In this document: positions 1 to 64,000 of the stretch, piece by piece | Layout: every line of letters starts with the position of its first letter | Position numbering within the stretch: the stretch's first letter is position 1 | Assembly (NCBI GenBank): GCA_977020255.1 | Contig: CDROCS010003392.1 | Span: 62,001 to 126,000 of the forward strand | Length of the DNA stretch: 64,000 nt | Origin: Obrimoposthia wandeli | Lineage: Eukaryota | Direction: 5' to 3' | Made by a program: the position numbers and the translations under genes | Notes under the pieces: model-generated | What the model saw: the letters and a program-made list of their open reading frames with translations, nothing else | Databases searched by the model: none | What the model was told of the DNA's origin: nothing

Positions 1-1485
1 TTTTGTTGAAGAAAGTCTCGGCGATAGATTCCGAGCACCCATATCAAGAGAAGCAAACAGCGGAAACGAAGAAGAAAGCAGCACAACTAAAAACGAGGAG
101 AGACCGTCAGAATCACCCAGAGCGAGAACCGTACAGTGCGATCACAGCACGTCAAGAGTACCCAGCAGAGGATTCGACCGACATCTGAGGAGGCCAATCG
201 AGACCGGACACCAGATTATACGGAGGAGGTAAGGAACAAGCGCGGAAATAAAGCCGATTGATTTTAAGAGTGATTTTGGAAACCGATTGATTTTAAGAGT
301 AATTTTGGAAAGCCGATTGATTTTAAGAGTGATTTTGGAAACCGATTGATTAAATAGTAATTTTGAAGCCGATTGATTTTAAGAGTGATTTTGGAAACCG
401 ATTGATTAAATAGTAATTTTGAAGCCGATTGATTTTAAGAGTGATTTTGGAAACCGATTGATTTTAAGAGTAATTTTGGAAAGCCGATTGATTTTAAGAG
501 TGATTTTGGAAACCGATTGATTAAATAGTAATTTTGAAGCCGATTGATTTTAAGAGTGATTTTGGAAACCGATTGATTAAATAGTAATTTTGAAGCCGAT
601 TGATTCTAAGAGTGATTTTGGAAACCGATTGATTAAATAGTAATTTTGAAGCCGATTGATTTTAAGAGTGATTTTGGAAACCGATTGATTAAATAGTAAT
701 TTTGAAGCCGATTGATTTTAAGAGTGATTTTGGAAACCGATTGATTAAATAGTAATTTTGAAGCCGATTGATTTTAAGAGTGATTTTGGAAACCGATTGA
801 TTAAATAGTAATTTTGAAGCCGATTGATTTTAAGAGTAATTTTGGAAAGCCGATTGATTAAATAGTAATTTTGAAGCCGATTGATTTTAAGAGTAATTTT
901 GGAAAGCCGATTGATTAAATAGTAATTTTGAAGCCGATTGATTTTAAGAGTAATTTTGGAAAGCCGATTGATTTAATAGTAATTTTGATAGCCGATTGAT
1001 TAAATAGTGATTTTGATTGATTTGAAGCCTCTATAAATTAGAGCAAGTTTGTAATCGTTAAATTACTAGAAAGACTCTATAAATTAAAGCAAGTTTTGAT
1101 TTTGTGCAGTTACCAATATACTAGAAAGACTTTATAAACCTTCAACCCTAAAATTAAAATCGATACGTGGATCATCCCCACTTGTGTACAGACTTACAGA
1201 AGTCTTAGGAATTTTATTGTAATTTTTAGAACGTACTTAGACGTGTCAATTTGTGTTAAATTAGTGTGTTTAATAATAAACGATTTCCTACAACTAGAAA
1301 GCGTTGTTATAAACCCTTCAGATTAAGACAAAACAACAAACCTTCAGATAAGAATTGAGACAGGCAAGCATAACATTAAGTAGGCCACAACCATCTTTAA
1401 GTCCTGCTTCTATAGAACTCACGTTGGGGCCCTCCACAGTCAGAGGATCTATATTAGAACACAGTTTCATATAGAAACCCCAACA
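1..1485 (+). mobile_element. 3' part of a ~2-kb LTR, truncated by the window edge; same family as 43527-45437 and 57425-59445
   Basis: Ends ...TAGAAACCCCAACA at 1485. The block 1155-1485 (TAAAATCGATACGTGG ... GACTTACAGAAGTCTTAGG ... AATAAA 1275 ... GTAGGCCACAACC ... CACGTTGGGGCCCTCC) aligns by eye with 45105-45437 and with the reverse complement of 57425-57760. A donor-like GGAG|GTAAGG at 229 precedes the tandem array. No PBS follows. Confidence 0.85.
249..1020 (+). repeat. Tandem array of 28-30 bp monomers, forming a ~57-bp dimer, inside the LTR
   Basis: GAA(A)GCCGATTGATTTTAAGAGT(G/A)ATTTTG alternates with GAAACCGATTGATTAAATAGTAATTTT. Confidence 0.95.
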
Positions 1486-1859
1486 ATTTAGTTAAATTAA
1501 CTTTAGTAAATTTTTTATTACTTTATTTTAAAAGTAATTGATTTTGAAGTAATAAAGTTTTGTGGCCAAAATTTTCATGTACAAAATGTTTTTTGTGAAG
1601 ATGAACAAGTGATTTAAAAGCTTTTTAATTTAGGCGCCAAATTCTTTTGAAAATTTAAACAATTTTTTCAAATAATTTTTAAACTTTTTAGAAAAATATA
1701 TTTTTGAAGGTTTTTGACTCTTGAAGGTCCACTCTCGAATGTCTGATCAAAGTCAGATCAACGCTATTATATATAACTTTGAAAAGTAGAAAAATAAAAT
1801 TTTGAAGTTTTGGACCCTTTGAGAGAACCTTATTCGAATAACCAGATTAAAGAATCAGC

Positions 1860-2960
1860 TCAAAAAACCAACTCGAAGAAGCAGCTCAAAGAACTTCCTT
1901 AAAAGAAGCTACTCAAAGAACTTCCTTAAAAGAAGCAACTCAAATAACTTTCTTAAAAGAAGCAGCTCAAATAACCAGCTCAAAAAAGTATAATCATGAG
2001 TGACTAACCATGTGCTCATAGTCGTTGTCCTGAAAAACTCATGTTCTCAACATGTGAAAGGAAATAATTCTCAAAGGACAAAGCACATCACGTGTACTTA
2101 TATTGCAAACAAGTGCAATTATTTGTAAATCACACACTCACACAGTCATGTGACATTTTCATCACATCTGTGTGAGCGTGGGAATTTATCTTCTCTGTTG
2201 CATGCACACATACTCCAATACAAAGCAGAGAAAATATCTGCCTTGTATTGGAGTATGTGTGCGGCTAATGCCAGCAGATGATGAAATAATCACATCACTC
2301 TACTGCTGGATGGATTTATGCTACAGTATTTAGATAAGTTTTTATTTATTTTTTATTCTGCTGCTGTGACAATCTTGAGTAAGTTTTATTTTTATTGATT
2401 TAATTTCAATATATGTTTGAAAGACATGATAGTGGGACAAATATCAATTGATTGTTGTCCTTCTATTGTGTTTTTCAAACATTATTGGAGTAAACATCCT
2501 ATTATACCTTTTAGCTGATATGATTGTCTTTCAAGACAAAGGCATGCGCTCATAGTCGGCACATGGGCTCATGACCTAGACCATAACCTTCAGTTCATGG
2601 TGAGCACATGAGCTCATGAGATGAGTACACTATAAAAGGACGTGAGCTTGATATTATGATAACCTTGGGCTCATGGTGGGCACATGAGCTCATAACCTAG
2701 ACCTTGTGATAATCTTGGGCTCATGGTGAGCACATGAGCTCATGAACCTTATAATAACCTTGAGCTCATAGTAAGCACATGGGCTCAAGCGATGAGTTTA
2801 ATAGAACAAAGGACATGGCCTTGAAATATCATGCGTACTCGGAAGAAATTTTACCTACATCACATGAGCTTGACCTCATGTGACCTCATGAGGTCACGTG
2901 CAGTTTAGGAGAACAAAGGATATGAGTCATGGTCTTTGTTCGATGAGTCACCTGAAAGTT
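1860..2960. repeat. Degenerate repeat region: ~30-bp GAAGCAGCTCAAAGAACTTCCTTAAAA tandem and CATGAGCTCATG-type repeats, probably a non-autonomous element
   Basis: About four 30-bp units at 1860-1985 and many (G)CACATG(A/G)GCTCAT motifs at 2540-2960. Confidence 0.6.
2145..2298. repeat. Foldback: 26-bp arm hairpin (2204-2262, 7-nt loop) inside an outer imperfect inverted repeat
   Basis: GCACACATACTCCAATACAAAGCAGA-gaaaata-TCTGCCTTGTATTGGAGTATGTGTGC, 25/26 complementary. Outer arms are ~2145-2170 and ~2273-2298. Confidence 0.85.
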
Positions 2961-4429
2961 ACAACAAAGACATATTGTCTTCGGGGGGGGCTTTATTCCA
3001 AAGTGCTACATCTACCTACTTACTATGTATGTATATATAAATATGTGTGCTAATTTCTTAAATATTTCTACTTGTTTGTATTTGTAGGTGGCATATGATA
3101 TGTTTTAATAATTGCCTACAAGACAAATTCCCCACAAACTAATCAAATAAGAGAAATATAGGAATGAAGAAATTCATCATTGTGGTCCACGATACATTTT
3201 AATCGATACAACACACCGGACCCAGTTCACGACGCAGCAAACATTGATCGTCAATTCCGGTCTATTCTTTACTCTACCATGAGACATGTTGCTGGGGAGC
3301 TTTCACTTCACTAACCTAAATGTATAATTTACAAATATATAATAATAATATAAATATCTAAAGCCATGCCTCTTATTTTTCGTACGGCTTTAGCTCAGAG
3401 CGACTTCGATTGAGAAATTCTCTGCTCATCTCGATCTACAGAAGTTTCGAACAAAATTAGTTTTGAATTGTCGAATGGTTAAAATTTTTAGAACAATCAT
3501 AATTATGTTGCTAGAATTCTTCGATACCTTAATCTTAAGAAGTCTCGCAGTGTCAGCTAATGTGACAGGGTCTACTTGATCTCACTATAAGTTTCGGGAT
3601 ATTATGGTTGAAAACAACATAACACACATGTGCGCAACAACAAACACAACTCTACGCCTAATCCAACTGAATAGTGATGTTGTCAAATTCCTGACAGGGA
3701 ACCTATAATATAAGAATCCAACTAAAAAAAATCTTTCTAAAGTAATTGTATTAAAATTGAATAGTGTTGTGAAAGATAAAAAATGCCATAAAATTGGAAT
3801 TATGCCCTTTAGCGAAAAAGAAAAATAGTTTACAAACTATCAGATGTTTCTGAAGAATTGGAAAAGTTATTGATAGATATTATATTACTTTAAGATCATT
3901 ATAGAACTGACTGCAACGTTTTTTAAAACTAGTTAGAAGACGTATGACCAAGATGGCGGATATAATTCAAACTACAATACAGGAGCCAAAATTTCAGATT
4001 TTTACCCACCAAAATCATCACATCAAGCAACAAGGGTATTTTTGGTGATTTAATGATTTTATTATATAAATACATCTACATTTTGCTTTTAGGCTGACAG
4101 CTATCCGAGCCTTTTCACTTTACGTGTAGGTGCAGCCATAATTAAGGGTAAAATTATTTATTTTAAGTTGTTTAGAAAAATAACTAAAAAATTAAATACT
4201 TTTATAAATAGGTTTGCCTCAGCCAACTTTAAAACTTTCAAAAAATCTAATGTTATATCTGTTTCCTTTGCTTTTTTGAAATGTTTAAACGACGTTGTAA
4301 CGAAACCACGTAAAACTGGACGGCGTAAAACGAGGATTACCCATAGCTGATTAGCAATTGAAATAACAAATTAAAATGGTGGCGTGTATTATTTTGAATA
4401 AAAATAGATTGTGTGAATAATTATTCTTC

Positions 4430-5370
4430 GTCCTTTATTCTACATCCATCGATTGCAAATGACAATAAAGCAAAGGTTGAGACACATATATTCAACCCCG
4501 CCCAGTTTAGCATTAGTTGTCACAACCCCATTCCAATTAATTATGTAGAAATACAATTTTCCGCCCAAATCCTAGTCGAAACTGCGAGTTGATTTTATTT
4601 TTCATAAAAGAGAAGTCTAATTATATCAGTTATTCAAACTCAGAAATCTTTTGGGTGACACTGACTAAACAATTCTAACTTTATATAAAACCTTGGATTT
4701 TAATTATTATTCTATAATATTATTTAATAGCGGCAATACGGTCCTTGGAAGGACACTTGGAGCATGTATATCGAGGTCCGCAGGCGGTGCCCTATCATAA
4801 GAAACTGTAGAATCTGATCCAACCCACAGTAGTCAAAAATCTGATTCTTCCCAATGAAAATGCTCTTGGATCTAGTGAGAAAGTTTAGAAGACGCTCAAA
4901 CGAAATACGTCATGACTTAACTAATTTACAAGTTCAGAAACAGCTTGACATGTCTTATAAACGTAGCTAATGGTAAGGTGGGATGAACGTTCAGTACTCG
5001 TGCGAAGTGAGCACAGTTTGATGAAGAGTCCCCTCTGACAGTTTTCTGGATTTATGGGGGTGTATTTCATTATGATTTGTTGCCTAACGGTGGAACAGTA
5101 GATTCAGAGTTTAACCGTAGACAACTGGAAAGTTATACCGCTTTAGTGCATAGAAAATATGTAAACCTTCAACATGATGATGCTCGTCCTCATACCGTCT
5201 AGATTATTTCGGTTCAAGGTTGATTTTCTAACTGGGCGTAGTTGTGTTGATGTCGAGGATGTAAACATTGGAGGTAGGCAGTTTTTGCCCCCCAATGCAA
5301 AGGGTGGTATCATGAAGGAATTAAGCAGCTGTTGGAAGATGGCAACACACTATTGGCCATGATATTTTCC
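4430..5370 (+). pseudogene. Decayed mariner transposase
   Basis: Frame-broken remnants include FWIYGGVFHYDLLPNGGTVDSEFNRRQLE, LQHDDARPHT (HDNARPH-like) and a C-terminal LTGRS...GIMKEL..CW stretch. Many stops; no clear TIRs. Confidence 0.7.
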
Positions 5371-5912
5371 TTGAGGCCCAGCCACAGAAATATTTGCATA
5401 ATCGTGAATTTCCCAAGTTATGTGCCTGTTGTCAAAATTCCGAGTTTTCATTGGTTTCAGCATGTTCCCAAAATGGGGAGTACAGAGAATATAAATATCA
5501 GTAATTTTTTTAGACAAAAAAATCCTTTACGTAACGCTTAAAATGTTTATCTCAATGTATCTGAACAAAATAAAAAAATCATAAAGAATTTTTAAATATG
5601 ATTAATGTTGTGTTTCTAATATATGTTGCTCCTCAAAAGTCTGAGCACATATTTCATAGCACCAATATGCATTCCTTCAATTAGAACATCAAACATGCTT
5701 TAGTTATTTGACTATTTTACACCATGTGCCCATTTTGACTCAACTTAATACTTACTAAACGCTACGCGACAACAATAGAACCCCACTGAATCACATTGCC
5801 AATGCAAATAAGAGAACAAGTAAAGAATATTAAAAGGATATATGAAATAAGTGGCAGAGCGGCAGCTACATGGGTCATGTCGATGGCTAAGTAAGTGCAG
5901 CGAGGACAGCAG

Positions 5913-7739
5913 TCAGGCCTTGTTGCCCGGGACCGACTTGCCGGCGGAGAGGTACTTGTACACCACACCGAAGTCGAGACCCCCCAGACCCTGGTCACAG
6001 AGGATCTGATAGATCTGCTGAGCGAGACCTCCGAGCGGCACAGCGACCTTGTGTTGGGTGGCTGCCACCAGCGCCAGACCCAGGTCCTGCAGTACCAGAC
6101 ACCCCAACAGTGAGCTCAATAACAGGACTGACGCGTTTCTGGACGGCAAACTCAATTCAAATGTATTATGCTGTAGAGAACCCTTTAAAGCGTTACCTAC
6201 TTCATACTACTCAAGGTCAGACACAAGCTTAGCTAGATGACAAACACTTCGATTGTGCTCCCTCGGTCTTCGGCGATGAATGCTAACGATTTAATCACGA
6301 AGAACCCCTGTTAACATGTGTCCCTTTGTGAGGAACTTCTATTGTTGGTTGCATAGTAGAGCAAAGTTGGTAGCAGTAGAGTGAGTAAGGCAGGCTGACC
6401 TTGCTCATCAGGGCAGCCCCGAACCCGCCTTGGTAGTCGCGGCTGGCGGGCACATTGGGCATCACCCCCGGCACCGGGTTGTAGGTGTCTGAGCTCCAGC
6501 ATCGGCCGGTGGAGCAGTTGATGATGCCGGCCAGCGCCGCCGGCTCCAGACCCAGAGTGACGCCGAGGTGCATGGCTTCCGAAACGCCAATCATGGAGAT
6601 GGCCAGCAGCAAGTTGTTGCAGATTTTGGCCGCCTGAAGAAGATATCAGGTCACACAGAAAACTCCTAATGGATAAATCCTCACAAGTCCTGTGCCGACC
6701 GGGCCGCAGTGAAAGACCTTCTTGCCCATCAGCTTGAGCACTGGGGTCGCACGCTCAACAGCGTCTGGAGGTCCGCCTACCATGAAGGTGAGGCCGGCAT
6801 CGCGGGCCGCCAGAACTCCCCCAGAGACAGGAGCATCCATGTAGGTGGAGGAGGATGAGGAGGCCTCTTGCACACGAGCTGCCACAGCCTTGCTGACTGC
6901 CGGGTCCCCAGTGGTGCAGTCCAGGAACAAGGCGGGCCAACGAGGCTTGTTGCTGGGGGCCAGGAGACCCTCGGGACCGAGATAGACCGCCTGGACCTGG
7001 GGACTGGAGGGCAGCATTGTGATGACAGCCAACAGCGAGCTGTGCAGCAAGGCGGAGGGTGTTGCCACCGACTGGATGCTGGCTTCTGAGGGAGGGGAGA
7101 CTAGAGCTGGAGACACTCCACACAACAAGACAGAGAGAGAGACGCAGTTTCCAAGCATCCTCAATTGGATAACACAATTGGCAATGATAACGAGAAGCTC
7201 AACAAAGTGCCAACATCGATTATATCAATTTGACGGACAATTAAGAGCCGGGAATCCTCTTAAACCGACGAAAAATGCTTCAGATGAATGAAGATCTCCA
7301 TTTCGTTAAAGCGTATCAGCGAAAATGATACTTAGAGCCGAAAAACTTTGTTTGTAACAAAGGAAAATCAATGTTAGGTTACCCAAATATGTATAAAATA
7401 CCCCACTTCATAAATTTTCATTGCCATCAATTTGATAAAAACACATCAAACAGTTTCACGAACCTTGAGATCGTACTAGCTCCACCTTATCCTGATCTGT
7501 GTCACAAACAAAAACTTTGTGGCCACCACGCGCTAGATTCAGCGCCATTGAGCTGCCCATATTTCCCAATCCCACAAATCCGATTCCCGACCCGCTCGAC
7601 TGAAATGTTCATTAATCATATATCACAAAACAATACTAACAAGACTTCGAAACGATAAAACAGCACAACTATCATAGACACCACGGAATGTACTACATTT
7701 AGAAGCCAGAAACCAAGATTTATGAATGTGATAATGCAT
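5913..7739 (-). CDS. HIBADH: 3-hydroxyisobutyrate dehydrogenase; exons 7739-7641, 7599-7464, 7085-6685, 6633-6400, 6086-5913
   Basis: The spliced product has GFVGLGNMG (Rossmann), [38 protein letters not shown] and GGF..ALMSKDLGLA. All introns are GT-AG with compatible phases. The exon-1 presequence is the least certain part. Confidence 0.93.
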
Positions 7740-7934
7740 TAAAAATTAAAATTCTAAAAAATAAATTGGAATGGGTTTCTGCACTTATTAATCTTCTCCC
7801 CGCTTTTTGAATGTTTCGCAAAAAGTACGTAAATGTTAATTACCCATTATTTAAACCAGGACTCGAGTTTTCAGTGTACAAATTTTCATTAAAAATAAAA
7901 TCTCATGACTAAATACAAAAATTAATATATATAT

Positions 7935-8310
7935 CTTAATATATCTTTACAAATAAACACATTTAAACAAATTATGCTCAAAAACACTCGTATCATACTA
8001 GCCAATTCTAATAAAACTATTTGCATTTCATATAACATAAACCTTAAGGAGATATCCCTTTCCAAAGTAGACATTACCCTTAATTTTACCTAAAATAAGA
8101 TATATTTTCTTAATTTTCATTATATAGATTTCAAAATATCTTTATAAATAAACACATTTAAAGCATATAATGCTCAGAAACACTTGTCTCATACTTTCCA
8201 ATTCTAATAAAAATATTTGCATATCATATACATAAACCTTAAGGAGATATCCCTTTCCAAAGTGGACATTACCCTTAATTTTACCTAAAATAAGATATAT
8301 TTTCTAAATT
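7935..8310. repeat. ~195-bp tandem duplication upstream of HIBADH
   Basis: The segment containing ATAAACCTTAAGGAGATATCCCTTTCCAAAGT.GACATTACCCTTAATTTTACCTAAAATAAGATATATTTT occurs twice. Confidence 0.9.
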
Positions 8311-8688
8311 TGCTTAATATTTTGTAATAATTAATATTTTCAAAATTGTCGAAGTTTTGAAAAAAAAGTATACAGTTATTTATACAGTTGAAATGCCTAA
8401 AAATGTTATCTGTTCGGAAAAAAAAGGTTTGATTTGTCAATTTTTTTTGAAGAAGATGTATTGGATGGATTCCGAGACCCTTATACTGTTTGAGAGAAAA
8501 TTGCAAAGATTTTAGATTATGTTAACAATTTACATAACAGGAATACAAGTTATACATTCTATAAACGAAAGTACAAGAACTGTAAGTATGTATATTTATT
8601 TGGCATTCATTTTGGTCTTTTCCTTTTATTTAAAAAACTTTTTCATAATGTTATGCTTTTTTATAGAAATAAAATATTTTAATGTTAC

Positions 8689-8851
8689 ATGTCTAGCATA
8701 CAATTGAGCGGATTTGGTTTTTATTTAATCGTTGCTATTCTTCTAGCTGGTGCTGCTGCTCTAACTAAATCACTGATAAACTCCCCTACCACCATCCCAT
8801 TTAGCGGCACTTCGTCGTTTATGGTGTCTGATGCAGTCTCAAATGAGCCAG
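8689..8851 (+). CDS. Possible first exon of a small secreted or membrane protein
   Basis: MSSIQLSGFGFYLIVAILLAGAAALTKS looks like a signal peptide, and the exon ends CCAG|GTAAAT. Downstream exons are not established. Confidence 0.25.
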
Positions 8852-10283
8852 GTAAATATTTTGTATTTTATTACTAAAGTGAATTGTGATATAATTTTTA
8901 AATGATATTATGTTCTAATTTTTTACTTCCTTTATGTGGACTTATAAGTAATAATAAAGTTATCTTATATTTAAATCAGAATAAATTTTTGGTGAAATTA
9001 ATGCAAAATTTGCAGTTTTTGATTATAAAATGTGGAGGGCAAGATATGCTCAACAGTAAATTATTTTGCATTAAATATATAAATGAAACTTCGTCGAACA
9101 ACAGATTTTTATTGTAGTATCATACGTTATGAACAGTAGAATTTACCTTCAGACATACAAAAAACTCTAAACGGAATTACTAATGTAACTTTACCACTAC
9201 ATTTAGAAATTTTTTAAACTTCTTTATTTAATTCATTTCTTATATCCTTGGGCATATGCTTAAAATCCCCTTTAGGAAATATTTATGTTTTTGTTTTATA
9301 ACTGAGTATCATACAGAACACTTTTACTCATGAAGAAGAACAAAATGTTAATACAAATATAAATTATCACTTTTTCAAACTGTTCATCACCGTTAAATTG
9401 ACTATCATTAATGTGACTCAGGTGTATTTTTTTATTTATCTACCTTCAATTTTCATTAATCTTTCATTTCCAGGCAGTAAATTTGCCAAGTCCAAACTTC
9501 AATTAGGTTGCTTTGCATGTATTTTATTTATATACAGTTGGTAGGCAAGGTTATGTGACTAGTGAAGCGAAAGACCCCTAGGGGTAACATAGACAGAACA
9601 CAAAAATTTCACACATCAAATTAATCATTCCCAGCGTGTTTTTGGCAAATCCGGCAACCTGGATGATTCATCCGCCGTGTTCTGTTTGAATGGGATATAT
9701 TGCAGAGTCTTTCGTTTAACTCGTATGAGGGCCTGCAGCATGACGAATATGTGTCACCACTGCGTGAAGGCTGGAACTCGACCCGTTTTCGCCTGCCACA
9801 CGAGTGCCGATTTATCGCATAAGAGCATGGCGACGCATGGGGCTGAACTGGCCAAGACCAGCGCTACGATGGCTTCTTGTTGTAGAATTGGGGCCATGCT
9901 AGTTTGGATCGCAAACCGCACCTACCTAAATGGAAATTATTTCATTCCTGCAATGAGACTCCCCGGTTTTCCATATCCAACTTTCGGCGTATGTTTTAAG
10001 ATAATAAAAGAATTTTTGCCTATCTGTGTTTGGCAAATAAGACATCGCAAAAGGCCATTTGAATACTGAACATAAGTAGTTAAGATAGCCAAGTGCCTCA
10101 TCAGAGTAATCTTGTTTTTGGATGATCTAGTCGAATATCTCCCATCTTTCTTTGATGACGGTAAGATATTATTCGTCCAGATGGATTATCATGCCACAGA
10201 ATTTCAGTGAAGATACTGGCGTTAGTTGAGACTTGATGTGATGTAATTGTACGTGCCATTGTGCCAAGTATTTTTGTATGCCT

Positions 10284-10985
10284 TGTAAAAAGGTTTTCTA
10301 ACAGGTTGACAAGTAGGTTGTCTTACAGCACTTAGTTCAGACACGCTATAAATAACTATAACTCTAGACTAGCGTATAGATTAATGTTCTCCCTAGTAAA
10401 TTAAGGATTCGTTTTATGTTCCTTAGTTGAAGTTGTCACTAATAACTTTAATTTATCAAGACACAAACTTGGAATTGTTTACTAAAATACTATTCTTTAT
10501 CAAGACACAAAATTGAAATTGTTTACTGAATACGATTCTATATCGAGACATGAAATTGAAAAAGTTTACTGAATACTAAACACAAAATTGAAATTGTTTA
10601 CTCACCAAGATTTCTTTTCAAAATCGTTCCACGTCCGAAAAATTTCACTTTGGTTCGACTGATTTTGCCTCTGTCCAATTGATTTCTATGATATCCGATG
10701 GATTCCGTTTCTAGGTTCTATATAATAATTTTTTCTCTATAATCGAATTTTCCTTGCTTTTATTTGGCCAATTTTATCTGGGTAATTTGTGTTTCAAATG
10801 CTTTATAACCGACCTTGTGTTTCAAACTTTATCTCCGTGACTAATTTTCGACTTTGAATTATCTGCGACTTATTTTATTTTTATTAGTTTTTTAATTATT
10901 TTTAATTCTATTTAACCTTCAATTCATGGCTTACTATAAATAGTTATTATTTTAATTCCATTTTACAAATTTCCGTATCTTAACA
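10284..10985 (-). repeat. Putative 3' LTR of element A; left end uncertain (10284 or 10385)
   Basis: The minus strand starts TGTTAAG at 10985, then AAGGTCGGTTATAAAG (~10800-10816), donor TTG|GTGAGT (10605), and ~3.5 copies of a ~43-bp repeat (10455-10605). Confidence 0.55.
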
Positions 10986-11413
10986 AGTACAAAAAATTAG
11001 AGTCAAATACAAGGTCAGGTAAATACTTCTAAATCATATGTAAGTTTACGAAATAATTGAGACTGTTACAGATGATTGTGTTAATATTTCAAATGTTAAT
11101 CTGAATTCCAATCGAAGTATAATTGTTTATAGGTTTCTAAGATCCACTGGGTCCAAATTATTAATATTTAAAATGTTAATCTGAATTCCAATCGAAGTAT
11201 AATTGTTTATAGGTTTCTAAGATCCACTAGGTCCAAATTAAATTCGGAAAACAAATTTCAATCAAATTGTATTAATCGGTAAAATTGTCAATTTTAATAA
11301 TCATAATATCTTGTCTCCAGTTAATTTCTAAATACTACTGTCTATGTTGCATGTATACTTGTTGTTAAATAGGGTAGAACGGCAATGCAGGGGAGAGAGA
11401 CTGTCAGTCCACA

Positions 11414-12339
11414 TTATACTATAAGTTCTTGCTTTCTATGGAGGAAAATCTTTCGGGTCCATTGTGTGTCTACGAGGCTAGAGTGAGTATCTTTTTGTAT
11501 TTCCTTATTGAAATACCACGAGACCATTCGAACGAGTCCAGCTTGTTCTCTACGATTTATTTCTAATCGAATAGTCTGTGTTGCTCCTAGATCCACCGTG
11601 TGCGAAAAATCGTTTTTCTGCAGTCCTAAAACCTTGAGGTCGTTGGTTATTCCCGTTCCTACGAAAATGTTGTCTCTTAGCAAGGACTGAACTTGTTGTA
11701 ACACTTCGACAGCATCAGATTGATTTATTAACTTACGTTCGTTGAGGCCCGTTATTCTTGTCACATAATTCCTGATTCTGTCTCTGCTATTGCATTTTGT
11801 ATCCAAAACGATTTGTCCGCTTTTGCTCATTATAGTAATGCTGACAAGGGTGGGTTGTTTATTCATTTTTTACTACCATTTTACAATCGACAAAATATAT
11901 TTGAGGATTGTTGAGGATGATATTCAAATGGCAGACTTGAACGGGACTTTTGTTCTATGAATAATATGTTATGTCCACTCGACAAACGAATCATCAAATC
12001 GGGAGTTATTTGATGTCTCATCAACCGGTAAGAGTGATTTTGTAGAAGGACAGAGAAATGCTTGCTTTTCTTGTGTCTTAAAAATCCCCGGCCTTTTGAT
12101 ACATGAATCTCAATGTCCGTGCATGTAGGTAAGAATTTCATCAACTCAAACAGTCTTTGTTCTTTTGGCTTTTTACTATTTATGTTGAGAATTATGCTTT
12201 GTCTTGGGGTGTCTCTTAACTTGATGTTATTTGGAAGCTGGGTCTGATTGTCAAAAAGCTTTATTCTGTAATGGTTATGGAAATACCTTGTTGCAAACTG
12301 CCTTATTTTTCCATAAAGGAACTTAACCATTTTTGCCAT
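11414..12339 (-). pseudogene. Intronless accessory gene: unknown N-terminal region plus a REX4/ISG20-like DEDDh 3'-5' exonuclease, split by two +1 frameshifts
   Basis: ExoII VGTGITNDLKVL and ExoIII HSSLVDTQWT lie in ORF 11414-11866. The ExoI-like YFVDCKMV (DCEMV with E>K; Asp codon 11886-11888) lies in a third frame, joined via an A6 run at 11866-11871. IVLDT..N...IRNYVTRITGL also fits the family. Confidence 0.75.
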
Positions 12340-12860
12340 TTCTGGACGTTGTTCTGCTAACTGGACTGACTTCTCTCTTACCCTGCGGCACCACCTGCCA
12401 GTTCAAATGAGGATTCGTGCTTGTGGGTTCCAACTGTAGGGTATACAGATATAGTTAAAAAAATGTTGATTTTTACATGCAAATATAAAAATTGTCAACT
12501 GTCTATCAAATGAAATGTTCCTGTCAGTTTATTTGTCTCTTTGTTAATCAAAAGTCTGTAAATCATTTTAGTCTTTTATGTAACAAGTTTAAACAAACAA
12601 GGTATATAAATAAGATATGATTTTTTCATTCTTTAATATATATTCTTATTACTGGTGTTATCAATATCAATATATACATATCTATACTAATATATTCATT
12701 TTTTACCTATTCTTAATTTTATTATTACTATTTCAACTAAAGTTAATGAATATTAATACCCATTCATAAACGCATTTCCTCTCCAAAAACATGCCATAAG
12801 CCCAAACTCATTCTCAATTTTCTTTTATTTTATATTTTAATTTACTCACTGGGGATTTTA

Positions 12861-13169
12861 CTAATTTTCACACCCGGAATCATCACTTTCTCCCGGTTGA
12901 AATCCCATCAAACGATTAATTACTGATTTCAATGATACAAGAGAGTTTAACGCTTCTCTGAGTCGTCGTACTAATAATTCCTGATTTTTTTGGCTATGTT
13001 CTAATCTTTCAATTGCAACGTCAAAAGCATTATTGATTCGCTCACATTCCATTTCCTTGTCTTTCAAATGCGATCTCAGATTTATATTTTCTATCAATAA
13101 TTTATTTTCCCATTTCTTCTGTCTCTTATATCTTCTTCTATTAATTTGTACTATTTTGGAATTTCTCAT
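12861..13169 (-). CDS. 102-aa basic plus coiled-coil accessory ORF of element A
   Basis: Intact ORF with an RRRYKRQKK basic patch, then heptad-like NAFDVAIERLEHSQKNQELLVRRLREALNSLVSLK. Acceptor-like ATTAG lies 3 nt before the ATG. Confidence 0.5.
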   Translation of the reverse strand: MRNSKIVQINRRRYKRQKKWENKLLIENINLRSHLKDKEMECERINNAFDVAIERLEHSQKNQELLVRRLREALNSLVSLKSVINRLMGFQPGESDDSGCEN

Positions 13170-13339
13170 TTTCTAATATGTTAATAAGTTTTAAGTTCAT
13201 TTTTACTTTTTTCAATTTAAACTAAACACATACGCACTTTCCTTCGTCTACATTATAATTACTTTATTTTATGATTAGTTTTTATTTTAATATGTCAATT
13301 CATGTATTTTCTATGACAATTTTATAAAGATTTTTCTCA

Positions 13340-14600
13340 TTTCTGTTTATTGTTCTCAATTATTGTATTTATTGATATGTTAGATGAGTTTGAAGAGCTA
13401 GGTATGATGGATGTTATAAATGGGCCAGGAGGTTTACAATATTTAGTCCGATAATGTTTTTTGAAAATTGTGTTATTTTTTACTTTAATGACCTTCCATG
13501 TTATTTTAATGATTAATGTAAAGATTTCAATTATTATGATTGTTACAAAAATTTCCTTGTTATTTATATTTTTTGAGTATTTTTGTTTGCCAAAGTGTAT
13601 TTTTAGACTTTAATTAAATGATTTATAGGGTATTGTTTCTGTTGTTTTTAATTTTTGATTCATTTTTGTATTTTCTGTAATATTAATTTGATTTGTAATT
13701 TCATAAATTTTTGTTGTGAAGGTTGTAGCATGTGGTATTTGTTTTATGGTTGTTTCTTTGATATATTTCCTAATTGTAATTACTGACCACTTGCCACAAA
13801 AAATCGTAGGTTGATATAATTTGGATATTTTATTTCCTAAAATCCTTAAGTTTGTTAGATTTCTACAAGTCTCAAATTGTTGTCCCCATTGTCTATACAT
13901 TATTGGTTTGTTAGTAATTACACGTTCTCTATCATCCATAATTATTTTTTCTTGATATCTTATATTTTTTATAGTTATATTTGTTCTGATTTGTGATCTT
14001 TCTAATTGTTTTTCTGCGTCTTTCCAAAAATGATCATTATATCCTCTATATCTAATTCTAATGAGGGCTTTATCTAAGTTATCTATTTTAAGTTGAAATT
14101 CCCAATTTATCATGATTTTATGTTTTGTTATATATTTTACTGTCGTTTTAATATTGAAGCTAAGTATAAGTGAGTTTCTATAATTCTTTCATAGAGTGTT
14201 ATATTTTTTTAATTCGACTTAACTCTTATTTTGTATTGTGTTTCTGTTCTTAAAATGGTATTATATAATTTTTTGATTCAATTTTGTAAATATTTATGAT
14301 TTGATTTTTTTCAGATTGGATTATCTGAATTCTTCCTAATTTTTTTGTAAAGAGTGATATTTTTAACTTTATTGATGTGATTTCAGATATTATTGTAATT
14401 AGTCCAAAATCTTTTATGAGATATGTTGATGAGTCGTATTTATTTATTTTGTGTTTTACTATTAATTGATTTTCATTCAGGTTTATAGCGTTTACTTTCA
14501 TTAGGTTACTTTTTACTGCAAAATATATTACCAGTTACATCATTATTTTACATATTTCTTTTATTGACATTTTTATTGTATTTCTAGTTTGATGACTCAA
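13340..14600 (-). pseudogene. env-like ORF remnant of element A
   Basis: ORF pieces 14250-14501 and 13610-14113 follow integrase. Reading through the TAA at 13610 gives a hydrophobic anchor IFVTIIIEIFTLIIKITW and a tail. The env call rests on position and topology, not homology. Confidence 0.45.
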
Positions 14601-16260
14601 AATAGTCTTGTTTGGTTTTGTGAGTTTTTTATAGTTAACATTTGTAGAACAGTATTATTGTTAGTTGATCTTAAGTTATATTTGTGACTTTTTACTTTTG
14701 TATTTTCCTCAGGTATTTCTCGACATCTGTTTATATGTGTTCTTATTTCTTTTGATTTTGGTTCATTGTCGAGTTTAGCTGTTATGTTAGTTCCGTTGGT
14801 ACTAATGACTGTGTATGGTTTTTTGTATGGTTTTGATAATTTGTGTGACAATCCTACATTAATTTGTGGATTGTGAATCATTACTTTACTTCCGCTTTTT
14901 ATATTTGATGGCTTAGTTCTTCTATCATAATATTCTTTGTAATTCTCTTGTATATTTTTTACAAATAATTTAGCTTTTTCGAATGCATATTTATTCTTTC
15001 TATAATTTCTATTTTATATTCAGGTATTTCTAGGTACTGTGTAGTAGGTTGTAGTAATGTTAGGTCAATAGGCATTTGAGGATCTCTGAGGAACATAAGG
15101 TAAAAAAGTGTTTCTCCTGTAGATGCATGTACTGATGTTCTATATGCAAAAAGGCATAGAGGTATATGTAAATCCCAATCTGTTTTATTGTTGTTTGTGT
15201 ATGATGTCATCATATCTTCGAGGGTTCTATTATATCTTTCTACTAATCCGTCGGTTTGAGGGTGATATGGTGCTGTATTGATCTTTTTTATGTGAAATAT
15301 TTCAGCTATTGACGCTAATACATTATTTATAAATTCAGGACCTTTGTCAGTTAAAAATTTTCGGGGTGCACCGAAAGTAAAAATACTTTTGTCGACTAAA
15401 ACCTTCGCGATGGTTTCAGCCTTATGATCATGTGTTGGAAAAGCCTCTGACCATCTTGTAAAATAATCAGAAAATACTATTTATATTGATTTCCTCGGGT
15501 GTTTCAAGTAATGGTCCCATTAGATCCATGGCAACAGTTTCCATGGTGGCTGATGGATACAGTATTGGTTTTAAAGGTATTTTGTGGTACGTAAAGTGTT
15601 TATTCGTTTAAGACATATTTCACAAGTATTGCACCAATTTTTTACATCTTCTTTCATATCAATCCAATAATATTTTAAATTTAATCTCGAATGTGTCTTT
15701 TTTGTTGAAAGATGTCCTAAAGCTCCGTTGTGATATTGAAGGAGTAATTGACATTGTATTTTTTTAGGAATAACTAGTGAGTACAAATTTTTATCGTTTA
15801 AATAATGTAAAATATTGTTACTGAATTTATAACGAGATTCATGAATTTTCAAATGTTTTCTTAATTTTTCATCTGTTGGAACTTGATTGATGGTTATGCA
15901 TTTAGTTATTTGTTGTATTTCCGTATCTTTGCTTTGAAGATCGGTGATTACTTTTTCATCATATTTTGATATAATTATTGTGAAAAGATTTAATTCGGTA
16001 TCATCTAAAGTCATTGTGTTTATATCTTCTCTTATTCGAGATTGACAATCTGCATTAGCGTTTGAGTTACCTTTTCTATATTTTATCTCGATATCATATT
16101 TTTGAAGAATTAACGCCCATCTCATTAATCTAGATGTTGTATCTTTATGATTTAGTAGCCACTGTAGGGGTCTTTGATCGGTATAAACGTAAACTTTTCG
16201 ACCTAATAAGTAATGTTTGAAATGTTCCATAGCAAAACAAATAGCTAGGCATTCTCTTTC
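14597..16260 (-). pseudogene. Ty3/gypsy pol (RNase H, HHCC finger, DDE integrase), frameshifted
   Basis: Motifs HYLLGRK.YVYTD.RPL, SRLMRWAL.LQ.YD.EIKYRKG, YH....GH...C..C, VAMDLMGP, TDKGPEF, YHPQTDGLVERYNRTL and W..HIP.CLFAYRTSVHASTG. Confidence 0.93.
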
Positions 16261-16289
16261 TATAGTTGAATAATTGGTTTAGCAGAAAG

Positions 16290-16790
16290 ATATATATACA
16301 CGGTAAGAGAATGATTGTTACGACAATAGTGTGTACTAAAACAAGAAAATGTTTGCACGATTTATTGCCACATATTGAATTTGCTATTAATGCAACAGTA
16401 AATAATTTTTCAAAACATTCACCGTTTGAGGTCATTAATGGAAGAAAAATAACAATTCAAGCATCAAGTGAAACAACAAACAATAAAGAAAATATCATTC
16501 AAGACGTAAATAAGAACCAATAAATCGTAGCTGAAAATTTAAAATAGTTATATAATGAAAGAAGAGTGGAAAGGATATTTGAAGTAAATAAAAAGGTGCT
16601 TATTAAAAATGACCGAATTAAAAGAAGCAAGAATAGTGACTAGTATGAAGGCTCAAATAGAATAATATAATTTTTGAGTCCACAACAGGTGTCAATTTAG
16701 TTTCCAAGAGGAATCCTTCCCAGAAGAAACGAATGGCTGAAGAAGTGCAAATTTGAATAGTGAAAGTTATGTAATCATAAATATTTTTTT
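16290..16790 (+). mobile_element. Ty3/gypsy integrase C-terminal and 3'-end fragment
   Basis: LLPHIEFAINATVN..SKHSPFEVINGR. The 3' sequence matches the reverse complement of 27200-27420. Confidence 0.7.
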
Positions 16791-17959
16791 ATGAATTCGT
16801 ATGGATTCCTGTATAAAATAAATTGTGTTGTGTATTCTAACTCTTGAATTATGTCTAGAATAGAAAATATAACTGATAACTATAAAAAATATTGTCAACA
16901 CAGGTCACCTGAGGTTAATAAACTCAACTCTAGAGTTAAGTAGCCATTTTTAATTAACGTTTTCGGATTTTATCTAATGTTTTATTACATGTTTTGTAAT
17001 ATGCCCTTGGCCAGGATTTAAAATGTAGCCGCTTTTTATTCAAAATTTCAATTCATTGTTTGTTTTATTTCAACATCTGCCAGTGCAGGACCTCAACACA
17101 AGATTTGAAAAAATATATAAAGTCATTTTCAAAATAAATACTTCAAATATTTCACAAAATCGAAAAATTTGTATATTAAGTGAATAAAAGAAATCTGACA
17201 ATGAATTAAACTTTCATGAGATTTAAAATATACAAAGAAGTTTAAAATAATTCTGATTTGTAATTATCTTGATAATTTTATGTGATATACTCAATATGAT
17301 TTAAATTGATATTTCACAATAAAAACATATAATAAAGGAACAACAATAAATAATTATGCATAATAAAATGGTGTTTATTTAAAAAGGGGTTGAAAATAGT
17401 TTATGAAATAACTTGATATACAATTATTTAGATATATAAATTTTAAATAAATTTCTTAAAGAAAGTTAAAAATATGTATTAAAAAGTTTTCTGATATATA
17501 ATAAATTTTATTTTCAAACTATTTGTTTAATATTATTTAAAAATGTAAGTCAAATTAGTAAATCGTTTGCCTAACAATATTTCTTTCATAAAACTAAATG
17601 ATTAAAATAAATTAAATAATTATAAAAAACAACATATGACTAATGTAAATTTATTAATTATTTTCGTTTGACCGATTTAACATAAATTTTGGACAGTCAA
17701 AACTCGACTTCTGAATTAAACAACAGTAATTTTTAATAAATACCACGTGATTTTTTAAAGTATTAAATGACTATAAAATTACACCTATAAAGGTGTTGGG
17801 AAAACAACTAATAACCTTTTTGATTTAGGCTTTGAAGTTTATTATTATTTGCTGCGTCATTAATAAATCAAACGGTTAGTTATGATATTAATAGTGTTAT
17901 GAATAAAACCAATTAATTTTAATTAACCAGAAATGCCCACTGTCTGGCAGGTAAAATAT

Positions 17960-20460
17960 TCAACCTCCGACAGAGAAAATCCGATTGGCCCATCCATGGA
18001 TTCTTCGGAAAGTGGCTTTATCTCTTACTTCGCGGTAGATGAATGCCTGCGAAACCAGAGATAATAAGAGTGAATAAGAGGAGTACAAACGCAACCACTT
18101 CGATCTGGAATCGAAAGGGAGAGGATCTTATCTCAACTCAGCCACACCCAGGAAAGTATCTTACTATGGCAGATCGAGTTGCCCATTTCTCGCAGCCAAT
18201 TTTCCTCTGTGCAGTTGGCTTGATCTACATTCCGCTGAACTATTGCTGCTAGCCGATCTCTCCTATCTGGGTGTTAATAGTCGCTCTCACTCAGCGACTA
18301 GCAGATGCAACAGTAGCAACATCTAACTATGGATGCAACCTCTTTCTTTATCTCTCTTAATGTTGTGACTCCCTCTTCCCTAACAACCAACTACGATCTT
18401 TGTGTGTACTGTTGTTTGCTAGAGTCGATGTGTGCACTTTCCATTTACCCTACATCTTGTGTGCATGTGTTGCTGAAAAATGTGCATATATGTAATATTG
18501 TTAATAATTAAAAAATCTGATCGTTAATCTTCAGTTAACAATGTTCGATGAAATATATAAATATATTGATCTTTAATTTTCAGTTAACATTGTTCGATGA
18601 AATCTCTTCAATTAACAACACGACGAAATCAGCATAAAAATTTATGTCATTAAATTGATTCTGTTACTGTTGTAATTCTTCATCAATCTCCAAACACTTT
18701 TATTTGGATTCTGGATAAGAAAAACATTCCACAGCAACAGATCAGCAACAGCAGTGGGGAAAATGTCACCACGCCGACATGGAGTTGTTGCTGCCCAACT
18801 GTGTGCAACGTGTGTGTGCAGCAACAGGCGGCAGACTGGGAGAGTGCGGTCAATATAACCTTGAAGTGGCTGTGGTCAGCGAGATTATTGATCGGCTGGA
18901 CATAGAGGCTGTTGCTGTCGCTTTTGTAGGGGGATAACAGCTGACCTGAGAAGCTACCAGCTGATGTTACTGCGTCCGAGGATCACAGCGAGAGAGATTG
19001 TAGAGGTATTTGCCTACTGATCTGACCGCCGCTCAGACCGGCTGTGGCTACAGCCGATGCTGGCCGCGAGGGAGACTGAGAAACTGGCTGAGTGAGAGAT
19101 TGGAACCGCCGATGACAGGAAAAAGAGCGAGGAATCTGGGCGACTTTGTGCGGTGAGTGTATTTTGCTTTATCTTTTTTATCTCTAACTTCGCGGGCATT
19201 TTGCCCATCGCGAAGCCAGAGATAAATCCGCCGTCCCCCTGACGACCCCGACAGGGCGAAACCGGTTAAGCCGGTCGGGGACTGAGATATCAAAAAATAT
19301 TACAAAATGCCAAAGTGCATTTCATTTACCCGAAATAACATTTCTCTAATTAAGGAAATTTCCTCCCGCCATTTCCCAATTAAAGTAATAATTTAAACTT
19401 TTTAAATTTTCTTTTTCTTTTTAAAATTACAATCCTAACAATATTCAATAATAATATTCAGCTGCCTCTTTTCTGCTGATGGGCCTGTTTTTGTCTCTAT
19501 CTCTCTATAAAAGGACTGCGCTGTCTGCCAATAAACACAAGAAAATCTGGAAACGATTATATACATTTTTGACACAACAATTTGATACAAATTTATGATT
19601 ATCACAATAACTAACAATTTTGATATTATTTACTACTTATGAGTATAAAAATATATGCTGTACAAAAGTTGAATTCTCATTGTTACTATAAAGAAATTTT
19701 GCCAGTTTGTTTTTTATCTTCAAATATACAGAAATTATTTACAAGCATCAAAAATGCTATTTATTTAAAGAATTAATAACCAACAACATATATATTATTT
19801 GTCTGATTAATTTCAATTCGATGAGATAATGTAAAATAATTAAATGGCTGAGAGATTTGCAGTTCAATAATAATAAAAAAATATCTTCTGTAATTTATTT
19901 CTTATCTAGTTTAATGAAACATATAAAGCGAAATATTTTTTTGTTTCGTTGAAGTAATACTTAATGCTATGTCAGGATCAGGGGACATAGTCATTATATA
20001 TTGCACGCATGCATACATACATGCACTTTTGAACACATAAATTAAAGATAGTGAGTGAGTGAATAGTTAGCGCGGTTCCATTCACTTGTGTGAGAAAGAG
20101 ATCTGTCTGTGGCGTCAGAAATTTGGAAAGGCAGGAAAAACTGGTAATCCCCGGTTCTGCACACACACACATGTGCAGCTAAGAATTTTCGCCGCCTGTT
20201 TGGACTCTGGGCATATTGGAAATGTAACCACCACCTAATTACACATGAAAACAATGAGTGAGTAGTGTTGATTGTTGAGTGAGCAAGGGAATGAGTGAGT
20301 GTGTGTACATGATTTATGTGTGTGTGATAATTTGTCTGTGTATGTCTGTAAATTAATCCCATGTGTCGGTGTAGATTGTTGGCTCACAGTAAAGGGGAAT
20401 AACCTTCTTTCTTATCTCTGGTTTTGTGGGCGTTTTTTCCACCGCGAAATCTGAGATAAT
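17960..20460. repeat. Dispersed non-autonomous repeat family with palindromic TTATCTC..TTCGCGG..CGCGAA..GAGATAA hairpins
   Basis: Hairpins at ~18018-18064, ~19178-19226 and ~20413-20460. Related motifs recur at ~45610-45680 and ~46210-46255. Confidence 0.5.
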
Positions 20461-21287
20461 CATCAGCCATACCTTTGAAGAGCCTGGCAAGGTAAAAGCG
20501 GCTAAGTGGCTCAGGTATTGATCAACAAGAAAGTACCGAAGTGCACTATGTTTTAATTAATAAATCAATTAAAAAAAATTCAAATTAATGTAATAATTCA
20601 AATTTATAGTTTTACTCATATATTTTTTCCTAACATTACTATAAAATTATCAATAAAGAGGTATATTGTAATTACATTTATTTATTATGTTTAAGTCATA
20701 TATATCTACAAAAAAACAGAAGATTGTAGGATAAAAAGAATTATTTTTTTGGATATTGTGATCAATTAGACAATTGTAGGATTTCAGTAAGGGTGCTAAA
20801 ATTGTGACAACAGTTGTGGCGATCAAGATTTAAGTGTCTATTTGGTAGAGAAAATACCGCAGGATACATATGGAAACGTAAAGAAAAATGTCAGTCAGAA
20901 GCGGCGAAAAACATGGACGGCTACAAATATAAAGTATGAGAGAAATATGGTAAGATAATTTGTGCAATCGAGACTAACATTCAGGAGACAGTGACATGTT
21001 CACACATAATAAGATATATAGAAAAAATAATGCACACACATACACAAAAGAAGATGAGATTAAAAACTTTGATAGAAAGGTAGGAAAATGAGCTGTTGTT
21101 ACTGGTACTGCACTTGGGCAGACGTGAGAATGATATAGGGAAAGCACAAAAAACTTCATCTGGTCGTAGGTGAGAGATGGATTTTTCGACACACATTGAT
21201 GAAATTGTGGGTGTGGTGTTGTTACTTTAAAAACACGACAAGTAGTGAGATGAAGGTAGGTAGAGGTCACAAGAAGTCAGCTCCACT

Positions 21288-22900
21288 TGTTCTCACAGAC
21301 ATCCGGGAGTAGTTTAGAAGGTAGAAAACTGTTGATAGGCCGAAAAGACTTCCCAGGTGATGTATTAAATTCCCTTTAAATCTTGCTTCGATAACAGATC
21401 GAAATGACCCAGAAGTGCCCACTTGAGTCTTTCTTGCTTGGTCTATATTTGTAGTTAAATCCAAGATGATGTGGAGAACGATATATTTAAATTCTGCCGT
21501 TTTACGGATTGTCGAATATTAAAATAAGCATCCAACAACAATCCCCCTTGATCTCTAGATCACACATAGTCTTCTAAATAGGCCGGTCGCCGTACGGCCC
21601 TTTGTTGGCATTCTCTGGCACCATCGGAAGCGACTTCTTCTCCTACATTCGCAATTGTCTCTGGCCATTATGGTAGTGGTATTGGAATCAGTCTGACGTC
21701 GGCCACGTGTCAAGGAACTCCGTCGATTTCTACCTGCGTTGCTCCACTCAAACCAGTAATTACTCCCTTAGGCCAAACTGATGTGCAACACACATTGGGA
21801 GGTTTGACAAATACAGCTTGATCCATGTTGTAACCTGTAATGTTTTGAAATGTCGACAACTTTGGTTCAACGTTTGGATGTCACCATTCGTATATGAACA
21901 GTTCTTGCACAGGAACATAATTATCCTTGTTACTACATTTTGAAGAAACATTATACCGAAAGCACATGTCGCGGACATCTGCATCGCTTCTGGCAGCCAT
22001 TCCTTTGATGGTTCTGTGAACACGTTCCACTATCAGATTTCCTGATGGTCGATAAGCACATCGAAACACACACTTGACCTTCCATGATCCACAAGCGTTG
22101 TGAAATTGCCGTGACTTAAAGGTTGGGCTATTATCCTTCAACAACTCATCTGGAGGCCCATGTTCTCTGAAAACATCGGTCATGGCGGTAGTCACTGAAT
22201 ACTGTGTCTCATCATTGAGCAACTTCCATATTGTGAATCGGTTTGGTCCATAATCGATAATGGATAAGTAACACTTCCCTAAATAATGGGTTACATCACA
22301 GATCAATTGACTCCAATTCTCATCAACTGATAACTCACCATGTTCCCAGCGAATTGGTGCTGGATCTATACTTTTATATTTAAAATACGTTCTACGACAG
22401 CTGCTACTTCTTCTCGTTTCACATTGAGTTCAGGATACTGACATTTTAAAAGATACGTTGTTTTGTCAACGCCAAGATGATTCAGGTTGTGCACTGCCAA
22501 TATTTCTGCTTCATTGCCGATCACGCTACTGCATGCCACGCTTGCACGATTGAGCCACTTTTGGGGCACTATGGTAAGCTCATCAGCTTTGTTTCCTGCT
22601 GACTTTATTAGCCTGATATTAACAGTTAGTCTGCATTCTTCTATTATGGTTTTCAATAGATTCAGTCGCCTATGCGCTAATGCCGATCCAAGACCATGCG
22701 TTTTTACTCGTTTGTCTCCCGATGTAATTGACTTTACCCAGCCATGGACCGTAAACGAATCTGTATAAACAAGAATTCGCGACAGCCTCCATTTTATCGC
22801 ACAATTAAGTCCTTTGACAACTGCTTCTAACTCTGCCAAATTGATATGAGAGGAATTGGAGACCATCAGCATTTTAACATCCAACAATAATATTTCTATC
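21288..22900 (-). mobile_element. 5'-truncated Ty3/gypsy-type element (RNase H, integrase, PPT, ~250-bp 3' LTR)
   Basis: HINLAELEAV.KGLN.A..W and VYTDS.TV.GW; IIDYGPNRF, DNSPTFKS, AYRPSGN.IVERVHRTIK; pol ends RRPAYLEDYV. A canonical purine tract AGAGATCAAGGGGGAT precedes LTR TGTTG at 21540. Confidence 0.85.
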
Positions 22901-24130
22901 ATTATCTCTAAGACTGATAATGAAACATTTAAAAAAAAACGAAATGCCCAAGTGTATTTGTTAATTAAACTTATCTTCCAGATTAGGGGCATTTCTCGTT
23001 ATAAAAAAATTAATTGGTTTTATTCCTAACATATTTACAATTATAAAATTAATTATAAATGTGTAAAAGTTAAAAAAATGAATTAACTTGAAATAATAAT
23101 ACAGTGGATTAGCAAAATTACATAAATAATATTTATAACTTCATTATTTCTTCGTTTAACTTTAATTTGTATTATTTTTATATAAAATTATTTTATATAC
23201 ATTTATTTAATATTTAAATGATATAAATTCAAAAAAGATCAAAATATCTTATAACTTATAATGGATCTTATAATCATTTGATATATATTGTTTTAATAAT
23301 TATCAAAAATAAATAAATGCAAAATATTAAATAATATTTAATAAAATTAAACCATTCAATCTTTGATTGAGGTTAACAATAATTTGATAATGAATAATTA
23401 TAAAACTAATTTTTAATTAATCACTTTCAAATAATTTTTTATAATCTTCAAATATTTTTAAAAGTAGTTATAAAAATTCATTGTCTTCAGTGTCTGATGC
23501 CTTGCTTTCTTTTTAATTACAAAAGAAAATGATTATTTATTTTTAAACAAATAATCGAATTGGGAAATTATTTAGAGTTAAAATGTCTTCTAAATCACTT
23601 AATTTTCTTACGATTTATTTTATGTATAATAATGTAATTTTAAATTTTAAAATGAATGTGTCTACAATTTAACGCTAAACTAATAATATAGAGCTTTATT
23701 ATTCATTTACAAAAATGTCTACGTTTCAGTTATTTGGTCATGTTGACAAAATTCATTTTAATCATATTTAACTTAATATTCTCATTATACAATTTATTCA
23801 GTCAATTTTGAAATGTGTATATTACGTATAATATATTATAAAAAAATATTCTAAATAACTTATACTGCAAATCAAAAGCGGTTTCCTTGACCATTACATC
23901 CATGGTCAAACAATTTGTTCAGAAAAGCCAATTTAGTCAAAATTATTCTTTTTAATTGTATTGGATTTTTGAAGATGATATTTGAAATATTTATTTATTG
24001 AATTTTGAATTCATTTTTGATACATTTATTTAGTTTTTAGCTTTTAGTTTCCTGCATAATTTAAAATAATCACTTTTTATTAGATAATTATTGATAAATA
24101 CCACTGATTAATTCTCAAAAAATATATTTA

Positions 24131-25538
24131 GCAATAAAAACGCATAAATAATTTAAAATAAATAACATGCTTATAATTTTTAAATCTGTCATTATATTTA
24201 AAAAAGGTCTATTCTAACTTTAAAATAATTGTTTTATAATATGAATAACTATAGTTTATTTAAAAATGTATTTTATACTAAACGAAATTAAATTTAAAAA
24301 ATTTATTGTGAAATAAGATTGGTCAAAAAATCGCATAATATATATTTTTCAATAAGCGTATTTTCTTTAACGAATATTATTAAACATTTATTTGTAAGTT
24401 ATTAATTTGTAATTTAAAATATATATATTTCTTAGGTATAATGGGTCAATTGTCAAAGCTTTAGAAGGAAATTATTATTAGTATGTTTGAAAAGGGTTAT
24501 ACCAAACAAAATATATCTAAAATTTTAAAATTTAATCAATCTACCATAAGTAAGCTTATTAAAAAAATGGAAAAGTACAGGTACATTGGTTCGAAAAGTA
24601 GGAAGTGGCCGTAAGTCCAAAATAAATCGCTCACAAAAGCTAAAAATTAAAAGAAAGATTATTGAAAACCCACAATTTTCAAACTATCAAATCGCTATCG
24701 AATGTGATCTTATAGATAAAGTTTCGATATCCACAATATCCCACTTCATGTGTTTTATAGGATTATATTCACGAGTTGCAGCAAAATCATCAGTAATAAG
24801 TCGCATTCATCGAAGGAAAAGACTCTTTTTTGCTCGTAGATGCAAAATGTTCCTTAGTAATAATTGGAATAAAGTTTCTTTTTCTGACGAGAGTTTTATA
24901 AAAACGTCATCAAGGGGCGAATAACTGTTAGACGGCGTAAAAATCATCGATATAATCAAAGGTATGTCGTAAAACATGTATATTCTGAGAAAATGTCTGT
25001 TATGTTTTGGGGATTTGTCAATGGTAATGGGGACCGATATTTGACTCATGTGCCAGGAACCATGAACTCAGTTAAATATATAGAAACATTGAAAACTGTA
25101 TTCTCAACCTTCCCAAGCATATTACAACAAAATATTGCCCCATGTCACTATCCTGGCTTTTCAAGGGATTTATGACCGAGTACAATATCGAAATTTTACA
25201 ATTCTTGCCACCTAATTCTCCATTCTCAATCCTATCGAAAATATTTGGAGTATTTTGAAAACAAAGTTCAGAGGAGTCACATTTAAATTCATTGATGATT
25301 TAAAATGTAAAGTGCATGCTGCCTTTGATGCTATACATACGGATTTAATCAAAAAACATCTCAATCTATGGATAGAAGTTTGAATAATGTTATTGTCCAC
25401 AAAGGAAAATCTGCCAAATATTAAATTAAATATATCAATTTTAATTACCTGATATTTTTGATTACTAAGGTTATTTCATAATTTACTGATGTATATTTGT
25501 AAAATAATACATCAATATAAATTATGCGTTTTTATTGC
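24131..25538 (+). mobile_element. Decayed Tc1-like transposon
   Basis: GSGRK, W.KV.FSDES, VMFWG, LQQN.APCH and PPNSP.LNPIENIW. A 17-bp inverted repeat GCAATAAAAACGCATAA sits at 24131 and 25522-25538. Confidence 0.85.
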
Positions 25539-26377
25539 CTAGGAATTAATCCATAAATTATGCAATATACGCAATTATAATCCTGTGTTTTTATTTTTAA
25601 ACTTAAGTTTTATTTTTATTATTAACTACATATATTATTAAATATAGATTTTATCTATACATATTTACTAAAGTATTTTAAGAAATTAATTAAGTTAGAA
25701 GTAATTTTATTTCTTGAAATTAATTATGCGTTTTTATGTTTAAAATTTCAAGTTGAGTTGCATTAGAGTAGCATTGTGATGTTTTATTTAAATACTTCCA
25801 GTCATTAGTATATTTACAATTACTTTCTCCAGTGTCACGTATCTATATATCAATTTCTAAAACAGTTTAATTTCTGTCTTAAAATTAATATTTTTTTTAT
25901 AATTTGTTTAAAATTAGCAAAAATTATTAAAATAATTTAATTGACATTGTGTCACATATTTTATTGTCTTTTGAAATGTGAATGAAAAAGCTTTATTTTG
26001 TCAATTGAATTTTCAGAAGGGTTGGCAAGTTTAGATTTTAAAATAGATTCAAAAACTGGTTTGATTCAATTAGATTAAATAATTTTTTAACTTTAAAATC
26101 TTACATTTTAAAAGTTTTTATTTCATCTCATGTTAAATAAATTAAATATTTGGAAAATTCTAAATTTAAATATTCTAAGTTCGAAACTTTATTTTAATTT
26201 ATTAATGATCAAATTTAGCTAAATAAATGTAAACAATTAATTATGATACATTTTGAATTTTCAAAAATATAGTTTCAAAATAATTTTGACAAAATATTTA
26301 GTACTAGAGTATTTTACAATTCTGTTTTGATTTCAACAGATTTGTTTATGATTGATTCGATATATTATTTTAGATAA

Positions 26378-37573
<11,196 letters not shown>

Positions 37574-40440
37574 CCTGCACGCAACGACGACAAGATCTGG
37601 TCCAGCCTCCCTAACAGCCGCGGTGTACATACAGTCTCACAAGTGCCATCTTCATCTTGCCAAGGCGCAAGAACGCCTATCTCCTCGCTCTCCAGTCTCA
37701 AATCAACCCCGCACGATTGCTTGTCATCTTTGTCCTCTCCCGGCGACCTCCCACAATCAGAACCTCAAAAATTACCACCGCCTGCCCCCAACATGTGTTA
37801 TCGACTTTCTCCCAGTCTCCCAGCATCCACATCGTCTCTCACACTCTCCTCTCTCTCTCTTGTTATGTATATGTTTATTTATCTATTGTATCAGTTATTA
37901 CTTCTACTTTTGTCTGGAATTAATACATAGCTATTATCATTATCATCAGCCTCTGTCGTCTCTTCCTTCGTCAATTGCGGCCCCCTAGTTTGTGTGAACG
38001 GATTGGATAATTTTGTCTGTATGTTCTCAATGGTTATATTCTCCATCGATGTAATCTTTCTACTTCACTTTACAGTGAGAGCATAATTTAACCACGGAAG
38101 CAACTTGTAAGCTCGTCAGTAATCTAACCCCACATCCATCTACATCTTCCTGTTGTAGATTACATTCACATTTTCTACTCGCTTATATTTCTGGATTTTC
38201 AGATAATTGCAATTTATTTTTTAAAATTCTGTTTGACTTGTACATAAGTCGTTTCTAATATTATTTTTCGAGTATCCTCTGAGCAGTTTGGTTAATTTTA
38301 CGTTTCAGCATTTTTTATTATTAGGCTTTTTATCTGTAGCGCAACAATTTGAAAATTTTGTACCATTTTCAAACCAATGCTCCCCTTATTTGTATCAAAT
38401 ACAATTTTTTAAAATAGTAGATGCGTTTAAAAATCACATTCGAATCTCTTAATTAAATATACACTTCAAATGTAGTAGATGGTAAGCGCAAATTCCTGAC
38501 TGAGATTTCTTTTAATTGTGCAATTATATTAATGTAACTATCACTACAGTTTAAAAATATAATAAAAACTTTTATAAAATAAAATTTTCTTAGAATATAA
38601 CCACCTAGAAACTAGTATTACTCAAGTGATATCTTTAACACAGCACCAATTTATCGTTAATTGTGGGAATTATTATTCAAAGACTCCACAAATCAGCAAC
38701 TTTGAGTAAGTCACATCAGTATTTTCTAAACAGATACGTATGTATGTGTCTTGAATGCTTCAATATTTTTCAGTTTATCACTTGACAAACTATTGTGAAT
38801 ATTATATGTACACCCAGAAAACATGGTCTTCTCTCCGATTTAGATATTTGAATTACTAGTTTATTTTTTTCAAATTTCTTGAACTTGGAATTACAAGTTC
38901 TAGAAGTTCATCTTAATGTGGATGGGACTTTAAAACTAAACATTTTCGAATTTTTAATCCTATTTTATATTTGAATTGAGCATTTATCAACAGTTAATGT
39001 AGTTCAAATGTATCATTCCTCAGCCCCCTTTCTTTTATATAAAGTTGGCGGATATTCTTCTTTGTCTTGTTCATAATTACTTGTAATCTGTCTAGATAAA
39101 GTTGTGGAGGATTGTACAATAATGAGTTGTGGAAGTCGCCTAGAAGTGACAATAGCATTCATAAATATGAGGGAGGTTTCTTTTATAGTTTCTTGTGATA
39201 AATATTTTCTGATTTAATTTCTTCTTCTTATTTGATAATTATAAATGTTAACGATCCAGCATAAATGGCAAAATTTGTATTTTCATTTATGGAGCTTTTA
39301 AAAGGAAATATAACCTTTTTGTGATACAAAAATTGTTATTCAACAATTAACTTTTATTTCCTTTTTGAATGGTTCATTACTTTTCTTCACGAGAGAACTC
39401 ATGTAATGTAAATAAACATTTATGATGTCGATATTATATTTTTGAACACAACTTTTTGACCTAAATTGGTTTGATGCTTTATTTAAATTATTTGGTAACA
39501 TTATACTTTTAGCATCTAACTGAAGATAACTTGCCGATGTACTTGCACTCTAATTCTCGTAATTTTGCCGCCACAAATATTAAAGCATTCTAACTGCAGC
39601 ATGACACATTGGTTAGAGCAACAAAGTGGTTGGTTGCAATGGCCACTGCTGATTAGGGCTTTATTCACCCCATTGATTAGTGAGCTTATGTTTCGTGTTT
39701 CTCTCTCTATTGCTTTCATCTCTGTCCATGTACAACTGCACAATTTTCAAGTTTCATCACAACACCTCTCCTGCCTCATCTTTTTTGTACCTTTTTGAAT
39801 ATATATTGTGTTGAGCCCCACTTTAAAGTCTGCCCAAGTTAAATTTGAAAATTGCTATCCAGCTGTATTTGACGATTTTTTCTTATAAATTTATTCTCAT
39901 TCTTTGTTTGTAAAATGTCTTACAAAATATGTATATTTTTTAAATTTCACATTGAATTTACGTCATGATTTATCGAAATAACTTTTATCAACTGTTAGAA
40001 ATTGAGCCGGAAATTCAAAGAACGGATGTTTTTGTTAAAATGGATTCCAGACATTTTCTATAAGTTTTCTTTGATTTAAATTTAACATCTAAATTTTGAT
40101 ATTTCCGTTTAAAAAGGATCTTGATTTTAAGATTAATTTAATAAATTTACATAAATTTTATTTTAATAAAAAATAATGTTATAATTAAATTTAAAAGGAG
40201 AAAATTTTAGAAATCAAGGTAGTTAATTTAAATTAAAAAACACACGAAATGTCTGTATACCGTAAAATTCACAAAGCCAAGAAAGAGATAACGTTGCAGA
40301 AAATGTGAAGGTGCATGTAGTAACCACGTTTGGCGATAGTTTGGGATTGGACAGACATTCAGCTACTTACAAATGCATACTCTTCCTTGAGAAGTTTTAA
40401 GTTGGGTTAACGGGAAAGATTACAAACAGCTATACAAAAA

Positions 40441-40505
40441 GTTCAGTGGTAGAATAGGCTATTAGCAAGTAGTGAGACCTGTGGTTCAATTCCCACTTGC
40501 GCCAA
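40441..40505 (+). pseudogene. tRNA-like (Ala-type loop) remnant or SINE head
   Basis: A-box-like GTTCAGTGGTAGA, TTAGCAA, and B-box GGTTCAATTCCC. The acceptor and anticodon stems do not pair. Confidence 0.35.
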
Positions 40506-41031
40506 CCATTTTTCTCCTAAATTCAACAATATTAAAAGATAAAACATTAAAGACATAAATACACAACTGGTCGAGATTTAAATTAACAGCAGTCTTCCAT
40601 GTGTTGACTTCTGTAGTTATGTTAACAGCTGATTTACACAAAATAACCCATTAAAATCACCATCTGTTACTGTCAAGCTAAAACTCAAAATAATAATATA
40701 TTAATTATGATGCAACCTGCAGCTATATTGTTTGATATATTCCATTAGAAGACCTTCAGTGCATACGCAAAATATGCAACACCCCAGAACATTCTATATC
40801 ACACAAGGTAACACCATACAAATGGTATTTGACACACAAAACAAACATGAATTACTTTACCATTTCAATTACTAAATGGACAATGGTTTCATTTGAAGGT
40901 CGTCTTAGCTTCAAATTATTTACTCTAATATTGAACGGTGAAAGTTATGCTGATATTTTTCAGTAACGATGAAGTTGAAATTGCCGAAATTTAAAATCAG
41001 AATGACATTTTTTCAATATATTTCATACAAT

Positions 41032-42978
41032 TGTTGGGGTTTCTAATTGAAACCATATCCTCGTACGAGGCTCCCAACGTGAGTTCTGTAGTGATAGGGC
41101 TTACAGATGGATGTGGCCTACCTGTATTTACTTCACTTAGTTCTTGTCTCAAATCTGAAGGTTTTGGATGTTGTTTTTGTTTGATGCTGTGTGTAAAGAG
41201 TTGTTTTCAAAATAACTCAAAGGGAACCCTAAAATTAATGTGATGAAACAGAGTCGGATCCAAGCGACGCTAACGATGCTCCTCTAATAATACCAGGGCT
41301 TAACAATACGCTGAAAACACCAGGGCTCGGAAAGCCACTACGTGGTTAACTCGCGGCTAACCTATATATAAGTGGACTCGACGATCTTGGGAAACTGGTT
41401 ACATAAAATACTAAACTCGTAGCTTATCTTAACACTGATTTATTTCCTCAATACACCAACTGTAAGATACTAAAAAGGGTTAGAGAACTACTAAACTCTG
41501 GAAATTAGGGCGACACTCTATCCTTTCACAATTATTACACGTCACAATTATTATTGCCTCGTCATTCGGCCCTGGAATCGAATCCTTTGCGTCTCCTTAC
41601 GTTTATGCTTCCTCATGTTTAGATTGATTCTCCTTTGTTCGGATAATTCAGCTCGGCACTCTTCGCTGATTTTCTCATTTCTTAATTTTTCTGAGCTCGA
41701 CCTTAGGCTATTTCAACTTTACAGTCCTTTCTTCTTTATCGACTTCTGTAACAATATCTTATGTTTATTTTGCACAATTGATTACAATTATCCTCGCGAA
41801 ATACTTCATACTCAATCGATATTACACAAGTTGAGGTGGAATAATTTCAACTTCGCTGTTTCGCTAAATTCAATATTACACAAATTGAGGGTAAAATAAT
41901 ATCACTCATACTACTAAATCTGCTTTCCAAAATCCAACATGATCTGACGTCCACGTTTCTATGCGTAATTCCTAACACGGATGCTGACGGCTTGACGGGC
42001 AGCATTTGAGCGATGCTGTTAACGATCCTTATTGTCCTGTCTGCTGATCAATTTGTCGTGGCTTGTCTTTCTTCACTATCCGCTCTTGTTTCTGCTGTTA
42101 TTCCGCGTTGCTGGTTTTCACTATAGTTCTGTACTGCAATGCGATAAACAATCCTTTTTATGGTTTTGCTTACCTACTAAATGAACAGCGGCCGGATGTC
42201 GACGAAATTCTTCACCTCGAAATGAAATGCAGTGAGATCAGAATGCAATAACAAAATTTCGCTCTGCAATTCTTTACAATCTATTTATAGGATTACGTTT
42301 CCCCTCAATAAATCAGATGTTGCTACTTGGAGTCCACGATTCTTCTCAAATTGGACGTCAGATCATGTTGGATTTTGGAAAGCAGCTTTAGTAGTATGAG
42401 TGATATTATTTTACCCTCAATTTGTGTAATATTGAATTTAGCGAAACAGAGAAGTTGAAATTATTCCACGAAGCTACTGTAGTCTTGGCAGTTCGTGGGA
42501 CTATCCAGCTGTTTCTTCCCATGAGAAGCACCGCTGTCCACTTGGGAATTTCTTTAAATAGTTCCACCAAATCCACTTCTCTCGTCTTGGTAATTCTACG
42601 GGGCTGTCCAGGTGGCTTTTGAGCGATCGATATTGTCTTCTCTGTAATTCCTGATCGTTTTCCCTGACAGTCTTCGTTAATTTTCAGTACAACTGTACAT
42701 TTTTCTTTGCAATTTTCTCGGTCTTAATTCTTTTCTCTTCGACCTTTTTTCACACTTTTCATGTACTTTATATACTTTTATGTACTTTATGTCCTTTCAC
42801 ATCCTAGTCCTCTTCAAGGTCTTAATTTATTTTAATATTTCCTAATTCAATTTATTTTAATGTCTTTTTTATTAAAATTCTTAATTTAATTTTAACCATT
42901 TAAGGTCAAATTTCTAATTATAAAATAACATTTTATTTAATTTAATTTTACAAATTTTCCTTATTTAACTATTCAACA
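41032..42978 (-). mobile_element. Probable solo LTR (1947 bp), diverged member of the 2-kb family
   Basis: The plus-strand left end TGTTGGGGTTTCTA..CCAACGTGAGTTC..GTGGCCTAC..TCTGAAGG is the family 3' terminus. The right end ...TTCAACA is followed inward by the AGACCTTGAA motif. Flanks ACAAT/AAAAT give no clean TSD. Confidence 0.65.
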
Positions 42979-43526
42979 AAAATAACTCGCGCATCTGTCA
43001 GCAATGATAAGGCTCAACCTAAAAATGTATAGAAAAACAAAAAAGTTAGAGTAAAAAAGCCATAGGGATCTAAAATTAAAAAAACTAAACAAAATAATCA
43101 ACTAAAGAAAGCGTTAATTTTAAAAGAGTCCATAAGCCAGGCTAGTGTTTTTTACTAACTAAAAGTGTTCGTCGTCGTACTTAAATCTATTTAAGTTGAC
43201 TTATGGGAATAAAGTTTATGGCCTCTTGACATACATCTAGTTTACCCAACGCCTTCAATACACCCAGTATCCTAAACCTTTCGATAGGCCTCATGTGTAA
43301 GATTGTTTATTCCTACACCCTTTGCTCTCATTGAATATTTATTATTAGATGCATGTGTTATATTTCTCGAAGGATAAAACGATTGAAAATATTGCAAATT
43401 TCTGCAAATTGTTATTATTGTGTCAAATTTTATCAGGCAATTATATAGTCGGAATCAACACAGAATTCAAAATTTCCAAAGTTTTTATTCAGTAATTTCT
43501 AAAATTGTAATAATAATTGTTATAAG

Positions 43527-45437
43527 TGTTAGGTTTAGGAATTGTTAAAAATTAAATAATTAATTGATTTTATAGTAAAACAAAAATCCTTGAAAGCAAG
43601 GTTAGAATTAAATAAATTTTAAAAATCGAAATTAAAATTATTAAAGTTAAAATATGATTAAATATTGAGACCTTGAAAGGTCGTGTGTAATGCGTTAAAT
43701 GTGTATAAAAATTAAAGGTCTCAAAAAAGAAAGGCCAGATAATAGATTGCCCCTAAAAAAGAAAGAATATTGAGAACACAGAAGCCAATTAAGAATAATT
43801 GAGCCCAGTGGAAAAGGAAAAATCAAAACGGGAACTTAATCCATTAGTGGAGAAATTGAAAAAGGAATATAATCCATTAGTGCCATTAGCGCCACTGAAG
43901 AAATCCCGAAGAATCCATCAGCGACATCGGCAATCCAGCGACTGCGAACGAGGACAGCCGCCATCATCTGGAGGTAATAGCACTTATACTAAGTGCAAAA
44001 TTATTAGTTTTGTAGACAGCCGTCATCGCCAGGATAGAAAAGATATAAGTGTGATTACAAATACCTGATTCCGCAAAATTTCCGAGAAAAGTTGAGAAGC
44101 AGAAATTGAGTGGAGAATAACAAATTGAGTCGGTGAGATTCATAAAAAGGAAAAAAGAAATTAATTATATACAGGGCAACCATCTACACCTAGAACGAGC
44201 AAACAGGAGACAGCAGATCGAAGGAAACGATAACTGAACTGCTACGAAATCCAAGCAGTAGCTATCCGACCACCTTGCCTACCGAGACCGGACTGCGTGA
44301 ATCAACCTGACGAAAATTACACGAGACGTCTCCGCAAAACCAGATCGAGTTCTATCGGACAATCCGCCGATCGATTCTATCTGCGCGAATCAACCGGAGC
44401 GAGCTTCTTCAACAATCTCTGCGAAGGAGGGTAAGAGTAGCGTGTGGGGAGAAGTTGATAGTATTTAGCAAGATCGAATTCTGAGTTTTACATATAAAGG
44501 AATTTTAAAAGAATTGTAAAAGAATATTGAAATATAAATTACCCCGTTGACTATTATATTAAAGAAATTTTAAAAGAGTTTTAAAAGAATATTGAAATAT
44601 AAATTACCCCGTTGAATATTATATTAAAGGAATTTTAATAGAATTGTAAAAGAATATTGAAATATAAATTACCCCGTTGAATATTATATTAAAGGAATTT
44701 TAAAAGAATTGTAAAAGAATATTGAAATATAAATTACCCTGTTGAATATTATATTAAAGGAATTTTAAAAGAATTGTAAAAGAATATTGAAATATAAAAT
44801 ACCCGTTGAATATTATATTAAAGGAATTTTAAAAGAATTGTAAAAGAATATTGAAATATAAATTACCCCGTTGAATATTATATTAAAGGAATTTTAAAGA
44901 ATATTGAACCATAAACTATCCCATTGGAATTTAATATTGATCACAGTTTTTAAAGAACATTGAAAGCTAAATTGGTTCAGTTATATTTCCTATATTTCTA
45001 GCAAACAACTGGCCCATCCTTTTAGAGCAACAGCTCTGTAAAACCTATAAACTTAATTTCCGTATTGGTTGGAGTAAAGACTCTAGCAACCAACTAACTC
45101 TATCTTAAAATCGATACGTGGTTCATCCTCACTTGTGTAGAGACTTACAGAAGTCTTAGGAATTTTACTGTAACTTTTTAGAAATACGTACGTAAACGTA
45201 TTGTTTTGTTTTAGTCTAGTGTGTTAACAATAAACGATTTCCTACATTAGAAAGCATTGTTCTAAACCCTTCAGATTAAGAGACATTGAAAAACAAACAC
45301 CTTCAGATAAGCATTGAGACAGGCAACTATAACATTAAGTAGGCCACAACCATCTTTAAGTCCTGCTTCTAAAAGAACTCACGTTGGGGCCCTCCGCATT
45401 CAAGAGGATCTATAAATTTCATATAGAAACCCCAACA
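43527..45437 (+). mobile_element. Solo LTR, 1911 bp, with 4-bp TSD TAAG
   Basis: TAAG|TGTTAGG ... CCCCAACA|TAAG. TATAAAA at 43704, donors at ~43974 and 44431, ~6.5 x 65-bp tandem array (44496-44910), AATAAA at 45229. Confidence 0.9.
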
Positions 45438-46539
45438 TAAGTAGTCACTTAATATTTTTCATTATTGTTCAAACTCTGAGAAAATAGTCGTTTCTGATCA
45501 CAAAATTGCCCTGAATCATTTTCGTCTGTGGTATGAATAAAACTACTGACTGATTATGGAAAATCAGTCACAGTTATAGTTCTGCTTTTTAGTCGTAATT
45601 GTCAATGGTAGAAACCGCGAGATTGAAATCCCGCGAAAACCGAGTGATGGTAAAGAGTGAGAGAGACTAATAGGAGAGGTAAGTGATGAAGAGAAAGTGC
45701 TGGTATAAATATCCACTAAATCCACGCACACTAACACAGTAGAGGTGACAGGATAAAAATAGTAGAAGTAGTTCTGCATACACAACACATACATGGTGAA
45801 TGGTTTTCAATATCGTGTATGTATGTGTACATGTTTATAGGTTTGTGTATCTAGTAAACATATTTAAGAGATTGCCGCGATGGCCACAGGGAAGTAGCAA
45901 TCCACTCTATATGTATCGGGAGAGATTGAAATCGGAGCAAAGCGCACACACACAGTCAGTAAATGAGAATTGATAGAGTGGGACATCAATATGATGTAGC
46001 GGCGGAAGTTTGATGTCAGGTGGCTAGTTTTGTTTCTGTCGTGATTGATCCATGCCGCTGATGGAGACGCCAAGAGGAAGGAAGAAGGTGTGGCTGCGAC
46101 AGTATAGGCGATAGTGACAGTAGTAACTGAGGGAGCTGGGCGGAAAATTTTAGGGATAAAAGTACTTCCTTATCTTTTCTCTTTTATGCATTTTTTTGCC
46201 GCCTCCCTGATGAGCTTGGCAGGGCGAAATGGGGTTTTTACGCTGTCGGAGGCTAAAATGGAATTTCTCCGTAATTGTGTGCACTTTAGATTAATTTTTT
46301 AAATGTCAATTTAAATTGACTAATTTATTAAATTCTAAACACAACACATGTAAACTGTTGCATTTATGACCTAGGAAAATATAATCTTCATACAAAACCT
46401 GACCCTCGCTTTCATCCTTAAATTTCCCGATAATATCCTTTAAACTCAAAGAGTGTACAAGATGATTAATGAGATATTTATGGGTATCAAGTAAGTTATC
46501 CAGGTAATAATTACCGATATTAATTGATTATTTAGACTT

Positions 46540-47800
46540 ACATTCTAAAAAAGAGTCAGTGTCCCGAGCAACGGTTTTGACCTCACAATTAAATTTGTTG
46601 TGATAATTCTGTAATTTAATATATTTGAGCTCAAACATTTTAAGTTTTGAAATGTATAAGACCGTTTGACCTATATAATTCGGTCGATCGAGTCAAATAC
46701 TCTGTTTGCCTAATAACACTGCTACCAAGTCATCTGCAATTGTTAAACTACGCTTGAAGTTGTTCTTGCTAGTATATATTATTAGTTTACGCTCATTATT
46801 GCGAAACCGTAGACAAATACGTTTCCGAAAGTTCTCTACAGTTTTTTCAGAGACTATTACATTTCAACTTGTAAAAGTCCCAATCAACTTTAATAATGGC
46901 CAAATTATGTTTTCTCAAATTCTTCTCAATATAGTCTTTAAACACTGAACTTTGACTAAACCTTTGCTCCCAACTTCATGTAGAATTGAAGAAGATGCCA
47001 ATGCACCACATAATTCAATTTGTCTTCATGAGTTACCAATAATTTCTTAACTTTTGAATTAGGTAGATATTGATGAACGGGTGCTACTGGAAGATCATCT
47101 AATTTATCATGCACATTGAGAGGGACTTTTAAATCAACCACAACCAAATAACCGATGTTTGTTGACATTGTATCAACAGTAGCCAAATCTGTCATAAACT
47201 TATTCAACTCTTTCTCATCATAAATCCACTTAAAGTTGGCACGAGGTAGATGTTGAGTAAGACCCCACCCATACAAATTATTAATGTCGATATACAGAGC
47301 CTCCGTGGATGGATTTTTGACAACATGATGTTTGTTGACAAAAGTAATTCCACTGCGTATTTAAGTATATGATGCAAATCATATCCTTTGAGAATTTGAA
47401 ACACGATGGGAATGCGTGGTTTTTTATGGAGTCGACGGTCAAAGTTACAAAAGTTGCATGCCGCTCCCATTTATTGCCCTGTAAGATGATCGTGATCTCT
47501 GACTAACTTAGACTGTGTACCAAACAAACAACAATATCTACAAGAATTAAAGTTAACCAAGTCTATGCCAGTCATGATAATTGCTTGATGAGCATTAAGA
47601 TCATACCACGGTTTGACAACAGTGGTTCCTAATTCCTTTAATTTTATCATGAAATTTAAAATAAATTTTGTATCGGAAAATTTATGATATAGGGTTATAT
47701 TGAGGCCTAAGAATAGTAGAATACTGCCAAAGCCAGTAGGTGAATACTCTCATTTTGGTCATGCAAAGTTAAAATTGATTCAAAATCAGCATTCCTGAAT
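46540..47800 (-). pseudogene. Maverick/Polinton-type protein-primed DNA polymerase B remnant
   Basis: RDHDHLTGQ.MGAAC..CN, IPIVF..LKGYDLH, LYIDINNLYGWGLTQ.LP...F.W and GYL..VDL..P..VHD.LDD.PVAP. Homologous to 55470-56800. Confidence 0.75.
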
Positions 47801-49620
47801 TCACATGTCGTTATAAATGCTATCTACCTTAAGTTACATTGTAACTAACGTTGTGGTAACATGTGTGTAGACAAAATAATTATTTTTTTCTCGTTCATAC
47901 TAACATAGTGAATTCGAATACTCCTAAACTACTAGTATAATTATTTAACTTAAAGACAAAACATACACAACAAATATACGATAACCACACAAGTCCTATA
48001 CGTTTTAAAAATTCACAAACTAGAAACTTTCTTAATAAATGAAATAACTCTAGTCCCAACTAAAATAACACAAATTTATCAAAGTGAAGTAAAACAGACA
48101 TATATAGTTTTTTGAACATGAAGTTAATGTACTTTTAATTTCCCAATTCAACATAACATGTAAGTAATATTGTACCATTTTCTTAATAATTTACCAAATA
48201 ATGATAATAATTATCCAAAGACACTTTATAAATCAATAAAATTGAGAAATTAACTGATGCATCTACTAAACAGGAACATCTTTAATACAGCCTCAATTTA
48301 TTGATAATTGTAAAAATTATTATTCAAGGACGCTCCCTAAATCAGCAACTTTGAGTAGTTAACTGCAGCATCTTCTAAACAAGAACATCTTTAACAGAGC
48401 GCCAATTTATCGATAATTGTGGGAATTATTATTCAAAGACTCCCCAAATCAGTAAAGTTTGTATAAATATTATGTTTTAAAATCTTAAATCAGCAAAAAA
48501 GAATCCTTTGAAAATAATATATATGAGAAGTTTAGCAATTAATTTTGTTTGGACCCTTTCTCATCAAATTATTTTCAAATATGTGAAGAAAACGTTGCAC
48601 AAATTTTAATGAAAAATACAACTTATGAGGATTTTGTTAAAAAACTATTTTTTTTAATAATGATATAAATTAAGATGAGGAATGACACTAACAGTCCTAC
48701 AAATGAGGGGAAAAAGCTAAAAATGTTCTAGATAAATTTCTCGGATTTAGAAAGGTTTTCAATATCCGATAGACACCTTGAATCTTTTCTTTCTAATTGA
48801 ACGAAACTTTAGATTTAGTAGTGAATTGGACAAATACTCCTGGACGAAGACGTTCAAGAGAGAATAACTTTATTTGAAAAAAGCATCTTTCAATTTTACA
48901 ACACAAAAGTGATTGGTGTTAACAGCTGAGTAATTTATCTAAATCACTCTAAATATTTTCTTCCTAAATAGTATTTCATACAAAAATCTAAAGCAATTTT
49001 CAGAGTTATAATTAAATAGTCATTCATGATATCAGATTTAATTACTCTGCACATGTACTTTAGTTTCAGACGTAAAAAGTGTAGAAAAATTTTATTAGAA
49101 AAGAAAACAATTGATTGAAAATTGAACGACAAAACTCAATATTTTCATCTTGTGCATTTTACAATTGCTCCATCGCGACTCATTATTCTTTTAATAACCC
49201 CACTAAGAAATTAGAAACGCTGGGGATATATTTAATGTTGTAGACAGATTCTGAACAAGGATACTAATACGAAATTTGGTTCTTTTTTAATTTGTAATCA
49301 GATTTTTGTCACAAATTGGTTGTATATTATTTAGAAATGTTTGTTTAGTATTTTAATAATGATATTTTATTGTAACTATGATTTCTACCCATATGTTTGA
49401 GAATATAATGAAAAGGATTCTTTGTATTTAAGGACATTTGATCCATTTTTTTACTTTTTTTATTAATTATTTTAGAGCTTGAAAAGTTTTTTTAAAACAA
49501 TTTTAATAATGGTTTAACATTTTTCTTTACAAAGTTTGTTTAAATAAATGTTTCCAATAGTATTTTGTAAACTATCGGAATTAAAATATTTTTTTCTAAT
49601 AAAATTAAATACATTTTTAA

Positions 49621-51890
49621 ATGAATTCTGTTATTTGTTCATGTGAAAATGTCGAAGTGGATAATGGCCCAATAAAAGTTTTCCCCGTCAACTACAAGTG
49701 GCACTCGGAAGGAGAAGTTAAAGGTGGGGATAACTCAATTAGAACAACAAAGTACCGCTGGTATAACTTCTTTTTCCTGAATCTACTCGAGCAGTTCAAA
49801 AGATATTCGAATCTTTTCTTCATTCTGTGCGTTATTCTCAACTTCATCCCGTATGTAAGTGCTTTTTCGAAAGAGACTGCGGTGATTCCGATCATGTTTG
49901 TATTGATTACGACGCTGCTCAAGGACGGTTACGAGGACATCCAGCGCTGGATGTCAGACCGCAGGGTCAACAACAAGGCTGTGCAGATGTTCGACAAGTG
50001 AGTCATTCTCTCGCCACACGTTTCAACTTCAATCCACTCAGATATCGTTCGTATTGATCAGATATTGTACGTATGCCTTGACATCGACCACAACTTGCTT
50101 ATTGGTGCTGGTGCTTTCATTAGGGCGAGTTGGAAATTGGAATTTCAATATTTTGACATCTTCCTGGTCTTTCTCACTTTGTGTGGAGATATCTCCGGAA
50201 GGTTTCAGGATATGTGAATGAAACCTGGCAAACGCAGTCTAGACGTCGATAACATCTTGCTTGCCAATTTTCAGTTCGATAGGCCTGTTGTATCTTCAGG
50301 GAATTGAACCCTTTTGGAACCGCGACTGTGAAAGATGACGTGATAACAGGGGAGCAGCTTTGTGACTTATGTATGTCGCCAATTGATTTACAGTTGCTTT
50401 ATTCACCTTTGAGTGTATTGATACGTTAAAATCTGTACACATACTTTCCTTAAGAATTATTTACAACACCGCCTCAATGTGGTATCTACCTTAGTCCCTG
50501 AAGCTAATGGTCCAGGGTATGCAACTTTCATTTTTCTTGTACATTCATATTAAAGTTTTCTCCTCAGTTTTCCATCCTACCGTTAGAAAATGTCGTTAAG
50601 TCGCTAATTTTACGTGTTCTCAGAATTTTCAGCTTTTATTCACCGTCAGGGACAGTTTTCAAAGGAATCGACAATTATCCCGCGATTCAGTATCTTCTTA
50701 TTTTGGGATTGAATATTGATATGTCATCTTACAGCTGCGTTTCGTCATAACTAAATCCGTATGAATGCTATTATAAATCTTTATTATTGTTCTATAATAA
50801 TAATTTTTAATGAATGTAATTTGTGATTTTTCGTAAATTTCTTGGTGTAGCACGCTTTCAGTGTTTTTGTGTTTCTATTTCAAAAACTTTATATTTTATT
50901 TTACAACAGTCAGATAGCACTATTTTTGGCATACAAGTAGACGGTGTTTGCAATTTTTCCGATAAACTAAATCGAGGAGTAAATGTTGTTTTCGTTTTAG
51001 AAATTTTAAAGTTGTAGTTTTTATATCCTTCCATTTTTCATTTGATCATATACTTGGTTTTGGAATCTCAGCAGCTCCACAGTCTGCATAATTTGAAAAT
51101 TTTGATATGGATCAAAGATCATTATAATTTTATTCGGGTAAAAAGTAATTTTCGGTCTTGTGGTGGTCAGGACGACGCGGAGGTTTGAATTGAAAAGCTG
51201 GAGAGATGTGCAAGTTGGAGACTTTGTGCGCGTGGGCTCAGACGAGCGCATCCCGGCGGATTTGCTTGTGTACTACACCAGTGACAAGCACAGCGGCGTC
51301 TGCTACATCGAGACGACGGACATCGACGGGGAGACTAATCTGAAGCAGCGACACGTCGTGGACCCAGCCATGCTCAAGATGCAGGCCACCGCCGACAGCG
51401 GAGAGGTGAGATCTTTGCTCCCGAGGAGCGTCCTAATTACTGCCCTGCGCAGACCGACATCGAGGACTCCTTCAAGCACCTCTTCTTCGAAGTGGACTCA
51501 CCAAACAAGGAAATCTACAAGTTCAATGGGAAGATGTGAGTGTTTTTCAGGCGTTAGTCACTGATTGGTGAATGTGGTTTGTGTTGTGCAGATTCGGAGG
51601 GCAGTCCGGGATGCTGGTGCGCACCGTGAACAACACGAACCTGGTGATGCGAGACACTCTGCTGCGTAACACGCAAGAGATCCGCGGTGTTGTCATCTAC
51701 GCTGGTAAGACATGACTCCCACCACCCACTCTGCTGACTGACTCTTCCTCCTCGCCAGGCAACGAGACCAAGGTGCTGATGAACAACATGAAGCCGAGGT
51801 TCAAGAGGAGCATGCTGGAGGACCAGCTCAATGTGGACAACCTCTGGTGTCTCGGCATACTGGTCATTGTGTGTCTGATATCAGCCGTAG
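49621..51890 (+). CDS. P4-type phospholipid-transporting ATPase, ATP10-like; first five exons 49621-49997, 51171-51405, 51453-51535, 51592-51704, 51759-51890; the rest is not in the window
   Basis: NSIRTTKY..NFF..NL.EQFKR.SNLFF, EDIQR..SDRRVN, W.DV.VGD.V, YIET.DIDGETNLKQR, LRNT..GVVIYAGNETK and FKRS.LE...N.D.LWC. Confidence 0.9.
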
Positions 51891-53959
51891 GTGAGTCGCT
51901 CTTAAGGACCACTGACACAGCAATGCCCTAAATAAGGACGTAAGAAAGGCCATGAATAATTGGTTGATGTCTTAGAGTCATAGTAGGGAATGTGGCACTT
52001 CTGGCACAAAATTGACGATATCCCGGGGAACCAGCATCTCAGATATTGCACAATCGCTTATTACCATGACAACCACTAAGTGTATTATGACATGGAAACC
52101 ATATAAGTTCCCCGAGTCATAAGTGGTTACAGTGACAACCGTATATGTGTGTATTGTGTTGACAGTGGTTGTCTTGGTTGGTATGTGTAGGTCAAGGTCA
52201 CATGTTGAAATTTGTTTAAATATTTAGAATAAAATGTAAAATTCAAAAATTCTATATTTTTAAAATTTTTATGAATTTAATTGTTTTTAAAATTTAATAT
52301 TTAAACTGCAAATTTAGTTTACATTTACAATTTAAAACTTAATTTTTAGTATACATTTAAGTGCTTAATTATTTTTATATTAAATTTTTACAGAGATGCG
52401 AATATGAATAAAATCCATTAAATATATTAGTCGTTTAATTATAATTAACAACAGAATTTATTATAGTAATAAAGTATACATTTAAAAGAAAATAGTTGTT
52501 AATACATTTTTACACAGTTATAAATATTAATAAAATCAATGAAATATAACAGTATTTATCATAAAGCTCATTAAAATATTAAACTATAATATGTATAGAA
52601 AAGCAGTTTATCTAAATGAAATTATAACTAACAACAACAGATATAATGTTGAGAAGATTTCACCAAATAAATTAAGCATGTTAGTGTGAGCCTTGACTTT
52701 TCATATGCAAAGCTTGTATCTTACGTAACTAAATGTCAATATATGTGTATATTCTAAGCCAATTAAATTGTTCAAGTAGAGTATATAAGAATAAAACATT
52801 TTTCATTTCTTGTCAGTATTTTAACATGAAATCAATAAGGGATACAATGAAAACCCATATATTGAAGAGCGGCGGTTCACTGGAAGATAAAATAGAGCTG
52901 ATTAAGCCATTTCTCAAAAAAGAAGCACTAGAGCTTAGAAAAAATTCGTTTTTTTTTGCTTCTAGAGTAATGAAAACCCTATCATCATTCCACACCCAAC
53001 TTGGAAGTAGATACTATTCATCAGAATGCAACATCTCTTTTGGACTTTTCGTTTTTTTAAATAAATTTTAATTATGTCGTGTGTTTCTGTTTTTTTATTG
53101 TCTTTGACTCCATTGATAAAATAATTTTTAATGTATGTGTTTTCACTTTTTAAAATAAATAATGTTACATAATATCTATATCAATAATGTGTATTTGATC
53201 TTTATTACCTCACAAATTAAATAGCTCAATAATAGAATAAAATATTTTAAATACATTTTTTGTTATATTGTTTTCAAAAGTAATTTTAAATTAACATTTT
53301 AAATATCAAAATACTTAAAACAATAATGTTAAGGATATTTATAAAAATTTTATTTAAAAAAACGTAAATTACATATAGATAAATATTTGTTAAATCGTTA
53401 AAACTCATTCAATATTCCATCAAGAATCTTCCATATCGGGGTTTCGGTTCCACAGGTACTGACTTCGTATCCTTGAATATTTATACATAGATATCATTGC
53501 TTTTCTGAAGGATATTCATTAACAAAAATTTCATTCTCACGCTTGAAAATGGCTTCATTTCCTTTGATTAAATTTGTTTTCCTGAAATTGATATTTGATT
53601 CCATGTTGTTTGAAAAAGTTATTGATTCAGTTTACATCTACTGAATTCAAATTTGAAACCTGATAGTAAAATTTAAGCCTCTCTAAACTAGCAGGAAAAA
53701 TAAAATTATAATTTTGAGGTTTCTTCAAAAAGTGCATCTCATATTCATAATAATTATGAATTCGTTGAGAAAGATTTTCCTCATTCATATTGGCACCATA
53801 CATAATCATTACAGATAATAATATCAAATAATCAATTGTTTATCCTATAAATTTCTATTCTAATTGGATAATAATATTTTTTTTCAATTAAGTATAAAAT
53901 ACTAAACATTTTTATATTATTCAATCATGCTTCACCATATTAAATTAGTGAATATAAAT

Positions 53960-54310
53960 TATAAGGGAAAGGTCAAACGCTGTATCAAGGACTTACCATT
54001 ACGCACTTCAAAACTGCATCAGTATCGTCACAAATGCGAAGATTATACGATAATCATTTTACAACTGGTAAATAGTTTTATATTAAAATAATAATTATAT
54101 TATTTAGGCTCGTGTAGGATAATGGGATGTAAGACAAAATTAGATGAAAGCAAGTTACCATTTATTATAAAAAAATGAAAGAATTCCATCTATCACTGTT
54201 AGCACTATTTTTATCGTTAAACCTGAGCAAGCTGAGCAAAATAATTGGGGTTGAAGCTGTCTATGAACCAGAAATATTTCCAGGATTTCGATATATAAAG
54301 TATAATATAT
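53960..54310 (+). pseudogene. TBP-fold-like gene remnant with a 40-nt intron (54068-54107)
   Basis: TIIIFTTG|SCRIMGCKT resembles the TBP IFSSGKMVCTGAK motif, and LNLSKLSKIIGVEAVYEPEIFPGFRY resembles YEPELFPGL. Frameshifts are needed to join the pieces. Confidence 0.5.
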
Positions 54311-54519
54311 TTTTCTAGATTATGAGTATTTGATTGAAACGATTTTGTATAAAATATCTTCTCATACTTGTATTTTTCTATCTACTTATGTGACTTGCAG
54401 TTATAATGTAAACACTTGCAGTCTTACTATAAATAGATTTATTTTATATAGACAAAGCTGATTTAGTTCTAATATAAAAATGAATGAAGTGATTAATGAT
54501 TATGTCCCAATTAAATCTA

Positions 54520-56800
54520 TTCTAGAGAATGATACTTGTTAAATTTGTATAATACTTCAAACTATATTAAGCACCAAATCTGCCCAAATATTAAAAGTTA
54601 TGCGATCGAGGTGATGAGTCAACTTACATTGGAACATGTATCGAGTTTCAAAGCAGCTAACAAACAAAGTTGGAGACCACAATCACATGATGAGCGAGTA
54701 CCTTCGAGCAGCGCATTCAAAATGAAACTTATCAAGGAGACTGAACCGATCCTTTCCTGTGATTTTTCACAATTTGATGGGATACGATATGCACCACATA
54801 CTTAAGCATGCGTCAAGTCAATTTCCTGATCTGAAGTATTTCTATCATTCCTAAATCGACAGAGAATTTCAAGTTATAATGGCCATCCTTAAAAGGGATA
54901 TAATTACTGAGCACAGATAGCATGCCATTAAATATATCCTTATTTAAATGAATTGCATTATCATAGAATAGATTTTCCGGTTAAATTAACTGCGATATCG
55001 AGATTTGAACACATGAATAACTTGAGAATTAATGTATTCAAATATAATAAAAATATCCCAGTTAATGTAATAGAGGAAGAAAAATTTAAAAATCCCTTTG
55101 TAAATGTGATTTAAAGGAACGAAAATGAGAAGACTCCAGTCAACTTAATTTGGCCCGAGCATAATAATAAACTCCACTTTGCTGCAATTCCCAATTTAGA
55201 TCGTCTTCTAAATTTAGATAATAGAGCTTTCCCATTTAGGATAAGGTATAAGTGGTGTCATATATGTTTGCATGGATTCCCACTCGAGCTCTCTTATAAC
55301 TAACATCTGATGTCATGTACACTGAATCCTGATGACAATACGTTACATAGCATGGTTAAGGAAAAGGATGTAAAATTCAGTGATTGAGTAAAATGCATAC
55401 CCTTTCAATTCAGGATGTATACGGATTTTGAATCAATTATTGCAATGCATTGCCAGTATGAGAGTATTTACCTACTGGCTTCGATCATGACTGGCATAGA
55501 CTTGGTTAATTTTAATTCTAGTAGATATTGTTGTTTGTGTGGTATCCAGTCTAAGTTAGTCAGATATCACGATCATGTTACGGGGCGATATCTGGGAGCG
55601 GTATGCAACCTTTGTAACTTTGACCGTCGACTCTCTAAAAAACCACGCATTCCTATCGTGTTTCATAATCTCAAAATATATGATTTGCATCTTATACATA
55701 AATATGCGTTGATACATTAAGCTCATGGAAAATTTTTATACACTTCAAACGTCGGAGAAATATTTAACTGCATTCTGAATTATAGATTCTCTGTAGTTTT
55801 TGAGTGCGTCTTTAAAATATTTAACGGCTTCTTTAAATGCATGACTAATTACACAGTCAGTGTTCTTAGCTTCGACAAATGATAATGGAATTTTTCCTCA
55901 TAAATTTGCGAAACACTTTGTCGATTTACAAAACTACAACTGAAATCCCACACATAACTGAATTTGATGGTGTACTTCAAGACTATAATGAGGTAATTGT
56001 CGAAATCTCCATAGAGTATATGCTTTATCATATGAAGTTGGACATTTATATTTTAGCTGATGTATTTAAATCCTTTCCTGTAAAATCTTTAGTGAAATAT
56101 GGACTAGATCTCATACTTTTATTTAGTTTACCTGGTCTTTCATGGGAAACGACAATTAAAACGTAAGATTAATGTCGATATACTGCAAGATCCCGTGATG
56201 TATCAAATGTATGATTATGGTATTCGCATTGGAATGAATTTTGTCAGCAAACTTCACGTTGTCAAAAATCAATCCGCGGAGATTCTGTACATCGACATTA
56301 ATAATTTGTAAAGGTGGGCGCTTACTCAACCTCTAGCCCAGGCTAACTTTACGTGGTTGTTTGATGTAGAATAGTTGAATGAGTTGATGACAGATTTAGC
56401 AACTGTTGTGACAGTTTCATCAAATGTTGGCTATTTGGTTGATATCGATTTCACAATCCCTCCCAATGTGCATGATACATTGGATGATTTTCCGGTGGCA
56501 CCCGTTCATCAATTTCCACTTAATTCTTAACTTAAGAAATTATCGTTAACTCACGAAGAAAAGTTGAATAATGAGATGCATTGGATGCTTCTTCAAGTAT
56601 AATCAAGTCACTCGAATTCATCGATCTATAAGCTTTAGCGTATTTTTACAATTGCAGATAACTTGGTAGCAGTGTTATTAGGAAAGTAGATTATTTGTCT
56701 CTATCGACCGAATTATATAGGTCAAACAGTTTCAGACATTTCCAAACTCAGAATGTATGAGCTTTAATATATTAAATTAGAGAAATATCGCAGTTGATTT
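54520..56800 (+). pseudogene. Second, longer Maverick/Polinton pPolB remnant
   Basis: LHY.RI.FPV...ISRFE..N.L.INVF, YHDHVTGRYLGAVCN.CN, IPIVFHNLK.YDLH, DVFKSF, LPGLSWE and YIDINNL..WALTQPL. Confidence 0.78.
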
Positions 56801-57083
56801 AATTGTGATATCAAAATCGTTGCTGGGGACACTTACTTTTTTTTGTTTACTGACAAAATATGGTAACTTTTCGCCTGTTGGCTTTGAATATAAGCTTCAA
56901 TTATTGGCGGCTTCGCCATTTTATTTTCTTAAATGTATTATTAAACTTGTCTTGGCTTCGTATGTGAAATCTATTAGTTGTCTGGAATCATCTCTAATAT
57001 TTACTTCAATATTGTTTATGGATAAGAGAGCAACTGGAAGATACATCGGTTAAACTATACGAATACCGATAACATCTCCAATT

Positions 57084-57356
57084 TTAGTTTGACTTTGAGA
57101 TATCGATATTGTTCTCAAAAGTGGAAATTCGTAGTCCTCCTACAAGCGTTGGGTCTATTAAACTAGTATAAATATATAGCTTATTAATATAATTTAAAAG
57201 TTTGGCCTGATTTTTAGCTTTTATGGTTTTTACTATATGTGTTTCAAAGAAATTTCCTGTTAAACCAAGGTGTTTTGTGAGTTTATCATCAAAGGATTCC
57301 CGTGGTTTTCTTATATTACTTTTGAGGTCGAATGTGAAATTCATGCACAAATGCAC
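57084..57356 (-). pseudogene. Possible Maverick minor-capsid-like remnant, cut by the LTR at 57425
   Basis: LYIYTSLIDPTLVGG-LR recalls the 'YVY.D.I.P..VG...LR' pattern I associate with Polinton penton proteins. It is adjacent to pPolB. Motif recall only. Confidence 0.3.
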
Positions 57357-57903
57357 GAAATTTCACTCCACACACATGCAGTTTTTTAAAGGACAGTGAT
57401 ATCCGCTTCAGAGAGTGGGGTATATGTTGGGGTTTCTATACGAAACTTGGTATAGAGCCTCTTGAGTGCGGAGGGCCCCAACGTGAGTTCGATTAGAAGC
57501 AGGTCTTAAAGTTGGTCGTGGCCTACTTAGTTTTATGGTTGCCTAATCTCTTGTACTATCTGAAGGTATTTGATTTGATGTCTCTTAGTCTGAAGGGTGT
57601 AAAAACAACTTGTTCTAATGTAGGAAATTGTTTATTCAAAATTCACGTAACTAACACCACAATACGTTTATGTACGTATTTCTAAAAAGTATGATAAAAT
57701 TCCTAAAGGACTTCTGTAAGTCTCTACAAGAAGTGGGGATGAACCACGTATCGATTTTACGTTCAGGTGATTAAGTTTCTTAGGTTTAGTCTTCTCACTC
57801 AGGTTGGTTAATCTATAACGCAACTCTCTTAAATTTCTTCGCTCCTACTTCTTATCTCTAGCTAATATTTCTTTGTTCCTTACTCTCTCTGTGTGTGTTT
57901 GAC

Positions 57904-58338
57904 CCGAATTGTCTACTGTAGACAAGGGATCTCCTAAAAACCTAATTGTCAAGATGACAATGAAAACTTACTCCTAATTGTCAACTACGGACAATGAACG
58001 AACCGAATTGTCAGCTAGTGGACAATGAATCTTACCGAATTGTCTACTAGGGACAATGAATATTTATCCAAATTACCAACTAGGGGCAATGAATGAACCT
58101 AATTGTCAGCTAGGGACAATGATCTTACGGGAAAAAACGTCTGGTAAGTTTCCTAATTGTCGCTGGGGACAATGAATAAATGTCCGATCCTAATTACCAA
58201 CTAGGGGCAATGATTGTGGTAAAGAGACAACGATCCTAATTACCAGCTAGGGGTAATGAATTTATGTATTATTTTAAATGTAGAATTACCAACTAGGGGT
58301 AATGAATATATCCTAATTGCCAACTAGGGGCAATGAAT
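57904..58338 (-). repeat. Array of 12 stem-loop units (6-bp stem, 5-8 nt loop) separated by non-identical spacers
   Basis: Units start at 57904, 57941, 57973, 58003, 58035, 58068, 58098, 58152, 58189, 58235, 58281 and 58312. Confidence 0.9.
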
Positions 58339-58443
58339 GAACCTAGTCGGTGGTCTTACCAGTTACTCGCTGATTCCTAAACACAGTGGGATGTCCGCTG
58401 CAGTTTCCGTATGGAGCGCTTGCGAGAGGTTTGGTATGCACGC

Positions 58444-58920
58444 TTGATTTTTTTGGACTGAAAATACTTTTTTGGACTTGGAATATTTCTTTGGACTGAA
58501 AATACTTTTTTGGATTAAGAATACTTTTTTGGATTGAAAATACTTTTTTGGATTGAAAATATTTCTTTGGACTGAAAATATTTCTTTGGACTGAAAATAC
58601 TTTTTTGGATTAAGAATACTTTTTTGGATTGAAAATATTTCTTTGGACTGAAAATATTTCTTTGGACTGAAAATACTTTTTTGGATTAAGAATATTTCTT
58701 TGGACTGAAAATATTTCTTTGGACTGAAAATATTTCTTTGGACTGAAAATACTTTTTTGGATTAAGAATATTTCTTTGGATTGAAAATATTTCTTTGGAC
58801 TGAAATTATTTCTTTGGACTTGGAATATTTCTTTGGACTGAAAATATTTCTTTGGACTGAAAATACTTTTTTGGATTAAGAATATTTCTTTGGACTGAAA
58901 ATACTTTTTTGGATTGAAAT
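58444..58920. repeat. 19-20 bp tandem array (~24 copies) in LTR B
   Basis: GGACTGAAAATATTTCTTT and GGATTAAGAATACTTTTTT variants. Confidence 0.95.
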
Positions 58921-59716
58921 CCAATTACTCGACCTGCGGTCAGGGAGTTGATTCTGAATTTGTGATTGTGGATTGTCAACTATTTGGTTCTCCTTATATG
59001 CGGTTCTTCCTGTCAGTCAACGACAGCTGAAATGAGATTAAAAGTTATTTGACTGCACAAAATGTGCTTACCTTTTCTTGATTGACGGTTTGATTGCTGG
59101 AGAATCTTCTTCCTGTCAGTCAACGGCAGCTGAAAAACTAAATTTGATTTTACTGCACGAAATGTGCTTACCTTTTTTCTTCTTGATTGACGGTTTTAAT
59201 TAACCGTTTTTCTTTTTAATTATTCTTATTTTTTGTTCGTTTTTGTTAATTAACTTTAACTTTTATATATTTTCGCATAATACACGACCTTCGTGGTCCT
59301 CCTAATTTTACCCTAAATTTCACTAATTTTACTTCTAAAACTTAAATTAATATTTTAATTCAATTTTCGACCTTGCTTTCAAGGATTTTTATTTTAGTAT
59401 TTAATCAACTAAAATATTTAATTTTCTTAATTCTCAACCTTAACATACCTCGGGGGTTCCAAAAAAGTTACGTCCCCGGAACGTATCGATTTTACTTAAA
59501 TAAGCCTTTGGCTGTTGATTTTAGGTTCATCCTACAAAATCAATCATTCAACTTCAACAAACATGCCCAAAAACAATTTTTTCAAAATCTCGGTTTTCCA
59601 GTGGGAAACATAATATATAATTTGGAGCAAGTCTCAAACCATACATTATTATTTATACACAACTAAAAATTTACACACAAAATTACAGATTAGGAAGGAA
59701 AGAAGGGAGGAAAGTT

Positions 59717-60247
59717 TCAGTTATCGTATGTTAGGTCAATTGTTATTGTCGGCTGGTTCCGACTGGTCAGGTAGCGTAGAACCTGCTCCAGGGGAAGGTC
59801 GGGAAAGGACGGACTGTCCCCGTTGTACAAATGGAGTTGCTGGCTCCGGGTCAAATGCGGGCTGTCGATGAATAGGTCGAACTGCTGCCCGTTCATGGCA
59901 TGGCTTTCAATCCAGTGCCGTCTGGCCTGGAACCACGAGTGGCAGTCTCGACTAGACCGCCATCTCTCGCGGACGCCCAGTTGTGTGTCGCGCCGGCGTG
60001 CGAGACACACGTAGCATTGGCAATGGATGCCACCAATGCAGCTGGCAGGCGATCGGGTGCCTTTGTGTCTTCCGCGGCTCTGGAGTGTCCATTTGGCGAA
60101 GGGTGTCCGGCACAGTGGACAGGTGATTTGTCCGGAGGTTCGAACCTTGGTCCACAAATAGAGGCACTCCTCGTGAAATTTGTGACGGCAGCCGACAGGG
60201 GATGCTGATACCGCCCAAATCTTCTCCATGCATACGGAGCACAACAT
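59717..60247 (-). CDS. RING-H2 protein 3 (~176 aa), putative E3 ubiquitin ligase
   Basis: CSVC-x13-C-R-H-KF-H-EE-C-LYLW...CPLC, then C-x5-C-x-C-x2-C. Acceptor TTTTCTCATGCAG directly precedes the ATG at 60247. Confidence 0.85.
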   Translation of the reverse strand: MLCSVCMEKIWAVSASPVGCRHKFHEECLYLWTKVRTSGQITCPLCRTPFAKWTLQSRGRHKGTRSPASCIGGIHCQCYVCLARRRDTQLGVRERWRSSRDCHSWFQARRHWIESHAMNGQQFDLFIDSPHLTRSQQLHLYNGDSPSFPDLPLEQVLRYLTSRNQPTITIDLTYDN

Positions 60248-60588
60248 CTGCATGAGAAAATGACTCCTTTCAATTTGGGGTTCACCGTTCTCATCGTTAA
60301 TTTAAATTTTATTTCAAAACGAATCCTTAGTTATCTAATCCTACCGAGTTTTGTTTCGATTTTAGGCATGTTTACGCATTCACACTAAACATAAAAAATT
60401 GTCTTTTTTAGAAATTCAGTATAATAATTACAATTTCAGTTAAACATCATACATAAAAATGGTAATGGTCAATTTACAGTTCACAAGATTATATAATTAT
60501 GATTACAATTATGGTAGCTAATTTATCGCGGTATGCGATACACAGGGTAGTTCATGATGTCACGTTCAAGTCAGAAAGTTACCTTCGA

Positions 60589-60893
60589 TTATTGTTGGGG
60601 ATTGGGCTGGCCTGTGCTTCGCTCCTCCACGCAGAACGAGCACCAGCAATCGCAGATGGTTTTCCAGCAGTGTACGATGGGTACCACTGCTTGGAGGCTG
60701 TCTTGGTTGTACACGTAGTGTACTGAGAAGGTCGCTCTGCACATTGGGCAGGTTGGGAAGTCGAGGGGTTGTTGCTGTTTGCGATGGGGATCCACGTCTC
60801 GAGGCATTCGACGTGGAAAAGGTGGTCGCAGTTGTTGGGCTTGGTGTAGAAGTCCACGATGCTCTCGTAGCAGATGGAACATTCTCCAGACAT
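60589..60893 (-). pseudogene. RING-H2 protein 2, with one frameshift (real or assembly error) near 60765
   Basis: CSIC...CDHLFHVECLETW is in one frame and FPTCPMCR...CWKTICDCWCSFC in the next. Adding one C to the C4 run restores an ORF colinear with RING1. Confidence 0.8.
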
Positions 60894-60953
60894 TACTGTG
60901 GGAGGGTTGATGTTGAATTTGGGCTCGATTGAGGACTGGTGGTTGTGTGATCT

Positions 60954-61253
60954 TTACACAAAAGTGGTCTGATTTTGTCGATCTGACAAACAGTAATAAC
61001 ACCAACACTCTCCGAAATTCTTCCAGCAGAATACCACCTGTACATATACATCCCTTTGGTTGGGTTCTAACATGACGAATCTTGCGAATTGTCTTCTGCA
61101 TATAGGGCAACGAGGGTATGTTGGGTGTCCGAACTGTCCATAAGTTCTGATCCATGTCGATAAACATTCCTCGTGGTGTAAATGGTTGCAGGTTTCGGGT
61201 CTTGTTCTTCGTTCGGTTAGATCTTCTAAACATATTGGGCATTCTTCGGCCAT
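60954..61253 (-). CDS. RING-H2 protein 1 (99 aa), putative E3 ubiquitin ligase
   Basis: CPIC-x13-C-N-H-LH-H-EE-C-LSTW...CPIC, then CWKNFGECWCYYC. Acceptor TATTTAG lies 1 nt before the ATG. Confidence 0.88.
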   Translation of the reverse strand: MAEECPICLEDLTERRTRPETCNHLHHEECLSTWIRTYGQFGHPTYPRCPICRRQFARFVMLEPNQRDVYVQVVFCWKNFGECWCYYCLSDRQNQTTFV

Positions 61254-61376
61254 TCTAAATACATGATGATGATTAATTTCTACATGAGTTTTATATACTT
61301 CTACTATTTGTACAATCGCTTCTAGATATTTCTACATATTTCACACACTAATTTATCTACAACCTCCTCTGACTCA

Positions 61377-64000
61377 TCATATCTTGATGGGAGGCGGAGG
61401 TAAGGGTCGCAATTCCACTTCCTCCATGATGGGTGTGTCACAGCATCGCAATTCTTCGCATTTTCGTCGTATTCCTGGGCATACTTGACTGCCTTTTACG
61501 CACACGACTGTCAATAGAACCACTGCTGTTGATACTACGGCCATTCCAATTAGGGCATTGACTGCTGTTATTCCGCTGTCTGATGTTTTATAACCATACT
61601 TCATTTTGTTGTTTGTCGGTTCGAATGATATTTCCATGGGTTTTGATCGGTTTCCATGTATTATGTCCGATTTTCTAAAAATTGGGGGATTTGGGTGTTT
61701 TGTTTCTGATGGAACAGGTATTATTATTTTGGATTGGAAATGATGTTTGGGATCTAGTGGGATCGTTCCCCTCACTCTTGTCCTCTTAATAATTGTACTT
61801 TGGTTTCTGGGATTTAGCTCTTTTTCTTTCGCTTCTGTCTTTGTTTTGATCACTGTCGGTTTCTTGGAATGTCGTTTACTTTCGTTTACTTTTGCCTTCT
61901 TTTTGACTAGGATTGGTCTTTTGGGAATGATTTTCCTGGGTTTGATACTTATACCGTATCTGCGAAATCGACGGTTCTGGTATCTTAGAGTTATGTAGAA
62001 TATTTCACCTGTTATTATCATGATTATGGTCGAGGTCTCTGTAGAATTACTGGCAATTCGATTACACAGACATTCTGTGTTAAAATGTGGTACTAACATT
62101 TGGCTTTGGATTTCGAATCTGATTACGCCATCTGGGTTGGGACACATTACTGTCACGCTGTCAGTTTCTAGCAATATGAAAAATAACCTAACGGAATTCC
62201 ATACGGCTTTACGTCGTCTACCTGTGATCATAATCCTGTCGACAATTTTCCAGATGCGCTCATCTCTAGGCAATATTAATGACTTTGTTCGGATACTTTG
62301 GATAATCCGCTTCCTCTTTGATATTGTTATCCGTAGGTATAACACTCTTTCATGATGCAATAATATTAAATTGTAAACGGGTGTATTTTGGTCGATTTTT
62401 ATTCTGACCTGTCGAATGACATACAATTTCTGATCGATATTGTCAGTTGCTGACGTCTGTAGATGAATGTCTACTACGTGATTTGTTTTTAGTAAGGGAA
62501 TTTCTATGTATATTGCCCGTATAACGTCTTGTCTCCATTTACTGATCATGATCTCATAACTAGCCTTGGTAGTGGTGATTTGTACGATCAGCATGATTCC
62601 TATGATCGTTCGATTCCTAAACTCAGGAACTTCACTGAAACAAGTCAAATTACTCATATAGTACGGTCTTTCCTCAATATGTTCATATATCGTTGGCTGG
62701 TATTCTGGTGCTGGTTCATCTAGAAATGGTGGTCTTGGTATAATTGTGTTGAATTTTTGTAAGTTCATTTGACCTGTTCGTCTTGCGAGATCATGACGTT
62801 TTTTTTTTGATCTCGACTCTATCTTTGAACAACAAAACAAGATGAGTAATATTAATATTATAAATCCAATGATCAGTGCGAGTATTGGATTAACCAATTC
62901 TAGAATACCATAACGTACTGCTGGTATTCCTTTACTCTTGATGGTTAATATTTTAAATTTGTGTGCACTTTGGTTGGACATGTCACTGAGAAGCACTATT
63001 TTAGTTTGTCCAAATATGTAGTCTTCACATGTGACAACACTAATTCCATAATGTCCATTAAGTGTTATCATTTCGGTCGCTGGGACTATACACATTCGTC
63101 CTGGACATCCTTTTACACACATGATCATCACGGCTCTACTGTGGGATGTCTTGATTATTTCTAGGGTGTTGTCTAGATTTCTCAAATGTAAATTATATTC
63201 GGATAGTGTCATCAATTCGGCTTTACTGGTTGGCATGGCTTGCAGTACCAATCCAATTACTACTCCATAAATCAATCCTTGTGCAACGGTGCACAGGGCC
63301 TTGACCGACCTTTTGCAAAGCGTTTTAATTATCAATCGTTTGAGAGATATCTGTTTCTGATTGGTTCGTTTTATTGTCTGTCGTTGTTTTGACATCTCCT
63401 CGATTCCATCTCGTCCGATAATCAACTGTACCGGTTTTCCTTGTATCATCAACTTTCCGAATCCATTTTTGGCGGACAAGCATGTTTTATGTCCTTCCAT
63501 CGTTTCAATTATCACTCTCTTACTTCCATACTCACGTGTTTTGATGACATCGCCGTCGAATATATACGTTGGTCCTTTTGTATCAGCATCTTTTTGTATT
63601 TCCTTTACAACTCGTTTACTTCGCTTGCATCCGGCGAATGTTGTTGATATTCGGTCAAGTGTGCGCTGTCGGTCAGCTTCGTAATCTATTCGAAATTGAT
63701 TCAGTATTCTGTTTTGTGGGTAAAATATCGCTTCATTTACTATGTTGTCCTCGATCCTTTCGTCTAGATACACAAGCACTTTGTTTGTTGGTCCATTTGG
63801 TCTTTTCATCTTTACAAACTGAAATCTTTTACTGTCGGTTCTCATAGATCGAAGACATTTTCGGATGATCCATACATCAATTAGTCCTAACAACACTAAT
63901 AACATCATCAGTGCCGGTGTATGGTACTTTATGGTGTAATTGTGGATTTCGTTGAACCAGGAACTATTTCCGTGGTTGGAGCCTATTTCCTGTGCTCCCG
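61377..64000 (-). CDS. env-like membrane polyprotein (>873 aa, open to the window edge)
   Basis: The frame stays open upstream of the annotated Met (GAQEIGSNHGNSSWFNEIHNYTIKYHTPAL, two N-glycan sequons). It has five hydrophobic segments and no introns, and lies upstream of the RING cassette and LTR. Confidence 0.75.
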   Translation of the reverse strand, partial: GAQEIGSNHGNSSWFNEIHNYTIKYHTPALMMLLVLLGLIDVWIIRKCLRSMRTDSKRFQFVKMKRPNGPTNKVLVYLDERIEDNIVNEAIFYPQNRILNQFRIDYEADRQRTLDRISTTFAGCKRSKRVVKEIQKDADTKGPTYIFDGDVIKTREYGSKRVIIETMEGHKTCLSAKNGFGKLMIQGKPVQLIIGRDGIEEMSKQRQTIKRTNQKQISLKRLIIKTLCKRSVKALCTVAQGLIYGVVIGLVLQAMPTSKAELMTLSEYNLHLRNLDNTLEIIKTSHSRAVMIMCVKGCPGRMCIVPATEMITLNGHYGISVVTCEDYIFGQTKIVLLSDMSNQSAHKFKILTIKSKGIPAVRYGILELVNPILALIIGFIILILLILFCCSKIESRSKKKRHDLARRTGQMNLQKFNTIIPRPPFLDEPAPEYQPTIYEHIEERPYYMSNLTCFSEVPEFRNRTIIGIMLIVQITTTKASYEIMISKWRQDVIRAIYIEIPLLKTNHVVDIHLQTSATDNIDQKLYVIRQVRIKIDQNTPVYNLILLHHERVLYLRITISKRKRIIQSIRTKSLILPRDERIWKIVDRIMITGRRRKAVWNSVRLFFILLETDSVTVMCPNPDGVIRFEIQSQMLVPHFNTECLCNRIASNSTETSTIIMIITGEIFYITLRYQNRRFRRYGISIKPRKIIPKRPILVKKKAKVNESKRHSKKPTVIKTKTEAKEKELNPRNQSTIIKRTRVRGTIPLDPKHHFQSKIIIPVPSETKHPNPPIFRKSDIIHGNRSKPMEISFEPTNNKMKYGYKTSDSGITAVNALIGMAVVSTAVVLLTVVCVKGSQVCPGIRRKCEELRCCDTPIMEEVELRPLPPPPIKI

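Follow-up and report, generated by a model that had tools for sequence, protein, structure and literature searches.

Two high-copy Ty3/gypsy families of Obrimoposthia wandeli carry different accessory-ORF cassettes ahead of the 3' LTR

Do related retroelements carry exchangeable accessory genes in a common slot before their 3' LTR? The question is raised by two elements, A and B, in a 64,000-nucleotide stretch of Obrimoposthia wandeli DNA (the window; all coordinates refer to it). A sequence-only reading had placed them in one lineage of env-bearing elements with a modular 3' cassette. Its conclusion mostly survives, but the evidence that it drew from the window does not. As a whole, the most probable explanation is that A and B are two abundant families within a single Burro-like clade of Ty3/gypsy errantiviruses and carry an accessory-ORF cassette, and their cargoes are best explained as independent captures at the same position rather than alleles of each other.

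The window copy of element A (10286–16275) is a decayed mosaic, in which a fragment of family A lies beside a solo LTR from a family related to B, termed C here. The fragment (11381–16275, minus strand) derives from the internal region of a 15-kb gag-env-pol Ty3/gypsy element, is truncated at both ends, and is 92.8–93.3% identical over 4.9 kb to A copies with intact LTR pairs. Among DNA contigs aligned to 9800–17000, depth rises from ~50–190 outside its borders to thousands inside them. None of 40 non-self matches to the A cargo passes position 11381, and 34 stop exactly there. Sequence 10286–11077 has no counterpart in the 16 A loci (15 copies) retrieved, in which the true A LTR begins TGTTGGG and lacks AAGGTCG. 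The LTR at 10286–10985 (minus strand) is the 5' part of a family C solo LTR and does not belong with the A internal region; truncated at 10286, it stops ~320 bp short of the real LTR end. The full C LTR measures 1.4 kb, ends GAAACCCCAACA, shows 4-bp target duplications in other copies, and is alignable with the B LTR at both its 5' and 3' ends. An unrelated 303-bp repeat fragment (11078–11380), which contains an 80-bp tandem duplication, separates the A fragment from the C LTR region; it has no match in any other locus examined, its multi-copy depth is low, and one contig continues with different sequence at 11379. Beyond the A fragment, 16276–17783 (plus strand) belongs to an older composite repeat that includes an integrase remnant, usually linked to the C solo LTR through ~430 bp and co-occurring with the C LTR in all nine of the best non-self C-LTR loci.

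Other copies of the two families reveal a common layout: an LTR, a single gag-env-pol polyprotein whose env is gB-type and whose membrane-protein tail varies, several short separate ORFs that form the cassette, and an LTR. The Ty3/gypsy hallmarks are present (PR-RT-RH-IN order, TG..CA LTR pair, primer-binding site (PBS), and short target duplication). Profile searches place env (PF24664) upstream of the protease and RT in both A (E 9.4e-67) and B (E 2.9e-93). The proposed order of env-like ORF, short ORFs, and LTR is wrong: short YAG-led ORFs do precede the LTR, but env itself sits between gag and protease, and the two "env-like" ORFs are in-frame post-integrase extensions of the polyprotein.

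Family A elements are 14.6–15.2 kb long. In the window, the RNase H end and integrase (14597–16275, minus strand; PF17917, PF17921, PF00665) contain stops and frameshifts, and the post-integrase tail (13337–14596, minus strand) is broken; in other copies the tail shares a single frame with the integrase. It comprises a signal-like segment, an Ig/FN3-like ectodomain, and a transmembrane segment, with two hydrophobic segments in all. The FN3 lead stands at 0.89, with a low-confidence beta-sandwich model (best Z 9.0). A search of 1.84 billion representatives gave no homologue of the tail at E 0.001. Since the models are poor (pLDDT 38 at full length, 45 for a shorter version) and the shorter one has no Foldseek match at E 0.001, the Ig/FN3 assignment remains a lead.

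Element B is 23.3 kb long, with LTR pairs 21.1–21.6 kb apart on five contigs (96.5–99.8% identical within pairs). Its copies contain natural open frames of >4,000 codons through env, and gag to tail spans ~16.4 kb. BIR (PF00653) and RING (PF13920) domains, which had no match in the A ORFs scanned, are located between two proteases, and a DSPc phosphatase with a degenerate second copy follows the integrase. The window holds the last 873 codons of the B polyprotein (61377–64000, minus strand), a post-integrase and post-phosphatase tail with four hydrophobic segments, which is not env and whose frame runs on into the integrase-DSPc ORF past the window edge. It also holds the 2.0-kb 3' LTR (57425–59445, minus strand), with a TATA box, two AAG/GTAAG donor-like sites, and 19-bp and 30-bp arrays. 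The A and B tails had no phmmer match at E 0.01 to each other or to any of 23 public tails.

Three RT-RH-IN trees place A and B in one strongly supported clade of gag-env-pol elements (SH-type value 100; trees without named reference clades, with the top matches of A and B as outgroups), so the families are not unrelated, and they are not sisters either. They share 55.7% identity with each other and 50–62% with 16 env-bearing public members, compared with at most 47% to rows outside the clade. A and B are the two families sampled with internal regions; the env profile, used to look for further families, recovered 30 loci, every one of them B. No named Burro protein occurs among the 120, 120, and 39 matches listed.

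The cargoes differ, as had been claimed. In family A, the first cassette ORF (12861–13169, minus strand) encodes a 102-aa coiled-coil protein, has a YAG just 5' of its ATG, and shows dN/dS of 0.16–0.19 between copies. The second (11381–12433, minus strand) joins an N-terminal domain to an ISG20-like DEDDh exonuclease (PF00929; best PDB match ISG20, E 7.7e-10); broken and 3'-truncated in the window, it is a single ORF of ~375 aa in numerous other copies. Across 150 scored copies, nuclease identity is 87–91% and the frames are open in nearly all. The nuclease occurs as three allele types that are 36–39% identical, and types 1, 2, and 3 all keep the D-E-D-H-D residues (ExoI D-x-E, ExoII D, ExoIII H..D), with dN/dS of 0.08–0.30. 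Three of 20 sampled A-type junctions lack the A cassette upstream. The B cassette comprises three RING-H2 ORFs (PF13639), all on the minus strand: ORF 1 at 60954–61253 (E 5.4e-10), 30–37% identical to the other two; ORF 2 at 60579–60893, frameshifted in the window copy (dN/dS 0.11); and ORF 3 at 59717–60247, which has a Cys-rich C-terminal part and is 50–100% identical among copies (dN/dS 0.21–0.22). Overall, dN/dS of the B ORFs is 0.11–0.41, the value for ORF 1 being based on 6 versus 4 changes. These ratios show purifying selection on the cassette ORFs of both families. Judging from domain types, the products may be accessory proteins that target the host cell or element nucleic acid: putative RING-H2 ubiquitin ligases in B, alongside the internal BIR-RING and phosphatase, and a putative ISG20-like 3'-5' exonuclease in A.

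Within family A, whole cassette blocks have been replaced. Three cassette types occur on backbones that are 97–98% identical, with breakpoints between ORFs, and this combination demonstrates swapping within the family. A type-1 copy is 97–98% identical to three type-3 copies until 2190 nt before the LTR, and the sequences are then unalignable until 271 nt before it; compared with a type-2 copy, 97% identity extends to 1750 nt before the LTR, and alignment resumes 36 nt before it. Type-3 copies have an unrelated coiled-coil ORF in place of ORF 1. Synonymous divergence is 0.043 for the A integrase and tail, while it is saturated for the nuclease. Template switching between co-packaged RNAs would be a plausible route for such exchange. 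Neither of the two outcomes named as refuting the lineage idea was obtained: A and B share a clade, and other subfamilies carry different cargo in the same slot. The idea of a modular cassette holds for alleles within a family; it does not extend to exchange between A and B, since the A slots examined contained no RING and the B slots no nuclease.

The shared LTR motifs are present as originally described, but they compare B with family C and not with A. TGTTAAG occurs at 10985 and 59445 and AAGGTCG 5' of TATAAA at 10816 and 59291 (minus strand), with donor-like sites and tandem arrays deeper in both LTRs (43-bp array at 10452–10578, 19-bp array at 58447–58919). TGTTAAG alone is not above chance in the window (7 found, 14 expected), but AAGGTCG..TATAAA is (3 found, 0.12 expected); the third match lies in a B/C-type solo LTR at 43527–45437 (plus strand), which has a 65-bp tandem array, a TAAG target duplication, and an aligned 3' end. 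The AAGGTCG at 10816 is not the positional homologue of that in B; the homologous box belongs to a ~390-bp segment absent from the window copy.

A and B have different LTR sequences and different PBSs. B and C share a PBS offset by 8 nt from the LTR (86 LTR-end/PBS pattern matches for C versus 0 in the control, beside 48 candidate C junctions), which we take to resemble elongator tRNA-Met in B; ARAGORN detected no tRNA on the element loci examined. Trimming of the offset end by the nuclease was rejected, because the offset occurs in B and C and the nuclease in A. The reported lack of a purine tract is trivial for 10286–10985, which is not the LTR of A, but it holds for the true A and B junctions, where purine runs reach at most 4 nt in the 20 nt preceding the LTR. 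A conserved CCCC-n-AGG motif (59446–59470, minus strand, in B) lies where the polypurine tract would be expected, with 2834 + 1494 matches at B-type junctions versus 7 + 8 in the control and 1449 + 664 at A-type junctions versus 2 + 0 (forward counts contain overlapping duplicates). Inverted repeats can be seen before the 3' LTR, but a common hairpin there was rejected, as the folding z-scores of five A/B-type junctions (0.81, -1.37, 1.60, 0.18, 0.21) do not support it.

A YAG precedes the ATG by 0–2 nt at all ten cassette starts of A and B (the third RING ORF being read from the second Met of its frame, picked by eye), compared with 6–10% of background ATGs (13/137, 24/229, and 70/1115). We infer that the cassette ORFs may be translated from spliced subgenomic RNAs, with a donor near the 5' end and an acceptor directly before each ATG. 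The consensus donors just 3' of the TATA box in the B and C LTRs favor this reading over spliced-leader trans-splicing or internal promoters acting on equally real and selected ORFs. Both of these other routes are unlikely, yet they gain from the true A LTR, which has no consensus donor in the two copies scanned, its sole candidate overlapping the PBS. The YAG positions fit cis- and trans-splicing alike, as the acceptor YAG of flatworm and nematode spliced leaders may directly precede the ATG.

That the cargo consists of host gene fragments picked up passively, or of sequence in decay, and is of no use to the element is very improbable: dN/dS is well below 1 in every computable cargo comparison, the catalytic residues persist across the divergent nuclease alleles, and nuclease frames are open in nearly all scored copies. 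In its favor, retroelements do capture cellular RNA. Rotifer ORF3s, moreover, show no clear departure from neutrality (PMC5408684). We give hardly any credence to A and B as sister families that share an LTR type and trade cargo. The same-clade placement and the above-chance LTR motif agree with that model; as worded, it is refuted by the foreign LTR, the position of env, the tree topology, and the cargo distribution. Just as implausible is that assembly chimeras account for the mosaic at 10286–16275 and possibly for the cassette swaps as well. Many young copies do contain scattered frameshifts, which may be base errors, and no contig among those listed for 9800–17000 bridges 11380/11381 or 16275/16276, but the type-3 border is identical in three contigs, type 2 is found in two, and the layout of the families is drawn from many copies whose LTR pairs match.

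The closest relatives in design are the planarian Burro (GYPSM1) elements, giant Ty3/gypsy elements with a ~5,000-aa polyprotein in which env lies in frame, after gag and before protease, as in A and B (PMC6431247). Further likenesses are an env homologous to the fusion proteins of mononegaviruses, a copy number in the thousands, tandem repeats, accessory ORFs, and BIR plus RING (B-IAP) domains, the last detected in B but not in the A ORFs scanned. Burro exceeds 30 kb, and the accessory ORF mentioned there is upstream only; B differs by its two proteases, its post-integrase DSPc and degenerate copy, and the three RING-H2 ORFs that follow its polyprotein on the 3' side. MATH, BCL2, ankyrin, and dUTPase domains had no Pfam match at E 0.01 in the A and B ORF pieces scanned, the published calls having used HHpred. 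Gene order and the gB/Monjiviricetes-type env between gag and pol also match the GAG-ENV-POL errantiviruses with HSV/gB-type env, an arrangement that is polyphyletic (PMC13524379). By eye, A and the Smed_errantivirus_1 env (supplement of PMC13524379) share the motif GMRFIKK..CG..Y.TNY.G. The main text of that paper describes neither 3' cassettes nor a missing purine tract (the terms "accessory", "splice", "polypurine", and "PPT" are absent).

Bdelloid rotifer LTR elements likewise have a variable slot after pol, first mistaken for env, whose modular, shared cargo includes a DEDD exonuclease (PMC5408684). That enzyme is DEDDy (RNase D-like) and encoded by a single, near-neutral ORF3, whereas the A nuclease is DEDDh with a His-type ExoIII and does not fit the DEDDy motif; A and B have two or three separate acceptor-led ORFs under purifying selection, mapped block swaps in A, and their true env elsewhere. 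Complex retroviruses (lentiviruses, spumaviruses, and foamy-like fish ERVs) resemble A and B in their lineage-variable, short acceptor-led ORFs before the 3' LTR (in part PMC6431247). The comparison is one of analogy and not membership: A and B are Ty3/gypsy elements and not Retroviridae, their slot follows the pol tail and not env, there is no homology, and their spliced expression and host targets are putative. The literature searched, mostly without subscription papers and Repbase, held no description of a 3' cassette of this type, the three sources above being closest.

Burro-like elements are known to be rich in apoptosis and ubiquitin domains, and one reportedly protects stem cells in planarians (PMC13465017). 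A broader picture, which we consider possible rather than probable, is that an invertebrate Ty3/gypsy clade independently evolved the plan of complex retroviruses: an exchangeable, alternatively spliced accessory cassette (RING ligases, ISG20-like nuclease) and a variable, decoy-like surface protein at the end of pol would jointly counter host defence, with plus-strand priming from a non-purine signal and, in B and C, minus-strand priming from the 8-nt-offset site. For annotation, membrane ORFs after pol are not env, and in repeat-dense DNA an LTR adjoining a set of ORFs may belong to another element. The shared CCCC-n-AGG signal, found where a purine tract would be expected, suggests that some step of reverse transcription still lacks an explanation. 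Near-identical backbones with different selected cassettes, in thousands of copies, are what this analysis adds and amount to a natural experiment, through which the benefit of accessory genes to an invertebrate retroelement, and the host factors affected by them, become testable.

The 1.35-Gb assembly surrounding the window is AT-rich and comes from an animal; we read both window elements first and then further copies from the same genome, tile by tile. A genome search with the LTR start of family B (window 59445; 3' LTR at 57425-59445, minus strand) gave 40 scored matches among 3055 candidates, and direct LTR pairs on five contigs lie 21.1-21.6 kb apart, so that B is about 23 kb long; its LTR pairs are 96.5-99.8% identical. 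A Pfam scan of 18 ORFs out of three copies revealed the order gag zinc knuckle, Monjiviricetes_fusion env (PF24664, E 2.9e-93), protease, BIR, RING, second protease, RT, RNase H, integrase, dual-specificity phosphatase, degenerate second phosphatase and tail, and some copies have natural open frames of more than 4,000 codons through env. The first phosphatase retains an intact HCxxGxSR motif; both copies lie within the polyprotein after the integrase (locus L011, 126002-129892 of the window's contig), and our literature search found no paper on a phosphatase inside the polyprotein of LTR elements. The window's 873-aa B ORF, taken as env-like in the sequence-only reading, is the polyprotein tail, and its frame runs on, by coordinates, into a 1297-aa integrase-phosphatase ORF past the window edge. 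Three RING-H2 ORFs (30-37% mutual identity) follow the tail, and RING ORFs are present in 12 of 12 B 3' ends examined (all three covered in 7, part in 5).

The window's "element A" (10286-16275) is a mosaic. Its supposed LTR, 10286-10985, was rejected as that of A because A cargo matches stop at 11381: none of 40 non-self matches reaches beyond this position, 34 stop exactly there, and 16 A loci (15 copies) lack any match to 10286-11077. Read depth changes stepwise at the mosaic borders, which possibly reflect local misassembly; the supposed LTR adjoins DNA matching 16276 onward in nine of the nine best non-self hits, with a gap of ~430 bp in eight. It is a solo LTR, which in different copies is flanked by 4-bp target duplications (TACT, TAAT, CTAT); the copy in the window ends ~320 bp before the true LTR end. 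An old composite of this LTR (10286-11077) and an integrase remnant (16276-17783) exists in at least 10 copies, amplified by some carrier; several are close to Maverick-like ORFs, as judged by eye (L040-L043).

True A elements are 14.6-15.2 kb long, with LTR pairs in five copies that are 98.7-99.9% identical, start TGTTGGG, end AACA, lack AAGGTCG and have a primer-binding site (PBS) one base off the LTR. Their PF24664 env (E 9.4e-67) lies between gag and RT, and the "env-like" region follows integrase in a single frame, as a polyprotein tail; the proposed order of env-like ORF, short ORFs and LTR therefore fails for both families, env preceding RT/protease. The only features common to the true LTRs of two subfamilies (L056 1835-3195, L060 2097-3162) are the first 200 nt and a TATA box embedded in a palindrome; the A LTR body is also swapped between subfamilies. 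Four loci (L121, L122, L132, L137) carry the A-type junction motif and LTR start with no A internal sequence, or a stub of it, upstream, and are possible non-autonomous derivatives.

The solo LTR belongs to a family, C, that is related to B: its 5' and 3' ends align with the B LTR, and C-type ends followed, like those of B, by a spacer of 8 nt and TGGTG gave 86 matches against 0 in the control. The AAGGTCG motif before TATAAA does exceed chance (3 matches versus 0.12 expected), but it ties B to C and not, as first read, to A. The PBS of B and C lies 8 nt from the LTR end rather than 0-3 (L013 2897-2940; the 86 C-type sites), implying an unusual cDNA end. Further B/C-type sequences are a solo LTR at 43527-45437 (plus strand; TAAG target duplication, 65-bp tandem array) and LTR 3' ends at 41032-41434 (minus; seemingly internally deleted) and about 251-1485 (plus; 56-bp array). 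Each LTR family has its own tandem unit (19, 30, 43, 55, 56 or 65 bp).

The window also contains host exons of a Smad1/5-like gene (26378-28750, plus; MH1, E 2e-30), a phospholipid-translocating P-type ATPase (49621-51564, plus) and an NAD-binding dehydrogenase in a G+C-rich (57%) patch (6646-7224, minus). Other repeats comprise a Tc1/mariner-like transposase remnant (24550-25175, plus; by eye), an inverted pair (46547-47792 and 55419-56844; 80-90% identical, ~8-10 kb apart) and a remnant of another retroelement class (21881-22998, minus) with a broken RVT_3-type RNase H, H2C2 finger and integrase.

A short-motif link between A and B is real, located before the LTR: ACTTT..CCCC-n-AGG immediately precedes TGTT in both. 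The A-type junction motif gave 1449+664 matches versus 2 in the control and the B-type 2834+1494 versus 15 (forward counts contain overlaps); a nearby hairpin was not significant. The reported lack of a purine tract was borne out, the longest purine run within 20 nt upstream of the 3' LTR being 4 in A and B alike.

From 222 candidate proteins, 197 had one alignment of at least 600 aa across RT-RH-IN, and 93 rows were left once non-env rows were thinned at 70% identity. A and B (55.7% identical) fall into one clade rather than unrelated ones, with support of 100 in FastTree (93 rows) and IQ-TREE (LG+G4 and C20, 36 rows), where support is SH-type only, outgroups are top hits and rows lack named reference clades. 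This supports the proposed single lineage; A nests among metagenome-derived elements and is not the sister of B. All 16 public clade members carry PF24664, its position before protease being verified for 10; two further env-bearing proteins place outside. One gag-env-pol protein of the clade, P0039, is labelled Flavobacteriaceae and most likely represents eukaryotic DNA in a bacterial bin. Of 23 public relatives, 22 have a post-integrase tail of at least 290 aa and 21 have hydrophobic segments in the tail; some tails contain ankyrin, Ig or extra protease domains, so the tail itself is a variable position. The A tail resembles a type I membrane protein whose ectodomain is Ig/FN3-like, a lead only. 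It occurs in two alleles, ~50-56% identical, on integrase backbones 92-98% identical (L138 versus L064, L076 and L130).

The slot between polyprotein and 3' LTR is variable and under selection. Among 20 junctions taken from the A-type listing (14 common and 6 variant), 17 have a nuclease ORF (13 type 1, 1 type 2, 3 type 3), and the A cassette is absent upstream of three; one additional type-2 copy was found outside the sample. The types share 36-39% protein identity and all keep the D-E-D-H-D residues, the best solved structural relative being ISG20. Up to 2190 nt before the LTR, just past the polyprotein stop, one type-1 copy shares 97-98% identity with three type-3 copies, with no alignment from there to 271 nt; against a type-2 copy, identity persists across the coiled-coil ORF and falls off 1750 nt before the LTR. 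The cassette breakpoints thus lie between ORFs. At an integrase-plus-tail dS of 0.043, the nuclease dS is saturated. B RING3 is 50-63% identical in three copies, two of which, when checked, had pol 88-100% identical. By simple counting, pairs of nucleases have a dN/dS of 0.08-0.30, those of the coiled coil 0.16-0.19 and those of RINGs 0.11-0.41, compared with 0.09 in B pol; three pairs, two of them saturated and one unalignable, yielded no value. Interchangeable cargo is thus demonstrated only for blocks swapped within families, as no A slot gave a RING hit and none of the B loci tested a nuclease. Overall, what the sequence-only reading observed is confirmed in part, and its interpretation is partly supported, on grounds other than its own.

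TAG or CAG ends 0-2 nt before ATG at 10 of 10 cassette starts examined, compared with 13/137, 24/229 and 70/1115 background ATGs, and in nine cases the start is the first Met of the frame. The simplest model would be spliced subgenomic RNAs, each with one small ORF first. The B LTR has two AAG|GTAAG sites downstream of its TATA box; the same scan found no such donor in the A LTR, where the sole candidate overlaps the PBS, and trans-splicing is the rival to cis-spliced subgenomic RNAs. Blocks could be exchanged through template switching between co-packaged RNAs, which is established retroelement biology.

Burro, like B, combines an in-frame env, BIR and RING in a giant polyprotein (PMC6431247); B would function as a Burro-type element and A as a smaller relative, though both fall short of the length that defines Burro. 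GAG-ENV-POL errantiviruses are described as polyphyletic, in a main text that mentions no accessory ORFs, splicing or purine tracts (PMC13524379), and rotifer elements have a variable ORF3 slot holding a DEDDy nuclease (PMC5408684). Burro 3' ORFs may already be described; what appears new, relative to these sources, is a Burro-like clade that lacks a polypurine tract and whose 3' cassette of several ORFs is selected and swappable. Judging from their domains, the predicted nuclease might trim or degrade the ends of RNA or DNA, and the RING-H2 ligases, beside an internal BIR-RING and phosphatase, suggest action on host ubiquitin/death pathways.

Follow-up and report, generated by a model that had tools for sequence, protein, structure and literature searches.

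In errantiviruses such as gypsy and ZAM, env is encoded by an ORF of its own downstream of pol. We know of no ubiquitin ligases in errantiviruses or in Anakin, a BEL/Pao element. ICP0, IE2, PE38, and CG30 are larger DNA-virus proteins, mostly of the RING-HC type. In Anakin-type Pao elements, a chuvirus glycoprotein was captured by an LTR element (PMC7642597). The Burro/GYPSM1 giant gypsy elements of planarians are constructed around one ORF of about 5,000 aa (Arkhipova and Yushenova 2019, PMC6431247). According to the Burro section of that article, a mononegavirus-like env is read in frame with gag and pol and sits between them, and BIR, RING, Bcl-2-like, and ubiquitin-like cargo as well as accessory ORFs are present in elements that exceed 30 kb in total and occur in thousands of copies.

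A related layout was found in Obrimoposthia wandeli, at the end of the window (the whole stretch of 64,000 nucleotides that was analyzed). Positions 57425-64000 are the 3′ end of a Ty3/gypsy LTR element of about 23-24 kb on the minus strand. The features of the window are as follows:

1..1485, plus strand: 3′ portion of an LTR belonging to a third subfamily, whose two sampled members are elements of ~16 kb without pol
43527..45437, plus strand: solo LTR from a sister subfamily, flanked by a 4-bp duplication (TAAG)
57421..57424, no strand: target-site bases TATA, the partner of which is not assembled because the contig stops inside the 5′ LTR
57425..59445, minus strand: 3′ LTR, TG..CA, 2.02 kb long and containing 19-nt and ~30-nt tandem arrays
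59446..59716, minus strand: 3′ untranslated region, without a purine-only tract ahead of the LTR
59717..60253, minus strand: RING3, consisting of RING-H2, four-Cys motif, and an ~85-aa tail (Pfam zf-RING_2, E 1e-7)
60589..60893, minus strand: RING2, RING-H2 and four-Cys motif, 101 aa when unbroken (Pfam zf-RING_2, E 4.6e-6)
60954..61253, minus strand: RING1, RING-H2 and four-Cys motif, 99 aa (Pfam zf-RING_2, E 3e-10)
61377..64000, minus strand: C-terminal 873 aa of the polyprotein with four hydrophobic segments and N-glycan sequons; the frame runs on past the window

When the contig was followed beyond 64000, gag, pol, and the PBS were all located there, as anticipated, together with the final 6 bases of the 5′ LTR, at which the contig stops. 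A single polyprotein, roughly 5,300 codons long, extends from gag to a membrane-anchored tail; natural frames measure 4,335 aa and 4,645 aa, and another, containing one stop, counts 5,301 codons. Its domain order is zinc knuckle, Monjiviricetes fusion protein (PF24664), protease, BIR, RING, protease, RT, RNase H, integrase, and two DSPc domains. The env of the element is thus the PF24664 fusion protein, located between gag and pol in the same reading frame, and the order gag-pol-env-RING given in the original prediction had to be corrected. A BIR-RING (IAP) module adjoins env (BIR E 2e-11, RING E 4e-12, and a weak second BIR). Ubiquitin/SUMO-like and Bcl-2-like segments occupy the expected positions before env with matches below the Pfam cut-offs (E 0.01 and 0.087), and a PDB search returned no Bcl-2 match. 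Between PR and RT, where Burro has a dUTPase-like segment, lies a segment of ~110 aa without Pfam match. The integrase is followed by two phosphatase (DSPc) domains, one of which lacks the catalytic Cys, and by three repeats of ~85 aa that are IPT/TIG-like by eye, an identity for which Pfam and PDB searches came back empty.

The two LTRs, the PBS, the target duplication, the PR-RT-RH-IN order, and a Ty3-type RT, for which Ty3 is the closest among solved structures, place the element in Ty3/gypsy (Metaviridae) and bear out its reading as a complex retrovirus-like element. The PBS presumably resembles the 3′ end of tRNA-Met; a pattern search for a matching tRNA gene gave 0 matches. With Burro, as described in PMC6431247, the element shares the single giant gag-to-pol ORF, env between gag and pol, BIR and RING, accessory ORFs, and thousands of copies; it may also share the ubiquitin-like and Bcl-2-like segments, for which the matches are weak here. 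It differs in the phosphatase domains and repeats after integrase and in its smaller size (20.4-23.9 kb versus >30 kb). Because of this length and since the MATH_TRAF, ankyrin, and Smc motifs that mark Burro1-4 gave no Pfam matches, it is classed as Burro-like and not as one of Burro1-4. Named Burro sequences were absent from the relatives retrieved, and the likeness refers to the described layout. Judged from its sequence, the element is a giant Ty3/gypsy element of Burro-like type that carries a fusion-protein gene.

The ORF at 61377-64000 had been taken for an uninterrupted env. It is indeed uninterrupted from 61377 past 64000, but it is the tail of the polyprotein and not env: it belongs to a frame of 2,171 codons that also holds the integrase and both phosphatase domains, and the true env lies upstream of pol. 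An errantivirus assignment was likewise rejected, because this frame after pol runs on uninterrupted from integrase and gave no match to env. The element resembles errantiviruses in having captured a fusion protein, whereas the position of env, internal to the polyprotein here, differs. The tail is a multi-membrane segment with proline-rich and tyrosine motifs. It matched neither env nor any other family in the Pfam search, scoring of 8,000 candidates (480-1,528 aa) revealed no homologues, an Atlas search gave only leads below 0.9 (best 0.82), and its predicted fold was unusable (pLDDT 28.6).

The 2-kb TG..CA LTR was confirmed, and in four other copies, both LTRs match it at 87-97% over its unique ends. 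The solo LTR at 43527 with its 4-bp duplication was also confirmed as a relative, with the likeness confined to the ends (72% across 180 nt and 83% across 342 nt); full-length members of its subfamily carry the same three RING genes. A 4-bp target duplication was found in 9/10 other copies having both ends read (5/6 scored automatically and 4 more by eye). A short inverted repeat in the 3′ untranslated region (59469-59485) is common to all subfamilies.

RING1, RING2, and RING3 are intronless paralogues with a mutual identity of 34-35% and are oriented as the element. As predicted, all three share one orientation and give zf-RING_2 matches, but RING2 is frameshifted in this copy. From its sequence context, RING3 likely starts at the second ATG (60247), immediately 3′ of a CAG; this CAG-ATG is present in 28/28 rows read, and bases further upstream vary. 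A YAG 0-2 nt 5′ of the ATG occurs in 3/3 RING genes versus 49/448 ATGs across the element. RING1 ends in [TS]TFV, which is PDZ-ligand-like, in 26/26 copies read, and RING3 ends in the SUMO-interacting-like IDLT in 18/26 copies, with 6/26 stopping before it. Such four-residue end motifs as IDLT or TFV can easily originate by chance. IIDL matches the strict SIM consensus as given in PMC3174244, and the common TIDL form of RING3 is off by one position.

All 8 RING ligands (C3H2C3, i.e., RING-H2), W34, P50, R53, and the 4 extra Cys are invariant in 18/18 aligned RING proteins. W34, P50, and R53 are E2-contact residues, and the arginine after the last RING Cys is needed to activate E2~ubiquitin. 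RING1-3 thus likely encode ubiquitin ligases. The predicted model takes the RING fold (pLDDT 79, with 61-67 in the four-Cys region), and its best viral fold matches are baculovirus PE38/IE2/CG30 and herpes ICP0 (E 1.5e-4 to 1e-2). These matches of a predicted model rest on the RING core and do not imply kinship; the viral ligases and the RING genes have a common RING fold with no sequence kinship shown. RING3 also resembles HSV-1 ICP0 in pairing a RING with a SIM-like motif, in the terms given for the latter in PMC3174244. In the PDB fold search, nothing was found at E 0.001 or better. The RING1 homologue search returned zero candidates at 54-174 aa, the profile search returned 3,508 matches to generic RINGs only, and the pairing of RING-H2 with the four-Cys motif was seen in 0 of the 150 best representatives. 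Atlas look-alikes of RING1 were mostly DNA-virus RING clusters (0.90-0.94), which is a lead on origin and no test of it.

On balance, we favor the reading that RING1-3 are ligases that would recruit host E2 enzymes and mark host proteins with ubiquitin for destruction, the targets being proteins that silence the element or kill the cells expressing it. Each gene may be read from its own processed RNA through the YAG just 5′ of its ATG, either by cis-splicing from a leader or by the host's spliced-leader trans-splicing. The four-Cys motif and the differing tails would choose the substrates: RING3 may bind SUMO-marked proteins via IDLT in the manner of ICP0 or RNF4, and RING1 may bind PDZ scaffolds via TFV. 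Together with the IAP, Bcl-2-like, and phosphatase modules of the polyprotein, the RING proteins could dampen apoptosis and stress-kinase signaling. With only ~100 aa, RING1 and RING2 have scant room for a substrate module, and the element also has a phosphatase domain without catalytic Cys; both points would suit a decoy role in which the proteins, bound to E2s or to RING partners of the host, obstruct host ligases instead of degrading targets. We regard this as improbable, as the arginine after the last RING Cys is invariant in all 18 proteins.

The RING cassette is a fixed part of the element in thousands of copies. Genome-wide counts gave 5,603 for the PBS, 5,651 for RING1, and 5,135 for RING3 (controls 0), and all three RING genes were present in 14/14 copies chosen by LTR or env. 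The dN/dS values are 0.32-0.40 for RING1, 0.15-0.18 for RING2, and 0.13-0.29 for RING3 (0.13-0.40 overall, from pairs that use one common reference and are not independent), with bootstrap upper bounds of 0.26-0.76; the polyprotein tail gives 0.14-0.43 against sister subfamilies. The RING genes are therefore under purifying selection, as the original prediction had proposed to check. This selection shows that the cassette benefits the element, whichever benefit that is. Given purifying selection and thousands of copies, neither finding that would have spoken against the prediction was made: gag-pol and a 5′ LTR exist, and the RING genes are linked to the element and are not single-copy host loci.

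Individual copies are often broken, as expected if the genes were neutral passengers captured once and copied along. This explanation is very improbable and largely refuted by the dN/dS well under 1 between subfamilies; moreover, the ligands are invariant across three paralogues at 30-36% identity, and the breaks are scattered, as in pol. Full-length and motif-complete rows number 22/28, 16/29, and 13/28 for the three genes (one locus was entered twice, and the length filter excludes three RING3 alleles of 165 aa). The RING2 frameshift of this copy, which lies within a short homopolymer near 60,765, may be a real variant or a sequencing error. Among 15 close copies, 9 are unbroken and 6 have the same break; both states are present in contigs from 4/5 listed runs, with differences uncounted, and the break does not track SNP haplotypes. 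Of the indel columns, 58/159 lie in runs of at least four, versus a 10% background.

In the RT tree, the element falls into a 16-member clade together with env-in-polyprotein elements (support 99/99), including metagenome polyproteins (P0204-P0264) and two loci (L096 and L097) with 49-57% identity over pol. PF24664 precedes pol in 13/14 scanned metagenome relatives, as in the element, and most end in a membrane anchor. Unlike the element, they show BIR, RING, or DSPc matches in 0/14. A likeness of the element's tail to the C-terminal ectodomains of the relatives, seen by eye, was rejected, as it was no better than 200 shuffles, and their C-terminal profile did no better. Among viral contigs (L098 and L099 left out), no close relative was found. 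L096 and L097 carry an RNase T-like exonuclease gene 3′ of the polyprotein, where the element has its RING cassette, so this slot appears to hold exchangeable accessory genes.

These relatives bear on the idea that the ligases serve the element's own life cycle, ubiquitinating Gag, the fusion protein, the membrane tail, or a receptor for budding, sorting, or superinfection exclusion. The element's fusion protein and its multi-membrane tail with the motifs named above would suit such a role, as would the two sampled ~16-kb derivatives without pol, which retain gag, env, and the RING region. However, the RING genes are broken in both derivatives, and no RING was found in the part of the 3′ slot read in L096 and L097 (2/2), which have the same gag-env-pol core. 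The RING3 alleles are far older than the element backbone (dS 0.8-2.2 versus 0.03-0.15 for RT), which better suits host interaction than housekeeping. We consider a life-cycle role quite unlikely.

A BIR-RING protein of Burro1 was reported to protect planarian stem cells (PMC13465017, an item on Lee et al. 2026). The RING genes could similarly aid mainly host cell survival and be kept by mutual benefit and not conflict, and the tolerance of about 5,600 copies points the same way; the selection, however, was measured along element lineages, and we hold this account to be equally doubtful. It is compatible with the destruction of host proteins. A counter-defence role, as we infer it, fits the data. 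Its far-reaching form appears unlikely: a DNA-virus-style arsenal of stand-alone ligases, with an ICP0-like RING3 directed against SUMO-dependent silencing, expressed as an operon by splicing or trans-splicing, enabling ~5,600 copies (~16,000 ligase genes), in an early branch of a Burro-like clade with an exchangeable 3′ counter-defence slot.

The assumption that no such element had been described was mistaken insofar as Burro with its cargo is in print (PMC6431247); the Burro section of that article does not mention three separate 3′ genes with RING-H2 and four-Cys motif. The literature search retrieved no description of a RING cassette at the 3′ end of an LTR element; Burro 3′ ORFs may already be annotated in figures or supplementary material of Grohme 2018 and Lee 2026. 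RING as a whole word had 0 matches in PMC5408684, as had Burro in bioRxiv 10.64898/2025.12.11.693146, and the available parts of PMC8532177 and PMC13238120 hold nothing further on element structure. Relative to these sources, the 3′ cassette of three RING-H2 genes on a Burro-like element is new, as are the two phosphatase domains behind integrase, and the Burro layout and cargo are known.

To our knowledge, only a few animal transposons have been shown to encode proteins that act against silencing by the host. With three ligase candidates that are small, under selection, and easily expressed, this question becomes directly testable, and the substrates of RING1-3 would reveal which host factors hold LTR elements in check in this lineage. 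As much as about one-tenth of the 1.35-Gb assembly may consist of this one family (5,600 x 24 kb, an upper bound), and the findings suggest that the Burro layout represents a broad clade with swappable accessory genes that extends beyond freshwater and land planarians.

The 3' end of the element occupies the minus strand of the window (G000:C3392:62001-126000, G000 being the assembly and C its contigs) and comprises the following features.

61377-64000, minus strand: open frame entering from beyond the window and ending at 61377, with nothing above cut-off in Pfam
Between 61377 and the 3' untranslated stretch, minus strand: three short RING genes in the element's direction (RING1, RING2, and RING3), each with a Pfam RING domain
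Between the RING genes and the LTR, minus strand: untranslated stretch of about 270 bases
57425-59445, minus strand: LTR of 2.02 kb with TG..CA ends

The remainder was found in 14.8 kb of contig beyond the window, where gag and pol lie upstream as the original prediction had expected. From 5' to 3', this part consists of the PBS, a repeat-rich leader, gag (one zinc knuckle), and a Monjiviricetes-type fusion protein (PF24664, split into six pieces in the window's copy), followed by protease, BIR, RING, second protease, RT, RNase H, integrase, and two dual-specificity phosphatase domains, the first retaining HCxxGxxRS and the second lacking the Cys. A second, degenerate BIR follows the first. 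The long ORF originally read as env is instead the end of a 2,171-codon frame starting in integrase, the true fusion protein being the one that precedes pol. The predicted 5' LTR was reached with the PBS adjoining, but only 6 bases of it precede the contig end. Spacing between LTR and PBS is 8 nt in 11/11 copies in which the motif was found (14 examined). Other copies measure 20.4-23.9 kb (one deleted copy, 15.5 kb), and because LTR pairs are 93-99.9% identical (four copies), some insertions are recent. Natural frames of 4,335 and 4,645 aa, and another of 5,301 codons interrupted by one stop, show that everything from gag to the C-terminal tail forms one polyprotein. At the places expected for them, ubiquitin-like and Bcl-2-like segments give weak scores. 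Three repeats of ~85 aa between integrase and phosphatases (locus L087:5593-6582) are 24-28% identical (E down to 6e-9) and under purifying selection (dN/dS 0.12); a resemblance to IPT/TIG domains was seen by eye only. Ahead of the 3' LTR (window 59446-59490) there is no purine-only tract, and a short inverted repeat is kept there in all subfamilies. Priming of the element may be atypical.

Purifying selection acts on the tail, in which four segments are strongly hydrophobic and nine sequons occur. No homologue of it was found, and the tails of relatives do not match it. Cleavage of the tail into membrane proteins is likely, and a second surface protein is possibly encoded in it.

Burro elements are described as giant gypsy elements with one ORF of ~5,000 aa and a mononegavirus-like env between gag and pol, with SUMO-like, Bcl-2-like, BIR, MATH, and ankyrin motifs as well as accessory ORFs, and meddling with apoptosis and ubiquitination has already been suggested (PMC6431247, section 7). 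The BIR-RING of Burro1 is reported to protect stem cells (PMC13465017). The core layout is common to both, but the present element is smaller, gives no match to MATH or ankyrin, and has in addition the phosphatases and a three-gene RING-H2 cassette. Such a cassette was not found in the literature searched, and the primary Burro papers may already annotate one.

Over pol, the closest of 120 listed long polyproteins are 14 unnamed or mislabelled sequences (49-57% identity), of which 13 carry PF24664 ahead of pol and none showed BIR, RING, or DSPc. An RT-RNase H tree (29 rows, a short one being excluded) groups the element with these relatives at support 99/99, as an early branch. In the two relatives with DNA (L096, L097), the polyprotein is followed on its 3' side by coiled-coil ORFs and a gene for an RNase T-like exonuclease, but by no RING. 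These two and the metagenome polyproteins P0204-P0264 form an unnamed clade of gypsy polyproteins (2,400-4,100 aa, env before pol) in which the protease domains can number three or more, ankyrin or C2H2 inserts occur, and the C-terminus is often S/T-x-V; the label of P0259 assigns it to Flavobacteriaceae. Pieces of the element itself occur in one marine metagenome (single study).

Large contigs carry a mitochondrial-type cox1 in which, at conserved positions, AAA stands for Asn and ATA for Ile (table 9); the gene order is nad1-cox1-cox3. This points to a rhabditophoran flatworm over an echinoderm as the probable host. The assembly is a mixed sample (L037-L039). It contains many bacterial cox1 and several nuclear-contig copies of a table-9 mitochondrial stretch, and a 27-kb contig bears a single animal cox1 of table 5. 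Since bacterial and a second animal's cox1 are present, the element's host is one that we infer.

Among other copies, a ~16-kb derivative (G000:C6078 and C5320; L092-L095), related to window 1-1485, retains gag, env, the first protease, and BIR together with the three RING genes, which are broken in each of the two samples. Missing from it are the second protease, RT, RNase H, integrase, the phosphatases, and almost the whole tail; as the two copies have this deletion in common, amplification in trans is likely. The G000:C1032 copy (L013-L017), with LTRs only 93-94% identical and no target duplication, probably arose by recombination between two copies or by a misjoin. The LTR at 43527-45437 is indeed solo with a TAAG duplication, and its match to the 57425 LTR, proposed as a relative, is confined to the ends. 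Window 54500-57000, about 400 bases from the 3' LTR, and 46500-47800 are decayed, inverted stretches (80-90% similar) with motifs that, by eye, resemble Polinton-type DNA polymerase B.

The RING cassette belongs to the element. Loci picked by solo LTR (n=24) had internal sequence upstream in 7 and unrelated flanks in 17, and RING2 and RING3 were present in 7/7 of the former. All three genes occur in those 7, one further LTR-picked element, 4 env-picked copies, and 2 copies found through a third type of LTR, so that the predicted linkage holds in 14/14 copies, intact or broken. Exact patterns in the assembly numbered 5,603 (PBS), 5,651 (RING1 starts), and 5,135 (RING3 motifs), with every control at 0, and the RING1 of the window recurs identically in at least 150 copies. 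Breaks are common in individual RING copies; in the window, RING2, predicted as an ORF like its neighbours, is frameshifted near 60,765, and its second half therefore lies in another frame.

Against sister subfamilies (partial matches omitted; non-independent pairs, all with a single reference), dN/dS was 0.32-0.40 over 7 pairs in RING1, 0.15-0.18 over 6 pairs in RING2, and 0.13-0.29 over 5 pairs in RING3, and no bootstrap upper bound exceeded 0.76. Elsewhere, values were 0.02-0.18 (RT), 0.04-0.06 (integrase), 0.04-0.10 (phosphatases), and 0.14-0.43 (tail). The BIR region (L011:5768-7330) departs from the rest of the polyprotein at 0.66-1.41 between subfamilies, with wide intervals and few synonymous changes, and may be under relaxed or diversifying selection. 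Because the copies are mosaics and dS rises from 0.03-0.15 in RT through about 0.34 in RING1 to 0.8-2.2 in RING3, old RING3 alleles are being exchanged on a younger backbone.

The C3H2C3 ligands, Trp34, Pro50, and Arg53 are invariant in 18 natural sequences of all three paralogues, as are four further Cys (76, 83, 85, 88), a pairing with RING that is absent from the best 150 of 3,508 profile matches. The predicted RING2 model shows a RING with a beta hairpin, plus a helix that bears Cys and is placed with less certainty; its nearest cellular folds are RING ligases, none reaching E 0.001, and its nearest viral folds are baculovirus PE38/IE2/CG30 and herpes ICP0. RING1 ends in [TS]TFV in 26/26 copies read, a class I PDZ-ligand pattern, while RING3 ends in IDLT (18/26), earlier (6/26), in IYLT (1/26), or aberrantly (1/26). 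All three genes have YAG 0-2 nt ahead of the ATG, against a background of 11% of the element's ATGs. The cassette is a real, selected, element-borne set of three likely E3 ligases on a Burro-like element, for which counter-defence ranks as the most probable role, with chances slightly better than even.

Follow-up and report, generated by a model that had tools for sequence, protein, structure and literature searches.

A tandem array of 12 stem-loop units lies inside a long terminal repeat (LTR A) of the 64-kb window, the whole stretch of DNA that was analysed, directly behind a splice donor on the element's sense strand. The array described in an earlier note was confirmed; it is real, and its cores are probably under selection, judging from sequence variation among units and copies. 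Our tentative reading is that the array is a set of multivalent hairpins that would present YAG in their loops, bind a protein of the hnRNP A/B type and damp use of the donor. What stands of the earlier interpretation is a selected, repeated motif that is compatible with hairpins on the sense strand and follows a credible donor; its covariation argument and its packaging logic were not supported.

Composition and extent of the array

Recounting of the arm types reproduced the numbers claimed: ATTGTC/GACAAT in seven units (one, 57908-57926, with an end mismatch), ATTACC/GGTAAT in two, ATTGCC/GGCAAT in one and ATTACC/GGCAAT in two. The period of 30-54 bp is also correct when measured from start to start. 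The proposed loop consensus CCUAGYU was retained only in part, being exact in 6 of the 12 loops, and YAG is what 11 of the 12 share; the self-complementary CUAG is present in 8. The loops are 5-8 nt long, and most units carry a second UAG or GG immediately 3' of the stem. The spacers between units (11-35 nt) have no alignable sequence. One word in the spacer of units 5 and 6, at 58141-58149, is the reverse complement of CTGGTAAG; its potential pairing partners are the donor at 58359 and the GTAAG at 58128.

When the 64 kb were scanned with a unit model, the 12 array units scored 31-47 bits, a match that follows by construction because the model was built from them, and no further unit above 16 bits was found elsewhere in the window. 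Rfam gave no match at gathering score in the 64 kb, with families such as IRE, histone stem-loop, CTE and RRE, and no family over the array even at E up to 5.

Table 1. Coordinates of the array and of the features discussed with it (positions in the window, except for the metagenome loci; the slash in GTAAG motifs marks the splice point)
Feature	Position	Strand	Remarks
12-unit stem-loop array	57908-58334	(-)	element's sense strand; by pattern counts, folding and unit model
Unit consensus, sense strand			UC + AUURYC + 5-8 nt loop + GRYAAU + UNGG
Unit stems, first six (+ strand coordinates)	57908-26, 57945-61, 57977-95, 58007-26, 58039-57, 58072-90		
Unit stems, last six (+ strand coordinates)	58102-20, 58156-73, 58193-211, 58239-57, 58285-303, 58316-34		
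LTR A, probably 3' LTR	57425-59445	(-)	2021 bp, TGTT...AACA; 5' end aligns with start of LTR C
Sole TATAWAW of LTR A	59261-59269	(-)	176-178 nt from LTR start; site at 59269/59267
Putative 42-nt mini-intron	59130-59171	(-)	AAG/GTAAGC...TTTCAG
Putative 45-nt mini-intron	59027-59071	(-)	duplicate of the 42-nt one
19-bp tandem repeat	58447-58919	(-)	24.9 copies; upstream of donor
Splice-donor-like CTG/GTAAGA	58354-58362	(-)	end of G+C-richer stretch
Four further GTAAG words, possible decoy donors	57879-58128	(-)	within the array or shortly after it; G at 58128, 58035, 57971 and 57883
Conserved 3' block	57425-57759	(-)	about 335 bp; 78-84% alike in LTRs A, B and C
AATAAA	57631-57636	(-)	kept in LTRs A, B and C, 209-212 nt from LTR end
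Three RING-finger ORFs	59717-61331	(-)	between long ORF and LTR
Long ORF	61377-64000	(-)	at least 873 codons; several hydrophobic segments; open at window edge
LTR B	1-1485	(+)	start beyond window; G/GTAAG at 229, 28/56-bp tandem array 251-1015, conserved block
Solo LTR C	43528-45437	(+)	1910 bp; TAAG target duplication; G/GTAAG at 44431, 65-bp tandem array 44495-44902, conserved block
LTR D	41031-about 43000	(-)	more distant
Control ATTRYC-N7-GRYAAT arrays, metagenome	L004 50-230; L008 140-253; L010 4122-4266; L013 1437-1906		

Variation among units and copies

Identity among the units is 0.83-1.0 at 8 of the 12 stem columns, and mostly 0.2-0.47 at columns that lie at least five bases outside the stems. 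Between about 24,000 and 29,000 contigs per run (three runs, one sample) align to 57330-58445 and thus indicate a high-copy element family, contig depth over the LTR not being the same as copy number. A further run, X5 (share 0.17), gave 2 contigs at 95-99% likeness, which were left out of account for habitat; the runs that contain this DNA come from one sample and one marine metagenome. Among the 40 variants listed of 54, 19 lie in the array region 57900-58340 and represent 17 variant places: 11 in spacers, 3 in flanks, 1 in a loop and 2 in stems. Spacers thus hold 11 of 17 places against 143 of 441 nt (P=0.006), a share that is possibly biased by the placement of contigs on the best-fitting unit, which masks some core changes. 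Of the two stem variants, that at 57926 restores the pair at the stem end in unit 12, and that at 57921 turns C-G into U.G, which is paired on the sense strand only. Seven of the 12 indels listed (of 15) fall within the array, four in loops, one in a flank and two in spacers; two of them sit in G runs bordering a loop, and none of the seven necessarily breaks a stem. Depth in run X1 drops about 100-fold between 58318-58355 (134278) and 58394-58431 (1363), in part by an edge effect, which suggests that the array is common to subfamilies with diverged upstream sequence.

Pairing and predicted folding

On the sense (minus) strand 71 of the 72 stem cells are paired, a count that was reached in 0 of 500 shuffles, the control ignoring the kinship of the units. 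Stem pair 4 is found as G-C (eight units), G.U (two) and A-U (two), and stem pair 5 as U-A (seven) and C-G (five). Double-sided changes are therefore found at two of the six stem pairs; they come from about four substitution events, all of which are transitions. The two ATTACC/GGCAAT units do form an A.C mismatch on the plus strand and a G.U pair on the sense strand, as had been claimed; the pattern caught 11 units, of which 9 are fully paired on the plus strand and all 11 on the sense strand. Every one-sided change observed forms a wobble pair, and does so on the sense strand alone; such changes comprise two units (perhaps one event) and one copy variant.

The earlier use of covariation as evidence could not be upheld. 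If no more than two RY positions per arm can vary, which is what a palindromic DNA site with four simply degenerate positions would show, about four transitions are compatible by chance in 8 of their 24 possible orders. When four random changes were placed anywhere in the stem, all sampled states paired in 1-6% of simulation runs, a figure that overstates the case because the array was picked for this very trait. As a control, 11 unrelated arrays caught by the pattern were considered; five had at least three arm types, and two of these five were fully paired on one strand. The covariation in the array is suggestive, and is weak and not decisive evidence for RNA structure.

In isolation, the unit hairpin appears in the minimum-energy fold of 11 of the 12 units, but its predicted stability is low (-3.6 to -8.7 kcal/mol; z -0.2 to -2.5). 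When the sense strand was folded in context, the mean unit pair probability was 0.10-0.17 and only unit 12 exceeded 0.9, so that the unit hairpins are not the dominant fold there, as a conserved structure would be. The low probability arises because the arms and the CUAG words also pair across units. Folding of the whole array was at least as good on the opposite strand (z -4.8 vs. -2.9 for the sense strand). The unit hairpins would need to be favoured by co-transcriptional local folding or by protein binding. An alternative hairpin that joins the loop with the 3' flank was 77.8% paired without covariation and was rejected as a conserved fold.

The host LTR and its element

The location of the array inside an LTR, which the earlier note had claimed, was borne out by the related solo LTR C with its 4-bp target duplication and by a PBS-like word. 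The bounds of LTR A, 59445-57425, were set because the start of LTR C aligns at 59445; its 3' end is common to four LTRs in the window, and its ends are of the TG...CA type. Seventeen contigs of run X1 run past the LTR end into a PBS-like word that starts with TGG about 8 nt on (agreement 0.84). The flanks of LTR A, GGTA and TATA, differ, and hence there is no target duplication.

Several smaller features of the LTR were recorded. Directly upstream of LTR A, at 59446-59460 (-), there is no clear polypurine tract, only about five purine-rich bases. At the LTR end, 57425-57485 (-), GTTGGGG can pair with CCCCAAC as a U5 inverted repeat that is kept in LTRs A, B and C, the LTR D version being GTTGGG, and the opposite strand of this stretch reads AAC/GTGAGT in all four LTRs. 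Four copies of the 14-mer TAAAATCGATACGT are present in the window, at 59481-59494 and 57746-57759 (-) and at 1154-1167 and 45105-45118 (+); three of them stand where the conserved block starts in LTRs A, B and C, and the fourth lies some 35 nt before LTR A. This 14-mer contains the palindrome ATCGAT and is a candidate promoter word or dimerisation site.

The RING-finger ORFs and the long ORF were assigned to the same element as LTR A because of strand, adjacency and the missing target duplication; we infer this from the layout, and gag and pol of the element fall outside the 64-kb window. The middle RING ORF, 60579-60953 (-), agrees in its own frame with only the first part of the RING model (positions 2-35 of 44), and the last cysteine pair lies in another frame. 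A search with the RING ORFs returned 19 loci at 28-42% identity, many of them labelled as giant-virus MAGs, and none of the loci carries the array; no homologue was found for the third RING ORF. The long ORF had no match in Pfam or among 1.84 billion representatives. Its atlas matches to viral glycoproteins score at most 0.83 and are merely a lead, and its single-sequence fold has a pLDDT of 38.

The window also holds other elements and genes. Another Gypsy-type element with RNase H and integrase, followed by unassigned ORFs, occupies 11414-16278 (-); one of these ORFs, at 11414-11869, is by visual inspection a candidate DEDD exonuclease. Two inverted, decayed copies at 46547-47801 and 55407-56844, 75-90% alike, have an endonuclease VII-like match and presumably resemble Polinton-type polB fragments. 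Host genes include a 6-phosphogluconate/hydroxyisobutyrate dehydrogenase-like gene (5900-7224, -), a Smad (26378-28750, +) and a P4-ATPase flippase (49621-51931, +); their exons are rich in G+C and their introns measure about 47-56 nt.

Donor, poly(A) signal and probable place of the array in the RNA

The sense donor CTG/GTAAGA, with its G at 58359, was found directly before the array as had been described. It is credible because its 10-mer is identical to that of the inferred host donor at 51702 (flippase; exons GVVIYA(G)-NETK) and because LTRs B and C share the order of donor and then array. Between TATA and AATAAA the sense strand of LTR A has seven GTAAG words against about 1.4 expected (0.68 per kb), some of the seven being duplicates of one another. 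The TATAWAW of LTR A stands at the same offset as that of LTR C (43704), and the putative mini-introns can be set beside host introns inferred in the window at 47-56 nt. The AATAAA is followed by CA and a G/T-rich stretch; it is itself free of variants among the 40 listed of 54, and its neighbours 57638 and 57639 vary. A candidate acceptor, TTACAG at 57714, is conserved in LTRs A, B and C, and ATTAAA occurs in LTR A at 59220 and 59200, where LTR C is unaligned. Among the 15 contig joints listed of 46, which are not joints of RNA, none links 58359 to a site behind the array.

By the TATA box, the mini-introns and the conserved AATAAA, the array is probably part of an R region some 1.6 kb long. 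A place in U3, with a start near the DRE-like word at 57756, is less likely, and one in U5, by way of the ATTAAA at 59220 or 59200, is improbable; these weights are a matter of judgement. It had been argued that only unspliced RNA keeps the array. This argument is weakened: the array precedes the sole conserved poly(A) signal and is therefore probably also present in the 3' end of spliced RNAs. In R it cannot alone mark genomic RNA, and it is specific for unspliced RNA only if it lies in U5 or inside an intron closed within the LTR.

Related LTRs

Comparison of the window with itself revealed three related LTR ends. A common order was found in LTRs A, B and C: a G+C-rich stretch, G/GTAAG, a repeat array within 21-64 nt and the block of about 335 bp. 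The chance of G/GTAAG within a given 70 nt is 0.014 for each of LTRs B and C, which played no part in finding the pattern. Neither array, that of B (z -1.2) nor that of C (z +3.2), is hairpin-like; both are young, with 95-96% matches, and YAG is absent from the consensus of the 65-bp unit of LTR C. Homology to the LTR A unit was not accepted for the unit of LTR C (P=0.063) or of LTR B (P=0.77). No mini-introns are seen in LTR C. LTR D has no tandem array; it has a 118-bp inverted repeat with 98% identity (41836-41953 and 42352-42469) and TAG/GTAAGC between the arms.

As the arrays of B and C are unrelated to that of A and not hairpin-like, the hairpin array is family-specific. This lowers the probability of a universal packaging signal and raises that of both a family-specific partner and a tolerant spacer.

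Interpretation

In the mechanism that we tentatively favour, transcription would start from the LTR promoter near 59265, and R, some 1.6 kb long, would end at a poly(A) site near 57620. The twelve hairpins that follow the donor at 58359 would each present YAG in a loop of roughly 7 nt, with the decoy GTAAG words interspersed among them. The hairpins would load many copies of a host RRM protein of the hnRNP A/B type and the decoys would load U1; the loaded proteins would damp use of the donor and so help to set the balance between unspliced RNA, spliced RNA and polyadenylation in the LTR. On the predicted folds of isolated units, YAG is exposed in the hairpin loop in 11 of 12, YAG being a word of three letters only. 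Against this reading stand the weakness of the hairpins and their minor share in context, the fold of the opposite strand, the unlike arrays of LTRs B and C and the lack of mini-introns in LTR C.

The possibility was considered that the units are DNA sites, that is, inverted half-sites ATTRYC for a dimeric protein of the host or an anti-silencing factor encoded by the element; the array would then be an enhancer, insulator or anti-silencing target, with a start possibly near 57760 and the array in U3. This is somewhat unlikely, although symmetric degeneracy would explain the covariation without RNA. The conserved block begins in LTRs A, B and C with AATCGATA, which we take to resemble the Drosophila DRE promoter motif, and in LTR B this block is closely preceded by two TATAWAW boxes. 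However, LTR A has its single TATAWAW 930 nt before the array, and its offset agrees with that in LTR C. The commonest arm, CATTGT, presumably resembles a SOX site, but this core is lost in 5 of the 12 units. The variable loop length, the wobbles on the sense strand only and the conserved parts that are strand-specific and not palindromic (the YAG loop and the 3' GG) are suggestive of RNA, and a range of 5-8 nt argues against a dimer site of fixed spacing. Different repeats at the same place in related families, as described for VANC targets (PMC5735166), would fit DNA sites, and so would the palindromic repeated motifs described for Sirevirus LTRs, although these lie upstream of the TATA box and the array lies downstream of the best TATA (PMC2829016).

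An element protein, such as Gag nucleocapsid or a Rev-like factor, might instead read the hairpins as a packaging, dimerisation or export signal. The evidence for RNA applies equally to this reading, family-specific arrays suit a family-specific partner, the approximately 100-fold higher depth of the array than of sequence 60 nt upstream would mean sharing far beyond the subfamily, and the self-complementary CUAG loops could kiss between two genomes; moreover, packaging signals, as in RSV, need not be confined to unspliced RNA (PMC5035971). It is nevertheless unlikely, since an array in R would also stand at the 3' end of spliced RNAs, YAG is kept better than the CUAG palindrome, and no partner is seen in the window, which excludes gag and pol. 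A further, rather unlikely reading is that an undescribed family of large LTR elements carries a swappable, family-specific module behind the donor in the R of about 1.6 kb: the hairpin array in A, 28-bp and 65-bp repeats in B and C, and a 118-bp inverted repeat in D. The module of LTR A would then be a 12-valent RNA hairpin array that a factor encoded by the element reads as an identity tag of the family, for splicing, export or packaging, which would make it the RNA equivalent of the VANC target arrays. A neutral origin by tandem expansion at a tolerant site of the LTR, with a palindrome arisen by chance and arms matched by template switching and unit-level conversion, is quite improbable. 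The ordinary young repeats of B and C do suggest that this place tolerates any repeat, and ATTRYC-N7-GRYAAT arrays without relation to this one occur at 12 metagenome loci. However, the sharp contrast of core and spacer within a copy and among copies, the persistence of wobble states without repair and the simulated stem changes, with the overstatement noted above, argue against it.

Retention, export and packaging of unspliced RNA have been described for few families of invertebrate LTR elements. With 12 graded units and very many genomic copies, a binding code would be readable by covariation and unit binding, and family-specific RNA recognition becomes testable through the related LTRs, which bear different modules in that position.

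Comparison with known systems

Relatives of the array were searched for in viral, metagenome and prokaryote collections, which hold little animal DNA, and none was found. The unit, two-unit and LTR-end patterns had no matches in viral and prokaryote contigs. The three-unit pattern matched one viral locus, a coding repeat of a phage tail fibre that was rejected as a relative, and 12 metagenome loci, which had no BLAST match to 57001-64000 and were not taken as homologous. No such array was found in the literature covered, which consisted mostly of non-subscription papers.

The array, a putative cis-acting RNA docking strip, can be likened to retroviral leader elements without being assigned to any of them. 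The HIV-1 SL3-ESS3 silencer is present in a single copy beside an acceptor, whereas the array has 12 copies behind a donor inside an LTR, and its binding is putative. The two share a stem-loop some 25 nt long whose heptaloop carries UAG, and YAG as the minimal motif; in a preprint, hnRNP A1 is described as YAG-specific and as binding such a 25-nt stem-loop (10.1101/2023.08.17.553700). For the NRS of RSV, control of unspliced RNA by decoy donors is described (PMC9143442; PMC3082916). Like the array it lies downstream of a donor, and its decoy 5' splice site affects splicing and the use of poly(A) (PMC9143442); however, the NRS lies in gag and is no array of hairpins, and the two are likened by description and not by sequence. 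The foamy virus R resembles the putative R of LTR A in that its donor precedes the poly(A) signal, and does so in both LTRs; U1 binding and RNA structure are reported there to decide poly(A) use (PMC3694450). The addition of 462 nt between donor and signal abolished suppression in that system (PMC3694450), whereas in LTR A the main donor is 723 nt and the last GTAAG word 247 nt upstream of the signal.

Sirevirus LTRs also hold many palindromic copies, but these belong to plant Copia elements and have a CGG-CCG core upstream of TATA (PMC2829016). The array core is ATTRYC/GRYAAT, downstream of the only TATAWAW, with an asymmetric conserved loop. The VANDAL targets of VANC are likewise described as family-specific tandem repeats but belong to DNA transposons (PMC5735166). 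No sequence link was found to the planarian Burro, a giant Gypsy-like element, which is characterised by a giant gag-env-pol polyprotein and a Gypsy-type RT, the pol of the present element lying outside the window. The two share a long LTR element, tandem repeats and ubiquitin-related accessory domains (PMC6431247), and Burro may be regarded, by layout only, as the nearest described type (PMC6431247, PMC8532177).
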